The translations under genes were made by a program, and so were the position numbers. Positions 1-64,000 of a stretch of 64,000 nt of DNA are shown one piece after another. The stretch comes from an uncultured Candidatus Saccharibacteria bacterium (GTDB lineage Bacteria > Patescibacteriota > Doudnabacteria > UBA920). The first letter of the stretch is position 1. Each line of letters begins with the position of its first letter. Below the pieces are notes generated by a model. It did not search any database. It was given only the letters and a program-made list of their open reading frames with translations, and had not been told where the DNA came from. The stretch is taken from NCBI GenBank assembly GCA_964532425.1, contig CAZHIA010000006.1, positions 65,343 to 129,342 of the forward strand, given 5' to 3'.

Positions 1-322
1 CGGCCCGATTCGACTGCATTACCCCTCCTTCCCGCCTCACCGCGTAGGCTGCTGATACCAGTACGTTCTGATTCGTAGCGCAGCTTTGCCCTATTCGGTC
101 GGATACCGTTGCATCAAGGGAGTGTCCTCAGCCCTCGCAACTCATCGACGACCTCACAGGATGCACCAGCGTGAGTTTGACTTGTGATATAGTATACTAT
201 ATACAAGGATAATTTGGCAAGCCCTGGTATATGAGTGAGCACCAATAAGGCTTGTTTTAAAGCAAATATTAAGCGTGAGATTGAGCCTTCCAAGCCGGAA
301 GGTATTTTGGTATAGTCTTAAT

Positions 323-1714
323 ATGCTACCACAGATTAAAAAGTCTCATAAGCCAGTCTACTTAGACCACGCTGCAGCTACCCCATTGGACGCCAAGGTA
401 AAAGCCAGTATGGCCCCGTTTTGGGGTGACCGATTCGGGAACCCTTCGGCTTTGTACGGGCAGGGGCGGCAGGCTTCCCATGCTCTGGAAACCGCCCGGA
501 AGACCATTGCCGGCCTGATCGGTGCTCGTTCTGATGAAATTGTGTTTACGGCCGGTGGTACGGAAAGCACAAACCTGGCGATTTTTGGAGTTGCAAACAG
601 CAGCAGACTGGATGACGGAAAACAGCCGCATTTCATAACAACCGCGATTGAGCATCATGCCGTGCTTCGTCCGTTGGAGGCCTTGCAGCGCAGAGGCTGC
701 TCAGTTTCTTATATTGATGTCGATGAATTTGGATTCGTAAAACTCAAACAGCTGAAGGCTGCGGTTAAGCCTGAAACTGTATTGATTTCCATTATGTATG
801 CCAACAACGAAATCGGGACAGTCCAACCGATTGCTGAAATAGGGAAGTGGCTCAGGTCGTTGAATGAGCAGCGCAAAGCGGCAGGACTTCCGGTGATTCT
901 GTTGCATACTGATGCGTGCCAGGCTGCTGGTAGTCTTGATATTCAGGTCAGTCGTCTCGGTGTTGATCTGCTGACTGCCAACGGCAGCAAAATCTATGGA
1001 CCCAAGCAGGTAGGATTCCTCTATGTCAGATCAGGGGTCCGGCTGCAGCCTTTGATATATGGCGGCGGGCAAGAGCGGAACATGCGTTCAGGTACGGAAA
1101 ACGTGCCCGGGGCTGTCGGTCTGGCAGAAGCCCTGCGCCTCGCACAAAAAGAAAGAATGCGAGAAAACCGCCGTTTGCGGAAATTGCGGGATTATTTTCT
1201 GTCCCGCCTGGAACAGCTGGTGCCGAAGATTGCTTTGAATGGCCCGGACGAGCGCGGATTTTCTATCGATGATACCCTGCTTGCCCGAAGCGGCAGTTTT
1301 GAAGATGCAAAAAACGGCGCTACGGTTGGACCGCTGCGCCTCCCGAACAATCTGAATGTCTCCATCCTCGATATCGAAGGAGAAGCAATGCTGCTCTATT
1401 TGGATTCTTACGGCATCTGCGCTTCGACCGGAAGTGCGTGCACTTCGCAATCACTGGACCCGTCACATGTCATACTTGCCATCGGGCGGCCCTATGAGTA
1501 TGCTCATGGCTCGATGCGTTTTACTTTGGGCAGGTCGACGACCAAAGAAGATATAGATTTTGCCCTGAAGGTCATTCCGGGAGTGGTTGCGGAACTGCGG
1601 CGGATCAGTCCCATTAATTTGGACCCTCAAAAGCCAAAGCAGATCTCGGAAGAGCGGGCATTTGTCGGGCAGCGCATGGACAAGTTCAGGAATAAGAAGG
1701 TGAAGAAAAGTTAA
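323..1714 (+). CDS. iscS: cysteine desulfurase (class V aminotransferase, IscS/NifS-like)
   Basis: PLP-lysine context SKIYGPK and active-site loop STGSACTS near the C-terminus. The ORF opens at 275, but Met at 323 (MLPQIKK...) matches the IscS N-terminus (YLDHAAT). There is an internal insertion and a basic C-terminal tail. Confidence 0.85.
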   Translation: MLPQIKKSHKPVYLDHAAATPLDAKVKASMAPFWGDRFGNPSALYGQGRQASHALETARKTIAGLIGARSDEIVFTAGGTESTNLAIFGVANSSRLDDGKQPHFITTAIEHHAVLRPLEALQRRGCSVSYIDVDEFGFVKLKQLKAAVKPETVLISIMYANNEIGTVQPIAEIGKWLRSLNEQRKAAGLPVILLHTDACQAAGSLDIQVSRLGVDLLTANGSKIYGPKQVGFLYVRSGVRLQPLIYGGGQERNMRSGTENVPGAVGLAEALRLAQKERMRENRRLRKLRDYFLSRLEQLVPKIALNGPDERGFSIDDTLLARSGSFEDAKNGATVGPLRLPNNLNVSILDIEGEAMLLYLDSYGICASTGSACTSQSLDPSHVILAIGRPYEYAHGSMRFTLGRSTTKEDIDFALKVIPGVVAELRRISPINLDPQKPKQISEERAFVGQRMDKFRNKKVKKS

Positions 1715-1836
1715 CTGTTGGCGTATGGATGCCATATAGTTTCTTTGCCTTGTCCTGTTTAGTAATACTGAGGCAGAAATTTGCAATACCCAATCCGCTT
1801 CCGCCAGTCGGCAGATGGCGGAATAATTTCGAACAA

Positions 1837-2514
1837 ATGGCAAGCCGCAAAATTATCAACAAAGAGAGATTGAAAAATTCAGATGTCGTCAATCAGTACA
1901 CCGGCGAGACCTGGGTGTATAGCGAGACGGTCAAGGATCATTTTTTTCATCCGCGCAATTTGCTGCTTGAAACTCCGGCGGGAGGTTATTTCGATGCGGA
2001 AGGAATGGTGGGCAGTCCGGCCTGCGGCGACATGATGACTGTGTGGCTGAAGGTGGACCGTGAGGCTGACCGTGTTTTGGAGATGAAATGGAAAACTTTC
2101 GGTTGCGGTAGTGCTATTGCAGCCACCAGCATGTTCAGTGTTATGGTCACCGAGAATGGCGGCATGCTTATCGAAGATGCGCTCGCGATCAAACCCCAGC
2201 ATGTCATGGAGCGGCTGGGTGGTTTGCCGAACCGGAAGATCCACTGCAGTGTTTTGGCTGACAAGGCATTCCGAAAAGCGGTCAACGAATATTTCCGAGC
2301 GACCGGCCAGCACCACCGTATCATTGTCGAAGGATCGCGGATTGTTGACCGGCGTCTGAATATCACGGATAAGGATATTGAGGAAGCCGTCTTAGAAGGC
2401 GCGAAAGATTTGGTTGGGGTGCAACAAAAATTAAAATGCGGAGTAGGGGACCCTGATGCGGTAGTTGAGATTGAACAACTTATCAGGTTCTATACGGAGA
2501 AATATTATGGGTAA
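1837..2514 (+). CDS. NifU/IscU-like Fe-S scaffold protein (N-terminal domain) with C-terminal extension
   Basis: Conserved GSPACGD...FGCGSAIA cysteine motifs of the IscU/NifU N-domain. Start placed at MASRK (ORF opens at 1729). Lies directly downstream of iscS. Confidence 0.8.
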   Translation: MASRKIINKERLKNSDVVNQYTGETWVYSETVKDHFFHPRNLLLETPAGGYFDAEGMVGSPACGDMMTVWLKVDREADRVLEMKWKTFGCGSAIAATSMFSVMVTENGGMLIEDALAIKPQHVMERLGGLPNRKIHCSVLADKAFRKAVNEYFRATGQHHRIIVEGSRIVDRRLNITDKDIEEAVLEGAKDLVGVQQKLKCGVGDPDAVVEIEQLIRFYTEKYYG

Positions 2515-2782
2515 ACGGCGGGCTATTCAGGGCGAACCAAAAGAGATTATGTATTTTTTCATCCAAAATTTTGAGCAGGCCGCCGACGGTGATGAAATGC
2601 TCCGGGAGCGGATCGGGGAAGCCCTGCTCGCAATCGGTGTGAAGATACTGGAGTATGATACTACCGGGGGCAGCCTTGGTATCATTAACGAGTCCGAGAG
2701 GGAAGGGACTGTGGCAGACGTGTATAAGATATTCGACAGCCTCGGTCTGCAATCCCGCTATTTGAGGTCTGAATTCGTATGA
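2507..2782 (+). CDS. hypothetical protein in Fe-S operon
   Basis: ATG at 2507 overlaps the nifU-like stop (ATGGGTAA), which suggests translational coupling. No recognisable motif. Confidence 0.45.
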   Translation: MGKRRAIQGEPKEIMYFFIQNFEQAADGDEMLRERIGEALLAIGVKILEYDTTGGSLGIINESEREGTVADVYKIFDSLGLQSRYLRSEFV

Positions 2783-3036
2783 AGAAAAATATTGTTGATC
2801 AACAAGTTGCTGACATCGTACATGAACTGTTTGCGGAATTCGAACCAGTATTCAAAGCCCATGGCGGTGGAGCGGAATTGCTCGCTGCCAGTCCGCGTTC
2901 GATAACTCTTCACTTGAAAGGCCATTGCGCTGGATGCGCTTTGGCTCCGTTGACTTTTGGTCTTGGACTTGAGAAAGCATTGAGAGAAAAAATCCCGACT
3001 CTTAAGGAAGTCAGGTACGCTTCGCTGGAAGGCTAG
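2779..3036 (+). CDS. Nfu/NifU C-terminal domain protein (Fe-S cluster carrier)
   Basis: CxxC motif (GHCAGCALAP) in an 85-aa protein typical of the Nfu domain. ATGA start/stop overlap with the upstream ORF. Confidence 0.7.
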   Translation: MKKNIVDQQVADIVHELFAEFEPVFKAHGGGAELLAASPRSITLHLKGHCAGCALAPLTFGLGLEKALREKIPTLKEVRYASLEG

Positions 3037-3140
3037 TGAATTGTTGTTCTTTGAATAATAAGCCGGCCATTGTGTTTAAAAAGTATCATAATATAAGTCA
3101 CATTTAATATATTATAATTATCATTTAATCATAAGCGACC

Positions 3141-3419
3141 ATGGGAGCAAAGTATAAATACATAAAAATTGACCGCGAGCTTTGTATTGGCGCAGCAAGC
3201 TGCGTGGCAGTATACCCGGAAATCTTTCAGCTCGATGCAGAGAACAAGGCTATACTGTTAAAGAATGACGGCCGTCATACGTCTGAACAAACGCAAGTGG
3301 ATGTTTTGTCTTGTCAGAGCGTTGATGATGATCAATTGCTGCTTGCCGCACAGAGTTGTCCCACAGCCGCAATATTTCTCTATGGTGCTGATGGAACGCA
3401 GCTTTATCCGGAAATGTAA
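3141..3419 (+). CDS. small ferredoxin (single Fe-S cluster)
   Basis: CIGAASC ... SCP cysteine spacing in 92 aa. Confidence 0.65.
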   Translation: MGAKYKYIKIDRELCIGAASCVAVYPEIFQLDAENKAILLKNDGRHTSEQTQVDVLSCQSVDDDQLLLAAQSCPTAAIFLYGADGTQLYPEM

Positions 3420-3429
3420 TGATATACGT

Positions 3430-3696
3430 ATGGTCAATGATAACCTTGTCCATCCATTTGAAGACGAGTTTGCGGGGGAGGGGGAACGCTATATCGAGAA
3501 GTATCAGGAAGAGCTGTTTAAGCAGTCCGAGCCGTCTCCTGAACTACTGGAGTCGCTAAAAACTCAAGATCACAAAACGCTCAGGCGTTTGCGGAATGTA
3601 TTGCTGGAAGTTTTAGAAAATAACACTGACACGCCGGAGAAGTATCAGCGTTCTATTGATGCGATTAATGAAATTTTAGAATCATCGGCCAATTAG
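3430..3696 (+). CDS. hypothetical protein
   Basis: Start moved to the Met after the ferredoxin stop (ORF opens at 3265, overlapping). Acidic protein with no recognisable motif. Confidence 0.4.
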   Translation: MVNDNLVHPFEDEFAGEGERYIEKYQEELFKQSEPSPELLESLKTQDHKTLRRLRNVLLEVLENNTDTPEKYQRSIDAINEILESSAN

Positions 3697-3840
3697 ATTT
3701 TGCTATTAAATGTTATAGGGAGCTGTGGACAATTTTCTACCCATCGCGTCGCGCAATGTATCTTGGACGACATGGAATAGATTAAAATTCGCTTATTTCG
3801 TTCCTATGCCAGTCTTGTCTAGTTTTGTTAAGTTAGCTTT

Positions 3841-3866
3841 ATCCTGCCCTGCGGCAGGATTTTTTG
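3841..3866 (+). terminator. rho-independent terminator
   Basis: ATCCTGCC-ctgc-GGCAGGAT stem followed by TTTTTTG. Confidence 0.6.
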
Positions 3867-4242
3867 TTTGATGGCTCAGTTCCAAAACCGATCACGCCTC
3901 TCTATTAGTTTAAACGCATTTGTTCTCTAGTTGGAATATTCTGTTTTTTTATTAATATTTTTATAAGATAAATACGTTGTTAATAAAAAGTATATGTATT
4001 TATCCTGGGATATTGAATGGTACCAGTCTTAGCCTTGGGATGATACCGTTATAGATATATTGTCTTACTACATGTCATTCATTATTTTCATATGCTAGGT
4101 TGATTTAGGTCACTGGAAGTTTGGATGAGTAGGTGCATTAAAAAATTTGTGCTGACTCCCCTCGTACCAGTAGCTGTTTGAACCGATGATTCTGATTTAG
4201 CTGACTAGGGTTTGTTGGCACGACATTAAGACTGCTCAATGA

Positions 4243-4266
4243 ATATACTTGATTAATCAAGTATAT
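4243..4266. promoter_or_regulatory. perfect 24-bp palindrome (candidate operator) upstream of SDR gene
   Basis: ATATACTTGATTAATCAAGTATAT. TTGTCC-N17-TATACT promoter-like hexamers lie downstream at about 4290-4320. Confidence 0.4.
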
Positions 4267-4348
4267 AGACGCGAGTTGCTTAAGATCGTCTTGTCCCAGG
4301 AATATAAAAAGCGGTATACTATAACAAAGGAAATTAAAAGTATCTATC

Positions 4349-5038
4349 ATGGAACTTAGAGACAAGGTAGTGGCGATCACCGGATCATCGACTGGACTCG
4401 GGTGGGCGCTGGCCAGAAGTTTTGCAGCCGAAGGTGCCAAGGTTGTTTTGAATTCATTTGAGCGGGACAGTTTGCCTGAACTTGCCGAGACAATTAATGC
4501 GAAATATTTTGTCGCTGATGTAACCAATGAACAAAGCCTGCATGACATGGCAGAATATGCAGTAAAGGAATTCGGCAGGCTGGATATCTGGGTGAACAAT
4601 GCCGGCATCTGGCTTCCCTACTCCCCTTTTGAGGAAGTTCAAGTTCAGCGGTTGGAACAATTGATGGCAGTAAATTTTTACGGGACATGGCACGGATGCA
4701 AAGCTGCCGCATCAGTATTTAGGCAACAAGGTACCGGTTGTCTGCTCAACATCTTGTCCATCCGTCCGCTCGAACCGCGGGCAGGCTCCTCGGCTTACAG
4801 CGCCAGCAAGGCTGCAGCGATTGCCCTGACCAAAACATTGCGATTGGAATTGAAGGATGCCGGCATCAGCGTGTGCGGTGTCTATCCGTCAGGCATGAAA
4901 ACAAATCTCTTCGATGAAGAGAAACCGGACGACATGGAGACCTATATGGAACCAGCAGATGTTGCAGGGTTGATTGTCGATAATTTAATGACCGAACATC
5001 CGCAGGAAGACCTGGTCATCAAATCGCCGAATGATTAG
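4349..5038 (+). CDS. short-chain dehydrogenase/reductase (SDR)
   Basis: TGSSTGLG cofactor motif and YSASK catalytic motif. Confidence 0.85.
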   Translation: MELRDKVVAITGSSTGLGWALARSFAAEGAKVVLNSFERDSLPELAETINAKYFVADVTNEQSLHDMAEYAVKEFGRLDIWVNNAGIWLPYSPFEEVQVQRLEQLMAVNFYGTWHGCKAAASVFRQQGTGCLLNILSIRPLEPRAGSSAYSASKAAAIALTKTLRLELKDAGISVCGVYPSGMKTNLFDEEKPDDMETYMEPADVAGLIVDNLMTEHPQEDLVIKSPND

Positions 5039-5070
5039 CATGCTTCGTTAACAATTTTAGAAATAAAAAA

Positions 5071-5095
5071 ATTCCGCCACAGCGGAATTTTTTTA
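5071..5095. terminator. bidirectional intrinsic terminator
   Basis: ATTCCGC-caca-GCGGAAT flanked by an A-run upstream and a T-run downstream. Serves convergent genes. Confidence 0.7.
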
Positions 5096-5107
5096 TTCAA
5101 TTGTATT

Positions 5108-6160
5108 TTACCATTTGGCATGAATGTGGTAACCGGACTGGCCGAAACAACGGCTATCGCTGTCATTTGATCCGGTCAGGACCAAAAATACGTGGCTACC
5201 ATTTAAATTACATTCGAGAGCGACTTGTGACGCACCATTGCTTCGCAGACTTTGGGCAAGGCTCGTTTGTGACTGGGCATTAGCCGGCTGTGGGGCCAGG
5301 TCAACCGCGCGGCCTTGATAATGAGGATCGCTCGCGCTCGAATGGTGGCCACCGGTCATGGATGTGATCATAAACGAATTACCGGAATTAGCCGCGGCCA
5401 GTAACGCGCCAAGCATGGTGCTGTTTACATCGGTCTTTCCCGCGCCGCAGGTAGTACCAGGACCGTCGAATGTAGCTTTTTGGCCTTGCGCAATGGCATT
5501 CAAAGTCGCGTTCGGGCAGTTGCCGGCACAATCGCAGCTGCTGCTATTGATGCTGATGTGGGAATTCGAAATAATTTGCTGGGCAAGTTGAGCGGAAGTT
5601 CTGGTGGGAGGCGGTTGGACCGCCGTACAGGTGTTGCCGCAGGTCGGCTCGGTGAAAGTGCCGTTGGTGTCGTCCCTTGTGCAATCGTTGTTCACGCAGA
5701 GATATTTTGCTTGCGTTACCGGCGGGGTGGTACTTGGCCCGAGTCCTTCTGGCTGAATGTTCTTAAACTCCACCAGCTGCGGATTTAAAGCCTGCAGGAA
5801 CACGTAGCCGAGCAGTAAGATGACCAGGGAGGCAATGGAAGACGTGATCCAGCCCTTGGCTTTGGTAACTGCTTCGCCGTTGCCCCCGGCTGACATGTAC
5901 ATGTAGCCGGCGATCATGATCATGAACATGCCGACGATGCCGGCAACCACGATGGCAAAGCGGTAGAGCTTATTGATGCAGTTGTAAATATCTTGTCCCC
6001 CGCCATTGCCGTTCTGAGATGGCGTACACAGATAGGTGGAGATGCTGCTCTCGACGCCACTGTAGCTGCTGGCTGAAGTGGCAGCCAGGGCCGGCTGGAC
6101 ATAGCCAAAACACAGCTCAAGGAGCAGGAAACATCCGAAAATTGTGCGGCGGACGTTCAT
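5108..6160 (-). CDS. secreted modular protein: signal peptide + two-TM pilin-like module + PT-rich linker + LAS/M15-type zinc peptidase-like domain
   Basis: N-terminal signal peptide. Two hydrophobic helices split by SAGGNGEAVTKAKGW. C-terminal SDPHYQGRAVDL (SxHxxGxAxD) plus GYHIH (HxH), the LAS zinc-hydrolase signature. Confidence 0.6.
   Translation of the reverse strand: MNVRRTIFGCFLLLELCFGYVQPALAATSASSYSGVESSISTYLCTPSQNGNGGGQDIYNCINKLYRFAIVVAGIVGMFMIMIAGYMYMSAGGNGEAVTKAKGWITSSIASLVILLLGYVFLQALNPQLVEFKNIQPEGLGPSTTPPVTQAKYLCVNNDCTRDDTNGTFTEPTCGNTCTAVQPPPTRTSAQLAQQIISNSHISINSSSCDCAGNCPNATLNAIAQGQKATFDGPGTTCGAGKTDVNSTMLGALLAAANSGNSFMITSMTGGHHSSASDPHYQGRAVDLAPQPANAQSQTSLAQSLRSNGASQVALECNLNGSHVFLVLTGSNDSDSRCFGQSGYHIHAKW
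5763..6129. repeat. 367-bp direct repeat, copy 1 (100 % identical to 7318..7684)
   Basis: Compared by eye. Covers the shared N-terminal coding module of the two paralogs. Confidence 0.85.
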
Positions 6161-6166
6161 TGTAGT

Positions 6167-6625
6167 TTAAGGTAATTGTGTGCTGCCCGCGCAGAAGCTT
6201 AAGCCGAGCTCTTTGCCTGAGTAAGCGCCGTCTACATCGCCAGGCACGCGCACGGAAACATTGAGTTGGCAGGCTTGCTGTTGTGAAATGCCAAGCTGTT
6301 TCAGTAAGTCGTTTTCAGCCAGGTTACGCGCTTGCCCGAGCGGCGGGCTCAGGAGAGTGATCAAGAACGACTGGTCTTTGAAAAAATAAACAAGCTTATA
6401 AGATGCGGATGTATTGATTACGGCAACATCATTGGTTTTTTGAACCGCTTTCTGGGTAAAATCGTTCACTTGCAGCGGGAGGTTGCCCTGGCGGGTCTGC
6501 ACGGCAGTTTTCCCGGCTGGGATAGGCTCCGGCTTGTTCTTGTTCTTGGCCGCGGCGCCGAGCAATGCCAGCACAACGATGCAGCACACTATAAGAATAG
6601 AGCAGATGATGAGAATTTTTTTCAT
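6167..6625 (-). CDS. hypothetical signal-anchored small protein
   Basis: N-terminal hydrophobic segment. Lies between the two paralogous hydrolase genes. Confidence 0.5.
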   Translation of the reverse strand: MKKILIICSILIVCCIVVLALLGAAAKNKNKPEPIPAGKTAVQTRQGNLPLQVNDFTQKAVQKTNDVAVINTSASYKLVYFFKDQSFLITLLSPPLGQARNLAENDLLKQLGISQQQACQLNVSVRVPGDVDGAYSGKELGLSFCAGSTQLP

Positions 6626-6680
6626 ACATGTGCAGGTTGGTGCCCTGCCAGGTTATTGATGAAATAGCTATGGTAACATG

Positions 6681-7727
6681 TTAACGCAAACCGCATTTGT
6701 TGGCGGAATATGCCCACATGTTCCAGTTCGCTCCATTGCCGGAGATCTTGCAGGAATAATTTATGTTGTTCGCTGCATCGGTAATGTAAGAAACGCATGC
6801 GTTGTATTTATTCTGGTCAATGACTTGGCAGTCATACTGTATACAAATGTTGTTTGAAGACTTTCGCAAGCACGTACCTTGCATGCCGGTTCCGTTTACT
6901 TGAATAAAAGACCGCGGGTTGGTGCATGGTCCGCCGATATTGCTGCCATTGGCAATGATATTGACCTGGAATAAGCCCATACTAAAGACACTACCGTCTT
7001 TGCAGACATCGGTCTGGCTTTTTTTGGTCGGATCGCCGCCGCTCTCTATGCCAGCAATCATGGAAGCCGCGGTGGCATTCTGCCCAAAACAGGTGGATTG
7101 TAAATTTGCTACGGAGCCGACTCCATTGTTTAAAACACTGCACTGCCCATTGCCCACCGCCCCGCCTGGGGTGGTTCCACCGGGGGCTGTCCCGCCCGGA
7201 GTCGTGCCTCCCGGAGTAGTTCCTCCAGGGGTGGTCCCGCCAGGGGTTGTACCCCCTGGGGTGGTTCCTCCTGGCTGCGAAACGGACGAGCTGGAGAATC
7301 CTTCAGGCTGCAGGGATTTAAACTCCACCAGCTGCGGATTTAAAGCCTGCAGGAACACGTAGCCGAGCAGTAAGATGACCAGGGAGGCAATGGAAGACGT
7401 GATCCAGCCCTTGGCTTTGGTAACTGCTTCGCCGTTGCCCCCGGCTGACATGTACATGTAGCCGGCGATCATGATCATGAACATGCCGACGATGCCGGCA
7501 ACCACGATGGCAAAGCGGTAGAGCTTATTGATGCAGTTGTAAATATCTTGTCCCCCGCCATTGCCGTTCTGAGATGGCGTACACAGATAGGTGGAGATGC
7601 TGCTCTCGACGCCACTGTAGCTGCTGGCTGAAGTGGCAGCCAGGGCCGGCTGGACATAGCCAAAACACAGCTCAAGGAGCAGGAGGAGGGAAAGAATGGA
7701 TTGGAAAATTTTGTTTTTGATACCCAT
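6681..7727 (-). CDS. secreted modular protein: same pilin-like N-module + (GGTTP)n linker + lytic transglycosylase (SLT)-like domain
   Basis: N-terminal 120 aa identical to 5108..6160. Seven GGTTP repeats. AGIESGGDP (Glu-Ser catalytic motif) and MGLFQVN (GLMQ-like), the SLT/lysozyme-like signatures. Confidence 0.6.
   Translation of the reverse strand: MGIKNKIFQSILSLLLLLELCFGYVQPALAATSASSYSGVESSISTYLCTPSQNGNGGGQDIYNCINKLYRFAIVVAGIVGMFMIMIAGYMYMSAGGNGEAVTKAKGWITSSIASLVILLLGYVFLQALNPQLVEFKSLQPEGFSSSSVSQPGGTTPGGTTPGGTTPGGTTPGGTTPGGTAPGGTTPGGAVGNGQCSVLNNGVGSVANLQSTCFGQNATAASMIAGIESGGDPTKKSQTDVCKDGSVFSMGLFQVNIIANGSNIGGPCTNPRSFIQVNGTGMQGTCLRKSSNNICIQYDCQVIDQNKYNACVSYITDAANNINYSCKISGNGANWNMWAYSANKCGLR
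7318..7684. repeat. 367-bp direct repeat, copy 2
   Basis: Identical to 5763..6129. Confidence 0.85.
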
Positions 7728-7731
7728 AAAG

Positions 7732-9021
7732 TTATTGGGAACCTAAAAAGCTCATCGGGTTATAGGTATATCCGTATGGGACTTTATAAGGCCCGTAGAT
7801 TTTCGTGTATGCGCCGGTGTTGACCCCAAATCCTTCCGCATCATAGACGCCGAAGTGAATATGATAGCCGCGTTCCGGCCCGTATAACTTTTTGGTCGTA
7901 TTGCCTGTATTGCCTTCATAGCCAATGAGGTCGCCCTGTTTGACCTCCTGTCCGGCGCTGACAATGAACCGGCGCATATGCGCATACAAGGTGACAATCT
8001 TGGTCCCGTTGATGTCGTGTTTGACGGCAACCCAGTTGCCGTATTGGGTATCCGAATGATCCGTATCGTATACAATGCCGTCTGCTGCCGCGTAAATTGG
8101 CGTAGCGGCCGGGGCTGCCACGTCGACGCCATTGTGGGAATTATAGCCAAGCGCTGTAAATCCGGTGTTGCCGTAACCTTGCGTCAAAACGCCGTCCATA
8201 GGCCACGCGAGCATTCCCTTGCTGGCCTTAATGCTGCGGTTGCCGAGTTTGGCGCGGATCTTTGAGTCCAAATCATTAACTTCTTTCTGCAGGTCAGCTT
8301 CTTCCTTTTGGCTGCTGGCGAGCAGTTTCTGGTAGTTCTTTTCGAGCCCCCGGGTCTGGTTCAAAAGTTGCTGCTTCTGGTTGCGCTGCTGTTGCAAGTC
8401 GTCCTGGGTCATTTGAAGCTGTTTTTGCAGTTCAGTCAGCTTGTCGCGCTGGACTTCGAGATTATGTTCTTCCTGTTCAAGCTTTGCTTTCAAGTCTTTG
8501 ATTTTTTGGACCAGTTGATAGACCTTGTCTTGGACATTGTTCGTATACTGGATTTGGTCCAGGAAATCGGACAAGCTGTCGCTGCCAATGGTCGTCTTTA
8601 ACGCATACTGGTCGTCGTATTCGTTGAGCTGGACAATAAGCTGGGCCAGGATCTGACGGTTGTCTGCGATCTCTTTGGTCTTTTGGTCGATGAGCTTGTT
8701 GGTTTCCTGGATCTGTAAATTGGTGTCGTCGATCTGCGTCTGTTTGGCTTGAATCTGCAGCTCAGTGGATGCGATTTGGGTATCGTAAATTAGCACTTCA
8801 TTCTTAAGGGTTGAAGCTTTGCTTTGCGTATCCGCGATCTGCCGCTGGTAGGATTTGATCTGCTTGTTCAGATCCTCAATCTTTTTTTGCTTATCCTGCC
8901 TCTGTAAATTCAAAACATCCGTCTCGTTATCAGCCAAAATGCGCGCTGTGGGAAGCCAAAGCGCAAGAATCATAGCCGCTGCAACGGCTGTTTTTATTTT
9001 TGTATCAAACCTGGATTTCAT
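7732..9021 (-). CDS. M23 family peptidase with long N-terminal coiled-coil (EnvC-like architecture)
   Basis: HNGVDVAA (HxxxD) and GYHIHFGVYD (HxH) zinc motifs. About 250 aa of heptad-rich Q/K/E-rich sequence. Signal/anchor at the N-terminus. Confidence 0.8.
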   Translation of the reverse strand: MKSRFDTKIKTAVAAAMILALWLPTARILADNETDVLNLQRQDKQKKIEDLNKQIKSYQRQIADTQSKASTLKNEVLIYDTQIASTELQIQAKQTQIDDTNLQIQETNKLIDQKTKEIADNRQILAQLIVQLNEYDDQYALKTTIGSDSLSDFLDQIQYTNNVQDKVYQLVQKIKDLKAKLEQEEHNLEVQRDKLTELQKQLQMTQDDLQQQRNQKQQLLNQTRGLEKNYQKLLASSQKEEADLQKEVNDLDSKIRAKLGNRSIKASKGMLAWPMDGVLTQGYGNTGFTALGYNSHNGVDVAAPAATPIYAAADGIVYDTDHSDTQYGNWVAVKHDINGTKIVTLYAHMRRFIVSAGQEVKQGDLIGYEGNTGNTTKKLYGPERGYHIHFGVYDAEGFGVNTGAYTKIYGPYKVPYGYTYNPMSFLGSQ

Positions 9022-9126
9022 TGCTGCTATTATAGCATATTTTATGGTTTATTGACAAATATGGAAAAATATGTTAATATTTGGTGTTTAGGGTGCAATT
9101 TACAGAAAGTGAGAATTGGAGGGGTC

Positions 9127-9294
9127 ATGCAGTTCGTGCAGGTTTTGAAATGGGCTGTAATAGCCCTAAGTGCGGTTTCGTTCGTTGGCTGCCTTTGGGC
9201 CATCGGATCAAAGAAATTTGATGATGAACCGGACTCGGCATTCGTCTGGGGACTCGTCACATCTTTCGTGGCTTTTTGCCTCGCATCTTCCTAA
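9127..9294 (+). CDS. small membrane protein
   Basis: GGAGG SD 7 nt before ATG. Two hydrophobic segments. Confidence 0.45.
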   Translation: MQFVQVLKWAVIALSAVSFVGCLWAIGSKKFDDEPDSAFVWGLVTSFVAFCLASS

Positions 9295-9303
9295 GGAGGG
9301 ATA

Positions 9304-9519
9304 ATGTGGAACTTCTTCGCCACGGCATCGTGGCAGCGTTGCTTGGCTGCCTTGATGGTGATGGCCATCGTGGTTTTGGGGATCATGACGATCCTCGGCC
9401 CTGAACGCACGGGCGATCTCGTGAAGTATATTATCGCCATTGCCGTGACAGTGTTCATGCTTTCACGAGTGTTCCGCCGACGCGGCGGACACGGAGGAGG
9501 CAACGGCAAGCACCGTTGA
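9304..9519 (+). CDS. small membrane protein with Gly-rich basic tail
   Basis: AGGAGGG SD. Hydrophobic core, then RRRGGHGGGNGKHR tail. Confidence 0.45.
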   Translation: MWNFFATASWQRCLAALMVMAIVVLGIMTILGPERTGDLVKYIIAIAVTVFMLSRVFRRRGGHGGGNGKHR

Positions 9520-9543
9520 AAAAGGAATGCGGCCACTTTAAAA

Positions 9544-9576
9544 GGCTCTCGGATTTTGCGAGAGCCTTCTTTTTTA
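9544..9576 (+). terminator. rho-independent terminator
   Basis: GGCTCTCG-gattttg-CGAGAGCC followed by a T-run. Confidence 0.7.
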
Positions 9577-9685
9577 TATAACCAATGTTTTTGCTTTTTT
9601 GTAGGGGCCGCCTTTAGGCGCCCAAAAGCGATCAGTTGCTAATGGGCGGGCAGCTGTCGCTCGCCCCTACTCTGACATGCACTAA

Positions 9686-11197
9686 TTATAGTTTGCTTAA
9701 CGCCTTCTCTATTCTTTCCACTACACTCCCCTTCCCCTTACCGAGTGCCAGCGTGGCAGCAACATCAAACGGCGGCGGGCTAAATTGCATACCTGTCAAA
9801 GCGACTCGCATGGGCCATAAAACAGAGCCGTTATCATACCCCTTGTCCGTAATGAACTGTTTGATTGCGGCTTCCAGATCGGCCTTGGTGAATTTCCCCT
9901 CTTCAAGCGCGGCCAGGAGACCTTTCAATTCAGAGAGGATGGCCTTCGTTGCTTCAGGAGTTGATTTCTTCCAGACCAAGAGACTGCCTTCGTATTCCGG
10001 TTCAAAGAAGAAATAGCGAGTCCGCTCCCCTATTTCGGAGAGCTTTTTCAGACGTTCTTTTTCCAAACCGGCTATGGCTTCCAAATATTCGTGCTTTTGC
10101 CCTGCTGTATCTATGCCTGCCTCCTGCCAATATGGCATCAATTGATCGGCCAATGCCGAGTTATCCGTGGCGCGGATGTACAAGCTGTTCATCCAATCTA
10201 ACTTATTGAGATCGAAAATTGCTCCGGCGCGGTTAACCTTGTCAAGATCAAACTGTGCGATCAGATCGTTCATGGTAAAAACTTCCTGTTCGGTTTTGGG
10301 GTTCCAGCCGAGGAAGGCTACAAAGTTGATCAGAGCTTCTTTGAGGTAGCCTTTTTTGAGGAAGTCCTCGACAGCTACGTCGCCCTGGCGTTTGCTGAGT
10401 TTAGATTTGTCTGGATTTAAGATGAGCGGCAAGTGGGCGAACTGCGGCGCCTGCCAGCCGAATGACTGATAGAGGAGAATATGCTTAGGCGTGGATGGGA
10501 TCCATTCCTCGCCGCGGATGACATGGCTGATCTCCATGAGGTGGTCATCGACGACCACTGCCAAATGATAGGTTGGAAATCCGTCGGATTTTAAGATGAC
10601 CTGGTCGTCGAGGGTTTTATGCTCGTACGTGATATCGCCATAAATAAGATCATGAATCGTAGTCGAGCCTTCCAGCGGGATGGCCTGCCTCACCACTGGG
10701 CGCTTGCCGGCAGTTTTGAATTCTTCCAGTTTGGAAGCGACCTGCTCCTTGGTCAGGCTGCGGCAGAGACGGTCATACATAGGAGGCTTTTTGAGTGCGG
10801 TCTGTTCCTTTCGTACTTCTTCCAGCCGCTCTTCGCTGCAAAAACAGTAGTAGGCGCTCCCCTTCTCGATCAATTCCTCGGCATACTTGTGATAGATATC
10901 GAGCCGTTTGGATTGCAAATAAGGACCCTTGTCACCCCGCTCCTGCACGTGTCCGCTGTCATCTAGATAATATCCTTCATCGAACTCGATGCCCATGTGC
11001 TTCATTACGCGCAACAGATTTTCGACCGCGCCTTCCACGTAGCGGTTCTGGTCAGTGTCCTCGATGCGCAGGATATTGGTCCCCTGATTGTGCCGGGCAT
11101 ACAGAAAAGAAAAAAGCGCGGTTCTCAAGGAACCGATGTGTACGTACCCTGTTGGGCTCGGCGCGAACCGGACGCGTACTGGTGTGGTGTCGGGCAT
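9686..11197 (-). CDS. gltX: glutamyl-tRNA synthetase
   Basis: HIGH motif (PSPTGYVHIG), KMSKS-like motif KLSKR, class I catalytic-core architecture. Confidence 0.9.
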   Translation of the reverse strand: MPDTTPVRVRFAPSPTGYVHIGSLRTALFSFLYARHNQGTNILRIEDTDQNRYVEGAVENLLRVMKHMGIEFDEGYYLDDSGHVQERGDKGPYLQSKRLDIYHKYAEELIEKGSAYYCFCSEERLEEVRKEQTALKKPPMYDRLCRSLTKEQVASKLEEFKTAGKRPVVRQAIPLEGSTTIHDLIYGDITYEHKTLDDQVILKSDGFPTYHLAVVVDDHLMEISHVIRGEEWIPSTPKHILLYQSFGWQAPQFAHLPLILNPDKSKLSKRQGDVAVEDFLKKGYLKEALINFVAFLGWNPKTEQEVFTMNDLIAQFDLDKVNRAGAIFDLNKLDWMNSLYIRATDNSALADQLMPYWQEAGIDTAGQKHEYLEAIAGLEKERLKKLSEIGERTRYFFFEPEYEGSLLVWKKSTPEATKAILSELKGLLAALEEGKFTKADLEAAIKQFITDKGYDNGSVLWPMRVALTGMQFSPPPFDVAATLALGKGKGSVVERIEKALSKL

Positions 11198-11275
11198 GGG
11201 AGTGAGATTAAAAATGCCCTTAAATTATAGTACTTTTCGCAATCAGTGGCAACAGGAGGGTGATAATAAGCCCAG

Positions 11276-11303
11276 CGTAGGGGCGGGTCGCGACCCGCCC
11301 CTA
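11276..11303. repeat. GC-rich perfect 28-bp palindrome
   Basis: GTAGGGGCGGGTCGCGACCCGCCCCTAC in an AT-rich leader upstream of gltX. Confidence 0.6.
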
Positions 11304-11385
11304 CAAGGGTAGGGACATCCGTTTGTATATTGACTGGCTAGTGCCTTGATGCTACTCTGTAATGTCCGAAGAAACAGGAGGTGCT

Positions 11386-11571
11386 ATGTCATACTTGATC
11401 CTTTACACGAGTCAGCTTCTTGGCTGGAGCGAGGACCACAAGGAAATCAGACAACTCGTGGATAAAAAGGAGTGTTTCGCGGCAAGAAATGATGAGGAGG
11501 CGAAGCGTATTTTTGAGAGAAAGAGAGTGGTGACCGGAATGGATGGAGTCCTCTTCCGGAAGGTCGAGTGA
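11386..11571 (+). CDS. hypothetical small protein
   Basis: AGGAGG SD 5 nt upstream. ORF opens at 11362. Confidence 0.4.
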   Translation: MSYLILYTSQLLGWSEDHKEIRQLVDKKECFAARNDEEAKRIFERKRVVTGMDGVLFRKVE

Positions 11572-11604
11572 CGGTTGAAACCTGTTCAACGTGAGGGAGG
11601 AATT

Positions 11605-11784
11605 ATGCTTAAACAGCTCATTGCTGATGCAATAGCTGCTGCTCTGCTTGTCTTTATTGTCGCCATGATATATCGAAGCGGCAAACTCAATATCTGGTGG
11701 GCAATTGGCCTGGCAGTATTTGGTTGCAATCTCGTCGAGTCGCTTCTCAAGCGGTATGCGGGACTCGGTAGTGGGATCAACTAA
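11605..11784 (+). CDS. small membrane protein
   Basis: GGGAGG SD. Two TM helices. Confidence 0.4.
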   Translation: MLKQLIADAIAAALLVFIVAMIYRSGKLNIWWAIGLAVFGCNLVESLLKRYAGLGSGIN

Positions 11785-11900
11785 ATCTGAGAGCGTCGCA
11801 ATATGCATTTAACAGCAGTCCTGTCCTTTGGGCTGCTGTTTTTTATATGTAAAGTCTCTACGGCTTCTAATCTTTCAAAATTTTCTATCTTTCTATTTTT

Positions 11901-13262
11901 CTATAGTCCCGGCATATCGCTCAGTGCCAGCTCAGTTACCGGGCGCTTTTGCGGGTGGATTGAGGTAAGTAGCTTGTCGATCGGCACCCACTTGTACTCC
12001 ACGAATTCTTCCTGGTCGAGCTTGATTTCCGATTCTTCTCCGGTGAAGCGGAAGAAGAAGATCTTCTGTTCCTGGCCGCGGTGCTTGAATTTGGAATGCA
12101 GCGGGAGTTTGCGTGCTGTTGACCAGGAGTATCGGTAGACGTGGTCGGAAATCTTGAGCAGCTCCAAACTCTTCATTCCCGTCTCTTCGAACACTTCTCG
12201 GCGGGCACCATCAACGGGTCGTTCCCCCTCTTCAATGCCGCCTTGGGGTAACTGCCAAAAATCATCCGTGCCGCGCGGGCTTTGGCCGAATTTTTTGATG
12301 AATTTGTTATCAGGATTGAAGCGGGCAATAAAGACCTGATTGTCCTTATTAAGGATGAAGCTCATGGCATTTTGCCGGTATGGGAGCGTACTGAAAAATT
12401 TATATTTTATGAGCAGCCAAGAAAGGCCTGCGGTGGCTTGCCATATCCTTTTGACCCGGTATGGCTGGGTAACCAGCCGCCACAGCCATTCCAGGCCGAT
12501 GCGGCGGATGAATGCAGGCGGTAGTGCACGCTTGCCGGCAATGTAATCAAATGTCCCTCCCACGCCGATTGCAAGCGTGGCGGGTAGGTTGTGCAGATGC
12601 TGAGCGATCCATTCTTCCTGGCGAATCGGGCCGAAGGCGACAAAGATCATATCCGGCTTGGTGGCTGCAATGTCAGTCATGATGCTCGGGTCGTGGGGGT
12701 GCTTGTTTGAATACCCGACAATATTGAGATTCGGGTATTGGTCTGTGAGTTTGCGGGCCGCCAGCTTGGGCGTGTCGCCAAAACCCCCGAGGAGGTACAC
12801 GGACTTTTGTTCCTGCGCGGCAAGCTTACAGAGGTCCCAAGTGACATCCGCTCCGGCGATTTTTTCCGGAATAACAGTTTTGATCCAGGCCGGATTGAGG
12901 AGTACTGCGGCACTGGAATAGAACAACTGCCACATGGTCTGCAGGAACTTTTTGTAATACCCTCCCTCCGCTGCCGGCAGGCTGAGGAATTTCGCCGCTA
13001 GCAGGATACCGACCCCATCGGGTATAGAAATATCCGCCGTATTGAGTAATTCCAAAATGTGCTGGCTGCGCAGGGCCCGGTAGAGAAATTCCGAATATGG
13101 AGTTATGACAAAAGTCTTCTGGCCGGTGCGAAGCCGTTCAGTCACTGTTTCTAAGAATATCCGTTTTGTTATATTGTTTACTTTCAGGCCTGCAATATCG
13201 ATGCAATCCATAGTGCCATTATACAAAACTTTGGAGCTGCTGACGAGGTTGTCTTCAGCCAT
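11901..13262 (-). CDS. WecG/TagA-family glycosyltransferase fused to C-terminal NUDIX hydrolase
   Basis: The N-terminal about 300 aa resemble WecB/TagA/CpsF-family proteins. The C-terminus carries the Nudix box GGIEEGERPVDGARREVFEETG. Confidence 0.7.
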   Translation of the reverse strand: MAEDNLVSSSKVLYNGTMDCIDIAGLKVNNITKRIFLETVTERLRTGQKTFVITPYSEFLYRALRSQHILELLNTADISIPDGVGILLAAKFLSLPAAEGGYYKKFLQTMWQLFYSSAAVLLNPAWIKTVIPEKIAGADVTWDLCKLAAQEQKSVYLLGGFGDTPKLAARKLTDQYPNLNIVGYSNKHPHDPSIMTDIAATKPDMIFVAFGPIRQEEWIAQHLHNLPATLAIGVGGTFDYIAGKRALPPAFIRRIGLEWLWRLVTQPYRVKRIWQATAGLSWLLIKYKFFSTLPYRQNAMSFILNKDNQVFIARFNPDNKFIKKFGQSPRGTDDFWQLPQGGIEEGERPVDGARREVFEETGMKSLELLKISDHVYRYSWSTARKLPLHSKFKHRGQEQKIFFFRFTGEESEIKLDQEEFVEYKWVPIDKLLTSIHPQKRPVTELALSDMPGL

Positions 13263-13267
13263 CGACT

Positions 13268-13561
13268 GTGGTAGTGTGTAGCAAGACCCCGAAACTCGAA
13301 ATGGAGGAAAATATGGACCTCGGCATGATCCTGTTAAGTTTCGCGCGACCGACGAGTGACCGGAACTTATCCGGTTTTTCGCTGACTACTGCTGTATGCT
13401 ATCTTTCCGGTGTACTTCTGATCTTGGCAAGCTTAACACTGCCCCCTTCTCGGCTCGGTGAGCATCCCGATATGTTTGTTGCCGCAACCACCGGTACGGC
13501 AGTTGGCGTGTTCTTGCTCATGGTGGCGCTCATTCAACTCCTTAATTCACATGATGCGTGA
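13268..13561 (+). CDS. hypothetical membrane protein
   Basis: ORF only. Start uncertain because it is divergent and almost abuts the neighbouring start. Confidence 0.3.
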   Translation: MVVCSKTPKLEMEENMDLGMILLSFARPTSDRNLSGFSLTTAVCYLSGVLLILASLTLPPSRLGEHPDMFVAATTGTAVGVFLLMVALIQLLNSHDA

Positions 13562-13630
13562 CCTGTCAGCCGGCCACGGAAATCGTATCAGCAGACTCTC
13601 GAGCATGATCTGCCTATGAGGTACTAGAAT

Positions 13631-13660
13631 AAGGGCGCCTATACCGCCCTTTTTTGTTTT
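13631..13660 (+). terminator. rho-independent terminator
   Basis: AAGGGCG-cctatac-CGCCCTT followed by TTTTTGTTTT. Confidence 0.65.
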
Positions 13661-13729
13661 GGAAAAATGTTGTATACTTTTGTCAGTTCGATTTTTTTTG
13701 CTTGCTATCCCAGGAGGATTTATTTTGCA

Positions 13730-14035
13730 ATGTCACGGATACTCACTAGTATTCCACGTGAGCTGGCAGCGCTCCACCCGAATGGCAATCCCGTTGAGCG
13801 GTTGGATATCGCGGTGTTGCACCAGACACTTGAAGATTTAGACAAGGGCGAACAGGGGGAGTTTATGGACGCCGCCCTCTATTTCTTCAGGGATGACAGT
13901 AGGCTTGCCTACCCATATTCATTCAGCCAGGTCTGTCGCCGGCTCGGACTGGATGCCAATGGAGTGGCCCTCAAATTATGGGCCAGCTTGGACCCCGGTA
14001 GCCGCACTCAATTTCATCAATACGTGCAGTCATAA
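13730..14035 (+). CDS. hypothetical protein
   Basis: Start at MSRIL after an AGGAGG. Terminator hairpin at 14055..14079. Confidence 0.45.
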   Translation: MSRILTSIPRELAALHPNGNPVERLDIAVLHQTLEDLDKGEQGEFMDAALYFFRDDSRLAYPYSFSQVCRRLGLDANGVALKLWASLDPGSRTQFHQYVQS

Positions 14036-14108
14036 ACAGGCTTGCCGAGCTCCGAAAGGACCCGTCTGGGTCCTTTTTTCTTATCGAATTTTCCTGTATA
14101 CTGTTTGT

Positions 14109-14402
14109 ATGGACAGTATTGGGAACATAGCCAAGTTTGCCAAGAAAAGGCCGGAGAAGCCCGCAGTTGATACGCACCTCCACTCCCCTGCCCATGTCCT
14201 GGCTGACGAGCTCTCGGTCAAGCTAAAGGACAAGAAGCATTTCGGCTTTTACCTCAAAATGGCCACTTTGTATGACCATGGTTTTTTGCGTAAGCTATGC
14301 GGAGAAGTCCTGGAGAATAAGAATGTTAAAACTCCTGGGCGTTTGTTCGCCTACCTCATTAAGAAACGGAATGAGGAAGCCAGGCAAATACCCAACAATT
14401 GA
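14109..14402 (+). CDS. hypothetical protein
   Basis: Start moved to MDSIG (ORF opens at 13893, overlapping the previous gene). Basic C-terminus. Confidence 0.4.
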   Translation: MDSIGNIAKFAKKRPEKPAVDTHLHSPAHVLADELSVKLKDKKHFGFYLKMATLYDHGFLRKLCGEVLENKNVKTPGRLFAYLIKKRNEEARQIPNN

Positions 14403-14403
14403 C

Positions 14404-14470
14404 CTGTAACATTTAACTTTTGACTATCACCCAAGGTCAAAGGTTAAAGGTCAAATGTCAAATGTTGAAT
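14404..14470. repeat. word-repeat inverted element (GTCAAATG/GTTAAAGG family), copy a
   Basis: Arms ACATTTAACTTTTGAC ... GGTCAAAGGTTAAAGGTCAAATGTCAAATGT, just upstream of def. Confidence 0.7.
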
Positions 14471-14991
14471 GTACTATGATTCTCCCTATCGTCATCTATC
14501 CTAATAAAATCCTTCGTGAGCCGGCCCAGCCGGTTGAGTTTCCATTGTCTAAGGAAATGGTAAAGCTGACGAAAGATATGATGGACACGGTACGGAACGC
14601 CGATGGAATCGGTCTCGCCGCTCCGCAAGTGGGCAAGCCGTACCGGCTTATCGTCATCAATCTGGAAAAAAACGGCGTACCGCTTATCGCCCTCTATAAT
14701 CCCAAAGTGGTTTCCCGGGGGTTTAAAAAAGTGGAAGTTGAAGAAGGCTGCCTGTCGTTGCCGGGTGTGTTCGGTATGGTCAAGCGACCGAAGAAGGTTA
14801 CAATCCAGGCACAAAACATGCAAGGTGAATTGGTGAAAATAACCGACGAGGGCTGGGTGGCCCGCATTGGCCAGCATGAGATCGATCATTTGAATGGCAG
14901 GCTGATTATCGACATGATCTCCAAGTACACCCAGGGTGGTGAGATTGCCAAAGAGTGGGAAAAAAACTACAAATCTACAAATAAGCGCTAA
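14455..14991 (+). CDS. def: peptide deformylase
   Basis: Motifs GIGLAAPQ, EGCLSLPG and QHEIDHLNG. An alternative start is Met at 14476. Confidence 0.9.
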   Translation: MSNVECTMILPIVIYPNKILREPAQPVEFPLSKEMVKLTKDMMDTVRNADGIGLAAPQVGKPYRLIVINLEKNGVPLIALYNPKVVSRGFKKVEVEEGCLSLPGVFGMVKRPKKVTIQAQNMQGELVKITDEGWVARIGQHEIDHLNGRLIIDMISKYTQGGEIAKEWEKNYKSTNKR

Positions 14992-15045
14992 TCTACAAAT
15001 ACCTACAAATTCCTCTAAGTGCATTTGTAGGTATTTGTAGATTAG
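14988..15045. repeat. perfect 23-bp-stem hairpin built from reiterated CTACAAAT words
   Basis: CTAATCTACAAATACCTACAAAT - 12 nt - ATTTGTAGGTATTTGTAGATTAG. Overlaps the def stop codon. No T-run. Confidence 0.8.
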
Positions 15046-15067
15046 TATTAATCCGAAGATTCGTAGT

Positions 15068-15604
15068 ATGAAATTTATTAAAGATATTCTCTTCTTCGAT
15101 TTTCAGGCTACGGGTATGGATCCCGATAAGGATAACATTATCCAACTTTCAGCTGTGCTGCTGGATAAGGATAATCTTCTTGAAAAAGGCAATTTCAATT
15201 CGTTCATTAGGATTTCGTACTTGGAAGGTACGATCACCCAGCACGCCAAACTCCTGCATATCGATTATGAAGTCTTGCGCAAGAGTCCGAAGATTTACGA
15301 TGTGGCTAAAACTTTCCATACGACGTTCGGTTCCAATCTGCTACTCGCGACCAACAACCTCACCAATTTGCTGTTCTTGAAAAGCGGGTTTAAAAAGGCG
15401 CTGGTGCCTTTCGATTACGACCCCCACATTATTGAACTGTGGACGCTCGGATATGTATACACTCTCAATTACGGATTGAAGAAAATGCCGACCTTTAATA
15501 CGTTTGTCGAGTATTTTAAATTAAAACAAGAACGGCCGTGGGACAGCCTGGAAAAAGTAAGATTAGAGGCAGAAATTTTCAGGAAGATAATTAAAGAAGC
15601 ATAG
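15068..15604 (+). CDS. DEDDh-like 3'-5' exonuclease paralog, catalytic residues degenerate
   Basis: Overall similarity to the downstream paralog. The Exo I motif reads FDFQATG (Glu replaced by Gln) and the C-terminal HxxxxD motif is missing. Confidence 0.55.
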   Translation: MKFIKDILFFDFQATGMDPDKDNIIQLSAVLLDKDNLLEKGNFNSFIRISYLEGTITQHAKLLHIDYEVLRKSPKIYDVAKTFHTTFGSNLLLATNNLTNLLFLKSGFKKALVPFDYDPHIIELWTLGYVYTLNYGLKKMPTFNTFVEYFKLKQERPWDSLEKVRLEAEIFRKIIKEA

Positions 15605-15650
15605 TAATCTCGAATATAACGAATATAGCGCAAATATACCAATAGCTATT
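15602..15650. repeat. 36-nt shared motif + AGCT-centred palindrome, copy 1
   Basis: TAGTAATCTCGAATATAACGAATATAGCGCAAAT followed by CCAATAGCTATTGG. Confidence 0.6.
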
Positions 15651-15728
15651 GGCCGTTCAAATAAACAAAGGACGGGGTGCGGTATTTGTATATTGGTGCT
15701 TGATTCGTAAATTAGAGAACCCTACTGT

Positions 15729-16292
15729 ATGAATTTCAAAAAAGACATTCTCCTTATTGACACCGAGTTTTCAGGTTTCGATCTCAAAAAACACGAATTG
15801 CTGCAGATTGCGGCGGTGTTGCTCGACAAGAAAACCTTGAAAGAAAAGAAGAGTTTTTGCAGTTATATCAAACCGACCCGCTGGAAGCATCGCGACGCGC
15901 AGGCGATGGCGGTCAACCAGATTACCTGGGAAATGGTAAAAGATGCTCCGTCATTGCGGCAGGTGATCTCCGCATTTGACGAGTTGTTCGACCATCAAGA
16001 AGTACTGCTAGCATCGTACGTCGGGTTTGCGGATAAACGCTACCTCTTGGAAGTGTACAGTAAGCTTGGGCTGCCGTTCAGGTTCGACTACCATTACTTT
16101 GACGTCTGGTCGGCATGTTATGCTTACTTTGCAGCCAAAGGCTTGCTGAAGAGCAAAAAGGATTTTGCCGGATTTGGCATGGATTACGGCATCAAACATT
16201 TTCAAATCCCCTCTTTCGGCAAACAGCACGATGCCTTAAACGATTGCCGTATCGAAGCGGAATTGTTGAGAAGAGTAATGAAAGAAATATAG
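15729..16292 (+). CDS. DEDDh 3'-5' exonuclease (DnaQ/oligoribonuclease-like)
   Basis: Exo I motif LIDTEFSG. Exo III motif HDALNDC near the C-terminus. Confidence 0.7.
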   Translation: MNFKKDILLIDTEFSGFDLKKHELLQIAAVLLDKKTLKEKKSFCSYIKPTRWKHRDAQAMAVNQITWEMVKDAPSLRQVISAFDELFDHQEVLLASYVGFADKRYLLEVYSKLGLPFRFDYHYFDVWSACYAYFAAKGLLKSKKDFAGFGMDYGIKHFQIPSFGKQHDALNDCRIEAELLRRVMKEI

Positions 16293-16294
16293 TG

Positions 16295-16406
16295 CAACAT
16301 TTGACATTTAACCTTTAACCAGTAACTTACCTGCCCACCGCAGTCGTATCGGGGCGAGTGATTTTTGCAAATTGGTCAAATGTCAATTGTCAAAGGTTAA
16401 ATGTTA
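16295..16406. repeat. word-repeat inverted element, copy b (about 110 bp, MITE-like)
   Basis: Arms CAACATTTGACATTTAACCTTTAACC ... GGTCAAATGTCAATTGTCAAAGGTTAAATGTTAC flank a 50-bp GC-rich core, between the exonuclease gene and fmt. Confidence 0.7.
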
Positions 16407-16420
16407 CTAAAATCCATACT

Positions 16421-17344
16421 ATGCGCATAGTTTTTTTTGGAACCTCGAACGTTGCTTTGCCGGTTTTGGACCTGCTGCAGCGGACCTATGAAGTTGCGGC
16501 TGTTGTGACGCAGCCGGATAAACCGGTTGGCCGCAAACAAGAACTGTCTCAAAGCCCGGTATCGGTCTTGGCCCAGGAGATGGGTGTAAAAACACTGAAA
16601 CCAGACCGGGTCAAAGGCAATGATCTGTTTAGAATGGAACTGGCTGGTTTAAACGCAGATCTTTTTATCGTAGTTGCGTATGGGAAAATATTGCCCAAGG
16701 AAATCATTGAGATGCCTCGTCTGAAGACTCTCAACGTACATTTTTCCCAGCTTCCCAAATACCGTGGTCCCTCCCCCATCCAGTTCGCGCTCTTAAACGG
16801 CGACCCGGTCACGGCGACGAGCATCATGGTGCTCGATGAAGAATTGGACCACGGCCCGGTCCTGACTGCCGAAAAATACACCATCGCATCGGATGATAAC
16901 TATTTGAGCTTGTCGACGAACCTTGCTCATGTTTCCGCCCGGGTGCTCAGCACGATGCTGCCTGACTATGCGGAAGGTCGCCTAGCTGCTGTCGAACAGG
17001 ACCATGCGCAGGCTACCTATACCAAGATCATCACCAAGGATGATGGTCGTGTTGACTGGAGTAAAACGAGCCGGCAAATTTACAATCAATTCAGGGCGTT
17101 CTTCCCCTGGCCCGGCATTTGGACGAAATGGAATGGCAAGGTCCTAAAAATTACCGATTGCTCGGTACTTGAGGGACAGGTTTCTGACCAGCCCGGTACC
17201 GTACTGGACGGCGGAACAGTCGCCTGCGGGGACGGCACACTGCTCCGCATTTCCAGCCTGCAGCTGGAAGGGAAAGCGGAAACGGATATTGCTAGCTTTT
17301 TAAATGGCTACCGGAATTTTACCGGGAGCAAGCTGGGAGAATAA
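16421..17344 (+). CDS. fmt: methionyl-tRNA formyltransferase
   Basis: Start at MRIVFFGT. Formyltransferase N-domain plus C-terminal domain. Classic def-fmt neighbourhood. Confidence 0.9.
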   Translation: MRIVFFGTSNVALPVLDLLQRTYEVAAVVTQPDKPVGRKQELSQSPVSVLAQEMGVKTLKPDRVKGNDLFRMELAGLNADLFIVVAYGKILPKEIIEMPRLKTLNVHFSQLPKYRGPSPIQFALLNGDPVTATSIMVLDEELDHGPVLTAEKYTIASDDNYLSLSTNLAHVSARVLSTMLPDYAEGRLAAVEQDHAQATYTKIITKDDGRVDWSKTSRQIYNQFRAFFPWPGIWTKWNGKVLKITDCSVLEGQVSDQPGTVLDGGTVACGDGTLLRISSLQLEGKAETDIASFLNGYRNFTGSKLGE

Positions 17345-17357
17345 ATGTAAATAACAA

Positions 17358-17389
17358 TCCCGCAACGGTAGTCGTTGCGGGATTTTTGG
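17358..17389. terminator. bidirectional intrinsic terminator
   Basis: ATCCCGCAACG-gtagt-CGTTGCGGGAT followed by TTTTT. Confidence 0.75.
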
Positions 17390-17405
17390 TTGAGCGTGCG
17401 TATGG

Positions 17406-18017
17406 CTATGCGCAGCGCGAAAGAGTTCTCTCTTTGTGATGATACAGCAGGATGGTCATCATGATCGTCTCGATCACAAAAAAGGTGACCGGTTGCGCCG
17501 CCTCCTTGAATTCAATGAGAGCGAGCGAGGCGGGGTCGAAGGTCAGATTCGGAATTCCTGCGACTCCCAAAGCACATGAGACCCAATAGATGCTCCAGGC
17601 CAGCAGATTTTCATTTCGCCAGTTCTCGAACGTCGGCTTGGAAGCCATGAAGGTCACTGCACAGCTGGTCAAGATGGCGAGGCTTGGAGCAACAAACAGG
17701 AAGATGATGCCTGCGATGGCAGCGATCAGATACTTCCTGTCTTTGGGTTCCCAGCCTTTTTGTCCGTACTTGAACACAGTGGCGAGGACGATAAGTCCGC
17801 CAAAACTGACCCCAATGATCTGGCCCAAGCCTTCGGCGCGTTTGCGGATCATGCCGATCATGTTGATCCAGTCCAGGGACATCCAAATGAGCCAGCTGAC
17901 TTTTTTCGGTCCAGGTTTTCCTTGGCGCCCACCCTGGATGGTGGCGATGATATACGGAATAAACCCTACAATGAACAGCGTACCTGACAGTAACCGGAGC
18001 CACTCTTTGAGTGACAT
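17406..18017 (-). CDS. polytopic membrane protein, function unknown
   Basis: About 6 hydrophobic segments. Confidence 0.55.
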   Translation of the reverse strand: MSLKEWLRLLSGTLFIVGFIPYIIATIQGGRQGKPGPKKVSWLIWMSLDWINMIGMIRKRAEGLGQIIGVSFGGLIVLATVFKYGQKGWEPKDRKYLIAAIAGIIFLFVAPSLAILTSCAVTFMASKPTFENWRNENLLAWSIYWVSCALGVAGIPNLTFDPASLALIEFKEAAQPVTFFVIETIMMTILLYHHKERTLSRCA

Positions 18018-18159
18018 CTCCCCTCCTTAAAACTGTAATCTGAATTCCTTATATTTAAGCATAAAATATTATTTTTGTCAATTTCAATCAATTACTCAAA
18101 TTTAAAATCCCTGCAACACTTTCGTACTGCAGGGATTGCACTTTTTTTGAGGTAGAAGA

Positions 18160-18570
18160 CTAAAAGCACGCACGGGCAGCGGTTCGCATCCGGTCCATTC
18201 GGATGCGGAGAGCTGTTTGCACCCGCACCGTGGTTCCGATGAGTTTTCCAAGGACGTACGGTTTGATTTCCGTGCCAAGGCTGATGAGCAGGCTCGCAGC
18301 AGCTCTTTTGAGCGGAGTCAGCGCGTCATATAATCCTTGCAGATCTTCCAGGTCATCGGCAAACTTCCGGCTTTGAATCTTCCCATAGGTATTCAAAGCA
18401 GCTGTGGCTGAACTGGCTGCGTCCAGAATTCTTTGGGGATCGTGCCCAGAGCTTTCCGATGCGGCGATTGCTTGAGATGCGCTCACGAGTGCATCTAGGT
18501 CAAAAAGCGGATTTAGTTTGGCAGCAGCTCGGTTCCGATTGAGTTCGACAAAATCGGAGAAGGCGTGCAA
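18160..18570 (-). CDS. hypothetical protein
   Basis: ORF only. Confidence 0.4.
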   Translation of the reverse strand: MHAFSDFVELNRNRAAAKLNPLFDLDALVSASQAIAASESSGHDPQRILDAASSATAALNTYGKIQSRKFADDLEDLQGLYDALTPLKRAAASLLISLGTEIKPYVLGKLIGTTVRVQTALRIRMDRMRTAARACF

Positions 18571-18713
18571 AAGCGGTTCAATTACCCCATGAATCCTCCT
18601 GTGGAGTGTCGTTCCGTTAATTTAAGCAAGAAATCGGATTTTGGTCAATAAGGAAACAGGGTGAAAGCTATAAAACCCGGGCTTCACGCTTTGTGAAGCC
18701 CGGGGTAATCGGG

Positions 18714-20453
18714 TTAATGACTGACATATATCGTAACTGGTTTTTGGGCCAGGATATTGCCTGACTTGTCTTTGGCGACAAAATTTAGAGTGTATGGTCC
18801 GTTACCTCTCCAGTTCCAGTTGGTGACATCTGTGTCGAATTCCTTATGGGGGTAATCGGTATTATTCGTAGGCATGTTGACCAGGCCTCCCCCGTCGACT
18901 TGCCAGTACATAGTATAGGCCGACACGTCGGTATTCTGCAGCAAGCCTTTAAAAGGTACGCTCGAACCGCTGACGGTCGCTCCGTTCGTCGGCCACCATA
19001 TATCAATTGTGGAACCGCTGGGTGGCGGAGGGGTGGTAGTACCGCCAGAGGAGTTGATCTTCGCCGCATTATCATTCCAGACATAAAGCTGTGACCAGTT
19101 GTAGTTAAAGACTCCGACTTTAACGGTATATATTCCAGCGCTCGGCAATGTCCAATTGGACTGAAGTGTCTGCGTTTGTCCCCCGGCGAATGTTTGGTTG
19201 TTGAATACTTGTTGGAATACCCGCTGGTTGCTGTTATTGTAGACCTCAACATCAACTATGATCCCAGCAGCCTGGCCGCCGGTATCTGTCACGCTCGTGG
19301 TAATGGCCACATTTTGTCCGGCCGAGGCATTGGCGGGGTTGGTTGTTGCCGTGGCTGTAAATGCAGCATTGCCGGTAGGTGGCGGATTTGGAGAGCCGCT
19401 GCCTCCAAACCATTGAGTCATAACGTCCTGGGCGGGTTTATGCTGCGGCGTGTAGTCTGTATTTCCCGGCCAACCGGCATTCGGATCGCTCTTCCATTCC
19501 CAGAGTTGAACGCCGGCCATATTCGATTGGCGGCTCCAGTAATCGAACAAAGCCGTATAATCATTGGCTTGTTCGGTGCCGTCATAGCCGCTGCCATAAC
19601 TATAGTCCCATGGCTGGGTATGGGATCCTCCGGAACTCTTATAACCAATCTCGGTAAACACCACCGGCTTATTCCAGCGCTGCGAGAGTGGTGTGATATC
19701 GTTGCGGTTAATGCTGTCCCACGCGCTCTCCAGCCCACTCACCGAATTGTCCGAGTAGAGGTTGAAGTAGGCGGAGATGCCGATATAATCGAGACTGTCC
19801 CAAAACTGGATATTATTTTTTTCGTCAGCAAAACCCCCTGACCCCCAATTGGCGCTGTACGTGAGTTTGCCCGAATATACCCCACGTACTTTTTCGATCA
19901 AGGTTTTCCAATTTTGAGTATTGCTGCCATTGGCTGAAGCGGTCGACATATCGATCAATTCGGTCCCAAGACAGATATCCTCGGCTCCGTGGGCTTGGGC
20001 GATCTGGGCGTAATGAATTATAAAGTTGCCGTAATTGGTGAACCAACCGTTCCGATCCGAGGGGTTAATGTACGCGCGCCAGTCGCCTGTGTAACTTTCC
20101 AGATGCGGTTTGATCATTACTTTCATGCCTTTGCTGTGGATGTAATCAATGGCTGATGCTAACGACTGGTCGGTGGGTGTATCCCCGCCGGTTTGGATGT
20201 CGGTTGAATAGAGGTTTGACTGGTACAGGTTAAAGACTAGAGAGACATAGTTGGCGTGCGTAGCGGCGAGGTTATCTACGCTTTGCATGAACGAGCTGCT
20301 GCCGAAGTCTCCATTCCAGGTGGCACGAATGCTTGCGCCTTCTTGCCAGCCTGCTATTGATGCCTGCGCATGTGGAGGTTGCATGAACATACCTCCCGCA
20401 AGCAGCATTATCAGACTCGCAACTGATAATCGAGTTAAGTGGGTGTTGCGCAT
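18714..20453 (-). CDS. secreted glycoside hydrolase (clan GH-A TIM-barrel; GH5/GH26/GH113-like) with C-terminal beta-sandwich domains
   Basis: Signal peptide. LGTEL acid/base candidate and VVFTEIG nucleophile candidate, strand-end glutamates typical of GH-A. The C-terminal region is Thr/Asn-rich. Confidence 0.6.
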   Translation of the reverse strand: MRNTHLTRLSVASLIMLLAGGMFMQPPHAQASIAGWQEGASIRATWNGDFGSSSFMQSVDNLAATHANYVSLVFNLYQSNLYSTDIQTGGDTPTDQSLASAIDYIHSKGMKVMIKPHLESYTGDWRAYINPSDRNGWFTNYGNFIIHYAQIAQAHGAEDICLGTELIDMSTASANGSNTQNWKTLIEKVRGVYSGKLTYSANWGSGGFADEKNNIQFWDSLDYIGISAYFNLYSDNSVSGLESAWDSINRNDITPLSQRWNKPVVFTEIGYKSSGGSHTQPWDYSYGSGYDGTEQANDYTALFDYWSRQSNMAGVQLWEWKSDPNAGWPGNTDYTPQHKPAQDVMTQWFGGSGSPNPPPTGNAAFTATATTNPANASAGQNVAITTSVTDTGGQAAGIIVDVEVYNNSNQRVFQQVFNNQTFAGGQTQTLQSNWTLPSAGIYTVKVGVFNYNWSQLYVWNDNAAKINSSGGTTTPPPPSGSTIDIWWPTNGATVSGSSVPFKGLLQNTDVSAYTMYWQVDGGGLVNMPTNNTDYPHKEFDTDVTNWNWRGNGPYTLNFVAKDKSGNILAQKPVTIYVSH

Positions 20454-20584
20454 AGTGGTATATATTATTTAAACTGCCAAAAATCGCGGACTTGCCGTAT
20501 CACACAAAATCGCATAAAACCGTTTTGGCAGATTTTCAAAGCCCACCCATAATGGGTGGGCTTAGAGATTTTGCCTGGTGTCAC

Positions 20585-20842
20585 CTAGACGTTTCCTCGC
20601 CCTGTCCAAACCGCACGGCTGATCCAGATGAGCACAATGCTGCCCAAAATGGCTACCAACAGGCTGGAGAGGTTGAATCCGGACATTCCCCGACCGCCGG
20701 CGAGCGTCATGATCCAGCCGCCAAGGACTGCGCCGAGGATGCCTAAAATAATGTCACCGAGTATGCTGCGATTGCTTTCGGTAATGAGCGACGCAATCCA
20801 ACCGGCGACCCCACCTAATACTATCCAAAGGATAATATTCAT
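20585..20842 (-). CDS. GlsB/YeaQ/YmgE-family small membrane protein
   Basis: Gly-zipper-rich two- to three-TM protein (GGVAGWIAS...GILGAVLGGW). GGAGG SD before MNIILW. Confidence 0.6.
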   Translation of the reverse strand: MNIILWIVLGGVAGWIASLITESNRSILGDIILGILGAVLGGWIMTLAGGRGMSGFNLSSLLVAILGSIVLIWISRAVWTGRGNV

Positions 20843-21017
20843 ATGTAAGCCTCCACGTGACCGGCCGTGGTTCTTCATGGCCGGAACACCGCAATTCGAT
20901 GCGGTGTTAATTATTGATTAGTGCACAGTTTCTGACGTATTGTGCCAATATCCCTTACGAAAACAGACCCTCGGGAGTGTGGGGGTCTGTTTAATCTGTA
21001 AAGCTGTTGCGAGCGGG

Positions 21018-21893
21018 TTACTTGAGGAACTTTTGTTTGTTCAGCAGATGCTCTTCATATGTTTTGCTATATACCGGTTCTCCGCTCGGTTGTTTGTGAA
21101 GGAAAAAATAGTAATCGGTAGATGTCGGGTACAGTACGGCCATCAGTGACGATAGTGAGGGGTTGCAGATTGGCCCCGGTGGCAAGCCGGCGTGTCGGTA
21201 GGTGTTATAGGGGGTATCGATCTGCGTATCAGCTTCGCTGACTGCCGGCGTATTCTTTTTGGTAACGTAATTGATGGTTGCATCGCTGGCCAGCGGCATA
21301 CCGGCCTTCAGGCGGTTGTAAAAGATACCGGCGATGATCTTGCGCTCGTTATCCAGAGCTGTGCGTTGCTCGGCGGAAACTGCATTACGCCCGGTTTCCC
21401 GCTCTACGATAGAAGCCAATATGACTGCCTGGTGAACCGACATGCCGAGCTCCTGGGTCCTGCTACGCATTTCCGGTGTGAATTTTCGTTCGAAGTTCGC
21501 GAGAGCTTTTGCGATAAGCGTTTCAGCGCTGGCGGTGGGACTCGACGCGTTAATCGGTACAAAATATGTATCCGGAAACAAATACCCTTCTAGGCTGGAA
21601 CTGGCTGGTTTGTGGGCGATATCGGGAAAATCGTTCAGCGGAAAAGCCTGGGCAATCCGATAAAAATCAGCAGGGGTGGTAAGATGTTCCGGCTCTCGTT
21701 TATCATGGTGGTCAAGATCTCGAGCTATATCGTCCATGGTCCACCCTTCGATGACAGTGACTTTCGCCTGAGGTGCCTGGACAGTTGTTGCCGGTGTGCG
21801 CTGGTGGCGGCTTTTGACATAGGAAATACCGGCTGCCGCTGCAATAGCCGTGATGATGACCGCGATAATGATGGATAAAATAAAGCGCTTCAT
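21018..21893 (-). CDS. mltG: endolytic murein transglycosylase MltG (YceG-like)
   Basis: N-terminal anchor. Motifs LEGYLFPDTY, ASIVERE and GLPPGPI. Confidence 0.85.
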   Translation of the reverse strand: MKRFILSIIIAVIITAIAAAAGISYVKSRHQRTPATTVQAPQAKVTVIEGWTMDDIARDLDHHDKREPEHLTTPADFYRIAQAFPLNDFPDIAHKPASSSLEGYLFPDTYFVPINASSPTASAETLIAKALANFERKFTPEMRSRTQELGMSVHQAVILASIVERETGRNAVSAEQRTALDNERKIIAGIFYNRLKAGMPLASDATINYVTKKNTPAVSEADTQIDTPYNTYRHAGLPPGPICNPSLSSLMAVLYPTSTDYYFFLHKQPSGEPVYSKTYEEHLLNKQKFLK

Positions 21894-22025
21894 AGTAAAT
21901 ACAATATCCGTGAAACGGCTGAGTAGTATTGCCAGTTGCTAAATTAGCAGCCGATAGATAGTAAACATCCAATAAGAGCATGCTTATTGGATGTGATAGT
22001 TCAATGTATTTAAAACGTATTCTCT

Positions 22026-22466
22026 CTACTCCCCTATAACCTTCAGATACAATTCGCGGCTTCTGCCGCCGTCAAATTCCACAAAAAAGATGCTTTGCTT
22101 GCCACCGAGGAGTAATGCGCCGTGCTCGATGATCAGGGTTTCCGAAGAACCGGCCAGGAAAGCTTTGACATGGGCGTTGCCGTTTGAACGCTCGTTCGGT
22201 GCGACATTCTGCCTGACTTCGAACAGGTCGTGACTGTAACTCATATCCATAGGAACCAGGCGGTAAACCGCTTTCATAATATCCTGCATGAGCAGCGGTT
22301 CATTGTGGTTAATTCGAACCGTCGCGGTGGTGTGCGGGCAGAACAGGACTGCCATCCCCTGCATGATGTTAGTATCGGCCACTGCTGCCTTGATTTTATC
22401 AGTGATATCGATCAGCTCAAACTGTTTCTGTGAATTGAGGTAAATTTTTTTGAAGATGTTTTTCAT
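22026..22466 (-). CDS. YjbQ-family protein (UPF0047)
   Basis: FCPHTTA...RIN core typical of YjbQ. Confidence 0.65.
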   Translation of the reverse strand: MKNIFKKIYLNSQKQFELIDITDKIKAAVADTNIMQGMAVLFCPHTTATVRINHNEPLLMQDIMKAVYRLVPMDMSYSHDLFEVRQNVAPNERSNGNAHVKAFLAGSSETLIIEHGALLLGGKQSIFFVEFDGGRSRELYLKVIGE

Positions 22467-22510
22467 TTGTGTTTACGATTTACGCTAATAGTATACCACA
22501 AAATCGGCAG

Positions 22511-24184
22511 TTATGCCTGTTTGGCAAAGTCAAAGGAACTGGCTTTGAGGTTGCTGTTGAGCGGTAAAGTGAAGATAAAATGCGAGCCTTTGCCGATTCC
22601 GCCGCTTTCCACCCATATCTTGCCCTGATGCTGGTTGATGATAACTTTTGCTACATAAAGCCCGAGTCCCAGTCCGGCGCTTTGTTGTATGGACTCTTTG
22701 CCGCGGGTATATTTCTCAAAAATCGTGCTAAGGTCCTCGGTTGGGATGCCTTTGCCCGAATCTTCAACTTCGAAGCGGACCTCTTCGGTATTGTAGGTCA
22801 GGCGAATCTGGATGCTGCCGCTCTTGGTATACTTGATGGCGTTATCGACAAGATTGTTAATGACCTGCCGCAGCTTCTCCCGGTCTGCAGTCACGAGCGG
22901 GATATGGTCTGATTGGGCTTTTAAGGTCATCTTTAAGTGCTTTTCTTCCGCCAGAGGGAGTAGCTGCTCGTAGGTGATGTGTGTCAGTTCGAAGATATCA
23001 ACTTTTTCGAAGAGAAATTCCATCTTGCCGCGTTCGATGCGGGAGACATTCAAGATGTCCTCAATCAGCGAAATGAGAAGGTTGTTGGCGCGGTCGGCCT
23101 TGGAAAGTGCCTCGGTAACGTCCTTAGGGAGCTTGCCGAAGTCTCCGGCAATGACCCCGCTCAAATACCATTTGACCGTGGCTGGCGGCGTGCGCAGCTG
23201 GTGGCTGGCGATGGAAATAAATTCAGCTCGCGCTTTGTCGAGGGCTTTAAGCTGCTGGTTGGCGTCAGCCAGTTCCGTGGTCAGTTTTTCCAGCTCTTCG
23301 CGCTGCTGGACCTCCTGGATGACTGAGCGAATCAGGATTATCCCAAGGCTGAGAAGCAGCAGGAACAGGAACGAACGGAAAATGAGGATGGTCAGCGAAT
23401 TGGAGATAATCACTTCCACGAACACGGCACTGGTCAGCACGAAGACCGCGATCTCTGTGGACAGGATTTTGGTCTGCAGGAGTTTGTGGCGAATAATGGC
23501 ATAGCTCATACAGATGATGAACGGGAAGAAAAATAGTCCGCCAAGGGAAATGAAGCTGGAATTGTTCGAGATGGTCGGCAGTACGAAGTTGAAGTTAATG
23601 ACCAGGCTGAACGTGATCAGCGTGCCGATCAGGATAATAATCAATGGTTTTTTTGCCTTATCATGGGTGGTGGCAATTTTTTTTGCCAGGAGGAAGATGC
23701 CGGAAAGAACCAATCCGGAGGCAACCATCCCAAAGACCCCAATAGCCGGCCCATTCTGGATGCTGATCACTCTGCCATACTTATCGGTTTCTGCGACTCT
23801 TTCAAAGACCCACGGAGTCAGGGTAGCCAGGGCGCCAAACGCTGCTATGGAATTGACTGCATACTTGAACCAGTCGGGAAAATGCTTCTCCTCGTCAGGG
23901 AACACGTAAAATAAGCTGAATAACAGGTATGCTTGAACGATAGCAAGAAAGATTTCGAGGCGAAAGAACCACAAGGCGATTGTCGGATCGGAAATTTGGT
24001 AGGCAGAATAGTTAACGGCTCCCCAAACGCTCGTAATAAGGGAGAAAGCTAAAAAGAGTTTGCTGCTCAGGTTATTCTTATTATTCAAGTAGACGGTAAA
24101 CGCCAAAATGACGGTAGCGGCCATAGCCACACCGAGGGAAAGCAGGTCGACGTTTTGCAGAAGGGCAAGGCGGATGATGCTCAT
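22511..24184 (-). CDS. sensor histidine kinase with multi-TM N-terminal sensor region
   Basis: About 8 TM helices. H-box SHQLRTP. HATPase motifs DSGKGIP and GLGLGLY. Its start overlaps the stop of the upstream nitroreductase-like gene. Confidence 0.85.
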   Translation of the reverse strand: MSIIRLALLQNVDLLSLGVAMAATVILAFTVYLNNKNNLSSKLFLAFSLITSVWGAVNYSAYQISDPTIALWFFRLEIFLAIVQAYLLFSLFYVFPDEEKHFPDWFKYAVNSIAAFGALATLTPWVFERVAETDKYGRVISIQNGPAIGVFGMVASGLVLSGIFLLAKKIATTHDKAKKPLIIILIGTLITFSLVINFNFVLPTISNNSSFISLGGLFFFPFIICMSYAIIRHKLLQTKILSTEIAVFVLTSAVFVEVIISNSLTILIFRSFLFLLLLSLGIILIRSVIQEVQQREELEKLTTELADANQQLKALDKARAEFISIASHQLRTPPATVKWYLSGVIAGDFGKLPKDVTEALSKADRANNLLISLIEDILNVSRIERGKMEFLFEKVDIFELTHITYEQLLPLAEEKHLKMTLKAQSDHIPLVTADREKLRQVINNLVDNAIKYTKSGSIQIRLTYNTEEVRFEVEDSGKGIPTEDLSTIFEKYTRGKESIQQSAGLGLGLYVAKVIINQHQGKIWVESGGIGKGSHFIFTLPLNSNLKASSFDFAKQA

Positions 24185-25263
24185 GGGGTGTTTTTGTATT
24201 CTACCTGAATAGGTAGTTTCGATGAATAATCCGTAGCCGGTTGAGCCTGGCCGATGCGCAGGATCATAGCCAGAGTTTGTCCCTGGGTCGAAAGAATTTC
24301 TTCAATTTCCCGATAAGATTCTTTGACCAGTGCAATATGGGATGGGTGCAGGGAGCCTGTCTGGTTAGCGTTGATGCGGTGCATAAGGAACAGTACTCCC
24401 GTAACTGGATGGGCGGACAAGCCGAGAGCTGTAGCTTCCAGCCAGATCCGCTGCGTTACCCGCCCAGCTTCCAGGAATCCTGCCGCATCGCTTTTGTTAT
24501 TCGGAACGCTTACTGCAACCAGTGCGCCCGAAGCCGCGTAAAGTTTGGCATTCTCATTGGCAATAATGCGGGAGAATCCCAAGCGATTGAGGAATTCTGC
24601 CCGGGCGCTGACGGAGTATTGTTTGAAGATGAAACGCGCAATAGCGTTCATTTCCAAAGTAGTGACATAGAGTCCAGTTCTGACTTGGCGTTCCTGCTGC
24701 TGGGTCCAGACTACATGATGGAAAAATATTTGTCTGAGGGTTGGTGTTTCCAGGACCGTGCGTTCATTGGCGCTGAGAGCCTTACCGAGGCGTTTGAGCT
24801 GTTCCTTGTCCTCACAAATAGTAATTTTGCACAGGCTATCGCCTCCCCTACTGCCGCAAGCGAGTATGCGGTGTTTAGCCGCATCCTGCAGTTTTTCGGC
24901 AAGGTAATGCCGGCGGTTGGTTTGCCGCTTTGCTATATAAGATGCGAGCGGATCCTGCGGAGTATTCGATTCAATCAAAGTAATTTCGGCGGTCAGATCG
25001 GGATTGCGATCATTCGGTAACAGCTTTACCTCGGCAGACAGCCCGTGCATGCTCGCGGCGATCATAATGTTCTCGATGAGCGCTCCATGTGCCAGGTAAG
25101 ACCCCTTCTGTTCATAGTTGTAGAATGGAATGTCGCGCTCGGGAAGGTTAAAGGTCCGTATGACCGATCCACTGACTTCAAAACGCCACGGCTGCGAATT
25201 ATCCCCGGACGGGGCATGCGCGGCAAGTTTTAAAATTTCACTAATGGTCTGTTCGGTGATCAT
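24181..25263 (-). CDS. nitroreductase-fold (SagB/McbC-type) FMN-dependent dehydrogenase-like protein
   Basis: N-terminal SGDNSQPWRF motif of the nitroreductase superfamily. About 360 aa, consistent with a double nitroreductase-like fold. Confidence 0.6.
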   Translation of the reverse strand: MITEQTISEILKLAAHAPSGDNSQPWRFEVSGSVIRTFNLPERDIPFYNYEQKGSYLAHGALIENIMIAASMHGLSAEVKLLPNDRNPDLTAEITLIESNTPQDPLASYIAKRQTNRRHYLAEKLQDAAKHRILACGSRGGDSLCKITICEDKEQLKRLGKALSANERTVLETPTLRQIFFHHVVWTQQQERQVRTGLYVTTLEMNAIARFIFKQYSVSARAEFLNRLGFSRIIANENAKLYAASGALVAVSVPNNKSDAAGFLEAGRVTQRIWLEATALGLSAHPVTGVLFLMHRINANQTGSLHPSHIALVKESYREIEEILSTQGQTLAMILRIGQAQPATDYSSKLPIQVEYKNTP

Positions 25264-26405
25264 AAACCGATCGTGCTTAAGAATGCTCGGGTGTGCTCTT
25301 GGCGTTCCTGTTCTTTTTCCGCAGTTGCATATCCGGTCTCAAAAATAGCATCCAGGTTGACCTGGTAACGGCCGGAAGCAGGATCCGTGTCTTTCGTCAC
25401 AATTTTGCGTACCAGGTACGGGATAACGCTGCCACACAGATTTGCTGCCGTGCCGAGCTGTGGCCAGGAGTACAGGGTGCGACCGACTTCGAGTACCGAA
25501 TCCTGCATCCGCGAGGTGGCTAATTCGGCTCCGGCGATGCGCGCAGCGGCTTTGGGGAGGTCCTGCGGAGAGAGTTGTTTGAAATGTTCCGCGGTCATAT
25601 CCCCCACCAGCCCGTTCAAAATCGGTGCATCAGGATTTCGGTCATAGCGCTCAACATCTACGAAAATATTATCGCCGTTATCAGTGCCCATGAGGACCGG
25701 AATGTGTCTGGCCTTTGCCGCCTCGCGGACTTTCAGTTTGAAGTAGGGCTGGTCCATTTCTTCGATCAGGATGTCCGCGCCGTCCAAAAATTCTCCCAGA
25801 TTGCCGTCGTTGAGCCCTTCGGGGTATATTTTAATTTCCGCATACGGGTTGATCTCGTATATCTGCCGGGCTACCAGCAGAGTTTTATTCAGCCCGACGC
25901 TGGTTATGCCGATTCTCAGCCGGTTGAGGTTGGATCCTGAGACTTCGTCGGGGTCGGCCAGACGCAAGTGCTTCGGACCGCCGTTCATGGCCAAGACCGC
26001 AGCCGCATGGCTTCCTACGCTTAAGCCGGCAATAGCCGCGGTGGCCTGGTAGTAAGTTTCTTGTTCATCTTTGGTGATGAGGTTGCGGTTTCTTCCCGTG
26101 CGCATTTCCAGAAATTCATGTTCCGGCAGTACGTGCACGAGTTTGGAGAGCCACGGGTAATAAAACCAGTTGCCGCAATCCTTGAGTGGTCGTCCTTGGC
26201 AGTACAGGGTAACAAAACCGGCGAGTTCCGCCTGATGGTCAGGCTGGAATCGGAATTGTGGGTTACGTAGCAGGAAGAGGTCTTCCAACAACGTTTCGTA
26301 CCGGTCGATAACCTCGACCTCGGATGATTCCTGCAGCTGCTTGAATAAGCGGTTATTTTCCGATGTGACCAAAAGGGGTTGGTGTTCCTGAGAGGGAGTC
26401 TTCAT
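25260..26405 (-). CDS. ThiF/MoeB/E1-like adenylyltransferase-family protein with N-terminal extension
   Basis: Rossmann motif GLSVGSHAA plus a downstream acidic residue pattern typical of the E1-like fold. 4-nt overlaps with both neighbours. Confidence 0.6.
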   Translation of the reverse strand: MKTPSQEHQPLLVTSENNRLFKQLQESSEVEVIDRYETLLEDLFLLRNPQFRFQPDHQAELAGFVTLYCQGRPLKDCGNWFYYPWLSKLVHVLPEHEFLEMRTGRNRNLITKDEQETYYQATAAIAGLSVGSHAAAVLAMNGGPKHLRLADPDEVSGSNLNRLRIGITSVGLNKTLLVARQIYEINPYAEIKIYPEGLNDGNLGEFLDGADILIEEMDQPYFKLKVREAAKARHIPVLMGTDNGDNIFVDVERYDRNPDAPILNGLVGDMTAEHFKQLSPQDLPKAAARIAGAELATSRMQDSVLEVGRTLYSWPQLGTAANLCGSVIPYLVRKIVTKDTDPASGRYQVNLDAIFETGYATAEKEQERQEHTRAFLSTIGL

Positions 26406-27925
26406 CGTTTTGCAAGTGAATTTTTAATAGCCCATCGCTGCTTTGTCCCTGGCGCAAAATAAGTCTTGTCTTCGTATGGCCAGAAGACGACGAGTGGATC
26501 GGTCTTGCCTCCGTATTCCTCCCGCGTTTTGCGGTATTCGGAATTTTCTTTGGTCAGGGTTCGAATAATGGCTTCCCGGCAGGCTCGGTTCAAACTGTCG
26601 GTGGACTGTATGCCGCGCTTGAGTTCAATATTGACGACAAAACGCTGGTCGGCATTTTTATTTTCACGAACCTGCATGCTGAACTTGCCTGTGATGGCTT
26701 TTTGCAAAGTTTTTTCAGTCAGGGCCTTGCGCACGGTTTGCGGATAGATTTGAAAAGCAAAAAAACTGACCGAAAAGTCGCTTCGTTCATGCACGTAGAC
26801 AAATGGCAGTTGCCACAGGGTGTCGCCCAGTTGCTTGTTGCCGGCTTCCATTATGAGATTCCTATCATGCAGCTGCCAGAGCGACTGCATCTGCTGAAAC
26901 GGGATAACCCCTCCCCTGTCCTTGAGGTCATAACGGACCAGAGGCAGTCCGGCACGGCTGGTGCAGGCAAGCTGGTTATTTACACTTTCGAAGAAAAATT
27001 GTTCCGGCAAATACTGGGTAAGGGTAGGCAGTTTGAATTTTTCGTTAAATAGGCTTTGGTACAACTTTTGATTCTTCACGGCTTCGCGGCGGATATAGAT
27101 GGAAACTGGCGTTTCATATGACATAGTTCCTAAATCTACAGTGCCATAGTGGTTTAAAGTGCTACGATATGGGTCTTTGCATCCGCAGGTCTTGAGAACG
27201 AAATCACGAAATTGTTCGCTGAAGCCTTCAGCAGAGAAGATGAAGCCAAGAGAAGTATCGGACCACTTGATGCCTTCGGCCAGCCCGTCTTCCAGAACAT
27301 CTTTCAAAAACGGAGCATACGCGCCGATGATGACCTGGTCGAATTTGTCCTTAAGGTTTTTGAAGGAGTTCAGAATCTCGCGCTTGTTAATCCCTGGCGT
27401 GATGATGCTCAGCGGATATTGCCCGCGCTGGGCAACTAATTGCACCGCTTCGTATGTGAAGACTCCCCCGATCCAAACTCCCATAGGGAAGGCATTTATA
27501 TACAGCGTGCTTTTGGAATGAATGGAAAAATTGGTCCGCAGGTATAACTCAGCCGTGAGGGCATATTGCAGGTCCTGTTCTCTGGTCCTTGGGAAGTAAA
27601 ACGGATTGCCGGTGGAACCGGAGGTGGCAGAAATGGTCCAAGCCTGGCGCTTGAACGCGCCGTCCCAGCAAAGGGCTTCTAAAGGATAACGCCGCAGATA
27701 ATCATCCTTGCTGGTCAGGGGTAGCTGCTGAAAATCCGAAAAAGTCTGGATCTTTTCCGGCTTGACCTTATTGATTTTTAGAAAATCCTTATAGGCAGGC
27801 ACCCGCGCGGCCATTTCCTGGAACAACTCTAATGCTTCCTGTTGCCCGCGTTGTTCCCAGTAGCGTGCAGGACGGGTTTTGAGTTGTTTTTCCAATGATA
27901 GGACAACGGCAGGTTTTATAGCCAT
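26402..27925 (-). CDS. adenylate-forming enzyme (PaaK/F390-synthetase-like ANL superfamily)
   Basis: Motif TSATSGSTGNPFYF corresponds to the SSGTTGKP P-loop of phenylacetate-CoA ligase-like enzymes. 507 aa. Confidence 0.55.
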   Translation of the reverse strand: MAIKPAVVLSLEKQLKTRPARYWEQRGQQEALELFQEMAARVPAYKDFLKINKVKPEKIQTFSDFQQLPLTSKDDYLRRYPLEALCWDGAFKRQAWTISATSGSTGNPFYFPRTREQDLQYALTAELYLRTNFSIHSKSTLYINAFPMGVWIGGVFTYEAVQLVAQRGQYPLSIITPGINKREILNSFKNLKDKFDQVIIGAYAPFLKDVLEDGLAEGIKWSDTSLGFIFSAEGFSEQFRDFVLKTCGCKDPYRSTLNHYGTVDLGTMSYETPVSIYIRREAVKNQKLYQSLFNEKFKLPTLTQYLPEQFFFESVNNQLACTSRAGLPLVRYDLKDRGGVIPFQQMQSLWQLHDRNLIMEAGNKQLGDTLWQLPFVYVHERSDFSVSFFAFQIYPQTVRKALTEKTLQKAITGKFSMQVRENKNADQRFVVNIELKRGIQSTDSLNRACREAIIRTLTKENSEYRKTREEYGGKTDPLVVFWPYEDKTYFAPGTKQRWAIKNSLAKR

Positions 27926-27932
27926 GGGCAGG

Positions 27933-28976
27933 TTAGTGTTTGTTAAATATTCGTTCAGCCATGGAGTCCGCTACGGCATTGGTTGAATTGCCGGTTTGTT
28001 TACTGGCTGTAAAGATTTTGCGCAACATGGTAGGGATATTCTCCAGCCGTTTGAGCAGGCGTTGTTCGTCCTGGTTGTGGTTTTCATACTCATCGACAAC
28101 CGAGATAAGCCCCCCGCCGTTGAGGACATAGTCAGGCGCGTACAGGATGCCGGAATTATGCAGCATGTCCCCTACCGAGGCTTCGGTCAGTTGTCCGTTG
28201 GCTCCGCCAGCAACGATCGCTGCTTTGATTTTGCCGATGTTTCCCTTGTTGAGAACCGGGCCCATGGCGCAGGGGCTGACAATATCGGTGCGCACATAGA
28301 GAATCTTATCCGGCGACATCAGCTCGATTTTGGGATATTTTTTCTTTGCTGCAGCCGCAGCCAGTGGGTTAATGTCTGCCGCATAAATGCGCTTGGCGTG
28401 CTTGTACACGAGGGACAGCAGGCTGCTGCCAATTTTGCCAAGGCCCTGAATGGCGATGCTTCTGCTGTTTAAAGATGAACTTCCAAAGACTTCCTGGAGA
28501 CATACTTCAATACCTTTGTGGATGCCGATGGCCGTATATAATACCGGATCAACTTCAACGCCAACCACGAAGGGGGTGGCTTTTTTCATGATTTTGACAT
28601 CGTGTGCGCTCACGCCAAGGTCTGCTCCGGTAACGAATTTGCCGCCGAGCATGCTGACGCGGTTGGCGTATGCCCCGAGCAATTGGCCTCTGCTTTTGAG
28701 CGCTTTGGGATTTGCTATAATGACCCCCTTGGCTCCCCCGTACTTAACCCCGGCCATGGCGGCTTTGTAGGACATGAGTCGTGAAAGCCGCAGGGCATCC
28801 CGCAGCGCATCCTGGTCATTGCCGTATACGGCAATGCGGGTTGCGCCAAAACTGGGAAACCCGTTATCGCCGCGATGCAGGGCAATATAAGCGGAGAGGT
28901 GCGATTTAGGATCTTCCACCCGCGCTACGAACCGGTGGTCATCAAACTCCCGAACCTGGGTATATGCTTCAGACAT
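27933..28976 (-). CDS. Glu/Leu/Phe/Val-type amino-acid dehydrogenase
   Basis: Catalytic-lysine motif KYGGAKGVI. NAD(P) Rossmann motif GLGKIGSSL. Confidence 0.8.
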   Translation of the reverse strand: MSEAYTQVREFDDHRFVARVEDPKSHLSAYIALHRGDNGFPSFGATRIAVYGNDQDALRDALRLSRLMSYKAAMAGVKYGGAKGVIIANPKALKSRGQLLGAYANRVSMLGGKFVTGADLGVSAHDVKIMKKATPFVVGVEVDPVLYTAIGIHKGIEVCLQEVFGSSSLNSRSIAIQGLGKIGSSLLSLVYKHAKRIYAADINPLAAAAAKKKYPKIELMSPDKILYVRTDIVSPCAMGPVLNKGNIGKIKAAIVAGGANGQLTEASVGDMLHNSGILYAPDYVLNGGGLISVVDEYENHNQDEQRLLKRLENIPTMLRKIFTASKQTGNSTNAVADSMAERIFNKH

Positions 28977-29085
28977 GGTGTTAACTGGTGCTTTTTGTAT
29001 CTTAGGCGAACTTTTTTCTAAAGATAGTATATCACTTTTTTCTTAAATATGCTATAATTAGAATGAATTTAAGCAATTTTGTCAC

Positions 29086-29466
29086 ATGAAAAAAATACTC
29101 GTTATCGAAGATGACATTGCCATGCGGGAGATTGTCGTGCGCAAACTCTCCACAAACGGCTACGAAGTCAAACAGGCCGAGGACGGACAGAAGGCTCTGG
29201 AGCTGTTCGGTGCCGAGCATCCGGATTTGGTTCTGCTCGATCTGATGCTCCCCGTGGTTGACGGTTTCCATATTTTGGAAGCTATCCGCCATTACGATGA
29301 CAAGAAAATCGCCGATACGCCGGTCATAGTATTGAGTAATCTGTGGAGCAATCAGGATATCTTGCGGGCGCAGTCTTTAAATGTGCAAGGGTACATGGTC
29401 AAAGCCTATCATACCCCCGAGGAGATATTGGCCAAGGTTAACGAAGTGCTTGGTATCGGAAAATAA
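29086..29466 (+). CDS. stand-alone response-regulator receiver (CheY-like)
   Basis: Acid pocket DD, phospho-acceptor Asp in LLDLMLP, conserved T/S and K positions. No output domain. Confidence 0.85.
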   Translation: MKKILVIEDDIAMREIVVRKLSTNGYEVKQAEDGQKALELFGAEHPDLVLLDLMLPVVDGFHILEAIRHYDDKKIADTPVIVLSNLWSNQDILRAQSLNVQGYMVKAYHTPEEILAKVNEVLGIGK

Positions 29467-29479
29467 TTTTTAGGAAACA

Positions 29480-29523
29480 AAATCCGTCCCGCCCTTTTCG
29501 AAAAGGGCGGGACGGATTTTTAT
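29480..29523. terminator. bidirectional terminator, perfect 40-bp palindrome
   Basis: AAATCCGTCCCGCCCTTTTCGAAAAGGGCGGGACGGATTT. Confidence 0.8.
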
Positions 29524-29539
29524 TTGGCAGAGTATGAAA

Positions 29540-29812
29540 TTACAGGATGGAATCCTTTGCCTGCTTGGCAACGCGGAACTTCAGGACGGTCTTGGCCGGG
29601 ATCTGAATGGTCTCGCCAGTAGCCGGGTTGCGGCCCTGTCTGGCATCGCGATGCTTCTTCTGGAGTTTCCCGAGGCCCGGGATGGTGAATTCACCGGTCT
29701 TTTTGGTTTCTGCAACCGCGAGGTTCACGAGTGCTTCCATGAATTCGCCGGCTTCTTTGCGAGTCTTACCCAGCTTATCAGCCAGGGCCTGCAAGGTTTC
29801 TGACTTGGTCAT
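29540..29812 (-). CDS. hupB: DNA-binding protein HU
   Basis: 90 aa. GRNPATGE..IP arm motif. Confidence 0.9.
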   Translation of the reverse strand: MTKSETLQALADKLGKTRKEAGEFMEALVNLAVAETKKTGEFTIPGLGKLQKKHRDARQGRNPATGETIQIPAKTVLKFRVAKQAKDSIL

Positions 29813-29850
29813 ATTTTTTTGTTGTCTCCCTTTAATAATGTCTTCTCAGT

Positions 29851-30007
29851 GCCTGTTTTAAAAGTTGCTTTGAAGGAGAAATTGCAGAATTTCAGGCGGA
29901 TTGGCGCAAATAATTTTTGAGGTTTAGCCAAAGCTAAGCTGATAAAATTTTTGCGACAAACCGTCGAAATTCTGAAATTGCAGCCCAAATGAAGTTTTAA
30001 AACAGGC
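29851..30007. repeat. long imperfect inverted repeat in queA-hupB spacer
   Basis: Outer arms GCCTGTTTTAAAA / TTTTAAAACAGGC. Inner GAAATTGCAGAATTTC-type sub-palindromes. Confidence 0.5.
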
Positions 30008-30205
30008 TCTTAAATAATGGTAACAAAAAACCCAATAAAATCAAGGTATTTTAGAAAATTTTTCTTAAAAATAGCGGAAATATTGAGTATTTCCCATAAG
30101 ATGCAAAAAAATATGGCTTACATTAGCCATATTTTAGGAAATGATATTAAAAGTTGGTTCTAGTAAATATCCACAGCTTGAGTGGGAAAATCTTTATAGG
30201 ATGGG

Positions 30206-31249
30206 CTAAAACTTCGGGAGTATGAGCATTCCGTCACCGAAAGAGAATAGTCGAAGCTTGCGGTCAATTGCTTGGCGGTAGAGATTGAACAGCCGTTCCC
30301 TGCCCACCAAAGCCGAAACAAGCATAAGGAGACTGCTTTGCGGTACGTGAAAATTTGTAATGAGCCCATCCACGATTTGAAACTTGTAACCTGGTTTTAT
30401 GAACAGCGAGGTCTCTCCGCTGAAATGCTTGATCTGGCCGTTGTCAGCGGCAGATTCCAGTGTGCGAACCACGGTTGTGCCGACGGCAATCACTGGCCGT
30501 TCCTGTTGTTTAGCTTTGGCGATAGCCGCAGCGGTGGCGCGGGGGATGGAAAAATGTTCGGCATGGAGCGTGCTGGTCTGCCACTGTTCTTCCTTCAGGG
30601 GCGCAAAGGTGCCCAGGCCCACATCGAGGTTAACATACGCTATCTGAATTCCCTGCTTGCGCAGCTGTTGTAGTAACGTTCGGGAAAAATGCAGGCTGGC
30701 GGTTGGAGCTGCGACCGAACGCCCACTTTTGGCGAATACTGTTTGGTATTCCTTCTTGATCTGTGAAGGTGAAAGCGGCGTATTTTTGATGTATGGCGGG
30801 AGGGGGGTCGTACCTCGCCGTTCTAACAGAGGCAGGATCCCGATACTGTCGAGCATGGTCAATTCGTATAAGCCGCCATTTCGTCCGATGACTTTGGCGC
30901 AGGGCTTGCCATTGTAAAAAAGCGTCTGACCGTCTTTCAGACGCCGGTCAGCCATGGCTTGGAATTTTTTTCCGCGGTGATTGATATAAAGCAAATCCAC
31001 CCTTCCTCCGCTCTGCTTGAGCAGGCGCAGTCGCGCGGGAATAACCCGTGTTTGATTCACCACGAGCAGGCTGCCTTTCGGCAAGTATTTGCCGATATTC
31101 CGGAACACATCGAACGAGATGTCGTTTTTTTCTTGGCTGGCCACGAGCAGCCGGGCGCTGTCACGCGGTTTGGCCGGAGCGGTAGCAATAAGCTCCTTGG
31201 GAAACGAATAATCGTATAGTTTGAGGGTTTGTGCGAGAGTGTCCTTCAT
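30206..31249 (-). CDS. queA: S-adenosylmethionine:tRNA ribosyltransferase-isomerase
   Basis: QueA length (347 aa) and conserved blocks (YDYSFPKELIA..., GTTVVRTLES). Confidence 0.85.
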   Translation of the reverse strand: MKDTLAQTLKLYDYSFPKELIATAPAKPRDSARLLVASQEKNDISFDVFRNIGKYLPKGSLLVVNQTRVIPARLRLLKQSGGRVDLLYINHRGKKFQAMADRRLKDGQTLFYNGKPCAKVIGRNGGLYELTMLDSIGILPLLERRGTTPLPPYIKNTPLSPSQIKKEYQTVFAKSGRSVAAPTASLHFSRTLLQQLRKQGIQIAYVNLDVGLGTFAPLKEEQWQTSTLHAEHFSIPRATAAAIAKAKQQERPVIAVGTTVVRTLESAADNGQIKHFSGETSLFIKPGYKFQIVDGLITNFHVPQSSLLMLVSALVGRERLFNLYRQAIDRKLRLFSFGDGMLILPKF

Positions 31250-31304
31250 GGTAGTAATCTCTAATATAACGAATATAGCACAAATCCGCCAGCTGGCGGA
31301 ACAA
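31250..31304. repeat. 36-nt shared motif + AGCT-centred palindrome, copy 2
   Basis: TAGTAATCTCTAATATAACGAATATAGCACAAAT followed by TCCGCCAGCTGGCGGA. The same 16-bp palindrome recurs at 55093..55108. Confidence 0.6.
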
Positions 31305-31433
31305 ATATCATGAATACATCGAATCTGCGAATTTGACGAATCTGCGAATAACTACGAATATACGAATTCGTTGAACATTCGTTGATTCGATAAATTATTA
31401 GATAAGCCGCCCCTCTTGGGCGGCTTATTCAAT

Positions 31434-31523
31434 CTATTCTTCCTCATCCTTGCTTTCGGAATCGTCGCCTTCAGGCGCACCATCCTGTTCTTTATCCGGA
31501 TCATCGTCTTGGTATGCAAACAT
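31434..31523 (-). CDS. 29-aa highly acidic micro-protein (MFAYQDDDPDKEQDGAPEGDDSESKDEEE)
   Basis: AAGGAG SD 6 nt upstream. Intrinsic terminator hairpin (GCCGCCC..GGGCGGC) directly downstream. Below the ORF-track size cut-off. Confidence 0.35.
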   Translation of the reverse strand: MFAYQDDDPDKEQDGAPEGDDSESKDEEE

Positions 31524-31651
31524 CTTACACTCCTTTTGAGGGGGTTCCCCCTATTAATGTATTTGAATTTCAATTTCTCTTTCCTGGCAAAAAATAAGCA
31601 AGTTTTCATCATGCCGCTTGAGCGCGCCGGCCGATTGCGTCAATCATGAAT

Positions 31652-32512
31652 CTATCCGTTGACCACCTCTCCCCCATTGACATGAATAGTCTGGCCGGTT
31701 ATGTAAGACGCTTCGTCCGATGCGAGAAAAACATATGCCGGAGCGACTTCGTCCGGTTGTCCGGGGCGGCCAAGTGGTACATCTTTCCCGAAGTTTTCGA
31801 TTTTGTCCGGCGGAAAGGTGGAGGGAATGAGCGGGGTCCAAATGGGGCCGGGTGCGACGGCATTGACGCGAATGCCCTTTGCAGCGAGCTGTAAGGACAG
31901 GGACCTGGTGAACGTGACAATCGCCCCTTTGGTCGAAGAGTAATCGAGCAGTGCCGGATTGCCTTTGTACGCGGTAATGGAAGCGGTGTTAATGATGCAT
32001 GAGCCTGGTTTGAGGAGCGGTAAAGCCGCTTTGGACAGATAGAACATGGAAAAAATATTGGTCCGGAATGTGCGTTCCAGTTGCTGCTGGCTGATCTGCT
32101 CAAGGCTTTCTGCTGTATGCTGTTCTCCCGCATTATTGACAACGATATCCAGTTTGCCGAATTGTTGGTTGGCCTGGTTGACGGCTTGCTGGCAGAATGA
32201 TTCCTCTCCTACATCTCCGGCGAGCAGAGTGCACTTCCTCCCCTGCTGTTCAACCAACTGCCGCGTATCCTGTGCATCCTTATCTTCGTTCAAGTAGACA
32301 ACGAGGATGTCCGCTCCCTCGCGGGCAAAGGCCACGGCCACTGCCCTGCCAATACCGCTGTCGCCGCCGGTGATGATCGCAGTCTTGCCCTTGAGCCTGC
32401 CGCCGCTCTTTATTTCCTGCTTAATCGTACTCGGTTGCGGCTGCATGGTTGATTGCTGTCCTGGTTGGGATTGCTCCACGGTCGGTGTGCCGCTGATCGG
32501 GTCCTGGGCCAT
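31652..32512 (-). CDS. SDR-family oxidoreductase with low-complexity N-terminal extension
   Basis: TGGDSGIGRA cofactor motif and YxxxK. Q/P-rich 45-aa leader. Confidence 0.8.
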   Translation of the reverse strand: MAQDPISGTPTVEQSQPGQQSTMQPQPSTIKQEIKSGGRLKGKTAIITGGDSGIGRAVAVAFAREGADILVVYLNEDKDAQDTRQLVEQQGRKCTLLAGDVGEESFCQQAVNQANQQFGKLDIVVNNAGEQHTAESLEQISQQQLERTFRTNIFSMFYLSKAALPLLKPGSCIINTASITAYKGNPALLDYSSTKGAIVTFTRSLSLQLAAKGIRVNAVAPGPIWTPLIPSTFPPDKIENFGKDVPLGRPGQPDEVAPAYVFLASDEASYITGQTIHVNGGEVVNG

Positions 32513-32629
32513 AAAAGAAATTGGTTAATATCTAGGTGTGAGACGGGAACTTTGAAAAATGCTTACAAAAAATATGCATTTTCTTATACCAAGAAAATGC
32601 ATATTTTTGAGGTGGGCGGATGGAGGTTG

Positions 32630-32989
32630 CTAGATAGTCTGGTGCGGATTCGGATGACGGTTGAAGGCGTGGATGACAGTATTGATGAAAAACAAGACCA
32701 CGGAAAACAGCATAGCTTTCCAAAATCCAGGTACATAAAAGCCGGAGACGATAGAGCTTGTCAGCATAATAAGCAGCGCGTTAATGACCAGCGTAAATAG
32801 TCCGAGCGTTAAAATGTTGATCGGCAGGGTCAGTACCAGAAGAATGGGGCGCAGGGTAGCATTAATGAGTCCCAAGACTATAGCTGTGACGAGGGCCGGC
32901 ATTATTCCATCGATACGCACACCCGGAATGAGATACGCGGTGACGGCAATAGCCGCCGCAGCCAGGATCCAGTTGATAAAAATTTTCAT
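32630..32989 (-). CDS. 4-TM membrane protein of the phage-holin-4 (PF04020-like) family
   Basis: 119 aa with four TM helices. The LRPILLVLTLPINILTLGLFTLVINAL pattern is characteristic of that family. Confidence 0.5.
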   Translation of the reverse strand: MKIFINWILAAAAIAVTAYLIPGVRIDGIMPALVTAIVLGLINATLRPILLVLTLPINILTLGLFTLVINALLIMLTSSIVSGFYVPGFWKAMLFSVVLFFINTVIHAFNRHPNPHQTI

Positions 32990-33097
32990 AGGTAGTTTGA
33001 TAATTAATTACATTATACCATTATGGCTTACTCTTGACTTAAAATTTAATATATACTATATTGGTCGGTCGGGAAAACCTACAAAAAGGAGGTAGTT

Positions 33098-33433
33098 ATG
33101 CTGCAATTTATGTGGGAGCTCGGTGCTGCGGCAGGGACAGTAGCACTGCTGATCGCCTGGAACTGGCAAAAGGTAGGCCACCTGTTCCAGAAGCCTCATT
33201 TGTGGTTCATCGTAGGCATAGCAATGTGTTTGATGTTCCTGTTGCTCGCTCTTGGGCATGGGGTGGCCGCCATATCCTTCACTCTCAGTAAAATACTGGC
33301 CGTGGTGGTGACACATCAGTGGCCGGTTGTCGGTCCTACATTCCAAGTACTCGGTAGCGTTGTCGTAATCGTCTTGGTCCAGGCCAGGATGTTCATGCCA
33401 TGCTTTGTTCTATTGACGAAAAAGGCCGCGTAG
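33098..33433 (+). CDS. hypothetical membrane protein
   Basis: AGGAGG SD. Three hydrophobic segments. Confidence 0.5.
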   Translation: MLQFMWELGAAAGTVALLIAWNWQKVGHLFQKPHLWFIVGIAMCLMFLLLALGHGVAAISFTLSKILAVVVTHQWPVVGPTFQVLGSVVVIVLVQARMFMPCFVLLTKKAA

Positions 33434-33537
33434 TTTTCCGCGGAGTCCGCCTCAGGTGGGCTCCGCATTTTATATACTGTGCCATTTCAAAAAGAAAGCA
33501 GTCCGCCAACCGAAGTTGACGGACTGCAAGATGCGCG

Positions 33538-34197
33538 TTACCGCGAAAGCGGGAGAGAACCGGCCAGCCGCTGCTGGACATGCGAGCCGTGGGTCCCAAG
33601 TGTCTGGAACCAGAACTCGAATCGCGGCGACTTCTTACATGGCTGGAAATCGAAACCCGCGAGCGGCTTACCGGTCACCGAGCCGTCGCCGGCAAGCAGC
33701 ATGCCGGTCCCAACGATCAGTCCGATCTTCTTGGTCACCTGGTAGCGGACGCGGGCCCGTTCAAGTACGAACTGGACGTGGGACTTATCGTTGAGCGGCA
33801 GGTACGGGAAGAAGACTGCCTGGTAGTCCCACTTCTTCGATATACTGCCGCCGATGAACGTCCAGGGAAGAATAAACTTCTCCCCGATCGACTGGGTGCC
33901 GGAGGTGTGGATGTAGTACACCTCTTCGGTCAGACCGAAATGCTTCCGGTTGACCAGCGACCGACCGCCGCCTATGCCGAGTTGGCGATAAGCGTCGGCG
34001 TTCCCAAAATCCAAGTGGAACGCATCCGCGACGATCCAGTTTTTATACCGGACGTCTACTTCGCCGTAGTGATAACCGCCCGTCAGATGCTGGGCGGACA
34101 TGCTCTGCCGGGCATAATAGTCCAGCACAGGCTTTTCCTGTGCGACGGATAACCCGGAAAATGCCGCAAACAGCGTCAGGTACTGGGCGATGCGCAT
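33538..34197 (-). CDS. secreted hypothetical protein
   Basis: Signal peptide. Alternating hydrophobic pattern that could be beta-rich. Confidence 0.5.
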   Translation of the reverse strand: MRIAQYLTLFAAFSGLSVAQEKPVLDYYARQSMSAQHLTGGYHYGEVDVRYKNWIVADAFHLDFGNADAYRQLGIGGGRSLVNRKHFGLTEEVYYIHTSGTQSIGEKFILPWTFIGGSISKKWDYQAVFFPYLPLNDKSHVQFVLERARVRYQVTKKIGLIVGTGMLLAGDGSVTGKPLAGFDFQPCKKSPRFEFWFQTLGTHGSHVQQRLAGSLPLSR

Positions 34198-34349
34198 AGA
34201 TAGTTGTCCTCCTTTAGGACCCTATAATATAGCACAAAAATAGATTTTTGTCAATAACTCCTCGATATAAAGGTCATATTTTCGCTGATATGTATTGACA
34301 ATTTACGTAAAAAAGTGTATAATAATGAGTTCCTGCAAGGAGGAAGATT

Positions 34350-34760
34350 ATGGAAACTACGCAAAAACCAGTCAGATTCTTTTGGATCAGAGTTTTTGAC
34401 GCTTCTGCACGGGGTGACGAGCAAAAGACGCCCCTTGTTGAAGCTGGCGGGCACAGGAAAACACTCGTAGGTAGACCGCCGAGATGTATTGAGGTCAACG
34501 ACCGGGTTGTCAGGTGCATCGACATGCATCATGATCTGGGGACTACTACGGCTGTTGAGGTCACCAACGACCTCATCAAGACTGAGGATGGAAGGGTGTG
34601 GGATCGGGTAAGTGGCTGGGAGTTGGTCGAAACAGACGGTGGATTCAAGGAATGCGAAAACGCGATGCATATTTGCGGCGACTTGTCCGGCGAAGACTCC
34701 TCTGTCATTCTAAACGCAGAGGATCTCAGGGAGTGGAAGAGTCGGAATCGCTATAGTTAA
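34350..34760 (+). CDS. hypothetical protein
   Basis: AGGAGG SD. Terminator at 34782..34810. Confidence 0.5.
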   Translation: METTQKPVRFFWIRVFDASARGDEQKTPLVEAGGHRKTLVGRPPRCIEVNDRVVRCIDMHHDLGTTTAVEVTNDLIKTEDGRVWDRVSGWELVETDGGFKECENAMHICGDLSGEDSSVILNAEDLREWKSRNRYS

Positions 34761-34888
34761 ACCGGCGACTGTGTGGTAATCCCCGCGTTCTTTATGGACG
34801 CGGGCTTTTTAATCCACTAAGGCCTTTACAATACTCAATTTCTCTGGTATGCTTGTATGTTTCAATGTAGAAATTCCAAGGGGGTAGT

Positions 34889-35302
34889 ATGGACGTTTTG
34901 ATCTTTGAAAGCGACTGGACGTTGGCCCAGACTTGGTGCCAGGCGGTGCTGTGCCGGAACAATGTGTTCGTGCTCAGTACTGAACATGCGTTAAATCGTT
35001 TTTTAGGGCAGTTCCGCGACACTATCGATCTGGCCATTATCAATCTCATGGGCCGCTGGGACAATGACGGCGAGCTCGTCCCCTGCCCTGATGACGTGGC
35101 GGACGGCGGCGTGGAAAACGCGGGCTTCCGCTGCGCGGACTATATTCGAGGCCACTCACCCAACGCCAAGATCATCATCTTTGCGTTCTTTGATGGTGAG
35201 GGGGTCTTGTCCAGGGCAGGAAGCGTCGCGGATGCGGTCGTTCGCAGTACGCGGCCGGAAGTAATGGCAGAAGCTGTTGCCAAGGTTCTTGGCAGATCCT
35301 GA
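34889..35302 (+). CDS. pseudo-receiver domain protein (phospho-acceptor Asp replaced by Asn)
   Basis: CheY-like layout (MDVLIFESD ... DLAIINLMG ... KIIIFAFFD) with Asn at the phospho-acceptor position. GGTAGTATGG upstream as a weak SD. Confidence 0.5.
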   Translation: MDVLIFESDWTLAQTWCQAVLCRNNVFVLSTEHALNRFLGQFRDTIDLAIINLMGRWDNDGELVPCPDDVADGGVENAGFRCADYIRGHSPNAKIIIFAFFDGEGVLSRAGSVADAVVRSTRPEVMAEAVAKVLGRS

Positions 35303-35419
35303 AAGATTGAACAAGGGTTTCAAAAATCTTGCCCGGCGCACACTTGTACGCCGGGTGTTTTTTATGGTTTGACGAGTGTTTGTGAATTATTTATGATGAG
35401 ATGTTGATAAAGGAGGAAT

Positions 35420-35938
35420 GTGCTTAACCGATTCTTGGATTGGATGGCCATGATTGATGCGCGGATCATTTCGCACCTTGAGAAAATTTGCCATCACCTG
35501 CAGCGTAATACCGGCATTACCAATTTCCACCTGGCGCGTTTTGCAGGGCTGTTGTTCATTGCAGCGTGCCTGCGTTCGATCAATTTTACTACCTGGCATG
35601 AACCATGGTGGGCAAAAGTCATCGTACTTGCCATAATCGGCGGGCTCGGATTTCAGTTTGAACTATGGGTAGAATTTGGTTTCGAACCGATGGCGCGTGA
35701 CTCTCTCAGGCGCGGCTTGAAAAATCCCATCCAGAGTAGCGGATTAATGATCGGTTTGCGGAACGGTTGTCTGATCGGTGTGGTTTTTGGATACATTCTG
35801 CCGACATTTATACCGATAGCAGGTTGGGTGTATCTCATATCCTGCACTCCCCTGCCTCCAGGCGAAAGCCGGCTGAAAAAATGGCTGAAGGGCTTGGCAG
35901 CGTTTAAGCTGATGCACCCTGCCAGCTCGCAAACTTAA
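35420..35938 (+). CDS. hypothetical membrane protein
   Basis: GTG start at 35420 with AGGAGG immediately upstream (spacing short). An alternative ATG lies at 35447. Confidence 0.4.
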   Translation: MLNRFLDWMAMIDARIISHLEKICHHLQRNTGITNFHLARFAGLLFIAACLRSINFTTWHEPWWAKVIVLAIIGGLGFQFELWVEFGFEPMARDSLRRGLKNPIQSSGLMIGLRNGCLIGVVFGYILPTFIPIAGWVYLISCTPLPPGESRLKKWLKGLAAFKLMHPASSQT

Positions 35939-35963
35939 AAGGACTCCTCGGAGTCCTTTTTTT
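35937..35963. terminator. bidirectional intrinsic terminator
   Basis: AAAAGGACTC-ctcg-GAGTCCTTTTTTT. Confidence 0.7.
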
Positions 35964-36005
35964 GTATGCGCGACCGGAGATATGCAATCAATAAGAGAAA
36001 CCTAA

Positions 36006-37160
36006 TCAATCATGATTACTCTGGTATTTGTTTTTCAGATATCTTTTATTTTTCAATTTTTCCGGTAAGTAGCTTTCTTTGGAGTATTTCTCATAGCCTT
36101 CGCCATATCCAAGCTCTTTCATGAGTTTAGTCGGCGCGTTGCGAATGTTCAAGGGGATAGGCAGATTGCCAAAGGTTTTCACGTCTTCTAAGGCTTCAAA
36201 ATAGGCGTCGTGGCTGCTTCTATCCTTTTTGCATTGGCAGAGGTAGGCTACGCCATGGGCTAAATTGATCTGGGCTTCTGGTAGGCCGATAATTTCGCAG
36301 GCGCGGAACACGGCGTTGGCCACCACGAGTGCTGTGGGCTGGGCCAGGCCAATGTCTTCACTGGCAAAAATAACCATGCGCCGGGCAATAAACTTTGGGT
36401 CTTCGCCAGAGTCGATCATGCGCGCGAGATAATACAAGGCCGCATCCGTCTGGCTGGCACGCATGGATTTAATGAAGGCAGAGATGGTGTTGTAATGCTC
36501 TTCCCCCTGCTTGTCGTAGCGTAGGAATTTTGATTGCAGGGTGTTCTTCAGATTTTCAATTGTGATCTTGTCGTACAGGCTCAAGGTATTCTCGAGCATG
36601 GTAATGGCCTGGCGGGCATCTCCATTAGCCATGGCAATCAGCCAGTCCTTGGCGTCTTTCTTCATTTTGATCTTGGTCTGCTCGATGACCTTGGCCATGT
36701 CTTCGCTGGATAGTTCTCGCAGGGTAAACACGCGGCAGCGCGATAGAAGCGCCGGGATAACTTCGAATGACGGATTTTCCGTGGTGGCCCCGATCAGGTA
36801 CAAGCGGCCGGTCTCTACGAACGGCAACAAAAAATCCTGCTGGGCTTTGTTGAAGCGGTGGATCTCATCCAAAAACAAGATCTTTGGCTTGCCGAAGAAC
36901 GAAGGCTGGTCCACGATCTTTTTAATGTCGTCTTTGCCGGCCGAGACGGCTGACAATTCGAAAAACTCGGCATCTACTGCCTTGGCATAAATTCTGGCCA
37001 GCGTGGTCTTCCCTACCCCGGGCGGTCCCCACAGGATAAAGCTGAACAGGTGTTTCTGCTCGATGGCGATCCTTAAAGGCTTATCGTTACCGACCAAATG
37101 TTCCTGGCCGACAAAGGTCTCTAGAGACGCTGGTCTGATTTTTGAGGCTAAGGGCTCCAT
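36006..37160 (-). CDS. rarA: replication-associated recombination protein A (AAA+ ATPase RarA/MgsA)
   Basis: Walker A GPPGVGKTT, Walker B LFLDEIHR, and the MgsA C-terminal helical domain. Confidence 0.85.
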   Translation of the reverse strand: MEPLASKIRPASLETFVGQEHLVGNDKPLRIAIEQKHLFSFILWGPPGVGKTTLARIYAKAVDAEFFELSAVSAGKDDIKKIVDQPSFFGKPKILFLDEIHRFNKAQQDFLLPFVETGRLYLIGATTENPSFEVIPALLSRCRVFTLRELSSEDMAKVIEQTKIKMKKDAKDWLIAMANGDARQAITMLENTLSLYDKITIENLKNTLQSKFLRYDKQGEEHYNTISAFIKSMRASQTDAALYYLARMIDSGEDPKFIARRMVIFASEDIGLAQPTALVVANAVFRACEIIGLPEAQINLAHGVAYLCQCKKDRSSHDAYFEALEDVKTFGNLPIPLNIRNAPTKLMKELGYGEGYEKYSKESYLPEKLKNKRYLKNKYQSNHD

Positions 37161-37351
37161 AATAAGAATGACAAGATTGAACAGGATTGATCAAGATTGC
37201 CAAGATTTATAATTACATAATCAGTGTACCGCAAAAGTACCTTAATTTCCACCATGGTATATGCGGTCGCTCAATAAAAAAGCATGTATCATTTTCGGCC
37301 TAAAGCGATACATGCCTAAGTGGAATGGGTGAAAGAGTTTTCAGACAGCCT

Positions 37352-37840
37352 CTAAGTGAGGTCTGCCACTGTCGGATTGGCTAATGTTTTATAATCATCA
37401 GATCGTAACGCTACCGAAAACCTCCGGTCGCCGGCATTGAAGATGATTTTTTCGTTTTCAAACAATTTGGCATCCGCGTATACCGGGAGATTAAATAAAT
37501 TGCCGAACGGGGGCACGCCACCTGGCAGAACTCCGCCGGTTAACTCCCCTACTTCGCTTTCCGTGGCAAACCGCAGTTTGCGGGTAGCCAGCTGCTGCTG
37601 GGCCTTCTCTGAATCGAATCGCAAGTGTGCTGGTACGACGATCATTACGAACCTGCCGTCTTGTGAATTGTTATAGGCTTTGACGATTAGGGCTTTGGCT
37701 CCTTGTTCCAGTGAATACCCGGTCCTGACTGCCGCAGCTTCTTCCGATGTCCTGACTGCCGCATGTTCAAAAGTTTCAAACCAGCAGTGGCGGTTCGACA
37801 AAATCTCAATAATTTGATTGGCTACGGGGTGGTAATTCAT
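37352..37840 (-). CDS. YbaK/ProX-type aminoacyl-tRNA deacylase
   Basis: GGVPPFG motif. About 160 aa. Confidence 0.65.
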   Translation of the reverse strand: MNYHPVANQIIEILSNRHCWFETFEHAAVRTSEEAAAVRTGYSLEQGAKALIVKAYNNSQDGRFVMIVVPAHLRFDSEKAQQQLATRKLRFATESEVGELTGGVLPGGVPPFGNLFNLPVYADAKLFENEKIIFNAGDRRFSVALRSDDYKTLANPTVADLT

Positions 37841-37908
37841 ATTTGTAAATATTCCTTTTTTTGACGGCCGTCAAAAAATGGAATATGGAAGGACTTAAGA
37901 AATGCCGA

Positions 37909-38610
37909 TTATTGGAATTTGAACGAGTCGACAATGCTTTCGAACTCATTGATAGATTGCCAGTCGTGCTCGCCCATGGCAGCATACCAGATATACTGGT
38001 TCTTATTGCGCTCGGTTTTGTAAACGATGATTTCGTCCATGCCCCCGCCGCCCACCGCGGTCATAATCTGCTTATCGTACGTGATGCCGTTTGAAACGGT
38101 TGTGGAGGTGGATATGAGTGTGCCATTGGGTGGCCGGAACTTGGTATTATTCATAAAGAGGTAAAAGACTGCACCGCTCGTGTTGACCATGCTGACTTCA
38201 AAATTATCGCGCGAACCTTTATAGGCCAGCTCTTTCGGCAGTTGAAACCCTAAGTTTTCCGTGGAGGTAACCTGGGTATCGACTGGTACGGAAAAAGTAA
38301 AACCGTATTCAGGGCTGGTGTAGGTGTTCCAGCCGGTTTGCATGTCTCTGGTGGTTACCGGTTTGCGGACCACTCGGTAGTTGATGTCGCCCGGCGGATA
38401 TTTAAAACTGGTTCGGTCTTGGATTGTAATGGTCTGAGGCAGCGGGTGGGAGGCTGTGGGTGTCTCTGCAGTCCCGGGAATGTTGGCGGGTTCGTTCTGG
38501 TACAACCAAAAAACCACCGCTAAGAGAACGGCGGCAAACCCCAAGAACAGATAGGTCTTGCCGTTCATGAAGCGGTAGTTTTTATGATGCGTTAAACCAG
38601 GGAAACTCAT
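37909..38610 (-). CDS. signal-anchored hypothetical protein
   Basis: N-terminal TM. T/S-rich extracytoplasmic region. Confidence 0.5.
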   Translation of the reverse strand: MSFPGLTHHKNYRFMNGKTYLFLGFAAVLLAVVFWLYQNEPANIPGTAETPTASHPLPQTITIQDRTSFKYPPGDINYRVVRKPVTTRDMQTGWNTYTSPEYGFTFSVPVDTQVTSTENLGFQLPKELAYKGSRDNFEVSMVNTSGAVFYLFMNNTKFRPPNGTLISTSTTVSNGITYDKQIMTAVGGGGMDEIIVYKTERNKNQYIWYAAMGEHDWQSINEFESIVDSFKFQ

Positions 38611-38616
38611 GGGCTG

Positions 38617-38991
38617 TTATCCTTGCTTTTGATTCACCACGTTGGACTTTTTGAACTTGACCGAGAAGACCGGCTCATAGGGAGTATCTTCATGGTCTTT
38701 GACCTGGACCGTCTCCCCTTTCATGAGCGTATTAATGGCGATGTCGGTCAGGAGTTCCTTGTCGATTTCCATATCCTTTTTGAGGCCCAGGAATTTCTCA
38801 TACTCCGAACCCATTTCAGCCTTCGTTTCTTCCTCGATCTGTTTCTTCCTCAATTGGTAGCCGCGAATTTTTTCGACGACTTCCCGGTATTCCTGCGACG
38901 AGCTTAGAGCATCTTTGTACATATCCTGGATCTGCTTGCGTTCGCGCTTAGTGCCTTGGATGCGGTTAAAGACTTCTTGTATGTGCTGCAT
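38617..38991 (-). CDS. hypothetical charged (K/E-rich) protein
   Basis: ORF with plausible coupling to the downstream gene. Confidence 0.45.
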   Translation of the reverse strand: MQHIQEVFNRIQGTKRERKQIQDMYKDALSSSQEYREVVEKIRGYQLRKKQIEEETKAEMGSEYEKFLGLKKDMEIDKELLTDIAINTLMKGETVQVKDHEDTPYEPVFSVKFKKSNVVNQKQG

Positions 38992-39036
38992 AATCTGTTT
39001 ATCTTGATATTTAATGTCTTATTTATTATACCATAC

Positions 39037-40110
39037 TCAACTCTTCGGAGTGCGGGGAGTGGTTGATTTGCTCATGCAATGTTCCCAGTACCGGATTCCT
39101 GCTGGAAGTTGTTTATTCCAGGTGTTCCAATTATGGGTGCCGCCGGTAAGGACGAGCGTGTGGATTACGCTGGTAGCGGCGAGCTGCTGGTCAAATTCCC
39201 GGTTCTCTTTGACCAGGCTTGGCCAGTCATACTTGCCCACCGCCTGGAATACACACAAGTTTTGTGGCAGCGTTAACTGTCCAAAATAGCGAGCCGGGCT
39301 TTGTGCATCCTTGGCTGATTGGTTATTGCCGAATACGGCATTCAATTGTCCCCGCCAATTGTCGAAATAGGCTCCATACGCCAGAATGCTCCCGTATATT
39401 TCAGGATGCCGGAGTCCCAGGTTTACCGCACCATAGCCTCCGGACGAATTGCCTCCTATGGCACGCCCGCTCGGATCGGAAAGTGTCCGGTATCTGTGTT
39501 CCGCGTCAGTCCGTATATCGGTGACTATAAAATCTTCCATCCGCTGCTGCGCAGTCGATGCATTCACATATTGGCTATCGGCAATTTTTGGACCATTGCC
39601 ATCCGGGAAGACAGCCAAGAATGGCCGTGCGTCCCTTGCTACAATCAGTTGGTTAAAGACCATGGCTGCATCGCCGTTGGCCGGCCAGTCGCGAAAATTT
39701 CCGGGATAGCCGTGAAGCAGATAGAGAACCGGATATCTGCGGTCCTTGTGCTCGTCATATCCTTCGGGAACATAGACTGCATAAGTGCTGGTGGCTTGCA
39801 GGGCGGAGCTGAAAAAACTCACTGTGTCGATGCGGCTGCCGCTTTTGGGCAGGTTTCGATGTTTGATTCCGTAATAAGTCTGGTATGCAGCTTGCTGGCC
39901 AACTACGAAGATCCTCGTTCCGAAAAAAATCAATAGCACCGCCGCTGCGGTAGTGAGCGCTATGGCTCGTTTGTGCTTTTTGTTGAATATGGTATACATA
40001 TTTTCAATGCAGGCATTCCCTGTGCGTGTATGCTTTGCCTGTTGCAGATGGTCAAATGTCAAATGTAAATTGTCAATTGTTATTGCTAATCTAGGGAGAA
40101 CAATGAGCAA
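39037..40110 (-). CDS. alpha/beta-hydrolase esterase (putative secreted)
   Basis: Nucleophile elbow GNSSGG. N-terminal anchor. YLLHGYPG motif of the esterase-D/'putative esterase' family. Confidence 0.7.
   Translation of the reverse strand: MLIVLPRLAITIDNLHLTFDHLQQAKHTRTGNACIENMYTIFNKKHKRAIALTTAAAVLLIFFGTRIFVVGQQAAYQTYYGIKHRNLPKSGSRIDTVSFFSSALQATSTYAVYVPEGYDEHKDRRYPVLYLLHGYPGNFRDWPANGDAAMVFNQLIVARDARPFLAVFPDGNGPKIADSQYVNASTAQQRMEDFIVTDIRTDAEHRYRTLSDPSGRAIGGNSSGGYGAVNLGLRHPEIYGSILAYGAYFDNWRGQLNAVFGNNQSAKDAQSPARYFGQLTLPQNLCVFQAVGKYDWPSLVKENREFDQQLAATSVIHTLVLTGGTHNWNTWNKQLPAGIRYWEHCMSKSTTPRTPKS
40050..40085. repeat. word-repeat element, copy c (single arm)
   Basis: GGTCAAATGTCAAATGTAAATTGTCAATTGT. 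Confidence 0.6.
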
Positions 40111-40152
40111 TTGAAATCTTCGATGATCTTACTCGAGAGCAGTTTATTTCCG

Positions 40153-41784
40153 TTATGTCATATGCGCTTGTGCCAGCGCTACCGCGATCTTTGGTAGCTC
40201 GGTTTCGCCCGGGTATATAAGGAATCGGGGCTGCCAGACAGGGTGAAATTTGGCTTTGAATGCCGCCAGACTCTGGTAATGATAGAGTTGGTTAAAATTT
40301 TTGTATAAGAAATCAACTGCTTTTTGAGCAAGCTGCGAGTCGGTGTGCGGGCTCTCGGTTTCCCTGGTGGCCAGCCCCAGACTCACTTGCCGGCAATCCC
40401 GGTTTTTAAAATATTCAATAGATTCGCAAAACGCGGCCTCGACAGTTCCGCTTGGTGCTAGTGGTGATTTGAGCATAAGGTCGAGCGCCATGGCTGTACC
40501 AAGATCGTATGGATAGTAGGAAAATGCCGCTACAATTTTTCCGTCAGTGCTGCCTGCCAGGAGCCAGCCGTCATCAAGCGGTGGGAACGGATAATAATGA
40601 GTCGAGAAGCCCATAGAACGGTTGTTGTGAGCGGTAAGCCAGTTGTGGTGCAGCGTCTCGATCTGGCTCAGCACCAGCCATGGTACTTCTGATAGTCGGT
40701 GCCATTGCCAAAGCAGGCCGCTGCGTCGGGCTGCTGCTGCGGCGTTCCTGACATTTTTCATAGCAGGGGTATTGAGATTAAATTCCGCGGTCTGCACGGC
40801 TGCGTCATCCCCGACCTTGAGGGCTTTCATGCCGAGCGATTTGTAATGTCCGAGATTGTGTTCGGCTACCAAATAAAAGACCACGCTTAATCCCCGCTGC
40901 TGCATGGCGGCATAAAATTCTTCTATAGCTCCCAGCCTCGCACCCTCGGGTCCTAAGGGGTCCCCCAGAGCTACCGCAGTGCCTTGGCGGATTTTGTAGG
41001 CTACTACCGATTCACGGTTTTGGGTAAAAAAATATCTTTTGTCGGGCATGAGCGATAAATAGGCGGTGGACAGAGAACCGTGGCGTCTTGCAAGTTCGAG
41101 TACTGCCGACTGTTCTGCTTCAGTTGGTGTGGATGGAAGCAGGTCCGGACCGAACAGAATGGCCACAATCGAAAGCAGGACTAGAATGCTAATTGCGGTG
41201 ATCGAATCTTGAAACCATAATGCCTGATGAGTGAGCGGGACGAGGGTATTGCTGCCGAGACCTGTGATGGTGTATATATAATCGGAAACGATGGTATGCC
41301 ATGAGATTGGCCGGGTAAATTGTCCTTGCAGGAGAAAATAGCCGGCGGTCGAATATACTCCTAAGAGCAAAAACAGTACCGCTCCCCTGCGAGCGCGCTG
41401 GACGAGGGTTAACCGGGCGCTGGCAATGGTGAATTCAAATCTGAAGGCAACCAAAAGAATGAGGGGGATGGCGGTTAACGATGCATCCTCAACATCAAAA
41501 CCTTTTATGATATGGAAGACCAGGGAGGCGGCAAGCAGGCTGACGGTGATGAACCAAGCCCTGCGCTTTTTATTCCAAATTCCGCGCGCGAGGAACAGCA
41601 AAAAGAAACCCGAGAGCACTGATAAGGTTTTTGATGCATGGCGTACAGCCAACGGAAACCCTTCTTCAAGCACTATGATTCGAGCCGGGATAACCGGATG
41701 GAAGGCGGAGAAAATATCCAGCAAACCGGCAGCAAATACAATGAGGCCGATAATGACGCTCGGACTGAACCTGATTTTTTTCAT
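40153..41784 (-). CDS. MprF-like aminoacyl-phosphatidylglycerol synthase family protein (multi-TM + DUF2156-like domain)
   Basis: About 7 N-terminal TM helices and a 300-aa C-terminal soluble domain. Family assignment by overall resemblance only. Confidence 0.45.
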   Translation of the reverse strand: MKKIRFSPSVIIGLIVFAAGLLDIFSAFHPVIPARIIVLEEGFPLAVRHASKTLSVLSGFFLLFLARGIWNKKRRAWFITVSLLAASLVFHIIKGFDVEDASLTAIPLILLVAFRFEFTIASARLTLVQRARRGAVLFLLLGVYSTAGYFLLQGQFTRPISWHTIVSDYIYTITGLGSNTLVPLTHQALWFQDSITAISILVLLSIVAILFGPDLLPSTPTEAEQSAVLELARRHGSLSTAYLSLMPDKRYFFTQNRESVVAYKIRQGTAVALGDPLGPEGARLGAIEEFYAAMQQRGLSVVFYLVAEHNLGHYKSLGMKALKVGDDAAVQTAEFNLNTPAMKNVRNAAAAARRSGLLWQWHRLSEVPWLVLSQIETLHHNWLTAHNNRSMGFSTHYYPFPPLDDGWLLAGSTDGKIVAAFSYYPYDLGTAMALDLMLKSPLAPSGTVEAAFCESIEYFKNRDCRQVSLGLATRETESPHTDSQLAQKAVDFLYKNFNQLYHYQSLAAFKAKFHPVWQPRFLIYPGETELPKIAVALAQAHMT

Positions 41785-41885
41785 ATGGGTACTATAACAA
41801 AAACAGTCGAATTACTGGAAATTTTTCCAACCGACTGCTTGTCAAGACTGTTTTTCGGAAAATTTTGTGGATAACTGGGACTTTC

Positions 41886-42380
41886 TTATTGAATTCCATT
41901 CGGAGTGGCGATTCGCATGCCGGCGCTCCAGGCACTGGTGTTCCTGCCGAGGCAGAACGTTAGGGAATACGACAGTCCGTCTGCAGGTGCTTCATACCAG
42001 TAGACATTGCCGCCTCTCTGGGTTTCTGATGCACAATTACCATCAGCGGGTTTAGGAGAACTCGGGATCATGGGCAGGTAATTTGGTACGAATGGTTCTT
42101 CAGAACCGTTGAAGGTGTTCGTATTATCCATGGCGGTGCCACCTGCGGCAACGGAGGCGGTGCCGGTAGGGTAGGTGCCGTGCTGAATCAGGAACTGATC
42201 GAGTGCGGTAATGGTTTGCCGTATATCGGCAGCACGTTTGGCATCCCGCGATTTTGAACGGGCATTGCTCACGGAGACCATGACGACTCCGGCGAGGACA
42301 CCGATAATTACTATCACGACTAGTATTTCTAATAACGTAAATCCGGATTCACTTCCGGGGTGCTGGGGAACTGTCAACAT
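41886..42380 (-). CDS. type IV pilin / pseudopilin (prepilin-type N-terminal methylation domain)
   Basis: G|FTLLEILVVIVIIGVLAG prepilin peptidase site plus hydrophobic helix. Confidence 0.85.
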   Translation of the reverse strand: MLTVPQHPGSESGFTLLEILVVIVIIGVLAGVVMVSVSNARSKSRDAKRAADIRQTITALDQFLIQHGTYPTGTASVAAGGTAMDNTNTFNGSEEPFVPNYLPMIPSSPKPADGNCASETQRGGNVYWYEAPADGLSYSLTFCLGRNTSAWSAGMRIATPNGIQ

Positions 42381-42418
42381 TTGTAATTTTGTTTATTTTC
42401 TATTTTTAGTATAGAACA

Positions 42419-43069
42419 TTATTGTAAAAACCGGAAATTTGTCAGTAGCGGAGAAACGGCTACTTGCTGCCTGAGGTAGTAAAGCTTGCCGCGGGCTAAT
42501 ACGGCGATGCCACTCTGGGATGCGGACCTGCCGCGAAAGCGGACCGCCGGCTGCCCGTCGACGGTGGTCTCGGCGACCGATATAACGGAAGGAGATTTTT
42601 TGAGCATGTTGGTAACTGACTGCAGTGTTTCCTGTGACGGAAGGTCATACATTTCCACATAGCCGTTCTTGCCACCCGGGCCTGAAAAAGAGACCATGTT
42701 CGGCTGCTGGTCTTGGTTTACCTGCCAGGTAGTCGGCAGCTGCAGTTGGAATCCGAAATTTGAATTGGAGTAAAGCATTGGCTGCTGAGGTGTCCGAACA
42801 GGGGCTGGCGAAGGTGCTACTGCGGCGGGGTTGGTCGTTGTTGCCGCCTGGGGCGGATTGCCATTGGCAACCGGCGTGGTGCTTGACTGCTCACCGAGCG
42901 GCGGAACAAATGCCTGGCGAATTTGATCTGCGGTGTCAGAAACTGCCGGTTCTGGTTGTTTATTGCGTTTCCAAAAGAACCATACCGCACCGGCGATAAT
43001 AAGCAGGCCAATGACCGCTAATATGATTGTGCGGACCGGGCTGGCGCCGGTCTCTCGTGCTTCTGCCAT
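42419..43069 (-). CDS. signal-anchored hypothetical protein
   Basis: Single N-terminal TM. P/T/Q-rich linker. Confidence 0.5.
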   Translation of the reverse strand: MAEARETGASPVRTIILAVIGLLIIAGAVWFFWKRNKQPEPAVSDTADQIRQAFVPPLGEQSSTTPVANGNPPQAATTTNPAAVAPSPAPVRTPQQPMLYSNSNFGFQLQLPTTWQVNQDQQPNMVSFSGPGGKNGYVEMYDLPSQETLQSVTNMLKKSPSVISVAETTVDGQPAVRFRGRSASQSGIAVLARGKLYYLRQQVAVSPLLTNFRFLQ

Positions 43070-43084
43070 GGGCGTGGAAATTTA

Positions 43085-43170
43085 AAGATTGAAGTATTTA
43101 ACATTTAAATATTGACTGCATATCATAGCATACATGACTGGATCTTTCAATCTTTAAATGTTAAATCTTG
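43085..43170. repeat. word-repeat element, divergent copy e
   Basis: TTAAAGATTGAAGTATTTAACATTTAAATATTGAC ... TTCAATCTTTAAATGTTAAATC. Shares the AACATTTAA..TTGAC word order. Confidence 0.5.
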
Positions 43171-43177
43171 TAATTGC

Positions 43178-43567
43178 TTATCGGCGTTGCAGGGCTTCGA
43201 GAGTATCGATGACCTTTTGTACTACGTCATCCAGTCCCCAATTGCTCTTTACGAGATACTCGACTCTCCCCCGCCCGGTAGCTTCATTGATCTGTTCGGG
43301 GTCGGAAAGGTTGCTCAGAATGAGTACCGGGACAGTATTGCCCCGCTTGTCTTCCCTCAGCTTCTTGAGCATCGTCAACCCGTCCATGCTGGGCATAATA
43401 ATATCCAAAATCACTAGGTCAGGTTTGTGTTTGAGCGCTGCGCGCAACCCTTCCAAGCCGTCATGGGCTTCAAGTACGTTAAAACCTTCCCTGCGGAATT
43501 TGTCCGCAAGGACCATGAGCAGTGCTGCCTCATCTTCCACTATAAGAATTTTTCTGGGTGCTGACAT
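43178..43567 (-). CDS. stand-alone response-regulator receiver
   Basis: ILIVEDE ... LVILDIIMP receiver motifs. No output domain. Confidence 0.85.
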   Translation of the reverse strand: MSAPRKILIVEDEAALLMVLADKFRREGFNVLEAHDGLEGLRAALKHKPDLVILDIIMPSMDGLTMLKKLREDKRGNTVPVLILSNLSDPEQINEATGRGRVEYLVKSNWGLDDVVQKVIDTLEALQRR

Positions 43568-43625
43568 ATGAAGCTGCCGGACGTAGAAGTCCGCTGTCGT
43601 TCGTTTGGGTTATGCTGATCTCAAC

Positions 43626-45305
43626 TCACTTGGCGACTTCCACCGGGAGTTCAATATAAAACACCGTCCCTTTATTTTCCCGCGACTTGAATGAAATTTT
43701 TCCTTTGCAGTAATCAAGAAATGATTTGACAAGGTAGAGCCCGAGACCCGAGCCTTCAGTATCCAGTTTGGCCGCGTTGTCGGCACGGAACAGTTTCGTA
43801 AAGACCTTGTTTTGCTGGTGTCTGGGAATACCATATCCCGTGTCTGCAACGGTTATGCGCAAAACAGGTTTCTTCCGCGCCTGTTTTGCTATGGAAATTT
43901 TCGTATTGATTGTTCCGCGGGACGGGGTATACTTTACCGCATTCGTGACGAGATTTTGCAAAACCAGGCGGATAACCTTTCGGTCCGACAGGATCGGTTT
44001 GAGATTTTTTGAAAAATCCATCTGGACACGCAGTTTCTTTTCCTTGATGATGGGGCTAATCTCTTTTACGATGTCCTCCAACAGCTCTTTGATACTTATG
44101 ACGGACAACTTGATAGTAAATGTTCCCAACTCTATGCGGGAGACATTTAAAAAGTCATAGACGAGTTCCACCATTTTTTGGTTGGCTTTATACACCGCTT
44201 GCAAATAGCGGCGTTGGTCCTTGGTTAGCCGCCCGATCTCCCCGCTGAGCAGGGCTTCGGCATACCAGTTGATCGCTGAGAGCGGGGTGCGCAGCTGATG
44301 GGAGACCAGGGAGATGAGTTCAGATTTGGTCTTGTCCATTTCCCGTTCCTTGGTTACGTCCCGGAAGACTTGGATGAATCCAATGATTTGGCCGTGGTAC
44401 ATGACCGGAGAAGCAGTGAGGACGACCGGGATCCGTGAGCCGTTTTTTTTCTGGTAAAAGACGTTCTTGGACTTGGTTTGCAGGAAGTGGTGTAGGGCCC
44501 GGTAAATGGGACGCTTGGCGTGTTCTATGGGTTGATGCTGCTCGTTCAGCATGGGTTCCGTGTCGAGCAGGAATTTGCCAATCAGCTCATCCTGGCGGCA
44601 TCCGAAGATCCGTTCGGCTTCCCGGTTGACGAGAATTATTTTCCCTTCCTTATCGGTCAGGAGAATGCCTTCTCCGATTGAATTGAGCAAAATTTCGTCC
44701 TTCACTTTATCTTGGCTGAGCAGGCTGCGATTTTGTTCGAGTTCAGTAGTGCGCTCCTTGAATTTGACCTTCAGTTGTTGATTTGCTTCTTGCAGGTTCC
44801 GGTTCAGGCGATTAATGGTGATTGCTTGTGCTGCGCCGTTTCCGATGAAAGTGCACAAGTCCTGTTCCTCGCTGGAAAAGTCATGATGGGAATTATAACA
44901 AATGACCAGCGTGCCATACGTCTTGTCGCGGTATGCAACGGGTATGACCGCTACGCTTTGCATATAGGCACGGGCATCGCCGCGTAAAAAGTCCGCTTGG
45001 GCGGCATCAGTGACCAGGAGCGGGGTTTTATTCTCAAAAACCCTGGCCATCACCCCGTGCTTGCGGGGAGCGGTCGGGGTATACGGGGTATTCTCGGTCT
45101 TATAGAGCCGCTTAAATTCTTCGTCTTTGGGCTCCTTGAACCAAGAGAATCCATAATTTGCACCCAAGACAGCCACGGCAGTTTTGACGAATTTGCTGGC
45201 AATAACCTGCTCGTCAGCCTCATTCACGCATTCGAGAATAACCTCATTGAGCAGAGTCAGTTTGTTGGAAATATGATTCATAAAAATTTGGGTCGCCGGT
45301 GGCAT
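43626..45305 (-). CDS. cytoplasmic sensor histidine kinase (GAF-PAS-HisKA-HATPase)
   Basis: H-box SHQLRTPL. DTGYGIP and GSGLGLYLV. The ORF opens at 45401, but the start was moved to avoid overlapping the upstream gene. Confidence 0.8.
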   Translation of the reverse strand: MPPATQIFMNHISNKLTLLNEVILECVNEADEQVIASKFVKTAVAVLGANYGFSWFKEPKDEEFKRLYKTENTPYTPTAPRKHGVMARVFENKTPLLVTDAAQADFLRGDARAYMQSVAVIPVAYRDKTYGTLVICYNSHHDFSSEEQDLCTFIGNGAAQAITINRLNRNLQEANQQLKVKFKERTTELEQNRSLLSQDKVKDEILLNSIGEGILLTDKEGKIILVNREAERIFGCRQDELIGKFLLDTEPMLNEQHQPIEHAKRPIYRALHHFLQTKSKNVFYQKKNGSRIPVVLTASPVMYHGQIIGFIQVFRDVTKEREMDKTKSELISLVSHQLRTPLSAINWYAEALLSGEIGRLTKDQRRYLQAVYKANQKMVELVYDFLNVSRIELGTFTIKLSVISIKELLEDIVKEISPIIKEKKLRVQMDFSKNLKPILSDRKVIRLVLQNLVTNAVKYTPSRGTINTKISIAKQARKKPVLRITVADTGYGIPRHQQNKVFTKLFRADNAAKLDTEGSGLGLYLVKSFLDYCKGKISFKSRENKGTVFYIELPVEVAK

Positions 45306-45328
45306 CCCGGCGACCGTGTTCTGGTACC

Positions 45329-46102
45329 TTACTGTTTTTCGAACGGTATGATGACATACCGGTCGATGTCGAACATGGTCTCCTTGCGCAGCTCGTCGCA
45401 TGCGCGCATGGTATGCCCGAACGTTTCTGGGTAAAATTGGAAGTTGCGAAACGTTGAATCTGGGCCAGGTTTCCTGCTGGGGTTGAGGTCTTTAGTCGAT
45501 TCCGCAAGCAGGAAATGTCCTCCGCGTTTAAGGAGCGGGACGACTTGTTGCCGGAGGCAAAATGCAAGCTCTTCGTCGTTTCTGATGTGCGGGCCGAGGC
45601 GTTCCCAGGTAATAAGGTCAAAGCTTTCTTCTTCAAACCTGCTGCATAGTTCGTGCGCGCCTCCGACTCCGAAGTTGCTGACATAGTCGCCGAGTCCTTT
45701 ACTCATGAGGTAGGAGTGTAGGAAATCGACGATTGCGGGGCAGATGTCCTGTCCGAAACACTCGCCGCCGGTGCTGAGGGCTAGGCCCAGATATTCGACA
45801 ACACGGCGGATACCGTTCGCTACTATCAGAATCCTGACCTTGTCTTTACCGGCAAGGCAGGCAGCCGCTACTTTGAATATTTCGTCTGAAAGTTCCTGCT
45901 CCTGCTGTTCGCAGTATTGCCGGATCTCCGGACGATGGATATCCTCTGCCAACCAGTGTGCAGGACCCCCCATAAACCAGATCAGGCGGTTAAAGCGGTA
46001 CTGCCAACGTTCGACGACTTCTTCCTGGTCGATTTTGACATACGGGGTAACCGTGAGCTCGTTTGCGGGGGCCTGGATGAACTGCAACCAGTGCTTGCCC
46101 AT
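45329..46102 (-). CDS. hypothetical protein (possible class I methyltransferase fold)
   Basis: Weak GxGxG-like and acidic-loop patterns. Low certainty. Confidence 0.35.
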   Translation of the reverse strand: MGKHWLQFIQAPANELTVTPYVKIDQEEVVERWQYRFNRLIWFMGGPAHWLAEDIHRPEIRQYCEQQEQELSDEIFKVAAACLAGKDKVRILIVANGIRRVVEYLGLALSTGGECFGQDICPAIVDFLHSYLMSKGLGDYVSNFGVGGAHELCSRFEEESFDLITWERLGPHIRNDEELAFCLRQQVVPLLKRGGHFLLAESTKDLNPSRKPGPDSTFRNFQFYPETFGHTMRACDELRKETMFDIDRYVIIPFEKQ

Positions 46103-46193
46103 GTTCTTTTATGCTCCTCCTTCATGCTTTGTTTCTCAGCTGATACCCTCTTGCGAAGGTCTTGGTCCCAGTATACCAGAAGCAGTCCCTTTT

Positions 46194-47057
46194 TCAAGCA
46201 GTTTGGATAAGGGAAAGTAATTGTTCATGGAGGGCGGGGTTTGCAGCCAATATAGATTCCTGGCTAATGTCCCACGGCTGTCCGTTCGCCGCGGTAACTA
46301 TACCGCCGGCTTCTTGAATAATAATGCAGGCGGCTGCCATATCCCATGGTTCAAGATTTGTGGCAAGGAAACCGTCAAATTTTCCACTGCTGACAAATGC
46401 CAGCTGTGAGGCGGCCGAAGCTAAAACGGGCGTGTAGTTGACGCCGTTCTCCGAAAGAAGCTTCCCCTGAAAGTGCAAAAGCTGCTCACGGTCGAGTTTT
46501 CCGTAATCCAAGCCAACCACGGCTTTATTGATGTTGGTATTATTCGAAACCGACAGTGTCTTTCCATTGAGCCAGGCTCCTCCCCCGCTTTCTGCTTCAT
46601 ACAATTCGTCGCGTCCGGGCAGGTAGATAGCACCGGCTGCAGGTTTTCCGTTGATAGCCAACCCTATGCTGACCGCGTAAATATCGCTAATCTGCAATGC
46701 ATAGTTCATTGTGCCGTCCAGGGGGTCAACCACCCACGTGTATTCAGATTCATTCTCTACGTTGTCGTTTTCTTCGGAGTAGATGTTGTGGGTGGGAAAT
46801 TCTTTGGCAATTTCAAATCGGATCAGACGATCCGCTTCGTCATCCGCTTCGATCTTAAAATTATTTTTGAGTTTATATTCGTAGGTGTGGGGTTGCTGTT
46901 TTTGGGCACTGATCCCCTGTCCGGCCAATTTGGCGAGCTTGGCGGCAAAGGTTCGGAATTTTAGTAATGGGGTGGGCATGAAATGGTCGGTAAATTTTGG
47001 TTCTATAACAACGCGGTTTGAAAACGTTCTGTTTCGGCACCCTGTATTATACTGCAA
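46194..47057 (-). CDS. inositol monophosphatase-family protein (SuhB-like)
   Basis: WVVDPLDGT metal-binding motif. An alternative start is MPTPLL at 46979. Confidence 0.8.
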   Translation of the reverse strand: MQYNTGCRNRTFSNRVVIEPKFTDHFMPTPLLKFRTFAAKLAKLAGQGISAQKQQPHTYEYKLKNNFKIEADDEADRLIRFEIAKEFPTHNIYSEENDNVENESEYTWVVDPLDGTMNYALQISDIYAVSIGLAINGKPAAGAIYLPGRDELYEAESGGGAWLNGKTLSVSNNTNINKAVVGLDYGKLDREQLLHFQGKLLSENGVNYTPVLASAASQLAFVSSGKFDGFLATNLEPWDMAAACIIIQEAGGIVTAANGQPWDISQESILAANPALHEQLLSLIQTA

Positions 47058-47216
47058 CTGTAGACGAAGTCCAGTATTTCTCTCTTAATTATGGAGCTGG
47101 TAGGCCAGCCGTCATGCTCGCCACCTGGCTGGCGAGCATGAGAGTAAGACCTGGCTATCGATTCCGTCACATATCTAAATTACGGTTATTGAAAAACAAT
47201 TTTAAACTGGGGAATC

Positions 47217-50200
47217 ATGGGTCCACTGGAATCACGCATGCTATCACTCCAGGAGTGGCTGGCTCAGAGGAAAATGCGGGGTATAATTGTTACCCTGATC
47301 GTTTTGGTTGTGCTCGAAATTGTGACGCATCGCACCCGGTTTAATGTCGTCAATCCGGGTTTGTTTTTACTTATTGCTGTTGTCTATGCAGCTTTTATCG
47401 ATGGCATGATGGCCGGGCTGGTAAGTGGCACGCTCGGCTTTTTGTATTCTCTATATTTTTTCTCTCGTGATGGCCGCCTATTCACCTACACACCCGATGA
47501 CCTAACCCGGGTTATTGCCCTGTTCGTCTCCACTTATGCGATTGTGTATATGACCGGCTGGCTCAAACAGCAGAACGATCTGAAGACCCGGCAGCAGGAG
47601 CAGCAGCGCCTTCAGGAGTTGCAGGAAGACAAGATATGTGTTTTTGCTGATGCTTTCCCTAATATTATTTGGACGATGGCCAGCGATGGTACGTACGAAT
47701 ATTTTAATAATACCTGGTATGAATTTTCAGGATTAACGAGGGTGCAGACGTTCGACCATACGATCACCCGATCCCTCATACACCCAGAAGATATACAGCG
47801 AGTGCTGGAGCGCTGGTGCCAGTCTCGGGAGAGTGGTCAATCACTGGAGATTGAATATCGTCTCAAGTCAAAAGCTGGGGAGTTTCGCTGGTTTATGGCC
47901 AGGATCGTTCCGGTCAAGAACGCCCAGGGCGCGGTTATTAAATGGTTCGGTTCCGCGACTGACATTCACAAGCAGCGCAAGGTTGAAGCAGAATTGGAAA
48001 ATTCCAAGCGGCAGCTGGAGGCGGTGTTAGCGAATGTGGCAGACGGCCTCGTGGTGCGTAATTTCCAGGGCCGGATCCTTTTTACCAACGGAGCGGCATT
48101 ACGCATTTTTGGGGTCAGTTCGGTGGAAGAACTGTCCGAATTCCTCTCATCTGATGTTTCGCATGGTCTTAATTTTCGCGACATTGATAACAGGCCGGTA
48201 CATATGCAAAAGCTTTTTATGCCTACGCCTGGCAAGAACGGTACTGGGACTGATCCGCAGATATACAGTCTTGTTGGCAATGCAATTACCGCAAAGCGAT
48301 GGGTCTCCATTTCCGCCACTTCCATTGTGAATTCCCCCGCTGCCCCCGATCTGTACGTGTCTGTTATCCGGGACATTACGAATGAGCGTAAGGCCATCAT
48401 TGAAACGGAACGATTAGTCGCCCAGCAGGAGTTTCTCGCCCGCGCCGGCGAGCTACTCACTTCTTCTTTGGACCATGAAACAACACTCAAAAGCCTCACC
48501 AGGCTCATTGTGCCAAGGCTTGCCGAATGGACAGTCGTGCATTTGGTCCAACCTGACGGAGCAGTGGTTGAGGTGGCGGCGGCCCACGTAGACCAGGAGA
48601 AGGAAAGGAGGCTCGTGAAAACTCTCGGTACTCGGAAAAACGAGCAGGGTGAACTAGCAACGCCGAGTTGGATGCTCAAAGTTGTGCAGACCGGCAAGCC
48701 CGAATTTCACCCTATCGTGAACGAACAAACTATATCGGCTATTACGCTCGGCACCGAGCACACACGGATGATCCGGGAAACTGGAATCCGTTCGATCATG
48801 GTGGTTCCGCTAAAGAATTTAGACCAAGTGATTGGCACAATCTCTTTTGCCTACACCGATACGGACAATCATTTTTCGGAGAGCGACTTACAAATGGCAG
48901 AAGAGCTGGCACGGCGCGCCTCGATAGCCATTCAGAATTCCAAACTGTATCACCAGGCACGGGAGATTGCGTCCCGCGAACATGAGCACGCTGCTCTTAC
49001 CGAGACTTTACTCGGCAATGCCCCGGTCGGTTTTGGGTTTGTCTCTTTGGATTACAAGTTTTTGCAGGTCAACAACGCTCTCGCTGCCATGAACAGCGTC
49101 AGTCCTCGGGATTTGCTTGACCGGCGCTTGAGCGAAGTCCTACCCGACCTGGCTGAAGTAGTCGAGCCTCAGTATGACCACGTAGTAAAACATGGGGAAC
49201 CGGTGGTTGATTATGAGATTAGCGGGTATACGCCGGACAATCCGGAGCGGCTGCGACACTGGTTCTACAATTTTTTTCCAGTGCGCAATACCGACAGTAA
49301 ATTGAGCGGAATCGGCATTATTGTTGCGGAGGTGACTGACCGCAAGGAAGCCGAACGGGAGATTCATTACCGCGCATACCATGATATCCTGACTGGTTTG
49401 CCGAACCGGAAATATTTTGACGAACGCCTGGCATACGTGCTCCATCGGTCCAAGCGCGACCATCACAAATTTGCCGTATTGTTCATCGACATGGACCGAT
49501 TGAAGAACATTAACGATTCGCTCGGGCATGACATCGGCGATACGGTCATTCGCGAACTTGCGGAACGCCTCAAAAAAACGTTGCGTGCTGGGGATGTAGT
49601 GGCGCGCTGGGGAGGCGATGAATTCGTGATCTTGCTGCCCGAGCTTTCGGTTATAGCAGACGCGGTCAAAGTTGCAGAAAAGATCTTGAAAACCGTGGAG
49701 CCGTCCCTCCGGATTGGCGTCCATACGCTGCACATGACGGTGAGTATTGGCATTGCAGTCTTCCCGAATGATGGAGAGGATGTTCAGACGCTGCAGAAAA
49801 ATGCGGATATCGCCTTGTACCGCGCCAAAGAGGCTGGCAAGAACCGCTACGAGCTGTATAACCAGCAAATGAATGTTAAAGCTTCCGAGCGCCTGGCTCT
49901 GGAAAACGATTTGCGGCAGGCTCTCGCCAAGTGCCAGATGGACCTCTACTATCAGCCAATCCAAGATTTAAAAACCGGACGTATCGTATCGGTCGAAACG
50001 CTGCTCCGTTGGCGGCATCCGCGTTTTGGCCTCTTGTCCCCGCTCCGATTTTTACCCATCGCGGAAGAAACCGGTATCATCTCCCAGCTCGGTTCATGGG
50101 TTATTGACCAGGCCGTCTCCCACATGGCTGAGCTGAACCTTACCAGCGGGCCTATGCGATTTTCGATCAATATTTCAGCGCGTCAATTTTCCGAGGGCGG

Positions 50201-50702
50201 GCTGGTTGCCGGCATTATCGACCGCCTGCAGGCGCATCAATGCAGTCCGGAGCTGCTTGATATTGAAATTACCGAGAGTCTGGCTATGGAAAATCTCGAT
50301 CGGACTCGGAATACGCTCGATGAATTGAAACAATACGGAATCTCTATTACGGTCGACGATTTTGGAACCGGCTACTCTTCCTTGAACTACCTGAAGCGTC
50401 TACCAATTGACCGCCTCAAAATAGACAAATCTTTTGTCCGGCATGTCTTGACCGATGAGCAGGATACCAGCATTATCAAAGCCATTACTTCAATGGCAGA
50501 AAGTTTGCATTTGAAGGTTGTTGCGGAAGGGGTGGATACCGAGATGCAGTTGAATCTTTTGCGGTCGCTCGGCTGCCATGCGGTTCAGGGTTATCATATT
50601 AGCCGCCCGCTGTCGCGACATGAACTAGTGGCATTCTTGAATAAGAAGAACCAAGAGATTTCTCCGGTACAGACACAGGTGGAGGAAGGAGCACAATCTT
50701 AA
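47217..50702 (+). CDS. membrane-anchored PAS-GAF-PAS-GGDEF-EAL signalling protein
   Basis: RWGGDEF diguanylate cyclase motif. EAL signature (EITES, DDFGTGYSS). N-terminal TM helices. 1161 aa. Confidence 0.9.
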   Translation: MGPLESRMLSLQEWLAQRKMRGIIVTLIVLVVLEIVTHRTRFNVVNPGLFLLIAVVYAAFIDGMMAGLVSGTLGFLYSLYFFSRDGRLFTYTPDDLTRVIALFVSTYAIVYMTGWLKQQNDLKTRQQEQQRLQELQEDKICVFADAFPNIIWTMASDGTYEYFNNTWYEFSGLTRVQTFDHTITRSLIHPEDIQRVLERWCQSRESGQSLEIEYRLKSKAGEFRWFMARIVPVKNAQGAVIKWFGSATDIHKQRKVEAELENSKRQLEAVLANVADGLVVRNFQGRILFTNGAALRIFGVSSVEELSEFLSSDVSHGLNFRDIDNRPVHMQKLFMPTPGKNGTGTDPQIYSLVGNAITAKRWVSISATSIVNSPAAPDLYVSVIRDITNERKAIIETERLVAQQEFLARAGELLTSSLDHETTLKSLTRLIVPRLAEWTVVHLVQPDGAVVEVAAAHVDQEKERRLVKTLGTRKNEQGELATPSWMLKVVQTGKPEFHPIVNEQTISAITLGTEHTRMIRETGIRSIMVVPLKNLDQVIGTISFAYTDTDNHFSESDLQMAEELARRASIAIQNSKLYHQAREIASREHEHAALTETLLGNAPVGFGFVSLDYKFLQVNNALAAMNSVSPRDLLDRRLSEVLPDLAEVVEPQYDHVVKHGEPVVDYEISGYTPDNPERLRHWFYNFFPVRNTDSKLSGIGIIVAEVTDRKEAEREIHYRAYHDILTGLPNRKYFDERLAYVLHRSKRDHHKFAVLFIDMDRLKNINDSLGHDIGDTVIRELAERLKKTLRAGDVVARWGGDEFVILLPELSVIADAVKVAEKILKTVEPSLRIGVHTLHMTVSIGIAVFPNDGEDVQTLQKNADIALYRAKEAGKNRYELYNQQMNVKASERLALENDLRQALAKCQMDLYYQPIQDLKTGRIVSVETLLRWRHPRFGLLSPLRFLPIAEETGIISQLGSWVIDQAVSHMAELNLTSGPMRFSINISARQFSEGGLVAGIIDRLQAHQCSPELLDIEITESLAMENLDRTRNTLDELKQYGISITVDDFGTGYSSLNYLKRLPIDRLKIDKSFVRHVLTDEQDTSIIKAITSMAESLHLKVVAEGVDTEMQLNLLRSLGCHAVQGYHISRPLSRHELVAFLNKKNQEISPVQTQVEEGAQS

Positions 50703-50810
50703 TTCCCAATTTCCAATATCCAATTTCCAATAAAATGCCAAATCCCCAAAATCTTATATGCAAAACAGCTCGTTTCGTTAGAAATTGGAAATTTGGAATT
50801 GGAAATTAAC
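50703..50810. repeat. inverted-repeat element built from TTCCAAT words
   Basis: CCAATTTCCAATATCCAATTTCCAAT ... ATTGGAAATTTGGAATTGGAAATT arms around a 50-bp core. Followed by the terminator at 50811..50834. Confidence 0.7.
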
Positions 50811-50836
50811 AAAAATCCCCTTTTCGGGGATTTTAG

Positions 50837-51247
50837 TTATTGCTTCAGTAAATTGTACAACCCCAGTGTCTGTTTGACCTTTTTGACAAGCTCATCCATG
50901 GACCAGTGGCTTTTGACAATATGTTCGAGCACTCCTTTTTTTGTACCGAGGATCTCGCTGATTTTCTCCACCTCGCTCAAGTTACTAATTATGATGACGG
51001 GTATTCCCTGCCCCTCAGTATCGTTTCGTAGCTTCTTGAGCATTGTCAATCCATCCATAGCTGGCATGATGATATCGAGTAAAATCAGATCGGGTTTGGT
51101 CTTGAGGGCGGCCTTCAGGCCTTCTTCCCCGTTTTGCGCCTGGGCAACTTCAAAACCATCCCGAGTAAATTTATCGGTCAGGACTTCTAGCAAAGCGCCT
51201 TCGTCTTCGATAATCAAAATTTTTTTCTTTCCTTGCGTTTTGGCCAT
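50837..51247 (-). CDS. stand-alone response-regulator receiver
   Basis: Start at MAKTQGKKKILIIEDE (ORF opens at 51475). Receiver motifs. Confidence 0.8.
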   Translation of the reverse strand: MAKTQGKKKILIIEDEGALLEVLTDKFTRDGFEVAQAQNGEEGLKAALKTKPDLILLDIIMPAMDGLTMLKKLRNDTEGQGIPVIIISNLSEVEKISEILGTKKGVLEHIVKSHWSMDELVKKVKQTLGLYNLLKQ

Positions 51248-51365
51248 GCGGCGTTGGTTAATGGCTATTTCCTGAGACGTTCGGTGGTTTTTCGCCTTAC
51301 GCGGTCTGCGGTCTTTAGTATACCAGAGCCAACTGGCTTCGTCGATGGAATACCGCTCGCGATGA

Positions 51366-52655
51366 TTATAAGAGCTTTTCCAGCGGGCAAACACAAAACG
51401 GCACAAGCATTTCCGCGTGCGACAGGCCGCCGTGGACCCCTTTTTGATGGAAGGGGTAGCCCGGAAAGTGATCATACCAGACGTGATGGTCTGGTAGAGG
51501 TAAAATGAGTACGTTGCCGATACGGCGCAGGAATTTTTCCGAGGGTTTATGCAGGCCGAACAATCCGCTTTTCAGGGCTTGCTGTGTAGGCAAGACCTTG
51601 GCTTGGCCCGTTAATTCTTGCTGCAGCAGTTTTATGGCACTATTCAATTCGGGTGGATGAATGAACAAAAAAACGTCATGCGGAGCGCCGGTCGGCGGAA
51701 TAATCTCTTTTTTATGCATCCATGCGTATTTGGCGGTCAATTCAAGGTATTTGTTGAGGTAGATAATATCTTCGCCTTTGATATTGGACTGCCCATGGTC
51801 TGCAGTCAGCAAAACGAGGACATCTCCGGCTGCAGTCTTATCGAGCTCACCCAAAAAGCGGCTGGTGAACAGGTTTGAGAAGGATTCGAGTTCTGAAACA
51901 TGTTCCTTGCTGTTCGGTCCAAAACTGTGCTCGACCTGGTCGATAAAGTGCCAGTAGACTAAGAAGAACGCGGGACCATTGGTATTCACCAGTTTATCTT
52001 TGAGTTTTTGTACGAGGTCATTCCCATGAGTGAACGCGACTGCCTCGCTCCCCTTGCTGATGGCTGATTGGTACGCGCCTTGGATGTATTCGTGATATAC
52101 GAAATTGTGTGAAGCAATGCCTGCTTCGGCCAGGCGTTCGTAGACGGTCCGTCCGTCATACAGCATCTCAGCGGTGCCTCCGTGCCGGAGCAGGGCGTTT
52201 GGCTCGCTGGTCCGGATCATTTTGAACGGCAAGGTCTCGATAACTCCTTTGAGTTCTTCGAAATACACAAACCATTCCGGCAGCCCATGTTCTTGCGGGG
52301 TCATGCCGGTATGAATGGTGGTCAGTGCGGCGGGAGTCGTCGATGGAAAGACAGATGTCAGCGGAAAGACATCGCCGCGCTCTTCAAACCGGGACAGAAA
52401 TGACATCTGCTCATGGTAGGTTAAAAAATGGTCGAACCCCAAACCGTCAATCACAAACAAGATGACCTTCGAAAACTTCTTTCCGTACCGGTCGAACAAG
52501 CGTTCTTTGAATGTCGGGCGCTGGTGGGCGATCCCGAAATATTCCAGGATGGAAGGCGTAACTTCGGCAATGGAAAAACTGCCGTAGTCCGGCTTCAGGA
52601 AGCCTTCCCAGGACTGGCGCTTTTCGATATCGGCAAGTAGATCTTTATGGATCAT
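51366..52655 (-). CDS. alkaline-phosphatase-superfamily protein (type I phosphodiesterase/nucleotide pyrophosphatase-like)
   Basis: VIDGLGFD metal-site motif and LLTADHGQ motif. Confidence 0.65.
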   Translation of the reverse strand: MIHKDLLADIEKRQSWEGFLKPDYGSFSIAEVTPSILEYFGIAHQRPTFKERLFDRYGKKFSKVILFVIDGLGFDHFLTYHEQMSFLSRFEERGDVFPLTSVFPSTTPAALTTIHTGMTPQEHGLPEWFVYFEELKGVIETLPFKMIRTSEPNALLRHGGTAEMLYDGRTVYERLAEAGIASHNFVYHEYIQGAYQSAISKGSEAVAFTHGNDLVQKLKDKLVNTNGPAFFLVYWHFIDQVEHSFGPNSKEHVSELESFSNLFTSRFLGELDKTAAGDVLVLLTADHGQSNIKGEDIIYLNKYLELTAKYAWMHKKEIIPPTGAPHDVFLFIHPPELNSAIKLLQQELTGQAKVLPTQQALKSGLFGLHKPSEKFLRRIGNVLILPLPDHHVWYDHFPGYPFHQKGVHGGLSHAEMLVPFCVCPLEKLL

Positions 52656-52670
52656 GGCGGTGTTATTGTG

Positions 52671-52746
52671 AACATGTAACCTTTGCCTTTGACATTTAAC
52701 TTTTCGAAAGTGGTCAATTGTAAAATGTTAATGGTCAAATGTTATC
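52671..52746. repeat. word-repeat inverted element, copy d
   Basis: AACATGTAACCTTTGCCTTTGACATTTAAC ... GGTCAATTGTAAAATGTTAATGGTCAAATGTTA. Confidence 0.7.
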
Positions 52747-52753
52747 ATACCCT

Positions 52754-53845
52754 TCACTTAATCAGCTCCTTAAATTCCCTGTATACATAGTGAAGGTGGT
52801 TAATGCGCGAGTGGTCTACAAACTGGTCAATGCAGCCAAGCGGGTATTTCATGTGTTTGAGTTTGGGGTCCCGGATGCTCCGATTGATCTCGCTAATATA
52901 CAGTCCTACGTCCAAGACCTTGTAACCACGACCATGGAAGTCGCTTAATTCAGTCGTTAGCGGTTTCGTAATGCGTAATTGATTGTGTAATGTGGCTAAT
53001 TGTTGGTACGCCAGCCCAAGCAGACGCTCGCGTTCTTCCCAGGAAGGCGCATGAAGTACGCCGACCAGGACCGGAATCATGGATGGTGCGTGGCTCAGAC
53101 GCAGAAAGGCAGTCCCGAACCATTTGCTGTATGGCACGTATTTCTTTTCTAAAAAAAAGCACATGGTCATGATCCGGTCGATCATGCGTGAGGTAATAAG
53201 GGATGAGCCAATTTCATCCCCTACTTGGGCTGAGCGTCCTGGGTATGAAAGCTCGTTGGCGATCTTGTCCCACTGGATCTTTAAAATATACAGCCAGATA
53301 TCCCGCGGGTAGTAGGAAAATTTGTTTCTGATCTCCTCAAGCCGGCCAAGTCCGTCATAATAGACGGTACCGCTGGTGACTTCCAGAAGGGCTTGCTGCG
53401 GGAACGTGAGCCAGTCTTTGAGGGTAACTTTACGGTACGGATTAAACCCCAAATAATACTCGAAGAACGATCGGATAGAAAAGACTTTGACCAAATGGTT
53501 GACCGGTCCGCGCGCTTTTGGCTGCATCTGCTGAACCAGGTAAGATTGTCGCGGCCGGGTAAAGTTCGTGGAAAATCCCTGGAAGGTTACAGGCAGGTGT
53601 TGGGCCAAGAGCCGATGGATTTTTTCGGAATATTTTTTCAGATTTTGCTCAGAAACAAACAGAATGCCGCGCGGTCCCCAGTTATGGTCCATGGACTGCT
53701 CGGTGTCGAAACCAAGGACATCCGAACCTTCCCCCATGAGGCCGGCTGAGTACTTTAAGCGCGGGAAATACTGCTCCATTAGCGGCTTGATCGCCTCATG
53801 GAAAAACATGCGGTTCAACTCTACGCCCGGAATAAAGTTTGGCAT
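52754..53845 (-). CDS. nucleotidyltransferase-domain protein
   Basis: Minimal NTase signature GLMGEGSDVLGFDTEQSMDHN (GS-x9-D-x-E/D). Confidence 0.5.
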   Translation of the reverse strand: MPNFIPGVELNRMFFHEAIKPLMEQYFPRLKYSAGLMGEGSDVLGFDTEQSMDHNWGPRGILFVSEQNLKKYSEKIHRLLAQHLPVTFQGFSTNFTRPRQSYLVQQMQPKARGPVNHLVKVFSIRSFFEYYLGFNPYRKVTLKDWLTFPQQALLEVTSGTVYYDGLGRLEEIRNKFSYYPRDIWLYILKIQWDKIANELSYPGRSAQVGDEIGSSLITSRMIDRIMTMCFFLEKKYVPYSKWFGTAFLRLSHAPSMIPVLVGVLHAPSWEERERLLGLAYQQLATLHNQLRITKPLTTELSDFHGRGYKVLDVGLYISEINRSIRDPKLKHMKYPLGCIDQFVDHSRINHLHYVYREFKELIK

Positions 53846-53935
53846 GCCAACCTCTATGGTTTTGGGCTGCGGGTAATACCTAAAACCCTTAACGGATGAG
53901 TGCCTTATTTGACGGAAGAAACAGCTAAATCAAAC

Positions 53936-53966
53936 AAAACCGTCCCGGCGGTACCGGGACGGTTTT
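53936..53966. terminator. bidirectional intrinsic terminator
   Basis: ACCGTCCCGG-cggta-CCGGGACGGT flanked by A- and T-runs. Confidence 0.7.
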
Positions 53967-54079
53967 GTGAATACTACTCTTATTTCGATTGGTCGAAGGT
54001 GGAGCAGATCAATTCTCCGTAAGTGGACAGGGACGCGGCAAAGCCGGTGTGCAGCGGTTCGGGCAAATGGTTGAGCCGA

Positions 54080-54349
54080 TTAATGGTATTTTTCCCTTGG
54101 TTCTTCCGGACGAGGTTTGTTTTCCCGGTCATGGGCAGTAAGCCGATCCACCATATTATTGCTGTTCATGGCACCCGAAAAGATCAGCTCTTTAAACATA
54201 TTGAAAATTTGGAATCGCCTATCCGTATCGCGGCCTGCCCGATGGTAAAAGCGCTCCAGGCTGGAAACAATGGTTTCTTCCACCGGGAACCCCTTGAGAG
54301 TGAAGGATATCGGCTCGTTAGGTACTGGTAATTCAGCTTTAAGTTCCAT
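54080..54349 (-). CDS. hypothetical protein
   Basis: ORF only. A competing + strand ORF at 54023..54331 is judged less protein-like. Confidence 0.35.
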   Translation of the reverse strand: MELKAELPVPNEPISFTLKGFPVEETIVSSLERFYHRAGRDTDRRFQIFNMFKELIFSGAMNSNNMVDRLTAHDRENKPRPEEPREKYH

Positions 54350-54508
54350 ATGAGATCTATTAATTGGCTACTCATATTATATAAGTATGACGGAGAAATG
54401 TATAGAACATTCCTGTAGGTGAAACCTTATGATAGATAGCAACGTTATATTATATAGACAAGGTAAGAAATTTATTAACACTACTAAAACCGCCGATTAT
54501 CGGCCATT

Positions 54509-54898
54509 ATGAACATTACATGGGAAGAATTGAACTCGGTTAACATTAGCGAGCTCGATGAGGACCATCAGGAAATTGCAGCATTGATTAATCGACTCAG
54601 TCGGACTACCAGCAAGGATGGAGCCGGCAGAATCATCCGGAAATTGGAAATATACGCAATCGAGCACTTTAAAGCCGAGGAATCATATTTTAAAAAGTAT
54701 CAATACCCAGCAGCTGAGCCTCATGTCAGGCAGCATCAGGCTTTTTTGCGGCGTATACGCCAGTTCAGGCGGCAATATGACGCTGGTGTCTTGGAAAATG
54801 CCAGGCTTCTGGAATTCCTGAATACCTGGTGGCTCGCCCATATTAATAACTCTGACCAAAAATATACAGATTTTTTAAACCAACAGGGAGTTTTTTGA
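54509..54898 (+). CDS. bacteriohemerythrin-like (HHE cation-binding) protein
   Basis: ITWEELNSVNISELDEDHQEIAALINRL N-terminal hemerythrin signature. Downstream His/Glu spacing HFKAEE ... HVRQH ... WLAHINNSD. Confidence 0.75.
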   Translation: MNITWEELNSVNISELDEDHQEIAALINRLSRTTSKDGAGRIIRKLEIYAIEHFKAEESYFKKYQYPAAEPHVRQHQAFLRRIRQFRRQYDAGVLENARLLEFLNTWWLAHINNSDQKYTDFLNQQGVF

Positions 54899-55214
54899 AA
54901 GAGCATTCGACTCGCCCGAGTGGCGGGTTTTTGGTTTATCCGGGTACGGCTGCGTCTGTCGGGTAGTCCTATAACTTTAGCGGTTAGCGGGCTCTGGATT
55001 ATTTCCGAGCTTTATGGTAAAATAAGTTAGCTTGGTGAGAGATCGGCAGTTCAGCGGAGTTAAATTTTTAAGCCGGTTCAATTGCCGATGTAGCTCTCCG
55101 CCAGCTGGCGGATGGTTAGAATAGCTGTTTTGCTCCGACGTTTGCGAAAGCAAAGTCGGAGTCCCGACCTTCGTCTGACGGAGTGTCGGGATAAACCATC
55201 AAACAAAGTCAATA

Positions 55215-55290
55215 TGCCAGCTTAGCTCATCTGGTAGAGCAACGGTTTTGTAAACCGTAGGTGGCCGGTTCGAGTCCGGCAGCTGGCTCC
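55215..55290 (+). tRNA. tRNA-Thr (anticodon TGT), CCA encoded
   Basis: Hand-folded cloverleaf: acceptor GCCAGCT/AGCTGGC, anticodon stem ACGGT/ACCGT, loop TTTGTAA, T-loop TTCGAGT. Confidence 0.85.
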
Positions 55291-55419
55291 ACTTCTTCGC
55301 TTAAGCTTCGAAGTGCAAGCACTCATTATCCCTTGTTTCGGATCAGGATAATGCTAAATTTTCTGACGCCCAGAAAATTTTCTTTATAACTTTATAACTT
55401 TTAACTTGATAACTGCACT

Positions 55420-55575
55420 ATGTCCCAGGATCATCTTATCAACATGGAATGCACGGTCTGCCATAATCTGAATTATCAGACCAATAAGAACAAGAAAATT
55501 ACTCAGAAGCGCCTCGAGCTGCAGAAGTTCTGCAAGCACTGCAAGAAGAAGACGGCGCACAAGGAAACGAAATAG
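55420..55575 (+). CDS. rpmG: 50S ribosomal protein L33
   Basis: 51-aa zinc-ribbon protein [19 protein letters not shown]...[14 protein letters not shown]. Below the ORF-track cut-off. Terminator at 55583..55606. Confidence 0.85.
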
Positions 55576-55650
55576 TTTATTAAAAACAGCCAAATGGCTG
55601 TTTTTATTTTTATATTTATGGTATAATCGTCTGTGTGCAAGTAAACTGGA

Positions 55651-64000: not shown

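Follow-up and report, generated by a model that had tools for sequence, protein, structure and literature searches.

Organization of the locus

The window, by which is meant the whole analysed stretch of 64,000 nucleotides, derives from the chromosome of an uncultured, ultrasmall member of the Patescibacteria (CPR) that is Doudnabacteria-like by its closest syntenic relatives. At 9058-5062 on the minus strand it carries what appears to be a single four-gene operon of predicted extracytoplasmic peptidoglycan hydrolases, with the gene order coiled-coil M23 endopeptidase, gene B (a pilin-SLT_3 fusion), D1 (a small anchored partner) and gene A (a pilin-LAS peptidase fusion), flanked by gltX on one side and by Fe-S or SDR housekeeping genes on the other. 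A putative promoter (9029..9058, minus strand), which is the best sigma-70-like match at 11 of 12 consensus positions (TTGTCA-18-TATAAT with an extended -10 TG), lies 8 nt upstream of the M23 start codon, and a putative bidirectional terminator (5062..5097), a palindromic hairpin of 16 pairs with A- and T-runs on its flanks, lies 11 nt past the stop codon of A and would close the operon; both elements are consensus matches only.

The first gene (7732..9021, minus strand) encodes a LytM-type M23 endopeptidase of 429 aa, in which an N-terminal signal or anchor is followed by approximately 230 aa of coiled coil and by a PF01551 domain (E 1.8e-24, 86 bits) with intact HxxxD (HNGVD) and HxH (HIH) motifs; the NCBIfam domain matches are MepM, ShyC, DipM-like, EnvC and NlpD-type. 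Gene B (6681..7727, minus strand, 348 aa) and gene A (5108..6160, minus strand, 350 aa) each combine a signal peptide, a pilin hairpin, a linker and a C-terminal domain, predicted to be of SLT_3 type in B and of LAS type in A, and are separated by D1 (6167..6625, minus strand, 152 aa). The coiled-coil peptidase and the small anchored reading frame were both found as described in an earlier note made from the sequence alone.

A shared VirB2-like pilin module

The N-terminal modules of A and B, which had been described in the earlier note as identical, are near-identical by BLASTP (122 of 129 residues), and both reading frames were recovered at the coordinates originally assigned to them. The modules are encoded by direct repeats with a perfectly identical tract of 367 nt, copy 1 at 5763..6129 in A and copy 2 at 7318..7684 in B (both minus strand), which sits inside 389 nt at 98% identity and has no third copy in the 64-kb window. 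The tract begins in the signal-peptide h-region and ends abruptly approximately 4 codons past the second hydrophobic helix.

Hydropathy analysis of A and B agrees with the topology proposed previously, namely a signal peptide followed by two close hydrophobic helices joined by a short loop. In both proteins the N-terminal hydrophobic signal (residues 1-26 in A, 1-30 in B) is followed by a cleavage site between PALA and AT; the helices of A (residues 64-91 and 103-130) are connected by the loop SAGGNGEAVTKAKG, and in the AlphaFold2 models of A and B the two helices form a helical hairpin (pLDDT 76-83). The hairpin segments (approximately residues 32-133 in A and 36-137 in B) score 32.2 and 32.5 bits, respectively, against PF18895 (T4SS_pilin), above the gathering threshold of 26.6 bits, so that the suspected relationship to pilins is borne out in both proteins; PF18895, which is also matched by 106 of 109 relatives, is the family used for the VirB2-like pilins of Patescibacteria (PMC12102498). 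The more specific TrbC/VirB2 assignment (PF04956, gathering threshold 27.9 bits) did not hold, B being sub-threshold at 14.1 bits (E 0.057) and A giving no match at E <= 1. No pilin emerged when PDB sequences were searched with the N-module profile, and NF045849, a Mycoplasma ICE pilin-like family, provides a weak independent pointer (E about 0.01). By family match and topology, A and B are shown to be modular VirB2-like pilins, in each of which a predicted Sec signal peptide and a PF18895 hairpin are joined through a flexible low-complexity linker to a predicted wall-hydrolase domain.

Predicted catalytic modules of A and B

In A, a PT-rich linker, which holds a four-Cys mini-module (residues 152-179) not mentioned in the earlier note, leads into the C-terminal domain (approximately residues 186-350). 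The zinc-peptidase residues of this domain are H280, D287, E316, H345 and H347, with H280-x6-D287, H345-x-H347 and E316 invariant in 12 aligned A-family sequences. Of the two motifs previously quoted for A, HxH is present as HIH, and SxHxxGxAxD occurs as DPHYQGRAVD and is only approximately right, since its first position is D rather than S. A profile search of the PDB with A matches only Hedgehog N-domains (E 0.009-0.03), GGHHS..HYQGRAVD of A being aligned with GHHS..HYEGRAVD of Shh on the Zn ligands, and in a Foldseek search with the AlphaFold2 model of the domain (pLDDT about 90) the top 30 matches are all Hedgehog-N structures (probability 0.89-0.99), at the modest significance of E about 0.02 and TM scores of 0.33-0.47. 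Motif, profile matches and modelled fold together support the assignment of the A C-module as a LAS zinc peptidase whose closest solved relatives are Hedgehog N-domains. None of the Peptidase M15/VanY models (PF02557, PF08291, PF13539, PF05951) matches A at E <= 1, and the HH_signal Pfam model has no match in A either; Peptidase_M15_4 is matched by other fusions that occupy the same slot in relatives, unlike A.

In B, the linker (approximately residues 152-188) is the (GGTTP)x7 array reported previously, with one unit reading GGTAP, and is encoded by a 15-nt tandem repeat (7165..7274, minus strand; TRF period 15, 7.3 copies, 73% nucleotide matches). The ES and GLFQ motifs that had been recognized in its C-terminal domain (approximately residues 192-348) are present as E228-S229 and G251-L-F-Q254, and are invariant or nearly so in the family. 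B has no match to the SLT model PF01464. Against PF18896 (SLT_3), B alone scores 20.5-23.8 bits, under the 27-bit cut-off; the model is matched by 12 of 15 aligned B-family members (31-49% identical to B; best E 1.7e-9), and homologues of B bear a precomputed PF18896 assignment. By this sub-threshold match and by transitivity through the family, the B C-module probably belongs to the SLT_3-type lysozyme-like domains of PF18896. In the AlphaFold2 model of B, a helix (residues 215-229) ends at E228-S229 and is followed by short strands, GLFQVN and then a further helix; a Foldseek search of the PDB with the well-modelled C-domain returned no match at E <= 10 and no solved lysozyme-like structure. 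An hhalign comparison of B with genuine pilin-fused SLT domains gave a probability of 4%, with only the S-x-GL(F/M)Q motif aligned. The proposal that both proteins end in wall hydrolases is supported as LAS for A and, probably, as the SLT_3 family for B, and not as Pfam M15/VanY or PF01464.

D1 and other partner genes

In the D1 protein, a TM anchor at the N-terminus precedes an ectodomain of approximately 110 aa with two conserved Cys; the protein has no match in Pfam, NCBIfam or the PDB. In the syntenic slot of related genomes, D1 follows all 4 SLT_3-type fusions and none of the 49 others, and a gene designated D0 lies downstream of 8 of 8 glucosaminidase-like cassettes, such that the partner gene tracks the C-module in 12 of 12 cases; neither D1 nor D0 occurs in the remaining 41 slot cassettes (peptidase and SLT). 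The SLT_3 and the glucosaminidase-like cassettes are each accompanied by a specific small anchored gene, and such partners are confined to glycosidase cassettes, the peptidase cassettes being without any. In metagenome contigs, D1 adjoins an SLT_3 gene in about 57 of 67 loci. Judged by gene association, D1 is a conserved cognate partner of SLT_3 modules, and it may be a membrane-anchored inhibitor or immunity protein. This partnership had been missed in the earlier note.

A polymorphic cassette slot with concerted N-module evolution

The order WecG/NUDIX, GltX, M23 and pilin-fusion slot is conserved in approximately 40 related genomes, in which M23 orthologues (55-70% identity) lie directly upstream of a slot holding one or two pilin fusions. 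The C-modules carried on this N-module are SLT_3 (13), SLT (10), M15_4 (4), C39_2 (3), GDSL (2), Amidase_2 (1), CHAP (1) and Glucosaminidase (1). This comparison shows the predicted C-modules to be exchanged among at least 8 hydrolase types between genomes, A and B being one case of a widespread, lineage-wide polymorphic cassette system.

Of 10 other genomes that carry tandem pairs, 9 show exact N-module DNA identity over 148-479 nt. Within a genome, N-module identity is 0.88-1.0, compared with an average of 0.62-0.63 when orthologous cassettes of different genomes are aligned. Near-identity within genomes, set against approximately 62% between them, indicates concerted evolution; on these alignments, the N-modules are homogenised within each genome while the enzyme ends swap between genomes. 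The 367-nt direct repeats would offer a simple route for the loss, gain and exchange of cassettes via homologous recombination, and gene conversion between tandem repeats can be neutral. Both the polymorphic locus and the concerted evolution of its N-module had escaped the first reading of the sequence.

Association with type IV secretion genes

No VirB4, VirD4, VirB6 or short pilin gene is present in the 64-kb window, which accordingly encodes none of the T4SS ATPases that the earlier note had proposed to look for; the T4SS-cluster setting of PF18895 genes (virB4, virB6, prgI) is encountered only for B-type relatives in other lineages. In other Patescibacteria, SLT_3 and D1 genes lie directly downstream of a VirB4-like ATPase gene (called by P-loop_TraG, AAA_10 and DUF87) in 10 of 39 metagenome loci of at least 5 kb, the VirB4-like gene of these 10 lying within 1.6 kb upstream of SLT_3, and in five loci the fusion is embedded in short-pilin arrays. 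The SLT_3-plus-D1 pair is thereby shown to sit inside T4SS and pilin clusters in these bacteria, and the likeness to VirB1-like hydrolases of T4SSs that had been drawn at the outset gains some support from those loci. VirB4 itself is found in 2,417 of 3,035 Patescibacteria assemblies (PMC12102498), and in Southlakia the pilin arrays are essential genes of the T4SS cluster (PMC10633639).

Possible function of the pilin-hydrolase fusions

The best reading of the locus is that A and B are wall hydrolases tethered by a pilin module and that they originate from the T4SS/pilus apparatus of Patescibacteria, and we regard the chances as evenly balanced that they constitute the wall-cutting arm of a T4SS-type pilus apparatus, acting where the pilus crosses a wall. 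Upon cleavage of the signal peptide, the hairpin would insert N-out/C-out, as VirB2 pilins do, and the catalytic domain would hang on a 40-60-residue tether in the wall compartment. There, the LAS peptidase would be expected to cut stem peptides or cross-links, the SLT_3 enzyme glycan strands and the M23 enzyme cross-bridges, a set that together could dismantle peptidoglycan, while D1, in the membrane of the producer itself, would restrain the glycosidase. The use of a pilin module as anchor leads us to infer that the enzymes either localize to the site of T4SS/pilus assembly or become part of the pilus by co-assembly. That enzyme types turn over suggests a host wall as a target; however, modularity and variability are likewise seen in the VirB1-like hydrolases of Gram-positive T4SSs, so that C-module turnover alone is no proof of host attack, and the housekeeping-gene setting behind a conserved M23 gene in this clade suits an ordinary autolysin operon equally well. 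A bolder and rather unlikely extension is that of polymorphic 'enzyme-armed' conjugative-type pilins, in which subunits with different wall hydrolases would co-assemble, by way of their identical N-modules, into or onto the T4SS pilus of an epibiotic bacterium and host peptidoglycan would be digested at contact, with membrane-anchored D-type partners shielding the producer from its own glycosidases and the N-module DNA providing a recombination landing pad for the exchange of enzyme-plus-immunity cassettes between strains, tracking host wall chemistry.

An unlikely alternative to these pilus-linked readings is that the proteins are housekeeping autolysins, in which, in this clade, the hairpin is only a two-helix membrane anchor, the M23, SLT_3 and LAS enzymes serve to remodel the wall of the cell itself as it grows and divides in the manner of EnvC, PcsB or CwlO-type coiled-coil hydrolases, and D1 is a regulator. 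Autolysins, though, are normally orthologous and conserved, whereas at least 8 unrelated hydrolase folds rotate through this one fixed slot; the N-module is a bona fide PF18895 member with related fusions in pilin arrays and beside VirB4-like genes, and strict co-variation of partner gene and cassette type is more typical of effector-immunity modules. These observations have to be set against the position of the operon among housekeeping genes in a 64-kb window free of T4SS genes, the conservation and synteny of the M23 partner, and a combination of coiled coil and M23 domain that is like that of division hydrolases (DipM, EnvC and NlpD-type domain matches). Also in favor of autolysins, no short, fusion-free pilin of this N-module class, as a possible filament shaft, was found, the few short matches appearing truncated within the linker.

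The fusions could also be pure VirB1 analogues that open only the cell's own wall for assembly of the T4SS channel or pilus, being recruited by the pilin module but never displayed and never reaching a host, which we consider unlikely as well. Consistent with such a role are the 10 metagenome loci with SLT_3 and D1 downstream of VirB4-like genes, the essentiality in Southlakia of peptidase and lysozyme homologues downstream of virB4 while classical VirB1 is mostly missing near virB4 (PMC12102498), and the membrane-anchored multidomain hydrolases TraG (pIP501) and PrgK (pCF10) of Gram-positive systems (cited in PMC12102498); yet two or three hydrolases plus M23, a dedicated partner and fast cassette turnover exceed the needs of local wall opening, and no T4SS cluster is linked to the genes in this clade. 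Very improbable, finally, is a chimeric or collapsed assembly in which a single N-terminus became attached to two unrelated C-terminal genes. In its favor, short-read assemblers have difficulty with exact repeats of 367 nt, and the locus is broken here, 72 nt into gene B, in an independent Logan assembly. This break falls where a repeat would break a short-read assembly, which also argues that the repeat is not an assembly artefact. Moreover, the tandem pairs with exact N-module identity in other MAGs come from different projects, both reading frames are intact with their own distinct start regions, an independent ENA contig holds a full-length B orthologue (91% identical) with the same N-module, and full-length A orthologues are known at 38-48% identity.

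Comparison with known systems

The fusions share their HMM family and signal-peptide-plus-hairpin topology with the VirB2-like pilin arrays of Patescibacteria (PF18895; Wang et al. 2023, PMC10633639; Quinonero-Coronel et al. 2025, PMC12102498), in which related fusions occur embedded. The array pilins, however, are about 115-170 aa long without a catalytic domain, whereas the fusions bear a hydrolase of 150-250 aa, and the pilins are highly divergent within an array (mean 25% identity, maximum 54%; PMC12102498), in contrast to the 88-100% identity between N-modules of paralogous fusions. Further features of the fusion module are an additional Cys-pair segment preceding helix 1 and, following helix 2, a conserved INPxLxxF...IQPPSV junction, and the present locus lies outside a T4SS cluster. 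With the Gram-positive VirB1-like hydrolases (TraG pIP501, PrgK pCF10, CD419 and TcpG types) the fusions have in common membrane anchoring, modularity, domains of SLT, CHAP or M23 type and, for SLT_3 relatives, the adjoining VirB4-like ATPase genes. They differ in the anchor, a pilin hairpin with a cleavable signal in place of one N-terminal TM helix, in having one catalytic domain per protein and a dedicated small partner gene, and, in this genome, in being unlinked from T4SS genes.

A constant N-module, an interchangeable C-terminal enzyme and a fixed locus are also features of polymorphic toxin and effector-immunity systems (CDI, Rhs, LXG; T6SS Tse1/Tsi1 and Tse3/Tsi3; Xanthomonas T4SS X-Tfe/X-Tfi). 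The C-modules are likewise predicted to be peptidoglycan glycosidases and peptidases, and a candidate cognate small gene downstream co-varies with the C-module in the SLT_3 and glucosaminidase-like cassettes and is absent from the 41 peptidase and SLT cassettes. Compared with those systems, export is predicted to proceed by Sec and a pilin hairpin, with no T5, T6 or T7 carrier and no XVIPCD signal involved; peptidase cassettes are without partner genes, and no orphan cassettes were seen. The C-module of A shares with the LAS group (Hedgehog/DD-peptidase fold; MEROPS M15 and the Hedgehog N-terminal signalling domain) the H-x6-D and H-x-H zinc motifs, a conserved Glu and a fold match at a probability of 0.99. 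It differs from Shh by an insertion of approximately 30 residues between the catalytic Glu and HxH, and from known LAS members by its fusion to a pilin, its lack of a Pfam M15, VanY or HH_signal match and its modest TM scores. A globular functional module grafted on the C-terminal end of a pilin and displayed by the filament is reportedly found in the modular type IV pilins of Streptococcus sanguinis, PilB with a vWA module and PilC with a lectin module; these grafted modules are adhesins and not wall hydrolases, and type IV pilins, with their class III signal peptide, form a superfamily separate from VirB2-type hairpins.

The T4SS and its unusual VirB2-like pilins are essential for epibiotic growth in the one genetically tractable member of the Patescibacteria (PMC10633639), and the pilin-enzyme fusions provide a concrete, testable link between the pilus apparatus and the breaching of a wall, be it the host's or the cell's own. 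D1 is a candidate for a new family of inhibitors or partners of PF18896 lysozyme-like enzymes, A would represent an unannotated bacterial family of Hedgehog-like LAS peptidases, and the repeat is a clear case of domain-limited concerted evolution that could explain cassette exchange. Enzyme-armed pilins, if true, would amount both to a new principle of effector delivery, in which the VirB2-type pilin itself bears the effector as a fusion, and to a new class of polymorphic effector system. The pilin-hydrolase fusion family is apparently undescribed, no description of such fusions having been found in the literature searched. The pilin-plus-SLT_3 architecture is already implicit in Pfam annotations.

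Organization of the locus

Two fusion proteins, A (5108-6160, minus strand, 350 aa) and B (6681-7727, minus strand, 348 aa), each joining a signal peptide and two-helix hairpin (the N-module) to a C-terminal enzyme domain, flank a small anchored ORF of the D1 family (6167-6625, minus strand, 152 aa). Upstream of B lies a gene (7732-9021, minus strand, 429 aa) whose product, by Pfam/NCBIfam scan and translation, is an M23 endopeptidase with a coiled coil and intact motifs. The arrangement described in the earlier note, with two fusions, a small protein between them and a coiled-coil M23 peptidase adjoining, is thus borne out by the ORF listing in every part. The gaps between the four genes are 4, 55 and 6 nt. 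By consensus matching, the best promoter-like site of the region is located 8 nt upstream of the M23 start and a palindromic terminator-like hairpin is found downstream of A, so that M23, B, the small ORF and A look like one operon.

A shared pilin-like module and two unrelated C-domains

Across the N-module, A and B are identical at 122 of 129 residues, and they have no relation beyond it. At the nucleotide level the two genes have in common an exact 367-nt tract (5763-6129 and 7318-7684), contained in 389 nt at 98% identity, which starts in the signal-peptide h-region and ends just past the second hydrophobic helix. The hydropathy of both proteins reveals a signal peptide with its PALA|AT site, followed by two hydrophobic helices that a Gly/Lys loop of 12-14 residues connects, and AlphaFold2 models show a helical hairpin (pLDDT 76-83), then a disordered linker, and then the C-domain (pLDDT about 85-95).

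Both N-modules match the T4SS_pilin model PF18895 at 32 bits, above the gathering threshold of 26.6, whereas the match to TrbC/VirB2 (PF04956) is sub-threshold in the same Pfam scan; the pilin-like character proposed previously is therefore retained, but by way of a different family. PF18895 describes the VirB2-like pilins of Patescibacteria, whose genes form arrays of 2-11 members, frequently close to virB4; in Southlakia these pilins are essential (PMC12102498, PMC10633639). A conjugative-pilin-like hairpin is also suggested, more weakly, by a match to the NCBIfam Mycoplasma ICE pilin-like protein NF045849 (E about 0.01) and by a Foldseek match to the same pilin (TM 0.71), although a helical hairpin is a non-discriminating fold. 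The sole PDB sequence matches of the N-module profile, designed Pizza repeat proteins, were rejected as spurious sums of many 3-bit matches.

The C-domain of A has no Pfam match. Residues H273, S274, H280, D287, E316, H345 and H347 are, however, invariant in 12 full-length A homologues (38-51% identity), and a profile search of PDB sequences returns Hedgehog N-terminal domains only (E 0.009-0.03), with the GGHHS..HYQGRAVD motif aligned on the zinc ligands of Shh and E316 on its catalytic Glu. In addition, the best 30 Foldseek matches of the C-domain model are all Hedgehog-N domains (probability up to 0.99). On motif, profile and predicted fold, A is therefore a LAS (Hedgehog/DD-peptidase-fold) zinc peptidase, and of the M15/LAS-type assignment in the earlier note the LAS part holds while A is not a recognisable Pfam M15 member.

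The C-domain of B reaches 20.5-23.8 bits against PF18896 SLT_3 (cut-off 27), but 12 of 15 aligned relatives match this family, many of them with precomputed PF18895+PF18896 annotation, and E228-S229 and G251-LFQ-N256 are fully or almost fully conserved among relatives. Homology to PF01464 is not demonstrated, since hhalign of the SLT_3-type family against genuine pilin-fused SLT domains gives a probability of 4%. As Foldseek also matched the C-domain to no solved structure, a lysozyme-like assignment of B is no more than probable. The RNase A family, source of the sole PDB profile matches (E about 0.1), was dismissed as a chance, cysteine-pattern-driven similarity.

One chromosomal slot, many hydrolase types

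Searched against 1.84 billion proteins, the N-module profile matches 68,800 cluster representatives at E <= 1e-3, of which 113 reach E <= 1e-30, and about 105 proteins among the best matches consist of one N-terminal module followed by a C-terminal extension of 150-520 aa; a few short family members end within the linker and look truncated. In a Pfam scan of 109 fusions, T4SS_pilin was found in 106, together with SLT_3 (13), SLT (10), Peptidase_M15_4 (4), Peptidase_C39_2 (3), GDSL (2), Amidase_2 (1), CHAP (1) and Glucosaminidase (1), so that every recognised C-module acts on the cell envelope. Checks of representatives confirmed these assignments and added two further LAS-like types that have no Pfam model.

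A scan of species-representative genomes yielded 79 loci in two classes. The first (L001-L043), with one or two long fusions per locus, is from MAGs that bear the label Doudnabacteria, Saccharibacteria or Patescibacteria; the second (L044-L079) comprises classical arrays with 5-13 short pilins each. The order seen in the window, WecG/NUDIX, GltX, coiled-coil M23 and fusion(s), recurs in about 40 members of the first class, M23 being 55-70% and GltX 63-71% identical. The slot thus keeps its place in a conserved stretch of the chromosome while its enzyme changes, and the C-domains cluster into 8 types. Within this slot, one 522-aa fusion (L002, 4384-5952) places SLT-like and Hedgehog-like LAS domains behind a single pilin module, and so is a counterpart, with two enzymes in one protein, of the gene pair in the window.

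Among the long members of the short-pilin arrays, two (L066, 3911-5014; L077, 5637-6902) pair the pilin module with a PG_binding_1 peptidoglycan-binding domain, and in most of the others a C-terminal pilin module is preceded by an extension of 250-320 aa that lacks annotation. None contains a hydrolase domain by Pfam, which makes the hydrolase fusions a distinct class. Tandem PF18895-like modules were also seen in single predicted proteins (P0117, 1775 aa, 17 matches; P0144, 1147 aa, 11; P0172, 966 aa, 10; P0045, 820 aa, 8), as was a giant ORF of at least 3496 aa with a pilin module (L048, 5406-15894), which runs to the end of its locus; these are either real poly-pilins or read-through from gene calling with the wrong genetic code.

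Domain-limited concerted evolution

In 9 of the 10 further genomes that carry two fusions, stretches of 148-479 nt are exactly identical between the paralogues, and this identity is confined to the N-module; it is one of the observations on which an assembly artefact was rejected as the source of the common N-module. Six genomes have the same cassette pair, LAS type 0 with glucosaminidase-like type 2; here the N-modules are 88-100% identical within a genome, whereas those on orthologous C-domains average only 62-63% between genomes. It follows that the pairs are old and that repeated homogenisation has acted on the N-modules, which evolve in concert in a domain-limited manner. This differs from the short-pilin arrays of Patescibacteria, whose members are divergent (mean identity 25%, maximum 54%; PMC12102498).

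The 367-nt repeats in the window are direct repeats, so that the SLT_3 cassette and its partner gene would be lost together if the two copies recombined. An independent assembly of this locus (L080, Logan SRR11567520 contig, 7976 bp) ends 72 nt into B, at the start of the repeat, which shows that these tandem fusions will be systematically broken up or under-reported in short-read assemblies.

A partner protein and T4SS clusters in relatives

Within the syntenic slot, D1 homologues lie downstream of 4/4 SLT_3-type fusions and 0/49 others, and a different small anchored family, D0, lies downstream of 8/8 glucosaminidase-like fusions; peptidase and SLT cassettes in this slot have no conserved partner gene. 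A separate scan of metagenomes, for which the SLT_3 domain was the sole seed, yielded 80 loci (L081-L160); in these, a D1 gene follows about 57 (~85%) of the 67 non-identical SLT_3 genes with enough downstream sequence (e.g. L082, L097, L104 and L151), 48 having been called directly and 9 with a D1 start over-extended by the ORF caller. D1 carries a TM helix at its N-terminus as well as two conserved cysteines; searches of Pfam, NCBIfam and the PDB found no relatives. On the simplest reading, D1 is a candidate cognate inhibitor or immunity protein.

Among the 39 metagenome loci of at least 5 kb, 20 carry further pilin-module genes beside the SLT_3-D1 pair: in five of these the pair is embedded in short-pilin arrays, and in about ten D1 is followed by another long fusion, which is also the arrangement of the window. 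The most frequent Pfam families in large neighbouring ORFs (10 of 73) are P-loop_TraG, AAA_10 and DUF87, and all ten of these VirB4-like ATPase ORFs precede the SLT_3 gene on its own strand, at a distance of no more than 1.6 kb. Elsewhere, then, the B-type module belongs to T4SS clusters, of which SLT_3-D1 is a conserved gene pair with D1 lacking annotation anywhere; in the window's clade, the module has moved behind the M23 gene. The T4SS context matches the report that two homologues encoded downstream of virB4, one of a lysozyme and one of a peptidase, are essential in Southlakia (PMC12102498). Near the short-pilin arrays of three Doudnabacteria-labelled or Saccharibacteria-labelled loci (L071, L072 and L075), a Pfam scan of large ORFs gave no VirB4 and one marginal TrbL/VirB6 match.

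Possible roles of the fusions

The fusions may adopt an N-out/C-out topology that would tether the enzyme in the wall compartment, where peptidase, glycosidase and M23 enzyme could cooperate, D1 would act as an inhibitor, and the fusions would be recruited to, or displayed on, a T4SS-type pilus. We regard such a pilus- and T4SS-linked wall-cutting role as evenly poised, and its host-attack form as doubtful. There are two main rivals. That A and B are plain autolysins, for which the absence of VirB4, VirD4 and VirB6 genes from the 64-kb window speaks and against which the T4SS context of the B-type module in relatives speaks, is considered unlikely. The same context and the Southlakia precedent speak for a VirB1-like role in which only the producer's wall is opened, which is likewise considered unlikely.

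VirB2-like pilins, T4SS-associated hydrolases, and LAS, SLT and M23 enzymes are already known, and the PF18895+PF18896 combination is implicit in database annotations. No paper in the literature searched reports how wide a range of hydrolase types is fused to one pilin module, that the slot is fixed and polymorphic, that concerted evolution is limited to a single domain, or that SLT_3 and D1 form a conserved gene pair.

Linkers and other features of the window

The (GGTTP)7 linker of B is encoded by a degenerate 15-nt tandem repeat. The linker of A contains, at residues 152-179 (5621-5707), a 28-residue four-cysteine mini-module, KYLCVNNDCTRDDTNGTFTEPTCGNTCT, which is absent from A's homologues. 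The stalk of the membrane-anchored metallophosphoesterase P0014 (592 aa) contains five repeats of the same unit, which has the look of a portable module serving as spacer or knot. Wzy_C (O-antigen ligase/O-oligosaccharyltransferase family) is found in 10 of 73 large ORFs near the metagenome pilin-SLT_3 modules, equal to the VirB4-like genes. In other bacteria, type IV pilins are glycosylated by enzymes of the Wzy_C family, and the fusions could therefore bear glycans on their Ser/Thr/Pro-rich linkers.

Elsewhere in the window, three overlapping or adjacent genes (24181-27925, minus strand), encoding nitroreductase-family, ThiF-family and weakly GH3_C-like (507 aa) proteins, adjoin a 7TM histidine kinase gene and could be a small modification or biosynthetic cluster. 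A GAF-PAS histidine kinase (43626-45401, minus strand) and a 1161-aa PAS-GAF-GGDEF-EAL protein (47217-50702, plus strand) are an unusually rich signalling set for a Patescibacteria genome. Finally, the region 54000-60000, in which GC swings from 0.42 to 0.59 and flanking tRNA genes are present (55216-55288 and 56310-56380), may be an integrated element with a bacterial vault-like protein, an 887-aa product (57420-60083, plus strand) with Major Vault Protein shoulder and Vault_3 repeat domains.

Follow-up and report, generated by a model that had tools for sequence, protein, structure and literature searches.

What are the short inverted word arrays that occupy intergenic spacers in the window (the whole 64-kb stretch of DNA analysed), and what could they do for the genes beside them? 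A first-pass annotation had described five copies as a dispersed, non-random family next to gene starts and had offered three identities: MITEs, REP-like structural repeats, or iterated binding sites of one regulator. The host of the window is a Doudnabacteria-like Patescibacteria genome. The explanation that we favor, with a probability of roughly 0.55, joins an identity as heptamer simple-sequence repeats (SSRs), an origin by slippage and inverted duplication, and an intercistronic role in RNA.

Structure and Distribution of the Arrays

The repeated words are present at all five sites (e1 to e5, Table 1), and each site is a head-to-tail array of the heptanucleotide GTYAAWK with two to five units. 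Four of the five carry a second, oppositely oriented array 10-50 bp away, giving the layout 5'-[MWTTRAC]n ... [GTYAAWK]n-3'. Words of 7-8 nt had been proposed, but the unit is 7 nt and the period is strict: TRF reports period-7 arrays, regex matches lie exactly 7 nt apart, and the sites parse cleanly into heptads. A reverse-complement array was said to accompany every copy at 30-60 bp; e1, e2, e4, and e5 have one and e3 does not, and the separation is not uniform. Arms are about 10 nt apart in e1 and e5 and about 48-55 nt apart in e2, while e4 has about 36 nt between heptad arrays and 31 nt between inverted-repeat arms. Units also differ in quality. The e2 arms have three to four good units each with degenerate end units, and e4 is a short, degenerate inverted pair whose 20-nt inverted-repeat arms are 95% complementary. 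A Logan assembly made independently from the same sample is identical throughout e2. Array ends fade gradually, without a sharp boundary.

Table 1. Word arrays of the window and boundary signals of the def-fmt operon.
Feature	Position	Strand	Units or signal	Context
Further array	11865-11904			
Operon left boundary	14054-14108	+	canonical terminator 14054-14083, then promoter	
e1 5' arm	14397-14424	-	4 heptads, minus-strand reading: GTCAAAA GTTAAAT GTTACAG GTCAATT	overlaps TGA stop (14400-14402) of 97-aa gene 14109-14402
e1 3' arm	14436-14470	+	5 heptads: GTCAAAG GTTAAAG GTCAAAT GTCAAAT GTTGAAT	def ATG (14476), without Shine-Dalgarno, begins 5 nt past arm
def hairpin	14966-15067	+	unit CTACAAAT, period 8-10, same architecture, 45-nt arms	from within def 3' end/stop codon to base preceding first RNase T-like start (15068)
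Inverted word array	15605-15728	+	words CGAATATA / TATATTCG, same architecture	stop-to-start span between two RNase T-like genes
e2 5' arm	16292-16326	-	minus-strand reading: GTTACTG GTTAAAG GTTAAAT GTCAAAT GTTGCAC	begins at TAG stop (16290-16292) of second RNase T-like gene
e2 3' arm	16375-16409	+	GTCAAAT GTCAATT GTCAAAG GTTAAAT GTTACTA	fmt start codon at 16421
Operon right boundary	17356-17384	.	bidirectional GC-rich terminator	past fmt
Further arrays	31320-31367, 37171-37207			
e3	40051-40085	+	solitary, 5 units: GTCAAAT GTCAAAT GTAAATT GTCAATT GTTATTG	spacer from LPG-synthase stop (40153, minus) to probable esterase start (39999, minus)
e4 minus-strand array	43096-43116	-	3 units: GTCAATA TTTAAAT GTTAAAT	spacer from response-regulator stop (43178) to start of gene 42419-43069, both minus strand
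e4 plus-strand array	43153-43166	+	2 units: TTTAAAT GTTAAAT	same spacer
Heptamer pair	50699-50809	+	(CCAATTT)n ... (AAATTGG)n	convergent spacer, past GGDEF/EAL gene stop; canonical terminator then
e5 arm, start side	52673-52700	-	minus-strand reading: GTTAAAT GTCAAAG GCAAAGG TTACATG; 2 good units, 2 degenerate	adjoins type I phosphodiesterase gene start (52655, minus)
e5 arm, stop side	52713-52747	+	GTCAATT GTAAAAT GTTAATG GTCAAAT GTTATCA; 4-5 units	adjoins DUF4037 gene stop (52754)
Further array	55382-55414			

The words exceed chance expectation by an extreme margin. A search for three GTYAAAK heptads with up to three mismatches gave 18 matches against 0.03 expected, every one within the five sites. 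Tandem heptad pairs numbered 11 in intergenic DNA (0.01 expected when intergenic segments were shuffled individually) and zero in 54 kb of coding DNA. From this pattern of sequence, the GTYAAWK arrays are very probably a genome-specific family of intergenic heptanucleotide SSRs of the STRR type.

Similar Repeats in Other Bacteria

GTYAAWK arrays have the 7-nt unit, the few head-to-tail copies, and the strongly intergenic position of the long SSRs that Mrazek et al. (2007) described and of the Calothrix and Nostoc STRR sequences (cited in PMC4679880 and PMC4692102). Here as there, one word occurs at many loci per genome and words are lineage-specific. The words themselves differ (CCCCAGT, TTGGTCA, and CAACAGT in the earlier repeats), and the host here belongs to the Patescibacteria, for which we found no report of such heptamer repeats in the literature.

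In Xanthomonas, GGGAATC forms intergenic heptamer arrays, mostly of four units, for which no function was found (Rehm et al., 2015; PMC4692102). Each genome has 70-75 close opposite-strand array pairs with a possible stem-loop, and the arrays are under-represented between divergent genes (PMC4692102). GTYAAWK arrays share the intergenic heptamers, the opposite-strand pairing, and the scarcity between divergent genes. However, G-quadruplexes form from the G-rich Xanthomonas word and cannot form from the AT-rich GTYAAWK, and GTYAAWK pairs occupy very short spacers, which they span from stop to start codon. A role in translation has been proposed for the TAACTGA direct repeats found in marine Beggiatoaceae, in cyanobacteria, and in Bacteroidetes (MacGregor, 2015; PMC4679880). 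Like GTYAAWK, they are forward heptamer arrays that precede housekeeping genes and end a few nucleotides before starts lacking a Shine-Dalgarno sequence (PMC4679880). Their word is different, and they almost never form inverted pairs (one case of 170; PMC4679880), whereas four of the five GTYAAWK sites do.

The "putative global regulator binding sites" (classes 1-3) of Geobacter metallireducens, for which an IHF/HU reading was proposed without test, are also close to the present arrays (PMC2700814). They are species-specific opposite-strand pairs at variable distance, with three to five tandem repeats of 7-9 nt and tens of copies; their words differ and are GC-richer (PMC2700814). IS elements insert near the Geobacter sites, at fixed distances from the paired repeats (PMC2700814), an observation consistent with mobility. 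Foldback or miniature inverted-repeat elements with tandem-heptad termini, mobilized by a transposase from another part of the genome, would likewise account for four or five intergenic copies of 36-115 bp with inverted ends in 64 kb. They would also account for GTYAAWK-type arrays with near-identical arms at a different gene, before rpmA, in L127, a relative with 60% protein identity. However, copies have only the repeated word in common, with unrelated interiors of about 9, 10, 31, and 48-55 nt, one copy is single-armed, and array ends decay gradually with no flanking direct repeats by eye. A clean empty site was never seen among orthologous spacers, and the window ORFs scanned included no transposase. 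The proposed MITE identity was thus rejected, with no target-site duplication evident, and we consider mobile elements of this kind improbable.

REP, BIME, and REPIN sequences are similar in being intergenic, often just past stop codons within operons, and arranged as inverted hairpin doublets. Such doublets can stabilize upstream mRNA. A REP unit is a GC-rich imperfect palindrome of conserved sequence that a RAYT transposase spreads, whereas GTYAAWK units are AT-rich heptads in tandem. We saw no RAYT gene, and the REP identity was also rejected. Of the three identities in the annotation, none of which fits well, "structural repeat" comes nearest.

Junctions of the def-fmt Operon

The operon that holds e1 and e2 has five genes and canonical boundary signals, and word-repeat inverted repeats occupy all four of its internal junctions. 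At the left boundary, a -10 box (TATACT, 14097-14102) lies 6 nt 5' of a leaderless ATG at 14109. Most genes in the window have no Shine-Dalgarno sequence. The arrays sit at co-directional gene junctions with the upstream stop codon in or adjoining the 5' arm. Of 22 inverted repeats of this kind, 7 have the stop codon inside that arm and another 9 have it within 14 nt. About 5-22 nt separate the final 3'-arm heptad from the downstream start, which also has no Shine-Dalgarno sequence.

In this position the arrays could serve as intrinsic terminators of the upstream gene or as promoters of the downstream gene, with TTGAC of the 5' arm as a -35 box. The 5'-arm word does contain TTGAC(A/C), a promoter-like TTGAGA-16-TATAGT with its end at 16293 immediately precedes e2, and fmt has TAAAAT 7 nt ahead of its start codon. 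However, promoter-like matches (6) are no commoner than in shuffled sequence (5.2) and none falls in the arrays, nor is there a consistent -35/-10 spacing across copies (by eye). The AU-rich stems lack a U-tract, no terminator-like site was called at the def-fmt junction elements, and canonical GC-rich terminators are used elsewhere in the genome. A function as transcription signals is therefore very improbable.

The def hairpin and the element at 50703 had been grouped with the family by style. They have the same architecture, but their words are different (CTACAAAT, CCAATTT). The def hairpin folds at -41.7 kcal/mol (z = -11.3). The next junction, 15605-15728, has z = -3.6, and positions 31255-31285 repeat its initial 31 nt. 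The pair at 50699-50809, in its convergent spacer, is a counterexample to start-codon placement.

Relatives, Other Phyla, and Candidate Readers

The inverted-repeat layout is kept among relatives and the word sequence is not. In L002, L003, L005, L009, and L248, the orthologous def/RNase T/RNase T/fmt junctions all have stop-to-start inverted repeats made of other words. Co-directional spacers folding with z < -3 make up 41% in close relatives vs. 17% in other bacteria. In one relative, whose Fmt is 92.5% identical, the fmt junction is an unrelated 47-nt spacer without a hairpin, indicating that turnover is fast and that the element is dispensable there.

In about 1.4 Mb around fmt from diverse bacteria, period 7 dominates intergenic short arrays (66/109), and about 30% of the arrays have an inverted partner. 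Such partners accompany 19 of 63 intergenic arrays in loci of non-relatives and 15 of 37 among close relatives, compared to 0-3 in reversed and complement-only controls. GGTYAAW-type arrays occur on more than 120 metagenome contigs; some 20-25 have inverted partners, on contigs of 37-64% GC. Inverted heptamer arrays with many different words are found in many phyla, and their unit words are enriched for GTCA (11 vs. 2.3) and GTGA (9 vs. 2.8) cores. This enrichment hints at a sequence-reading factor, slippage alone being insufficient.

Such a factor would make the arrays iterated binding sites, with one heptad read per protein subunit, controlling transcription or translation of def, fmt, and the other flanked genes. 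The omega repressor of pSM19035 binds contiguous 7-bp heptads, direct or inverted, with one unit per dimer. Its operators are plasmid promoter sites with a single word, WATCACW, read by a ribbon-helix-helix protein. GTYAAWK arrays are likewise contiguous 7-bp runs, direct and inverted, adjoining gene starts, but many words occur per genome here and one for omega. The reader of double-stranded DNA could be an omega-like repressor or HU/IHF, as guessed for Geobacter, and an HU gene lies in the window (29540-29812). A reader of single-stranded RNA could be a cold-shock or S1-type OB-fold protein, as proposed for TAACTGA repeats; these proposals of protein readers come from the literature (PMC4679880, PMC2700814). 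The solitary, hairpin-free e3 suggests that function may reside in the array as such, and the recurrence in L127 and on contigs of such different GC content, together with the shared cores, is also consistent with a reader. Against it, unrelated words stand at other junctions of the same operon and in the orthologous def and fmt spacers of the five relatives, which indicates no conserved regulon and does not agree with the sites of one regulator in the annotation. No ribbon-helix-helix protein or other candidate reader was seen among the window ORFs scanned, and the literature covered identifies no binding protein for any heptamer family. We regard protein binding as unlikely.

Possible RNA Role and Origin

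The most likely role is one in RNA, a tentative proposal drawn from position and predicted folding. The arrays would be transcribed within the polycistronic mRNA, and the pair would fold into an AU-rich intercistronic stem-loop, which a ribosome arriving at the upstream stop codon would have to open. The distal heptads would remain single-stranded, leaving a structure-poor tract right before the start codon; the last 17-25 nt preceding the start are unpaired in MFE folds. As a result, the transcript may be punctuated or stabilized, and Shine-Dalgarno-independent, possibly coupled, initiation may be supported. Hairpins of the GTYAAWK family are thermodynamically modest. Folding each copy gave z = -2.9 for e4, -2.8 for e1 (-20.4 kcal/mol), -1.8 for e2, and -0.8 for e5, and no significant fold for e3 (z = +0.5). 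Among sense-strand stem mismatches, G.U does not outnumber A.C (12:16 for close relatives and 11:21 for others), so they carry no signature of RNA-specific selection.

Neutral by-products, i.e., slippage-prone heptamer tracts and inverted duplicates filling the tolerant short spacers of a streamlined genome, would also give unbiased stems and the weak or absent hairpins of e5 and e3. The fast turnover, with a close relative's fmt junction replaced by unrelated sequence, the same phenomenon with arbitrary words in many phyla, and the lack of a reported function (PMC4692102) are in line with this. Yet array density per kb is 3.6 times higher between co-directional genes than between divergent ones (p = 3e-4), stop and start codons lie at the feet of the stems, and unit words have a common core bias. 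In addition, although the sequence has turned over completely, inverted repeats are present at every internal def-fmt junction of at least six species. Neutrality is likewise unlikely. For the intercistronic SSRs that we favor, the most likely origin is replication slippage by units of 7 nt, together with strand-switch (inverted) duplication; by these processes, rather than by transposition, arrays would arise and change.

Similar repeats are known from several bacterial groups without established function. The GTYAAWK family very probably adds a further example of this known kind of element, in an uncultured Patescibacteria genome.

Heptanucleotide Arrays at Five Intergenic Sites

In most prokaryotic genomes, heptanucleotide repeats are the most abundant simple-sequence repeats (SSRs) with long units, and polymerase slippage has been suggested as their source (Mrazek 2007, summarised in PMC4679880 and PMC4692102). 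Three tandem heptanucleotide families are described for Calothrix (cited in PMC4692102). In the window, head-to-tail copies of a single heptanucleotide, GTYAAWK, recur at five loci in 64 kb (e1 to e5, see table). Regular-expression matches lie exactly 7 nt apart (for example at 14436/14443/14450/14457 and 16375/16382/16389/16396), and Tandem Repeats Finder gave a period of 7 with 3.3-4.4 copies at 14433, 16296, 16375, and 40051. The words quoted in the first-pass annotation are present at all five sites, but the unit is strictly 7 nt rather than 7-8 nt. Its reverse-complement array at each copy holds for e1, e2, e4 (where it is short), and e5, which have an opposite-strand array nearby in the layout 5'-[MWTTRAC]n ... 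[GTYAAWK]n-3'; e3 is a single array with no partner. The gaps between arms span about 10 to about 50 nt, so the proposed spacing of 30-60 bp fits only in part.

The repeat family is real, and the statistics are overwhelming. A three-heptad pattern allowing up to 3 mismatches had 18 matches, all within e1 to e5, against 0.03 expected. The 10 kb of intergenic DNA contain 11 tandem heptad pairs, where shuffling predicts 0.01 (at most 1 in any of 1000 shuffles). There were 0 in the 54 kb of coding DNA in the window, in agreement with the original placing of the arrays in intergenic DNA beside gene starts. Shuffling was done segment by segment within intergenic DNA to test AT-rich low complexity, and this cause is rejected by the same comparison. 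An independent assembly of the same sample (Logan, SRR11567520) is identical over 6.1 kb including e2. No GTYAAWK arrays were found in the 4 kb of the same genome past the right edge of the window.

Repeat arrays and other sequence features in the window (unit counts for e1 to e5 from the heptad parse)
Feature	Coordinates	Content	Location
e1	14397-14424 (-); 14436-14470 (+)	4 units; 5 units	97-aa gene to def
e2	16292-16326; 16375-16409	Per arm, 3-4 good units plus degenerate end units	Second RNase T-like gene to fmt
e3	40051-40085	5 units, one strand only	LPG synthase to esterase
e4	43096-43116; 43153-43166	2-3 units per arm	Response regulator to 216-aa gene (42419-43069)
e5	52673-52700; 52713-52747	2 good and 2 degenerate units; 4-5 units	DUF4037 gene to type I phosphodiesterase (51366-52655)
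Other-word inverted repeat		CTACAAAT, 45-nt arms; -41.7 kcal/mol, z = -11.3	def to first RNase T-like gene
Other-word inverted repeat		CGAATATA, inverted tandem-word repeat	Between the two RNase T-like genes
Other-word array	11865-904		
Other-word array	31320-67		
Other-word array	37171-207		
Other-word array	50699-809		
Other-word array	55382-55414	CTTTATAA x4	Ends 4 nt 5' of the ATG of an unannotated small ORF
Canonical terminator	14054-83		Left end of the five-gene unit
Bidirectional terminator	17356-84		Right end of the five-gene unit
31-mer	15605-15635; 31255-31285	TAATCTCKAATATAACGAATATAGCRCAAAT	
15/45-nt tandem repeat	7165-7274		Within T4SS-pilin-like gene 6681-7727
25-nt tandem duplication	29010-29056		Divergent promoter region between 27933-28976 and 29086-29466
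887-aa ORF	57420-60083 (+)	Major vault protein shoulder domain (PF11978, 1.1e-19) and vault repeat (PF17795)	

The inverted arms had suggested MITEs or REP-like elements. Mobility of the arrays is highly improbable, and the MITE reading is rejected: the loops (about 9, 10, 31, and 48-55 nt) have no similarity to each other, the word alone is common to the copies, and e3 is single-armed. At the array ends the heptads become degenerate (GTTAC.., GTTGC..), so termini cannot be fixed, and inspection by eye showed no direct repeats flanking e1 to e5. A scan of about 50 ORFs of the window and of the gene tables of syntenic relatives revealed no transposase. REP, BIME, and REPIN elements are likewise rejected: instead of a GC-rich imperfect palindrome of about 20-40 nt, the unit is an AT-rich tandem heptad without an internal palindrome, and no RAYT or Y1 transposase gene was found in the scanned ORFs. 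At the gathering threshold, the only Rfam matches in the window were three tRNAs.

We identify the arrays as a family of heptamer SSRs arranged in inverted pairs, of the STRR type known from cyanobacteria (probability about 0.85). The sites have a tandem 7-nt unit, a bias to non-coding DNA, and several loci, as in STRRs, with only 2-3 units in each arm of e4. We infer an origin by 7-nt slippage combined with inverted (strand-switch) duplication. In Xanthomonas, about 185 GGGAATC arrays include 70-75 close opposite-strand pairs and are depleted between divergent genes, and their function was not identified (PMC4692102). In Geobacter metallireducens, sites paired on opposite strands consist of 3-5 tandem repeats of 7-9 nt and were tentatively assigned to IHF/HU (PMC2700814). 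Sites e1, e2, e4, and e5 resemble these paired arrays, and e3 does not. In Beggiatoaceae, TAACTGA arrays end a few nt 5' of start codons that lack a Shine-Dalgarno sequence, and S1, Csp, or CsrA were proposed as their readers (PMC4679880). The forward arrays in the window likewise lie near start codons without a Shine-Dalgarno sequence, but the word is different, so this is resemblance and not membership.

Other features of the window include two further tandem repeats and a vault-protein-like gene (see table), where local GC is 0.59 compared to about 0.49 elsewhere. This gene of a Patescibacteria contig may have been horizontally acquired.

Gene Junctions and the def-fmt Operon

Co-directional gene pairs flank all five sites. 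Along the sense strand, the stop codon is followed by the MWTTRAC arm, the loop, the GTYAAWK arm, and then the start codon. The last heptad lies 5 nt (def), 11 nt (fmt), 17 nt (phosphodiesterase), or 26 nt (216-aa gene) from the ATG, and a Shine-Dalgarno sequence (GGAGG) is absent before these four starts. Most genes of the window have no Shine-Dalgarno sequence; in several, a -10 box precedes the ATG by 6-7 nt, the arrangement of leaderless genes. The box is TATAAT-like and often TGnTATAAT (genes 7732-9021, 14109-14402, 40153-41784, 56431-57075, and others), and its short distance to the ATG without a Shine-Dalgarno sequence suggests that leaderless mRNAs are frequent. A terminator hairpin leads directly into the -10 box of the next gene at 41785-41885 and 56323-56430.

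A single five-gene unit (97-aa gene, def, two RNase T-like genes, and fmt) contains both e1 and e2; it has terminators at both ends and a TATACT box 6 nt 5' of the first ATG at 14109. Inverted repeats of tandem words occupy 4/4 internal junctions of this unit, with GTYAAWK as the word before both def and fmt. The first-pass annotation had compared the def hairpin and the element at 50699-809 with the GTYAAWK sites, and both proved to be word-repeat arrays built from other words. A U-tract is absent at all four internal junction repeats, and none was called a terminator. Intrinsic termination at e1 and e2 was rejected on these grounds, their stems having about 30% GC and no T-run. Across the window, promoter and terminator consensus matches were no more frequent than in shuffled sequence, and none fell at the arrays, which leaves neither a promoter nor a terminator reading supported by these scans.

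The 31-mer TAATCTCKAATATAACGAATATAGCRCAAAT occurs twice in the window (0 expected). Its opposite strand is the promoter-like region TGCTATATT before queA, and its copy at 15605, where the consensus scan called minus-strand promoter-like sites, serves as the 5' arm of the hairpin that lies between the RNase T-like genes. The small ORF that follows the CTTTATAA array (about 55419-55570) was judged by eye to be a candidate ribosomal protein L33 gene, just downstream of a tRNA (55216-55288). In L250, the part of the same genome past the right edge, an intercistronic hairpin CCCTTCTAAG...CTTAGAAGGG occurs three times (810-903, 1414-1485, and 2209-2330), ahead of a strong Shine-Dalgarno sequence (GGAGGATT) and ATG. 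The genome thus puts stem-loops also at operon junctions with a Shine-Dalgarno sequence downstream.

Conservation in Related Genomes

Proteins of Patescibacteria/Doudnabacteria MAGs share 57-67% identity with Fmt, whose closest matches in genome collections are candidate-phyla-radiation MAGs, none of them identical. Searches for exact copies of def and of a 1161-aa protein gave no match. The cluster of def, two RNase T genes, and fmt is syntenic in the loci L002, L003, L005, L009, and L248 (Fmt 50-67% identical), where the same junctions hold stop-to-start inverted repeats of tandem words. The words change between junctions and between species: TACAGATA, TACGAAG, and TTAGTAGA in L005, TGTCAATC and ATTAGTG in L002, AGGTTAT in L248, and ATTAGAA in L009. 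The earlier suggestion of binding sites for a single sequence-specific regulator fails here, because other words stand upstream of def and fmt in all these loci; co-regulation of def and fmt by shared GTYAAWK arrays is rejected since the sharing is not kept. Co-directional spacers fold with z < -3 (folding energy against shuffled sequence) in 41% of cases in these relatives compared to 17% in other bacteria, and divergent spacers in <10%.

The layout thus persists between species despite complete replacement of its sequence. Spacer turnover is fast. In a genome with Fmt 92.5% identical to that of L248, the spacer upstream of fmt is unrelated, 47 nt long, and without a hairpin; the spacers of L248 and L249 are unrelated. 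Arms nearly identical to those of e2 lie before rpmA in L127, where identity of the shared protein is just 60%. L001, the only other copy of the window's genome, is identical, and the strain pair L003/L004 differs by 27 substitutions, with 0 in spacers. A tract of about 27 nt, AATCTGTTCCCATCYGTGYATCTGYGA, is conserved directly 5' of the fmt start in L002 (about 9960-10000) and L248 (about 5965-6000), and it may be a sequence-specific signal. The tract pairs with different partners in the two loci, so they provide no evidence of covariation or compensatory evolution in these fmt spacers.

Heptamer Arrays in Other Phyla

A GGTYAAW-type three-heptad pattern was found in at least 120 metagenome contigs. 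Among the metagenome matches listed and the viral scan, about 37 arrays are long satellites; among the matches listed, about 20-25 arrays have an inverted partner of at least 3 heptads within 250 nt, on contigs of 37-64% GC. As to a viral origin, 42 IMG/VR contigs have the pattern, mostly as plain tandem arrays.

A survey unbiased as to word covered about 80 fmt-centred loci from diverse phyla. Period 7 was found in 66/109 intergenic short arrays, and 19/63 intergenic arrays at non-relative loci had an inverted partner, compared to 1-3 in reversed or complement-only controls. Array density was 3.6 times higher in co-directional than in divergent spacers (p = 3e-4). Among 53 unit words from the window and L002-L085, GTCA/TGAC (11 vs. 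2.3 expected) and GTGA/TCAC (9 vs. 2.8) were enriched; many of these words are quasi-palindromic (GTNAC + 2 nt). Examples are AGTAACG/ACTCGTC pairs in Nitrospirota, GGTWACT in Planctomycetia, and GTGAAAC/TTTCACG in Gemmatimonadales. In several cross-phylum pairs, the upstream stop codon is within the 5' array and the 3' array abuts the start codon.

Heptamer arrays directly upstream of fmt (about 9870-10000) occur in L022, L026, L027, L030, L031, L079, and L009, whose hosts are Acidobacteriota, Nitrospirota, Thermodesulfovibrionales, Planctomycetia, and a candidate-phyla-radiation MAG. Their words include ACCTGAT, AGTGACG/CTCGTTA, TAACTTT, AGTAACG/ACTCGTC, GGTWACT (x11), and AGTAGGA (x8), and the 5' array of L026 and L030 contains the upstream stop codon. 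About 11/66 arrays lie directly upstream of fmt, only a mild excess over the 6-7 expected if co-directional spacers were equal. In the survey, the same tendencies (prevalence of period 7, inverted partners at about 30% of arrays, divergent depletion, and GTCA/GTGA cores) appear in Nitrospirota, Planctomycetota, Gemmatimonadota, Omnitrophota, and other groups. They may point to a shared cause that deserves systematic study.

Possible Roles of the Inverted Pairs

To our knowledge, more than 30 years of work have established neither a function nor a mechanism for heptamer repeats. A preprint on Nostoc reports that they affect the expression of recF and recO and offers no mechanism (10.1101/2022.06.06.494920). 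For the inverted pairs in the window, a role at the RNA level is a tentative proposal, with the odds somewhat against it. In minimum-free-energy folds of e1, e2, and e4 (z = -2.8, -1.8, and -2.9), an AU-rich stem forms from the proximal heptads and leaves the last 17-25 nt before the ATG single-stranded. Folding of e5 is indistinguishable from that of shuffled sequence, and e3 forms no fold. With the upstream stop codon in or beside the 5' arm, an arriving ribosome would have to open the base of the stem, in which case the pair could punctuate or stabilise polycistronic mRNA, and the unpaired stretch could give ribosomes a landing site poor in structure, for initiation that is independent of Shine-Dalgarno sequences and possibly coupled.

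A strong role of this type is opposed by several results: the folding of e5 and e3, the lack of a G.U excess, the missing fmt element in a close relative, and the location of one heptamer pair in a convergent spacer. Sense-strand stem mismatches showed no excess of G.U over A.C (12:16 in close relatives and 11:21 in others, with low power), and a low-power comparison of sense and antisense folding energies showed no bias. That the arrays have no function at all is unlikely. Arrays bound by a protein are also unlikely; the GTCA/GTGA core bias of the unit words keeps a heptad-reading protein in play, and the change of words at orthologous def and fmt spacers argues against one sequence-specific regulator.

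The boldest version of the RNA-level role is improbable: inverted heptad arrays as a general, programmable intercistronic device in Shine-Dalgarno-poor bacteria. A terminating ribosome would open the 5' arm and re-initiate on the freed heptad tract, or a conserved heptad-reading single-strand-binding protein (cold-shock or S1-like) would toggle the stem-loop. If true, such a device would account for the co-directional enrichment, the GTCA/GTGA cores across phyla, and the stop-to-start geometry, and it would replace Shine-Dalgarno-based initiation at most operon junctions in Doudnabacteria-like Patescibacteria.

Our literature search did not find such repeats reported in Patescibacteria. The arrays place an already described class of repeats in a new host group, and they widen the host range of heptamer repeats to a candidate-phyla-radiation lineage. 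In annotation, arrays of the e1 to e5 type should not be labelled as MITEs or operator sites. The def-fmt operon provides a clean anatomy, in which every internal junction is a stop-to-start inverted word-array hairpin with no Shine-Dalgarno sequence.

Follow-up and report, generated by a model that had tools for sequence, protein, structure and literature searches.

Five genes on the minus strand of the window (the whole 64,000-nucleotide stretch of DNA that was analysed), together with a divergently oriented receiver gene, are best read, with a probability of roughly 45%, as a novel variant of the oxazolone pathway wired to its own sensor: a conserved CPR operon for a small, oxazolone-type heterocycle derived from an N-acyl amino acid and linked to a two-component sensor of its own; both chemistry and ligand are predicted by comparison with characterized systems. 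The first-pass annotation had suggested that a molecule derived from an amino acid or keto acid is activated and oxidatively tailored, and that it may serve as a signal for the kinase; this suggestion fits the comparative evidence presented below.

Operon layout and recurrence in Patescibacteria

The five minus-strand genes are translationally coupled and encode an ELFV-family amino-acid dehydrogenase of the Leu/Phe/Trp-dehydrogenase type (347 aa, 27933..28976), a PaaK-family adenylate-forming ligase of the ANL superfamily (507 aa, 26402..27925), a ThiF-like protein (381 aa, 25260..26405), a nitroreductase-fold flavoprotein (360 aa, 24181..25263) and a multi-TM sensor histidine kinase (557 aa, 22511..24184). 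Four-nucleotide ATGA overlaps are found at the ligase/ThiF, ThiF/flavoprotein and flavoprotein/kinase junctions, as had been described at first sight, while the spacer between the dehydrogenase and the ligase measures 7 nt and not the 8 nt originally given. On the plus strand, a receiver-only (CheY-like) response regulator of 126 aa (29086..29466), in which Pfam identifies Response_reg (residues 4-118) alone and no output domain, is separated from the operon by a divergent intergenic region of 109 bp (28977..29085), which presumably holds the promoters of both transcription units and contains a TATAAT at 29052-29057. The first-pass annotation had pointed to this region as a place to look for small precursor genes. 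All ORFs of at least 20 aa touching it overlap a flanking gene, one of 23 aa lying on the strand opposite to the operon across the start of the dehydrogenase gene and another of 23 aa, on the minus strand, lying almost entirely within the receiver gene, which leaves no room for a precursor gene. The original observation of a coupled five-gene operon with a divergent receiver is confirmed: the four enzyme classes, the co-transcribed kinase and the receiver are all recovered from ORF coordinates and Pfam/NCBIfam domains, and the ELFV, PaaK-like, ThiF and Nitroreductase assignments hold in profile searches.

Relatives of the ligase were found in 403 species-level genomes, and the cassette was tallied in the best 80 loci among them, all titled or inferred as Patescibacteria. 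The gene set recurs in 80 of these 80 independently assembled loci, with permuted order, fusions and variation in single genes, an arrangement far beyond chance; the earlier concern that the cluster might not be conserved outside this genome is thereby removed. A ThiF gene is present in 78 of the 80 loci and a flavoprotein gene in 63, in 69 the kinase gene follows immediately downstream, on the same strand, and a receiver-only ORF adjoins the cassette in 43. The dehydrogenase is fused to the ligase in one locus (L086) and the ligase to the ThiF-like protein in another (L017), whereas fusions of the ThiF-like protein to the flavoprotein occur in eight loci; a flavoprotein–hydrolase fusion was also seen. 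Approximately ten Saccharimonadia loci are devoid of the flavoprotein gene, so that desaturation is not universal.

The enzymes of the cassette

The strongest family assignment concerns the ThiF-like protein and the flavoprotein, which, judging by their profile matches, are the two halves of an Rv1355c-family protein. The former, a predicted adenylating cyclase, matches the N-terminal half of the model for this family (NF005901; 319.6 bits, E=4e-95, model positions 22-350 of 722), with at most 68 bits on the next-best of the named ThiF/MoeB/TcdA models, and the latter, a flavin-dependent oxidase (FDO) of the FDO/Acg subgroup, matches the C-terminal half (174.5 bits, E=3e-51, positions 373-715), the sum of 494 bits exceeding the cut-off of 476 set for the fused protein. 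NF005901 was likewise the best ThiF match in the four other cassette variants tested. The flavoprotein also matches the Acg family model (147.8 bits) and, in the PDB, Acg (2ymv), and the motif APSxxNxQPW is conserved among cassette flavoproteins. The ThiF-like protein is 34-40% identical to actinobacterial Rv1355c-family proteins and has conserved GxSVG, DxD...NLNR, K174 and D218, while conserved Cys pairs are absent across the cassette ThiF alignment. Asp218, within the stretch EEMDQ, is retained by 90% or more of the 77 cassette ThiF sequences aligned and matches invariantly Asp202 of a Mycolicibacterium Rv1355c-family protein, in an alignment that does not include M. smegmatis TrzS itself; it would correspond to Asp217 of TrzS, the adenylation-motif residue needed for cyclization. 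Arg540 of TrzS may correspond to Arg168 of the operon flavoprotein, a placement that is uncertain because it relies on the offset from the Mycolicibacterium homologue, and Arg168 is not conserved across all of the 63 cassette flavoproteins.

The Rv1355c family includes TrzS, to which OxzB and TyzB/TyzC are related, all of them oxazolone synthetases (PMC12856293, PMC10404671), and its chemistry consists of two reactions on N-acyl amino acids, a cyclization that depends on ATP and a desaturation that depends on O2 (PMC12856293, PMC10404671, 10.1101/2020.06.11.147165). Like OxzAB from Pseudoalteromonas rubra, TyzACB and TrzAS (Rv1356c/Rv1355c) from Mycobacterium tuberculosis, the operon places a ThiF-like cyclase next to a nitroreductase-fold FDO, and the CPR loci include both split (TyzB/TyzC-like) and fused (TrzS/OxzB-like) forms. 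In contrast to these systems, which are from Proteobacteria, Actinomycetota or Planctomycetota, the Patescibacteria cassette has no counterpart of the acyl-CoA-dependent N-acyl amino acid synthase OxzA/TyzA/TrzA, no such N-acyltransferase being encoded in the operon or recurring among the neighbouring genes of the 80 loci; it carries instead a PaaK-family ligase and a dehydrogenase or aminotransferase, includes the 7TM kinase and the receiver in the conserved unit and, in some variants, gains an α/β-hydrolase or is devoid of the oxidase. It is consequently only half right to regard the E1/nitroreductase arrangement as undescribed: the ThiF and FDO core was already described between 2021 and 2025, whereas a literature search found no description of the ligase, of the dehydrogenase or aminotransferase, or of the kinase wiring in such a pathway.

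The dehydrogenase contains both ELFV domains (PF02812, 54.6 bits; PF00208, 59.4 bits) and matches leucine dehydrogenase (PDB 6acf) and tryptophan dehydrogenase (PDB 5b37) over its full length with 226 bits each. Its GGAKG stretch, which we take to be the site of the catalytic lysine, aligns to the same segment in both enzymes, and the motifs GATR and TGxD, in common with tryptophan dehydrogenase, are conserved among cassette dehydrogenases. It shares fold and length class with the Leu/Phe/Trp dehydrogenases, including ScyB of scytonemin biosynthesis, but scores 267.4 bits on the ScyB equivalog model, below its cut-off of 600, and is not accompanied by ScyA or ScyC. The dehydrogenase is present in 40 of the 80 loci and is replaced by an aminotransferase in 31, the two never occurring together; the aminotransferases fall into two subfamilies, one AspAT-like and one HisC-like. 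Many Saccharimonadia loci have a divergent aminotransferase, whose presence there could be due to lineage synteny.

The ligase displays the complete ANL motif set (a P-loop-like TSGxTGxP, YGT, RYxxxD and a C-terminal catalytic lysine) and a PaaK-family fold with a PaaK-like N-terminus. PaaK is its best structural match; on the PaaK equivalog model TIGR02155, however, it reaches 41.3 bits where 646.3 are required, in an alignment confined to the N-terminal 210 residues, and its identity as phenylacetate-CoA ligase PaaK proper was rejected. Domains of the GH3 acyl-acid amido synthetases were looked for in the ligase and not found. The database annotation reads phenylacetate-CoA ligase family protein. 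PDB entry 6siw, titled 'PaaK family AMP-ligase', is presumably NatL2. The PaaK-family enzymes NatL2 and ClxA join an acyl-AMP directly to small-molecule nucleophiles and use no CoA (PMC7204872, PMC12519233). These CoA-independent ligases, NatL2/BomJ of nataxazole and A33853 and ClxA of closoxazole, are merely 14-19% identical to the operon ligase; NatL2 and ClxA join aminohydroxybenzoates, the ring being closed to a benzoxazole by an amidohydrolase, whereas the ring-closing partner of the operon ligase would be the ThiF-like enzyme. By analogy, the operon ligase may form an amide at the expense of ATP and so replace the absent N-acyltransferase.

The sensor kinase and the proposed pathway

In the kinase, a HisKA_7TM polytopic sensor is fused directly to HisKA and HATPase_c (Pfam). 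Six 19-residue windows within residues 1-285 exceed the hydropathy threshold, weaker hydrophobic stretches being visible by eye, and the segments are separated by mostly short stretches, the longest of which (approximately residues 97-147) is partly hydrophobic; no PAS, HAMP or extracytoplasmic domain was detected by Pfam or hydropathy analysis. Genes for the synthase and the receptor are adjacent in LuxM/LuxN, CqsA/CqsS and PhcB/PhcS/PhcR. These systems likewise combine genes for the synthesis of a small hydrophobic molecule, which here is a predicted product, with a polytopic kinase devoid of extracytoplasmic, PAS and HAMP domains, but their synthases share no sequence relationship with the cassette enzymes, and the cassette differs in its HisKA_7TM sensor, non-hybrid kinase and receiver-only regulator. 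Quorum-sensing kinases typically lack PAS, HAMP and GAF domains (PMC8895600).

Across the loci, distances between sensor domains correlate with those between flavoproteins (Spearman 0.65; 0 of 500 permutations), whereas the correlation for the kinase core is 0.21. Type-A flavoproteins pair with a short kinase in 18 of 19 loci, and the hydrolase is confined to loci with a type-B flavoprotein or with none. Both shared descent and a bimodal, two-type structure confound this co-variation.

From these comparisons we infer the following chemistry, substrates and sensing, in the sequence suggested by the order of the genes and by the fusions that link them. The dehydrogenase, or the aminotransferase in other lineages, would interconvert a 2-oxo acid and the corresponding amino acid, one that carries a bulky side chain, providing a dedicated building block. 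The ligase would then adenylate a carboxylic acid and couple it to the amino group of the amino acid independently of CoA, yielding an N-acyl, possibly N-2-oxoacyl, amino acid. Adenylation of the free carboxylate by the ThiF-like enzyme would allow the amide oxygen to close a 5(4H)-oxazolone ring, and the flavin oxidase would desaturate the Cα–Cβ bond. The hydrophobic product, or the N-acyl-dehydroamino acid resulting from its hydrolysis, may be sensed within the membrane by the 7TM kinase, which would in turn phosphorylate the receiver-only regulator. Against this proposal, the ligase could form a CoA thioester, as PaaK does, and the dehydrogenase or aminotransferase may run in either direction. 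Characterized FDOs use O2, while many CPR bacteria inhabit anoxic environments, which also counts against it.

Alternative readings

The pairing of an E1-like protein with a nitroreductase-fold FMN dehydrogenase, which is shared with McbBCD and SagBCD of the thiazole/oxazole-modified microcins, led the first-pass annotation to draw an analogy with McbB/McbC and SagB-type proteins, and could indicate a docking or activating protein and a dehydrogenase that modify a ribosomal peptide (RiPP/TOMM maturation). Such maturation is scarcely credible here, since no YcaO cyclodehydratase occurs in the operon, as already recognized, or repeatedly in the neighbourhood of the 80 loci, no precursor gene fits between genes that overlap or lie 7 nt apart or in the 109 bp region, and no match to the SagB-type dehydrogenase domain TIGR03605 was obtained in NCBIfam at E<=0.01, so that the 'SagB-type' label is not confirmed; the family to which both proteins were assigned acts on small molecules, as predicted for the operon. 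A housekeeping or catabolic role is also highly improbable. An amino acid would be deaminated to a 2-oxo acid and on to an aryl or branched acid, activated as a CoA ester by a PaaK-type ligase, as the annotation and the top structural match of the ligase would suggest, with the ThiF-like protein a sulfur-carrier activator of the MoeB/ThiF type and the nitroreductase an unrelated reductase. The low PaaK equivalog score argues against this, as do the weak ThiF/MoeB/TcdA matches and missing Cys pairs of the ThiF-like protein and its fusions to both the ligase and the flavoprotein, and no 2-oxoacid oxidoreductase or decarboxylase, ThiS/MoaD-like carrier or rhodanese recurs in the 80 loci. Somewhat less improbable, but still unlikely, is a different chemistry in which the ligase joins two amino-acid-derived units into a dipeptide or 2-oxoacyl-amino acid, another internal nucleophile captures the ThiF-activated carboxylate, and the resulting diketopiperazine- or pyrazinone-like ring is desaturated as by cyclic dipeptide oxidases. 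The dehydrogenase or aminotransferase does imply an amino acid/2-oxo acid pair as building block, and CPR bacteria are described as having limited biosynthetic capacity, a point against a fatty acyl donor; in albonoursin biosynthesis, according to work cited in 10.1101/2020.06.11.147165, diketopiperazines are desaturated by nitroreductase-fold enzymes. The ThiF-like protein, however, clearly falls in the Rv1355c family, whose only known chemistry is ring closure to an oxazolone through the amide oxygen, and neither a cyclodipeptide synthase nor an AlbA/B-type model was matched in Pfam/NCBIfam.

A possible, albeit doubtful, reading keeps the same pathway, to an oxazolone or N-acyl-dehydroamino acid, and the same enzyme evidence, but makes the product an effector (for example an antimicrobial, a stress protectant or a lipid-like molecule that manipulates the host) and not the kinase ligand, the kinase and receiver only turning on the operon upon some other cue, such as host-membrane contact or envelope stress. 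Kinase genes are common beside the operons that they regulate, and the adjacency seen here is also expected if the kinase merely regulates the operon upon an unrelated cue. Antimicrobial activity is reported for N-acyl dehydrotyrosines made by related ThiF/nitroreductase clusters, and oxazolone production is tied to stress (PMC12856293, PMC12479983). On the other hand, a DNA-binding output domain is missing from the regulator, so that it is not evident how it could directly control transcription of the operon, the kinase gene is co-transcribed downstream and not upstream of the enzyme genes, and it is the sensor domain, not the kinase core, that co-varies with the type of tailoring enzyme. Should the kinase detect the product, as in the oxazolone pathway wired to its own sensor, the cassette would represent a candidate chemical signalling system in ultra-small CPR bacteria.

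Gene content and biochemical assignment of the cassette

In the window, five adjoining minus-strand ORFs encode an ELFV amino-acid dehydrogenase (27933-28976, 347 aa), a ligase (26402-27925, 507 aa), a ThiF-family protein (25260-26405, 381 aa), a nitroreductase-family protein (24181-25263, 360 aa) and a kinase with HisKA_7TM, HisKA and HATPase_c domains (22511-24184, 557 aa), while a receiver-only response regulator of 126 aa (29086-29466) lies divergently beyond a 109-bp spacer. The assignments by Pfam and NCBIfam, in which the ligase has only weak PaaK-like and GH3_C matches, agree for all six genes with the identities proposed in the first-pass annotation, whose gene description is therefore correct. 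The coupling that it described is also seen, the junctions among the last four operon ORFs being ATGA start/stop overlaps, except that the gap between dehydrogenase and ligase is 7 nt and not 8 nt. The interval 28977-29085, in which the first-pass annotation had advised a search for small precursor ORFs, contained nothing credible. Scans of 21800-29700 returned 8 promoter-like sites against 7.9 in shuffled controls and 5 terminator-like sites against 9.5, and were uninformative since neither count exceeded the controls. A YjbQ-family gene on the same strand (22026-22466, minus), 44 nt downstream of the kinase, occurs only in the window and in L001, its Logan twin, is missing from all 80 related loci described below and is probably outside the cassette.

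The ThiF-family protein matched the NCBIfam model NF005901 ('Rv1355c family protein') with 319.6 bits (E=4e-95) over positions 22-350 of 722, its second-best ThiF model reaching 68 bits and the named ThiF/MoeB/TcdA models at most 67 bits. The nitroreductase-fold protein covered positions 373-715 of the same model (174.5 bits) and matched an Acg-family FMN oxidoreductase model with 147.8 bits. On these family matches, the two proteins are predicted to be the halves of a split oxazolone synthetase rather than a TOMM pair. Rv1355c, or TrzS, converts N-acyl-tryptophan into N-acyl tryptazolone by an ATP-dependent cyclisation followed by an O2-dependent desaturation (PMC12856293); it has relatives in OxzB, from Pseudoalteromonas rubra (10.1101/2020.06.11.147165; PMC12596934), and in TyzB/TyzC, a split pair from M. 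tuberculosis (PMC10404671), and N-acyl-dehydrotyrosine clusters contain related ThiF/nitroreductase genes (PMC12479983). Mutation of the Asp in the adenylation motif of the TrzS ThiF domain abolishes cyclisation; this residue, D218 in the window, is invariant in a comparison with a Mycolicibacterium Rv1355c-family protein, and of 77 cassette ThiFs at least 90% retain it. No conserved cysteine pairs were found in the cassette ThiFs, which argues against a sulfur transfer of the MoeB/ThiF type. The Rv1355c model was the best match of every cassette ThiF variant tested, even that of a flavoprotein-less cassette, with 213-313 bits for stand-alone proteins and 396 bits for a ThiF-flavoprotein fusion. 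The flavoprotein of the window is Rv1355c-like (type A), and the best match of the other type found among the related loci (type B) is the Acg family model, with 190-200 bits. The comparison with TOMM systems (McbB/McbC, SagB) made in the first-pass annotation was rejected: there is no YcaO in the operon or among the recurrent neighbours of the related loci, no precursor and, in NCBIfam, no SagB-type (TIGR03605) match for the nitroreductase-fold protein, and the pair matches the Rv1355c model.

Outside the candidate phyla radiation (CPR, Patescibacteria), the nearest ThiF relatives among plasmid and chromid records, at 34-40% identity, are mycobacterial and rhodococcal Rv1355c-family proteins and stand-alone Streptomyces ThiFs. 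On a plasmid of Streptomyces sp. NBC_01471 (locus L088, 6899-8697), a stand-alone ThiF with 39% identity to that of the window overlaps a GNAT gene and is preceded by a MerR regulator, with no nitroreductase, and may form with the GNAT protein an oxazolone-type pair without desaturation.

Relatives of the ligase form a large family, with 2,116 clusters at E<=1e-3, the best 120 of which all have 53-61% identity, and the adenylation motifs of ANL enzymes (TSGSTGxP, YGT, RYxLxD and a C-terminal Lys) are invariant. In a structure comparison of the AlphaFold model of the ligase (pLDDT 85.7), read over the top 60 structures, PaaK-family proteins were the best matches, with scores of 25.6 for the PaaK-like 4r1l, 19.6 for both the 2-hydroxyisobutyryl-CoA ligase 6hdw and ClxA (9s3l), 19.5 for the PaaK-family AMP ligase 6siw, 16.8 for EhpF (3hgu) and 12-15 for various canonical ANL enzymes. 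Membership of GH3 was rejected, the GH3_C match being weak and below the cut-off and no GH3 protein occurring among the top 60 structures, as was identity with PaaK proper (41 bits, the cut-off being 646). Some enzymes of the PaaK family, such as NatL2/BomJ and ClxA, join an acyl-adenylate straight to a small-molecule nucleophile without CoA, and each is succeeded by a separate ring-closing enzyme (PMC7204872, PMC12519233); on this precedent, it is proposed that the ligase supplies an N-acyl amino acid for the ThiF-like enzyme, although it could use CoA.

The actinomycete homologues of the ligase (33% identity) are stand-alone genes in variable contexts with neither ThiF nor the flavin-dependent oxidase (FDO), and the cassette as such therefore looks CPR-specific. 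The homologues examined, from Nonomuraea (L087), Lentzea (L089), Planomonospora (L090) and Kibdelosporangium (L091), are members of a family with over 5,000 clusters; two of the four directly adjoin a histidine kinase and a LuxR-type regulator, and two adjoin an FAD-dependent monooxygenase and a regulator.

Conservation and variation in Patescibacteria

With one genome scanned per species, ligase relatives turned up in 403 genomes, and the best 80 loci, all non-redundant, were analysed by scoring every ORF with the window proteins and iterated profiles. Judged from record title or context, all 80 belong to Patescibacteria, the named groups being Saccharibacteria, Paceibacterota and Gottesman-, Woyke-, Roizman-, Doudna-, Magasanik-, Adler-, Kaiser-, Lipton- and Nomurabacteria. 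Several MAG records with the cassette are titled 'uncultured Gammaproteobacteria' and one 'Polyangiaceae' (L008, L016, L020, L024, L047 and others), one of them being a 938-kb chromosome; these titles look wrong.

Conservation beyond this genome, the lack of which the first-pass annotation had named as a refutation of its reading, is extensive: a ThiF gene lies within the run of assigned genes that holds the ligase in 78 of the 80 loci. A flavoprotein is present in 63, a 7TM kinase downstream on the same strand in 69, a receiver-only ORF in 43 and an alpha/beta hydrolase in 20, and most loci that lack the kinase end at a contig edge or hold an insertion. Gene order differs by lineage (with DH, LIG, NTR, HK and ABH for dehydrogenase, ligase, flavoprotein, kinase and hydrolase: THIF-DH-LIG-NTR-HK, DH-THIF-NTR-LIG-HK, NTR-DH-LIG-THIF-ABH-HK). 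In-frame fusions join dehydrogenase to ligase (L086), ligase to ThiF (L017), ThiF to flavoprotein (eight loci), flavoprotein to hydrolase and ThiF to hydrolase. Variants with a hydrolase, fused or separate, include L002, L034, L056, L070, L074 and L082; in L002 (10656-12560, 634 aa) it is fused to the nitroreductase-fold protein, and in other loci a separate gene follows the ThiF/flavoprotein genes and precedes the kinase. The recurrent neighbours in the 80 loci include neither an N-acyltransferase nor a YcaO, and likewise no ThiS-like carrier and no 2-oxoacid oxidoreductase.

About ten Saccharimonadia loci lack the flavoprotein, and the variant composed of aminotransferase, ligase, ThiF and a long kinase is seen in L023, L044, L046 and L059-L064. 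The Saccharimonadia cassette is regularly bordered by MurD- and MurI-like genes, as read from the sequence by eye. The supplementary gene tables of PMC10633639 for the cultivated Saccharibacterium Southlakia epibionticum hold no ThiF or phenylacetate-ligase annotation.

The dehydrogenase is present in 40 of the 80 loci and a class I/II aminotransferase in 31, never together. The aminotransferases of Saccharimonadia are AspAT-like, whereas that of a Paceibacterota locus is HisC-like and belongs to an unrelated subfamily. Three non-orthologous enzymes can therefore occupy this position, and what they share is the interconversion of an amino acid and its 2-oxo acid. The window dehydrogenase scores 226 bits against both LeuDH (6acf) and Nostoc TrpDH (5b37), and its two substrate-pocket signatures, 'GATR' and 'TGAD', resemble those of TrpDH ('GATR' and 'TGQD') and differ from those of LeuDH ('GGTR' and 'TAED'). 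Both 'GATR' and 'TG.D' are conserved across 39 cassette dehydrogenases. From PheDH/LeuDH engineering, a Gly at the 'TG.D' position presumably accompanies bulkier side chains, and the signature may be taken as a lead only towards a substrate of this kind.

Elsewhere in the window, an 887-aa ORF (57420-60083, plus strand) matches the shoulder domain of the Major Vault Protein (PF11978, E=1e-19) and, in PF17795, a vault repeat, which is unusual on a bacterial contig; its region is strongly AT-skewed, has a GC content of 0.59 (elsewhere about 0.49) and lies directly past a low-GC stretch with tRNA-Thr and tRNA-Trp. A 543-aa protein (40153-41784, minus) has the C-terminal domain of lysyl-phosphatidylglycerol synthases of the MprF type (PF09924, E=4e-61). 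With a 1161-aa DUF4118-PAS-GAF-PAS-GGDEF-EAL protein (47217-50702, plus) and a GAF-PAS histidine kinase (43626-45401, minus), the signalling content is rich for a contig carrying a cassette with relatives exclusively in the CPR. The trzAS genes of M. tuberculosis adjoin c-di-GMP turnover genes (PMC12856293), whereas the GGDEF-EAL gene is about 20 kb from the cassette.

The 7TM kinase and its co-variation with the flavoprotein

To our knowledge, no ligand has been reported for HisKA_7TM. In the window kinase, a hydropathy scan placed six 19-residue windows over the threshold within residues 1-285, and weaker stretches seen by eye bring the total to some 8-9 hydrophobic segments; the stretches between them are mostly short, the longest (around residues 97-147) being partly hydrophobic. 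The sensor is joined to HisKA through a coiled linker, and several polar and aromatic positions of the membrane region are conserved in 68 cassette kinases. HisKA_7TM is a recognised sensor domain (PMC5847659), and Pfam finds no PAS or HAMP in the kinase, which resembles in this respect quorum-sensing kinases that lack PAS, HAMP and GAF (PMC8895600).

With the kinase alignment split at an anchor on the window residues, pairwise distances of the sensor and of the flavoprotein were correlated with a Spearman coefficient of 0.65, reached in none of 500 permutations, against 0.21 for kinase core and flavoprotein and 0.31 for sensor and core of the same kinase. For type-A flavoproteins, the kinase is short (about 540-575 aa) at 18 of 19 loci and a dehydrogenase is present at 21 of 23, the window being of this variant, while a type-B or absent flavoprotein is accompanied by a long kinase (about 730 aa) in 35 of 46; all 20 hydrolases occur with a type-B or absent flavoprotein, never with type A. 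This co-variation fits a matching of receptor and ligand, and is only suggestive because whole modules that descend together confound it; the kinase may do no more than regulate the operon.

A candidate oxazolone signalling circuit

Family memberships, motifs, conserved linkage, fusions and the replacement of dehydrogenase by aminotransferase are observed, and from them a pathway may be inferred. The dehydrogenase or aminotransferase would supply a building block, either an amino acid or a 2-oxo acid, and the ligase would form an N-acyl (possibly N-2-oxoacyl) amino acid with ATP; the ThiF-like enzyme would adenylate its carboxylate and close the oxazolone ring, and the flavoprotein would desaturate it. 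In some lineages the hydrolase would open or transfer the reactive azlactone. The 7TM kinase would detect the product in the membrane and phosphorylate the CheY-like receiver. CPR bacteria are reported to have very limited biosynthetic capacity, and a ligase that uses ATP and units derived from amino acids would presumably suit them, while an acyl-CoA-dependent acyltransferase might lack its substrate; the characterised FDOs are O2-requiring. As a whole, this reading, of an acyl-CoA-free, amino-acid-derived oxazolone-type autoinducer with the 7TM kinase as dedicated receptor and a non-transcriptional output through the CheY-like protein, in a self-contained CPR circuit, is tentative, and we give it a probability of roughly 0.3.

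The first-pass annotation did not recognise the arrangement as a described pathway, which holds in part. The ThiF/FDO core is of the same kind as in known oxazolone synthetases. Those systems have an N-acyl amino acid synthase as a defining neighbour, whereas the cassette, in which this enzyme was absent when tested, has in its place a PaaK-family ligase with a dehydrogenase or aminotransferase and, unlike them, is tied to a two-component system; this linkage of ligase, dehydrogenase or aminotransferase and kinase was found nowhere in the literature searched. A review of ThiF proteins names OxzB as the sole ThiF-like enzyme with a known small-molecule substrate, and the neighbourhood analyses of the Tyz and Trz papers give FDO and acyltransferase neighbours. 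These sources and the OxzAB preprint are silent on an arrangement of this kind and on members from the CPR, and full-text searches returned no description of the arrangement either.

The physiological role of bacterial oxazolones is open, signalling having been suggested with no receptor known (PMC12856293; 10.1101/2020.06.11.147165). If true, the proposed circuit would provide the first known receptor for natural oxazolones, and with it a physiological role for this class of compounds, as well as the first signal/receptor pair described in CPR bacteria. Patescibacteria have tiny genomes, and the retention of a six-gene unit across major classes in hundreds of species (403 with ligase relatives, 80 scored) argues for a central role in their lifestyle. 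Even without sensing, a route to N-acyl amino acids and oxazolones that needs no acyl-CoA is predicted from the cassette; should the kinase sense the product, the cassette would be a first candidate chemical communication system for the CPR, and the hypothesis would be testable with six defined genes. Its real interest lies in being widespread in the CPR and in offering a testable receptor hypothesis for oxazolones.
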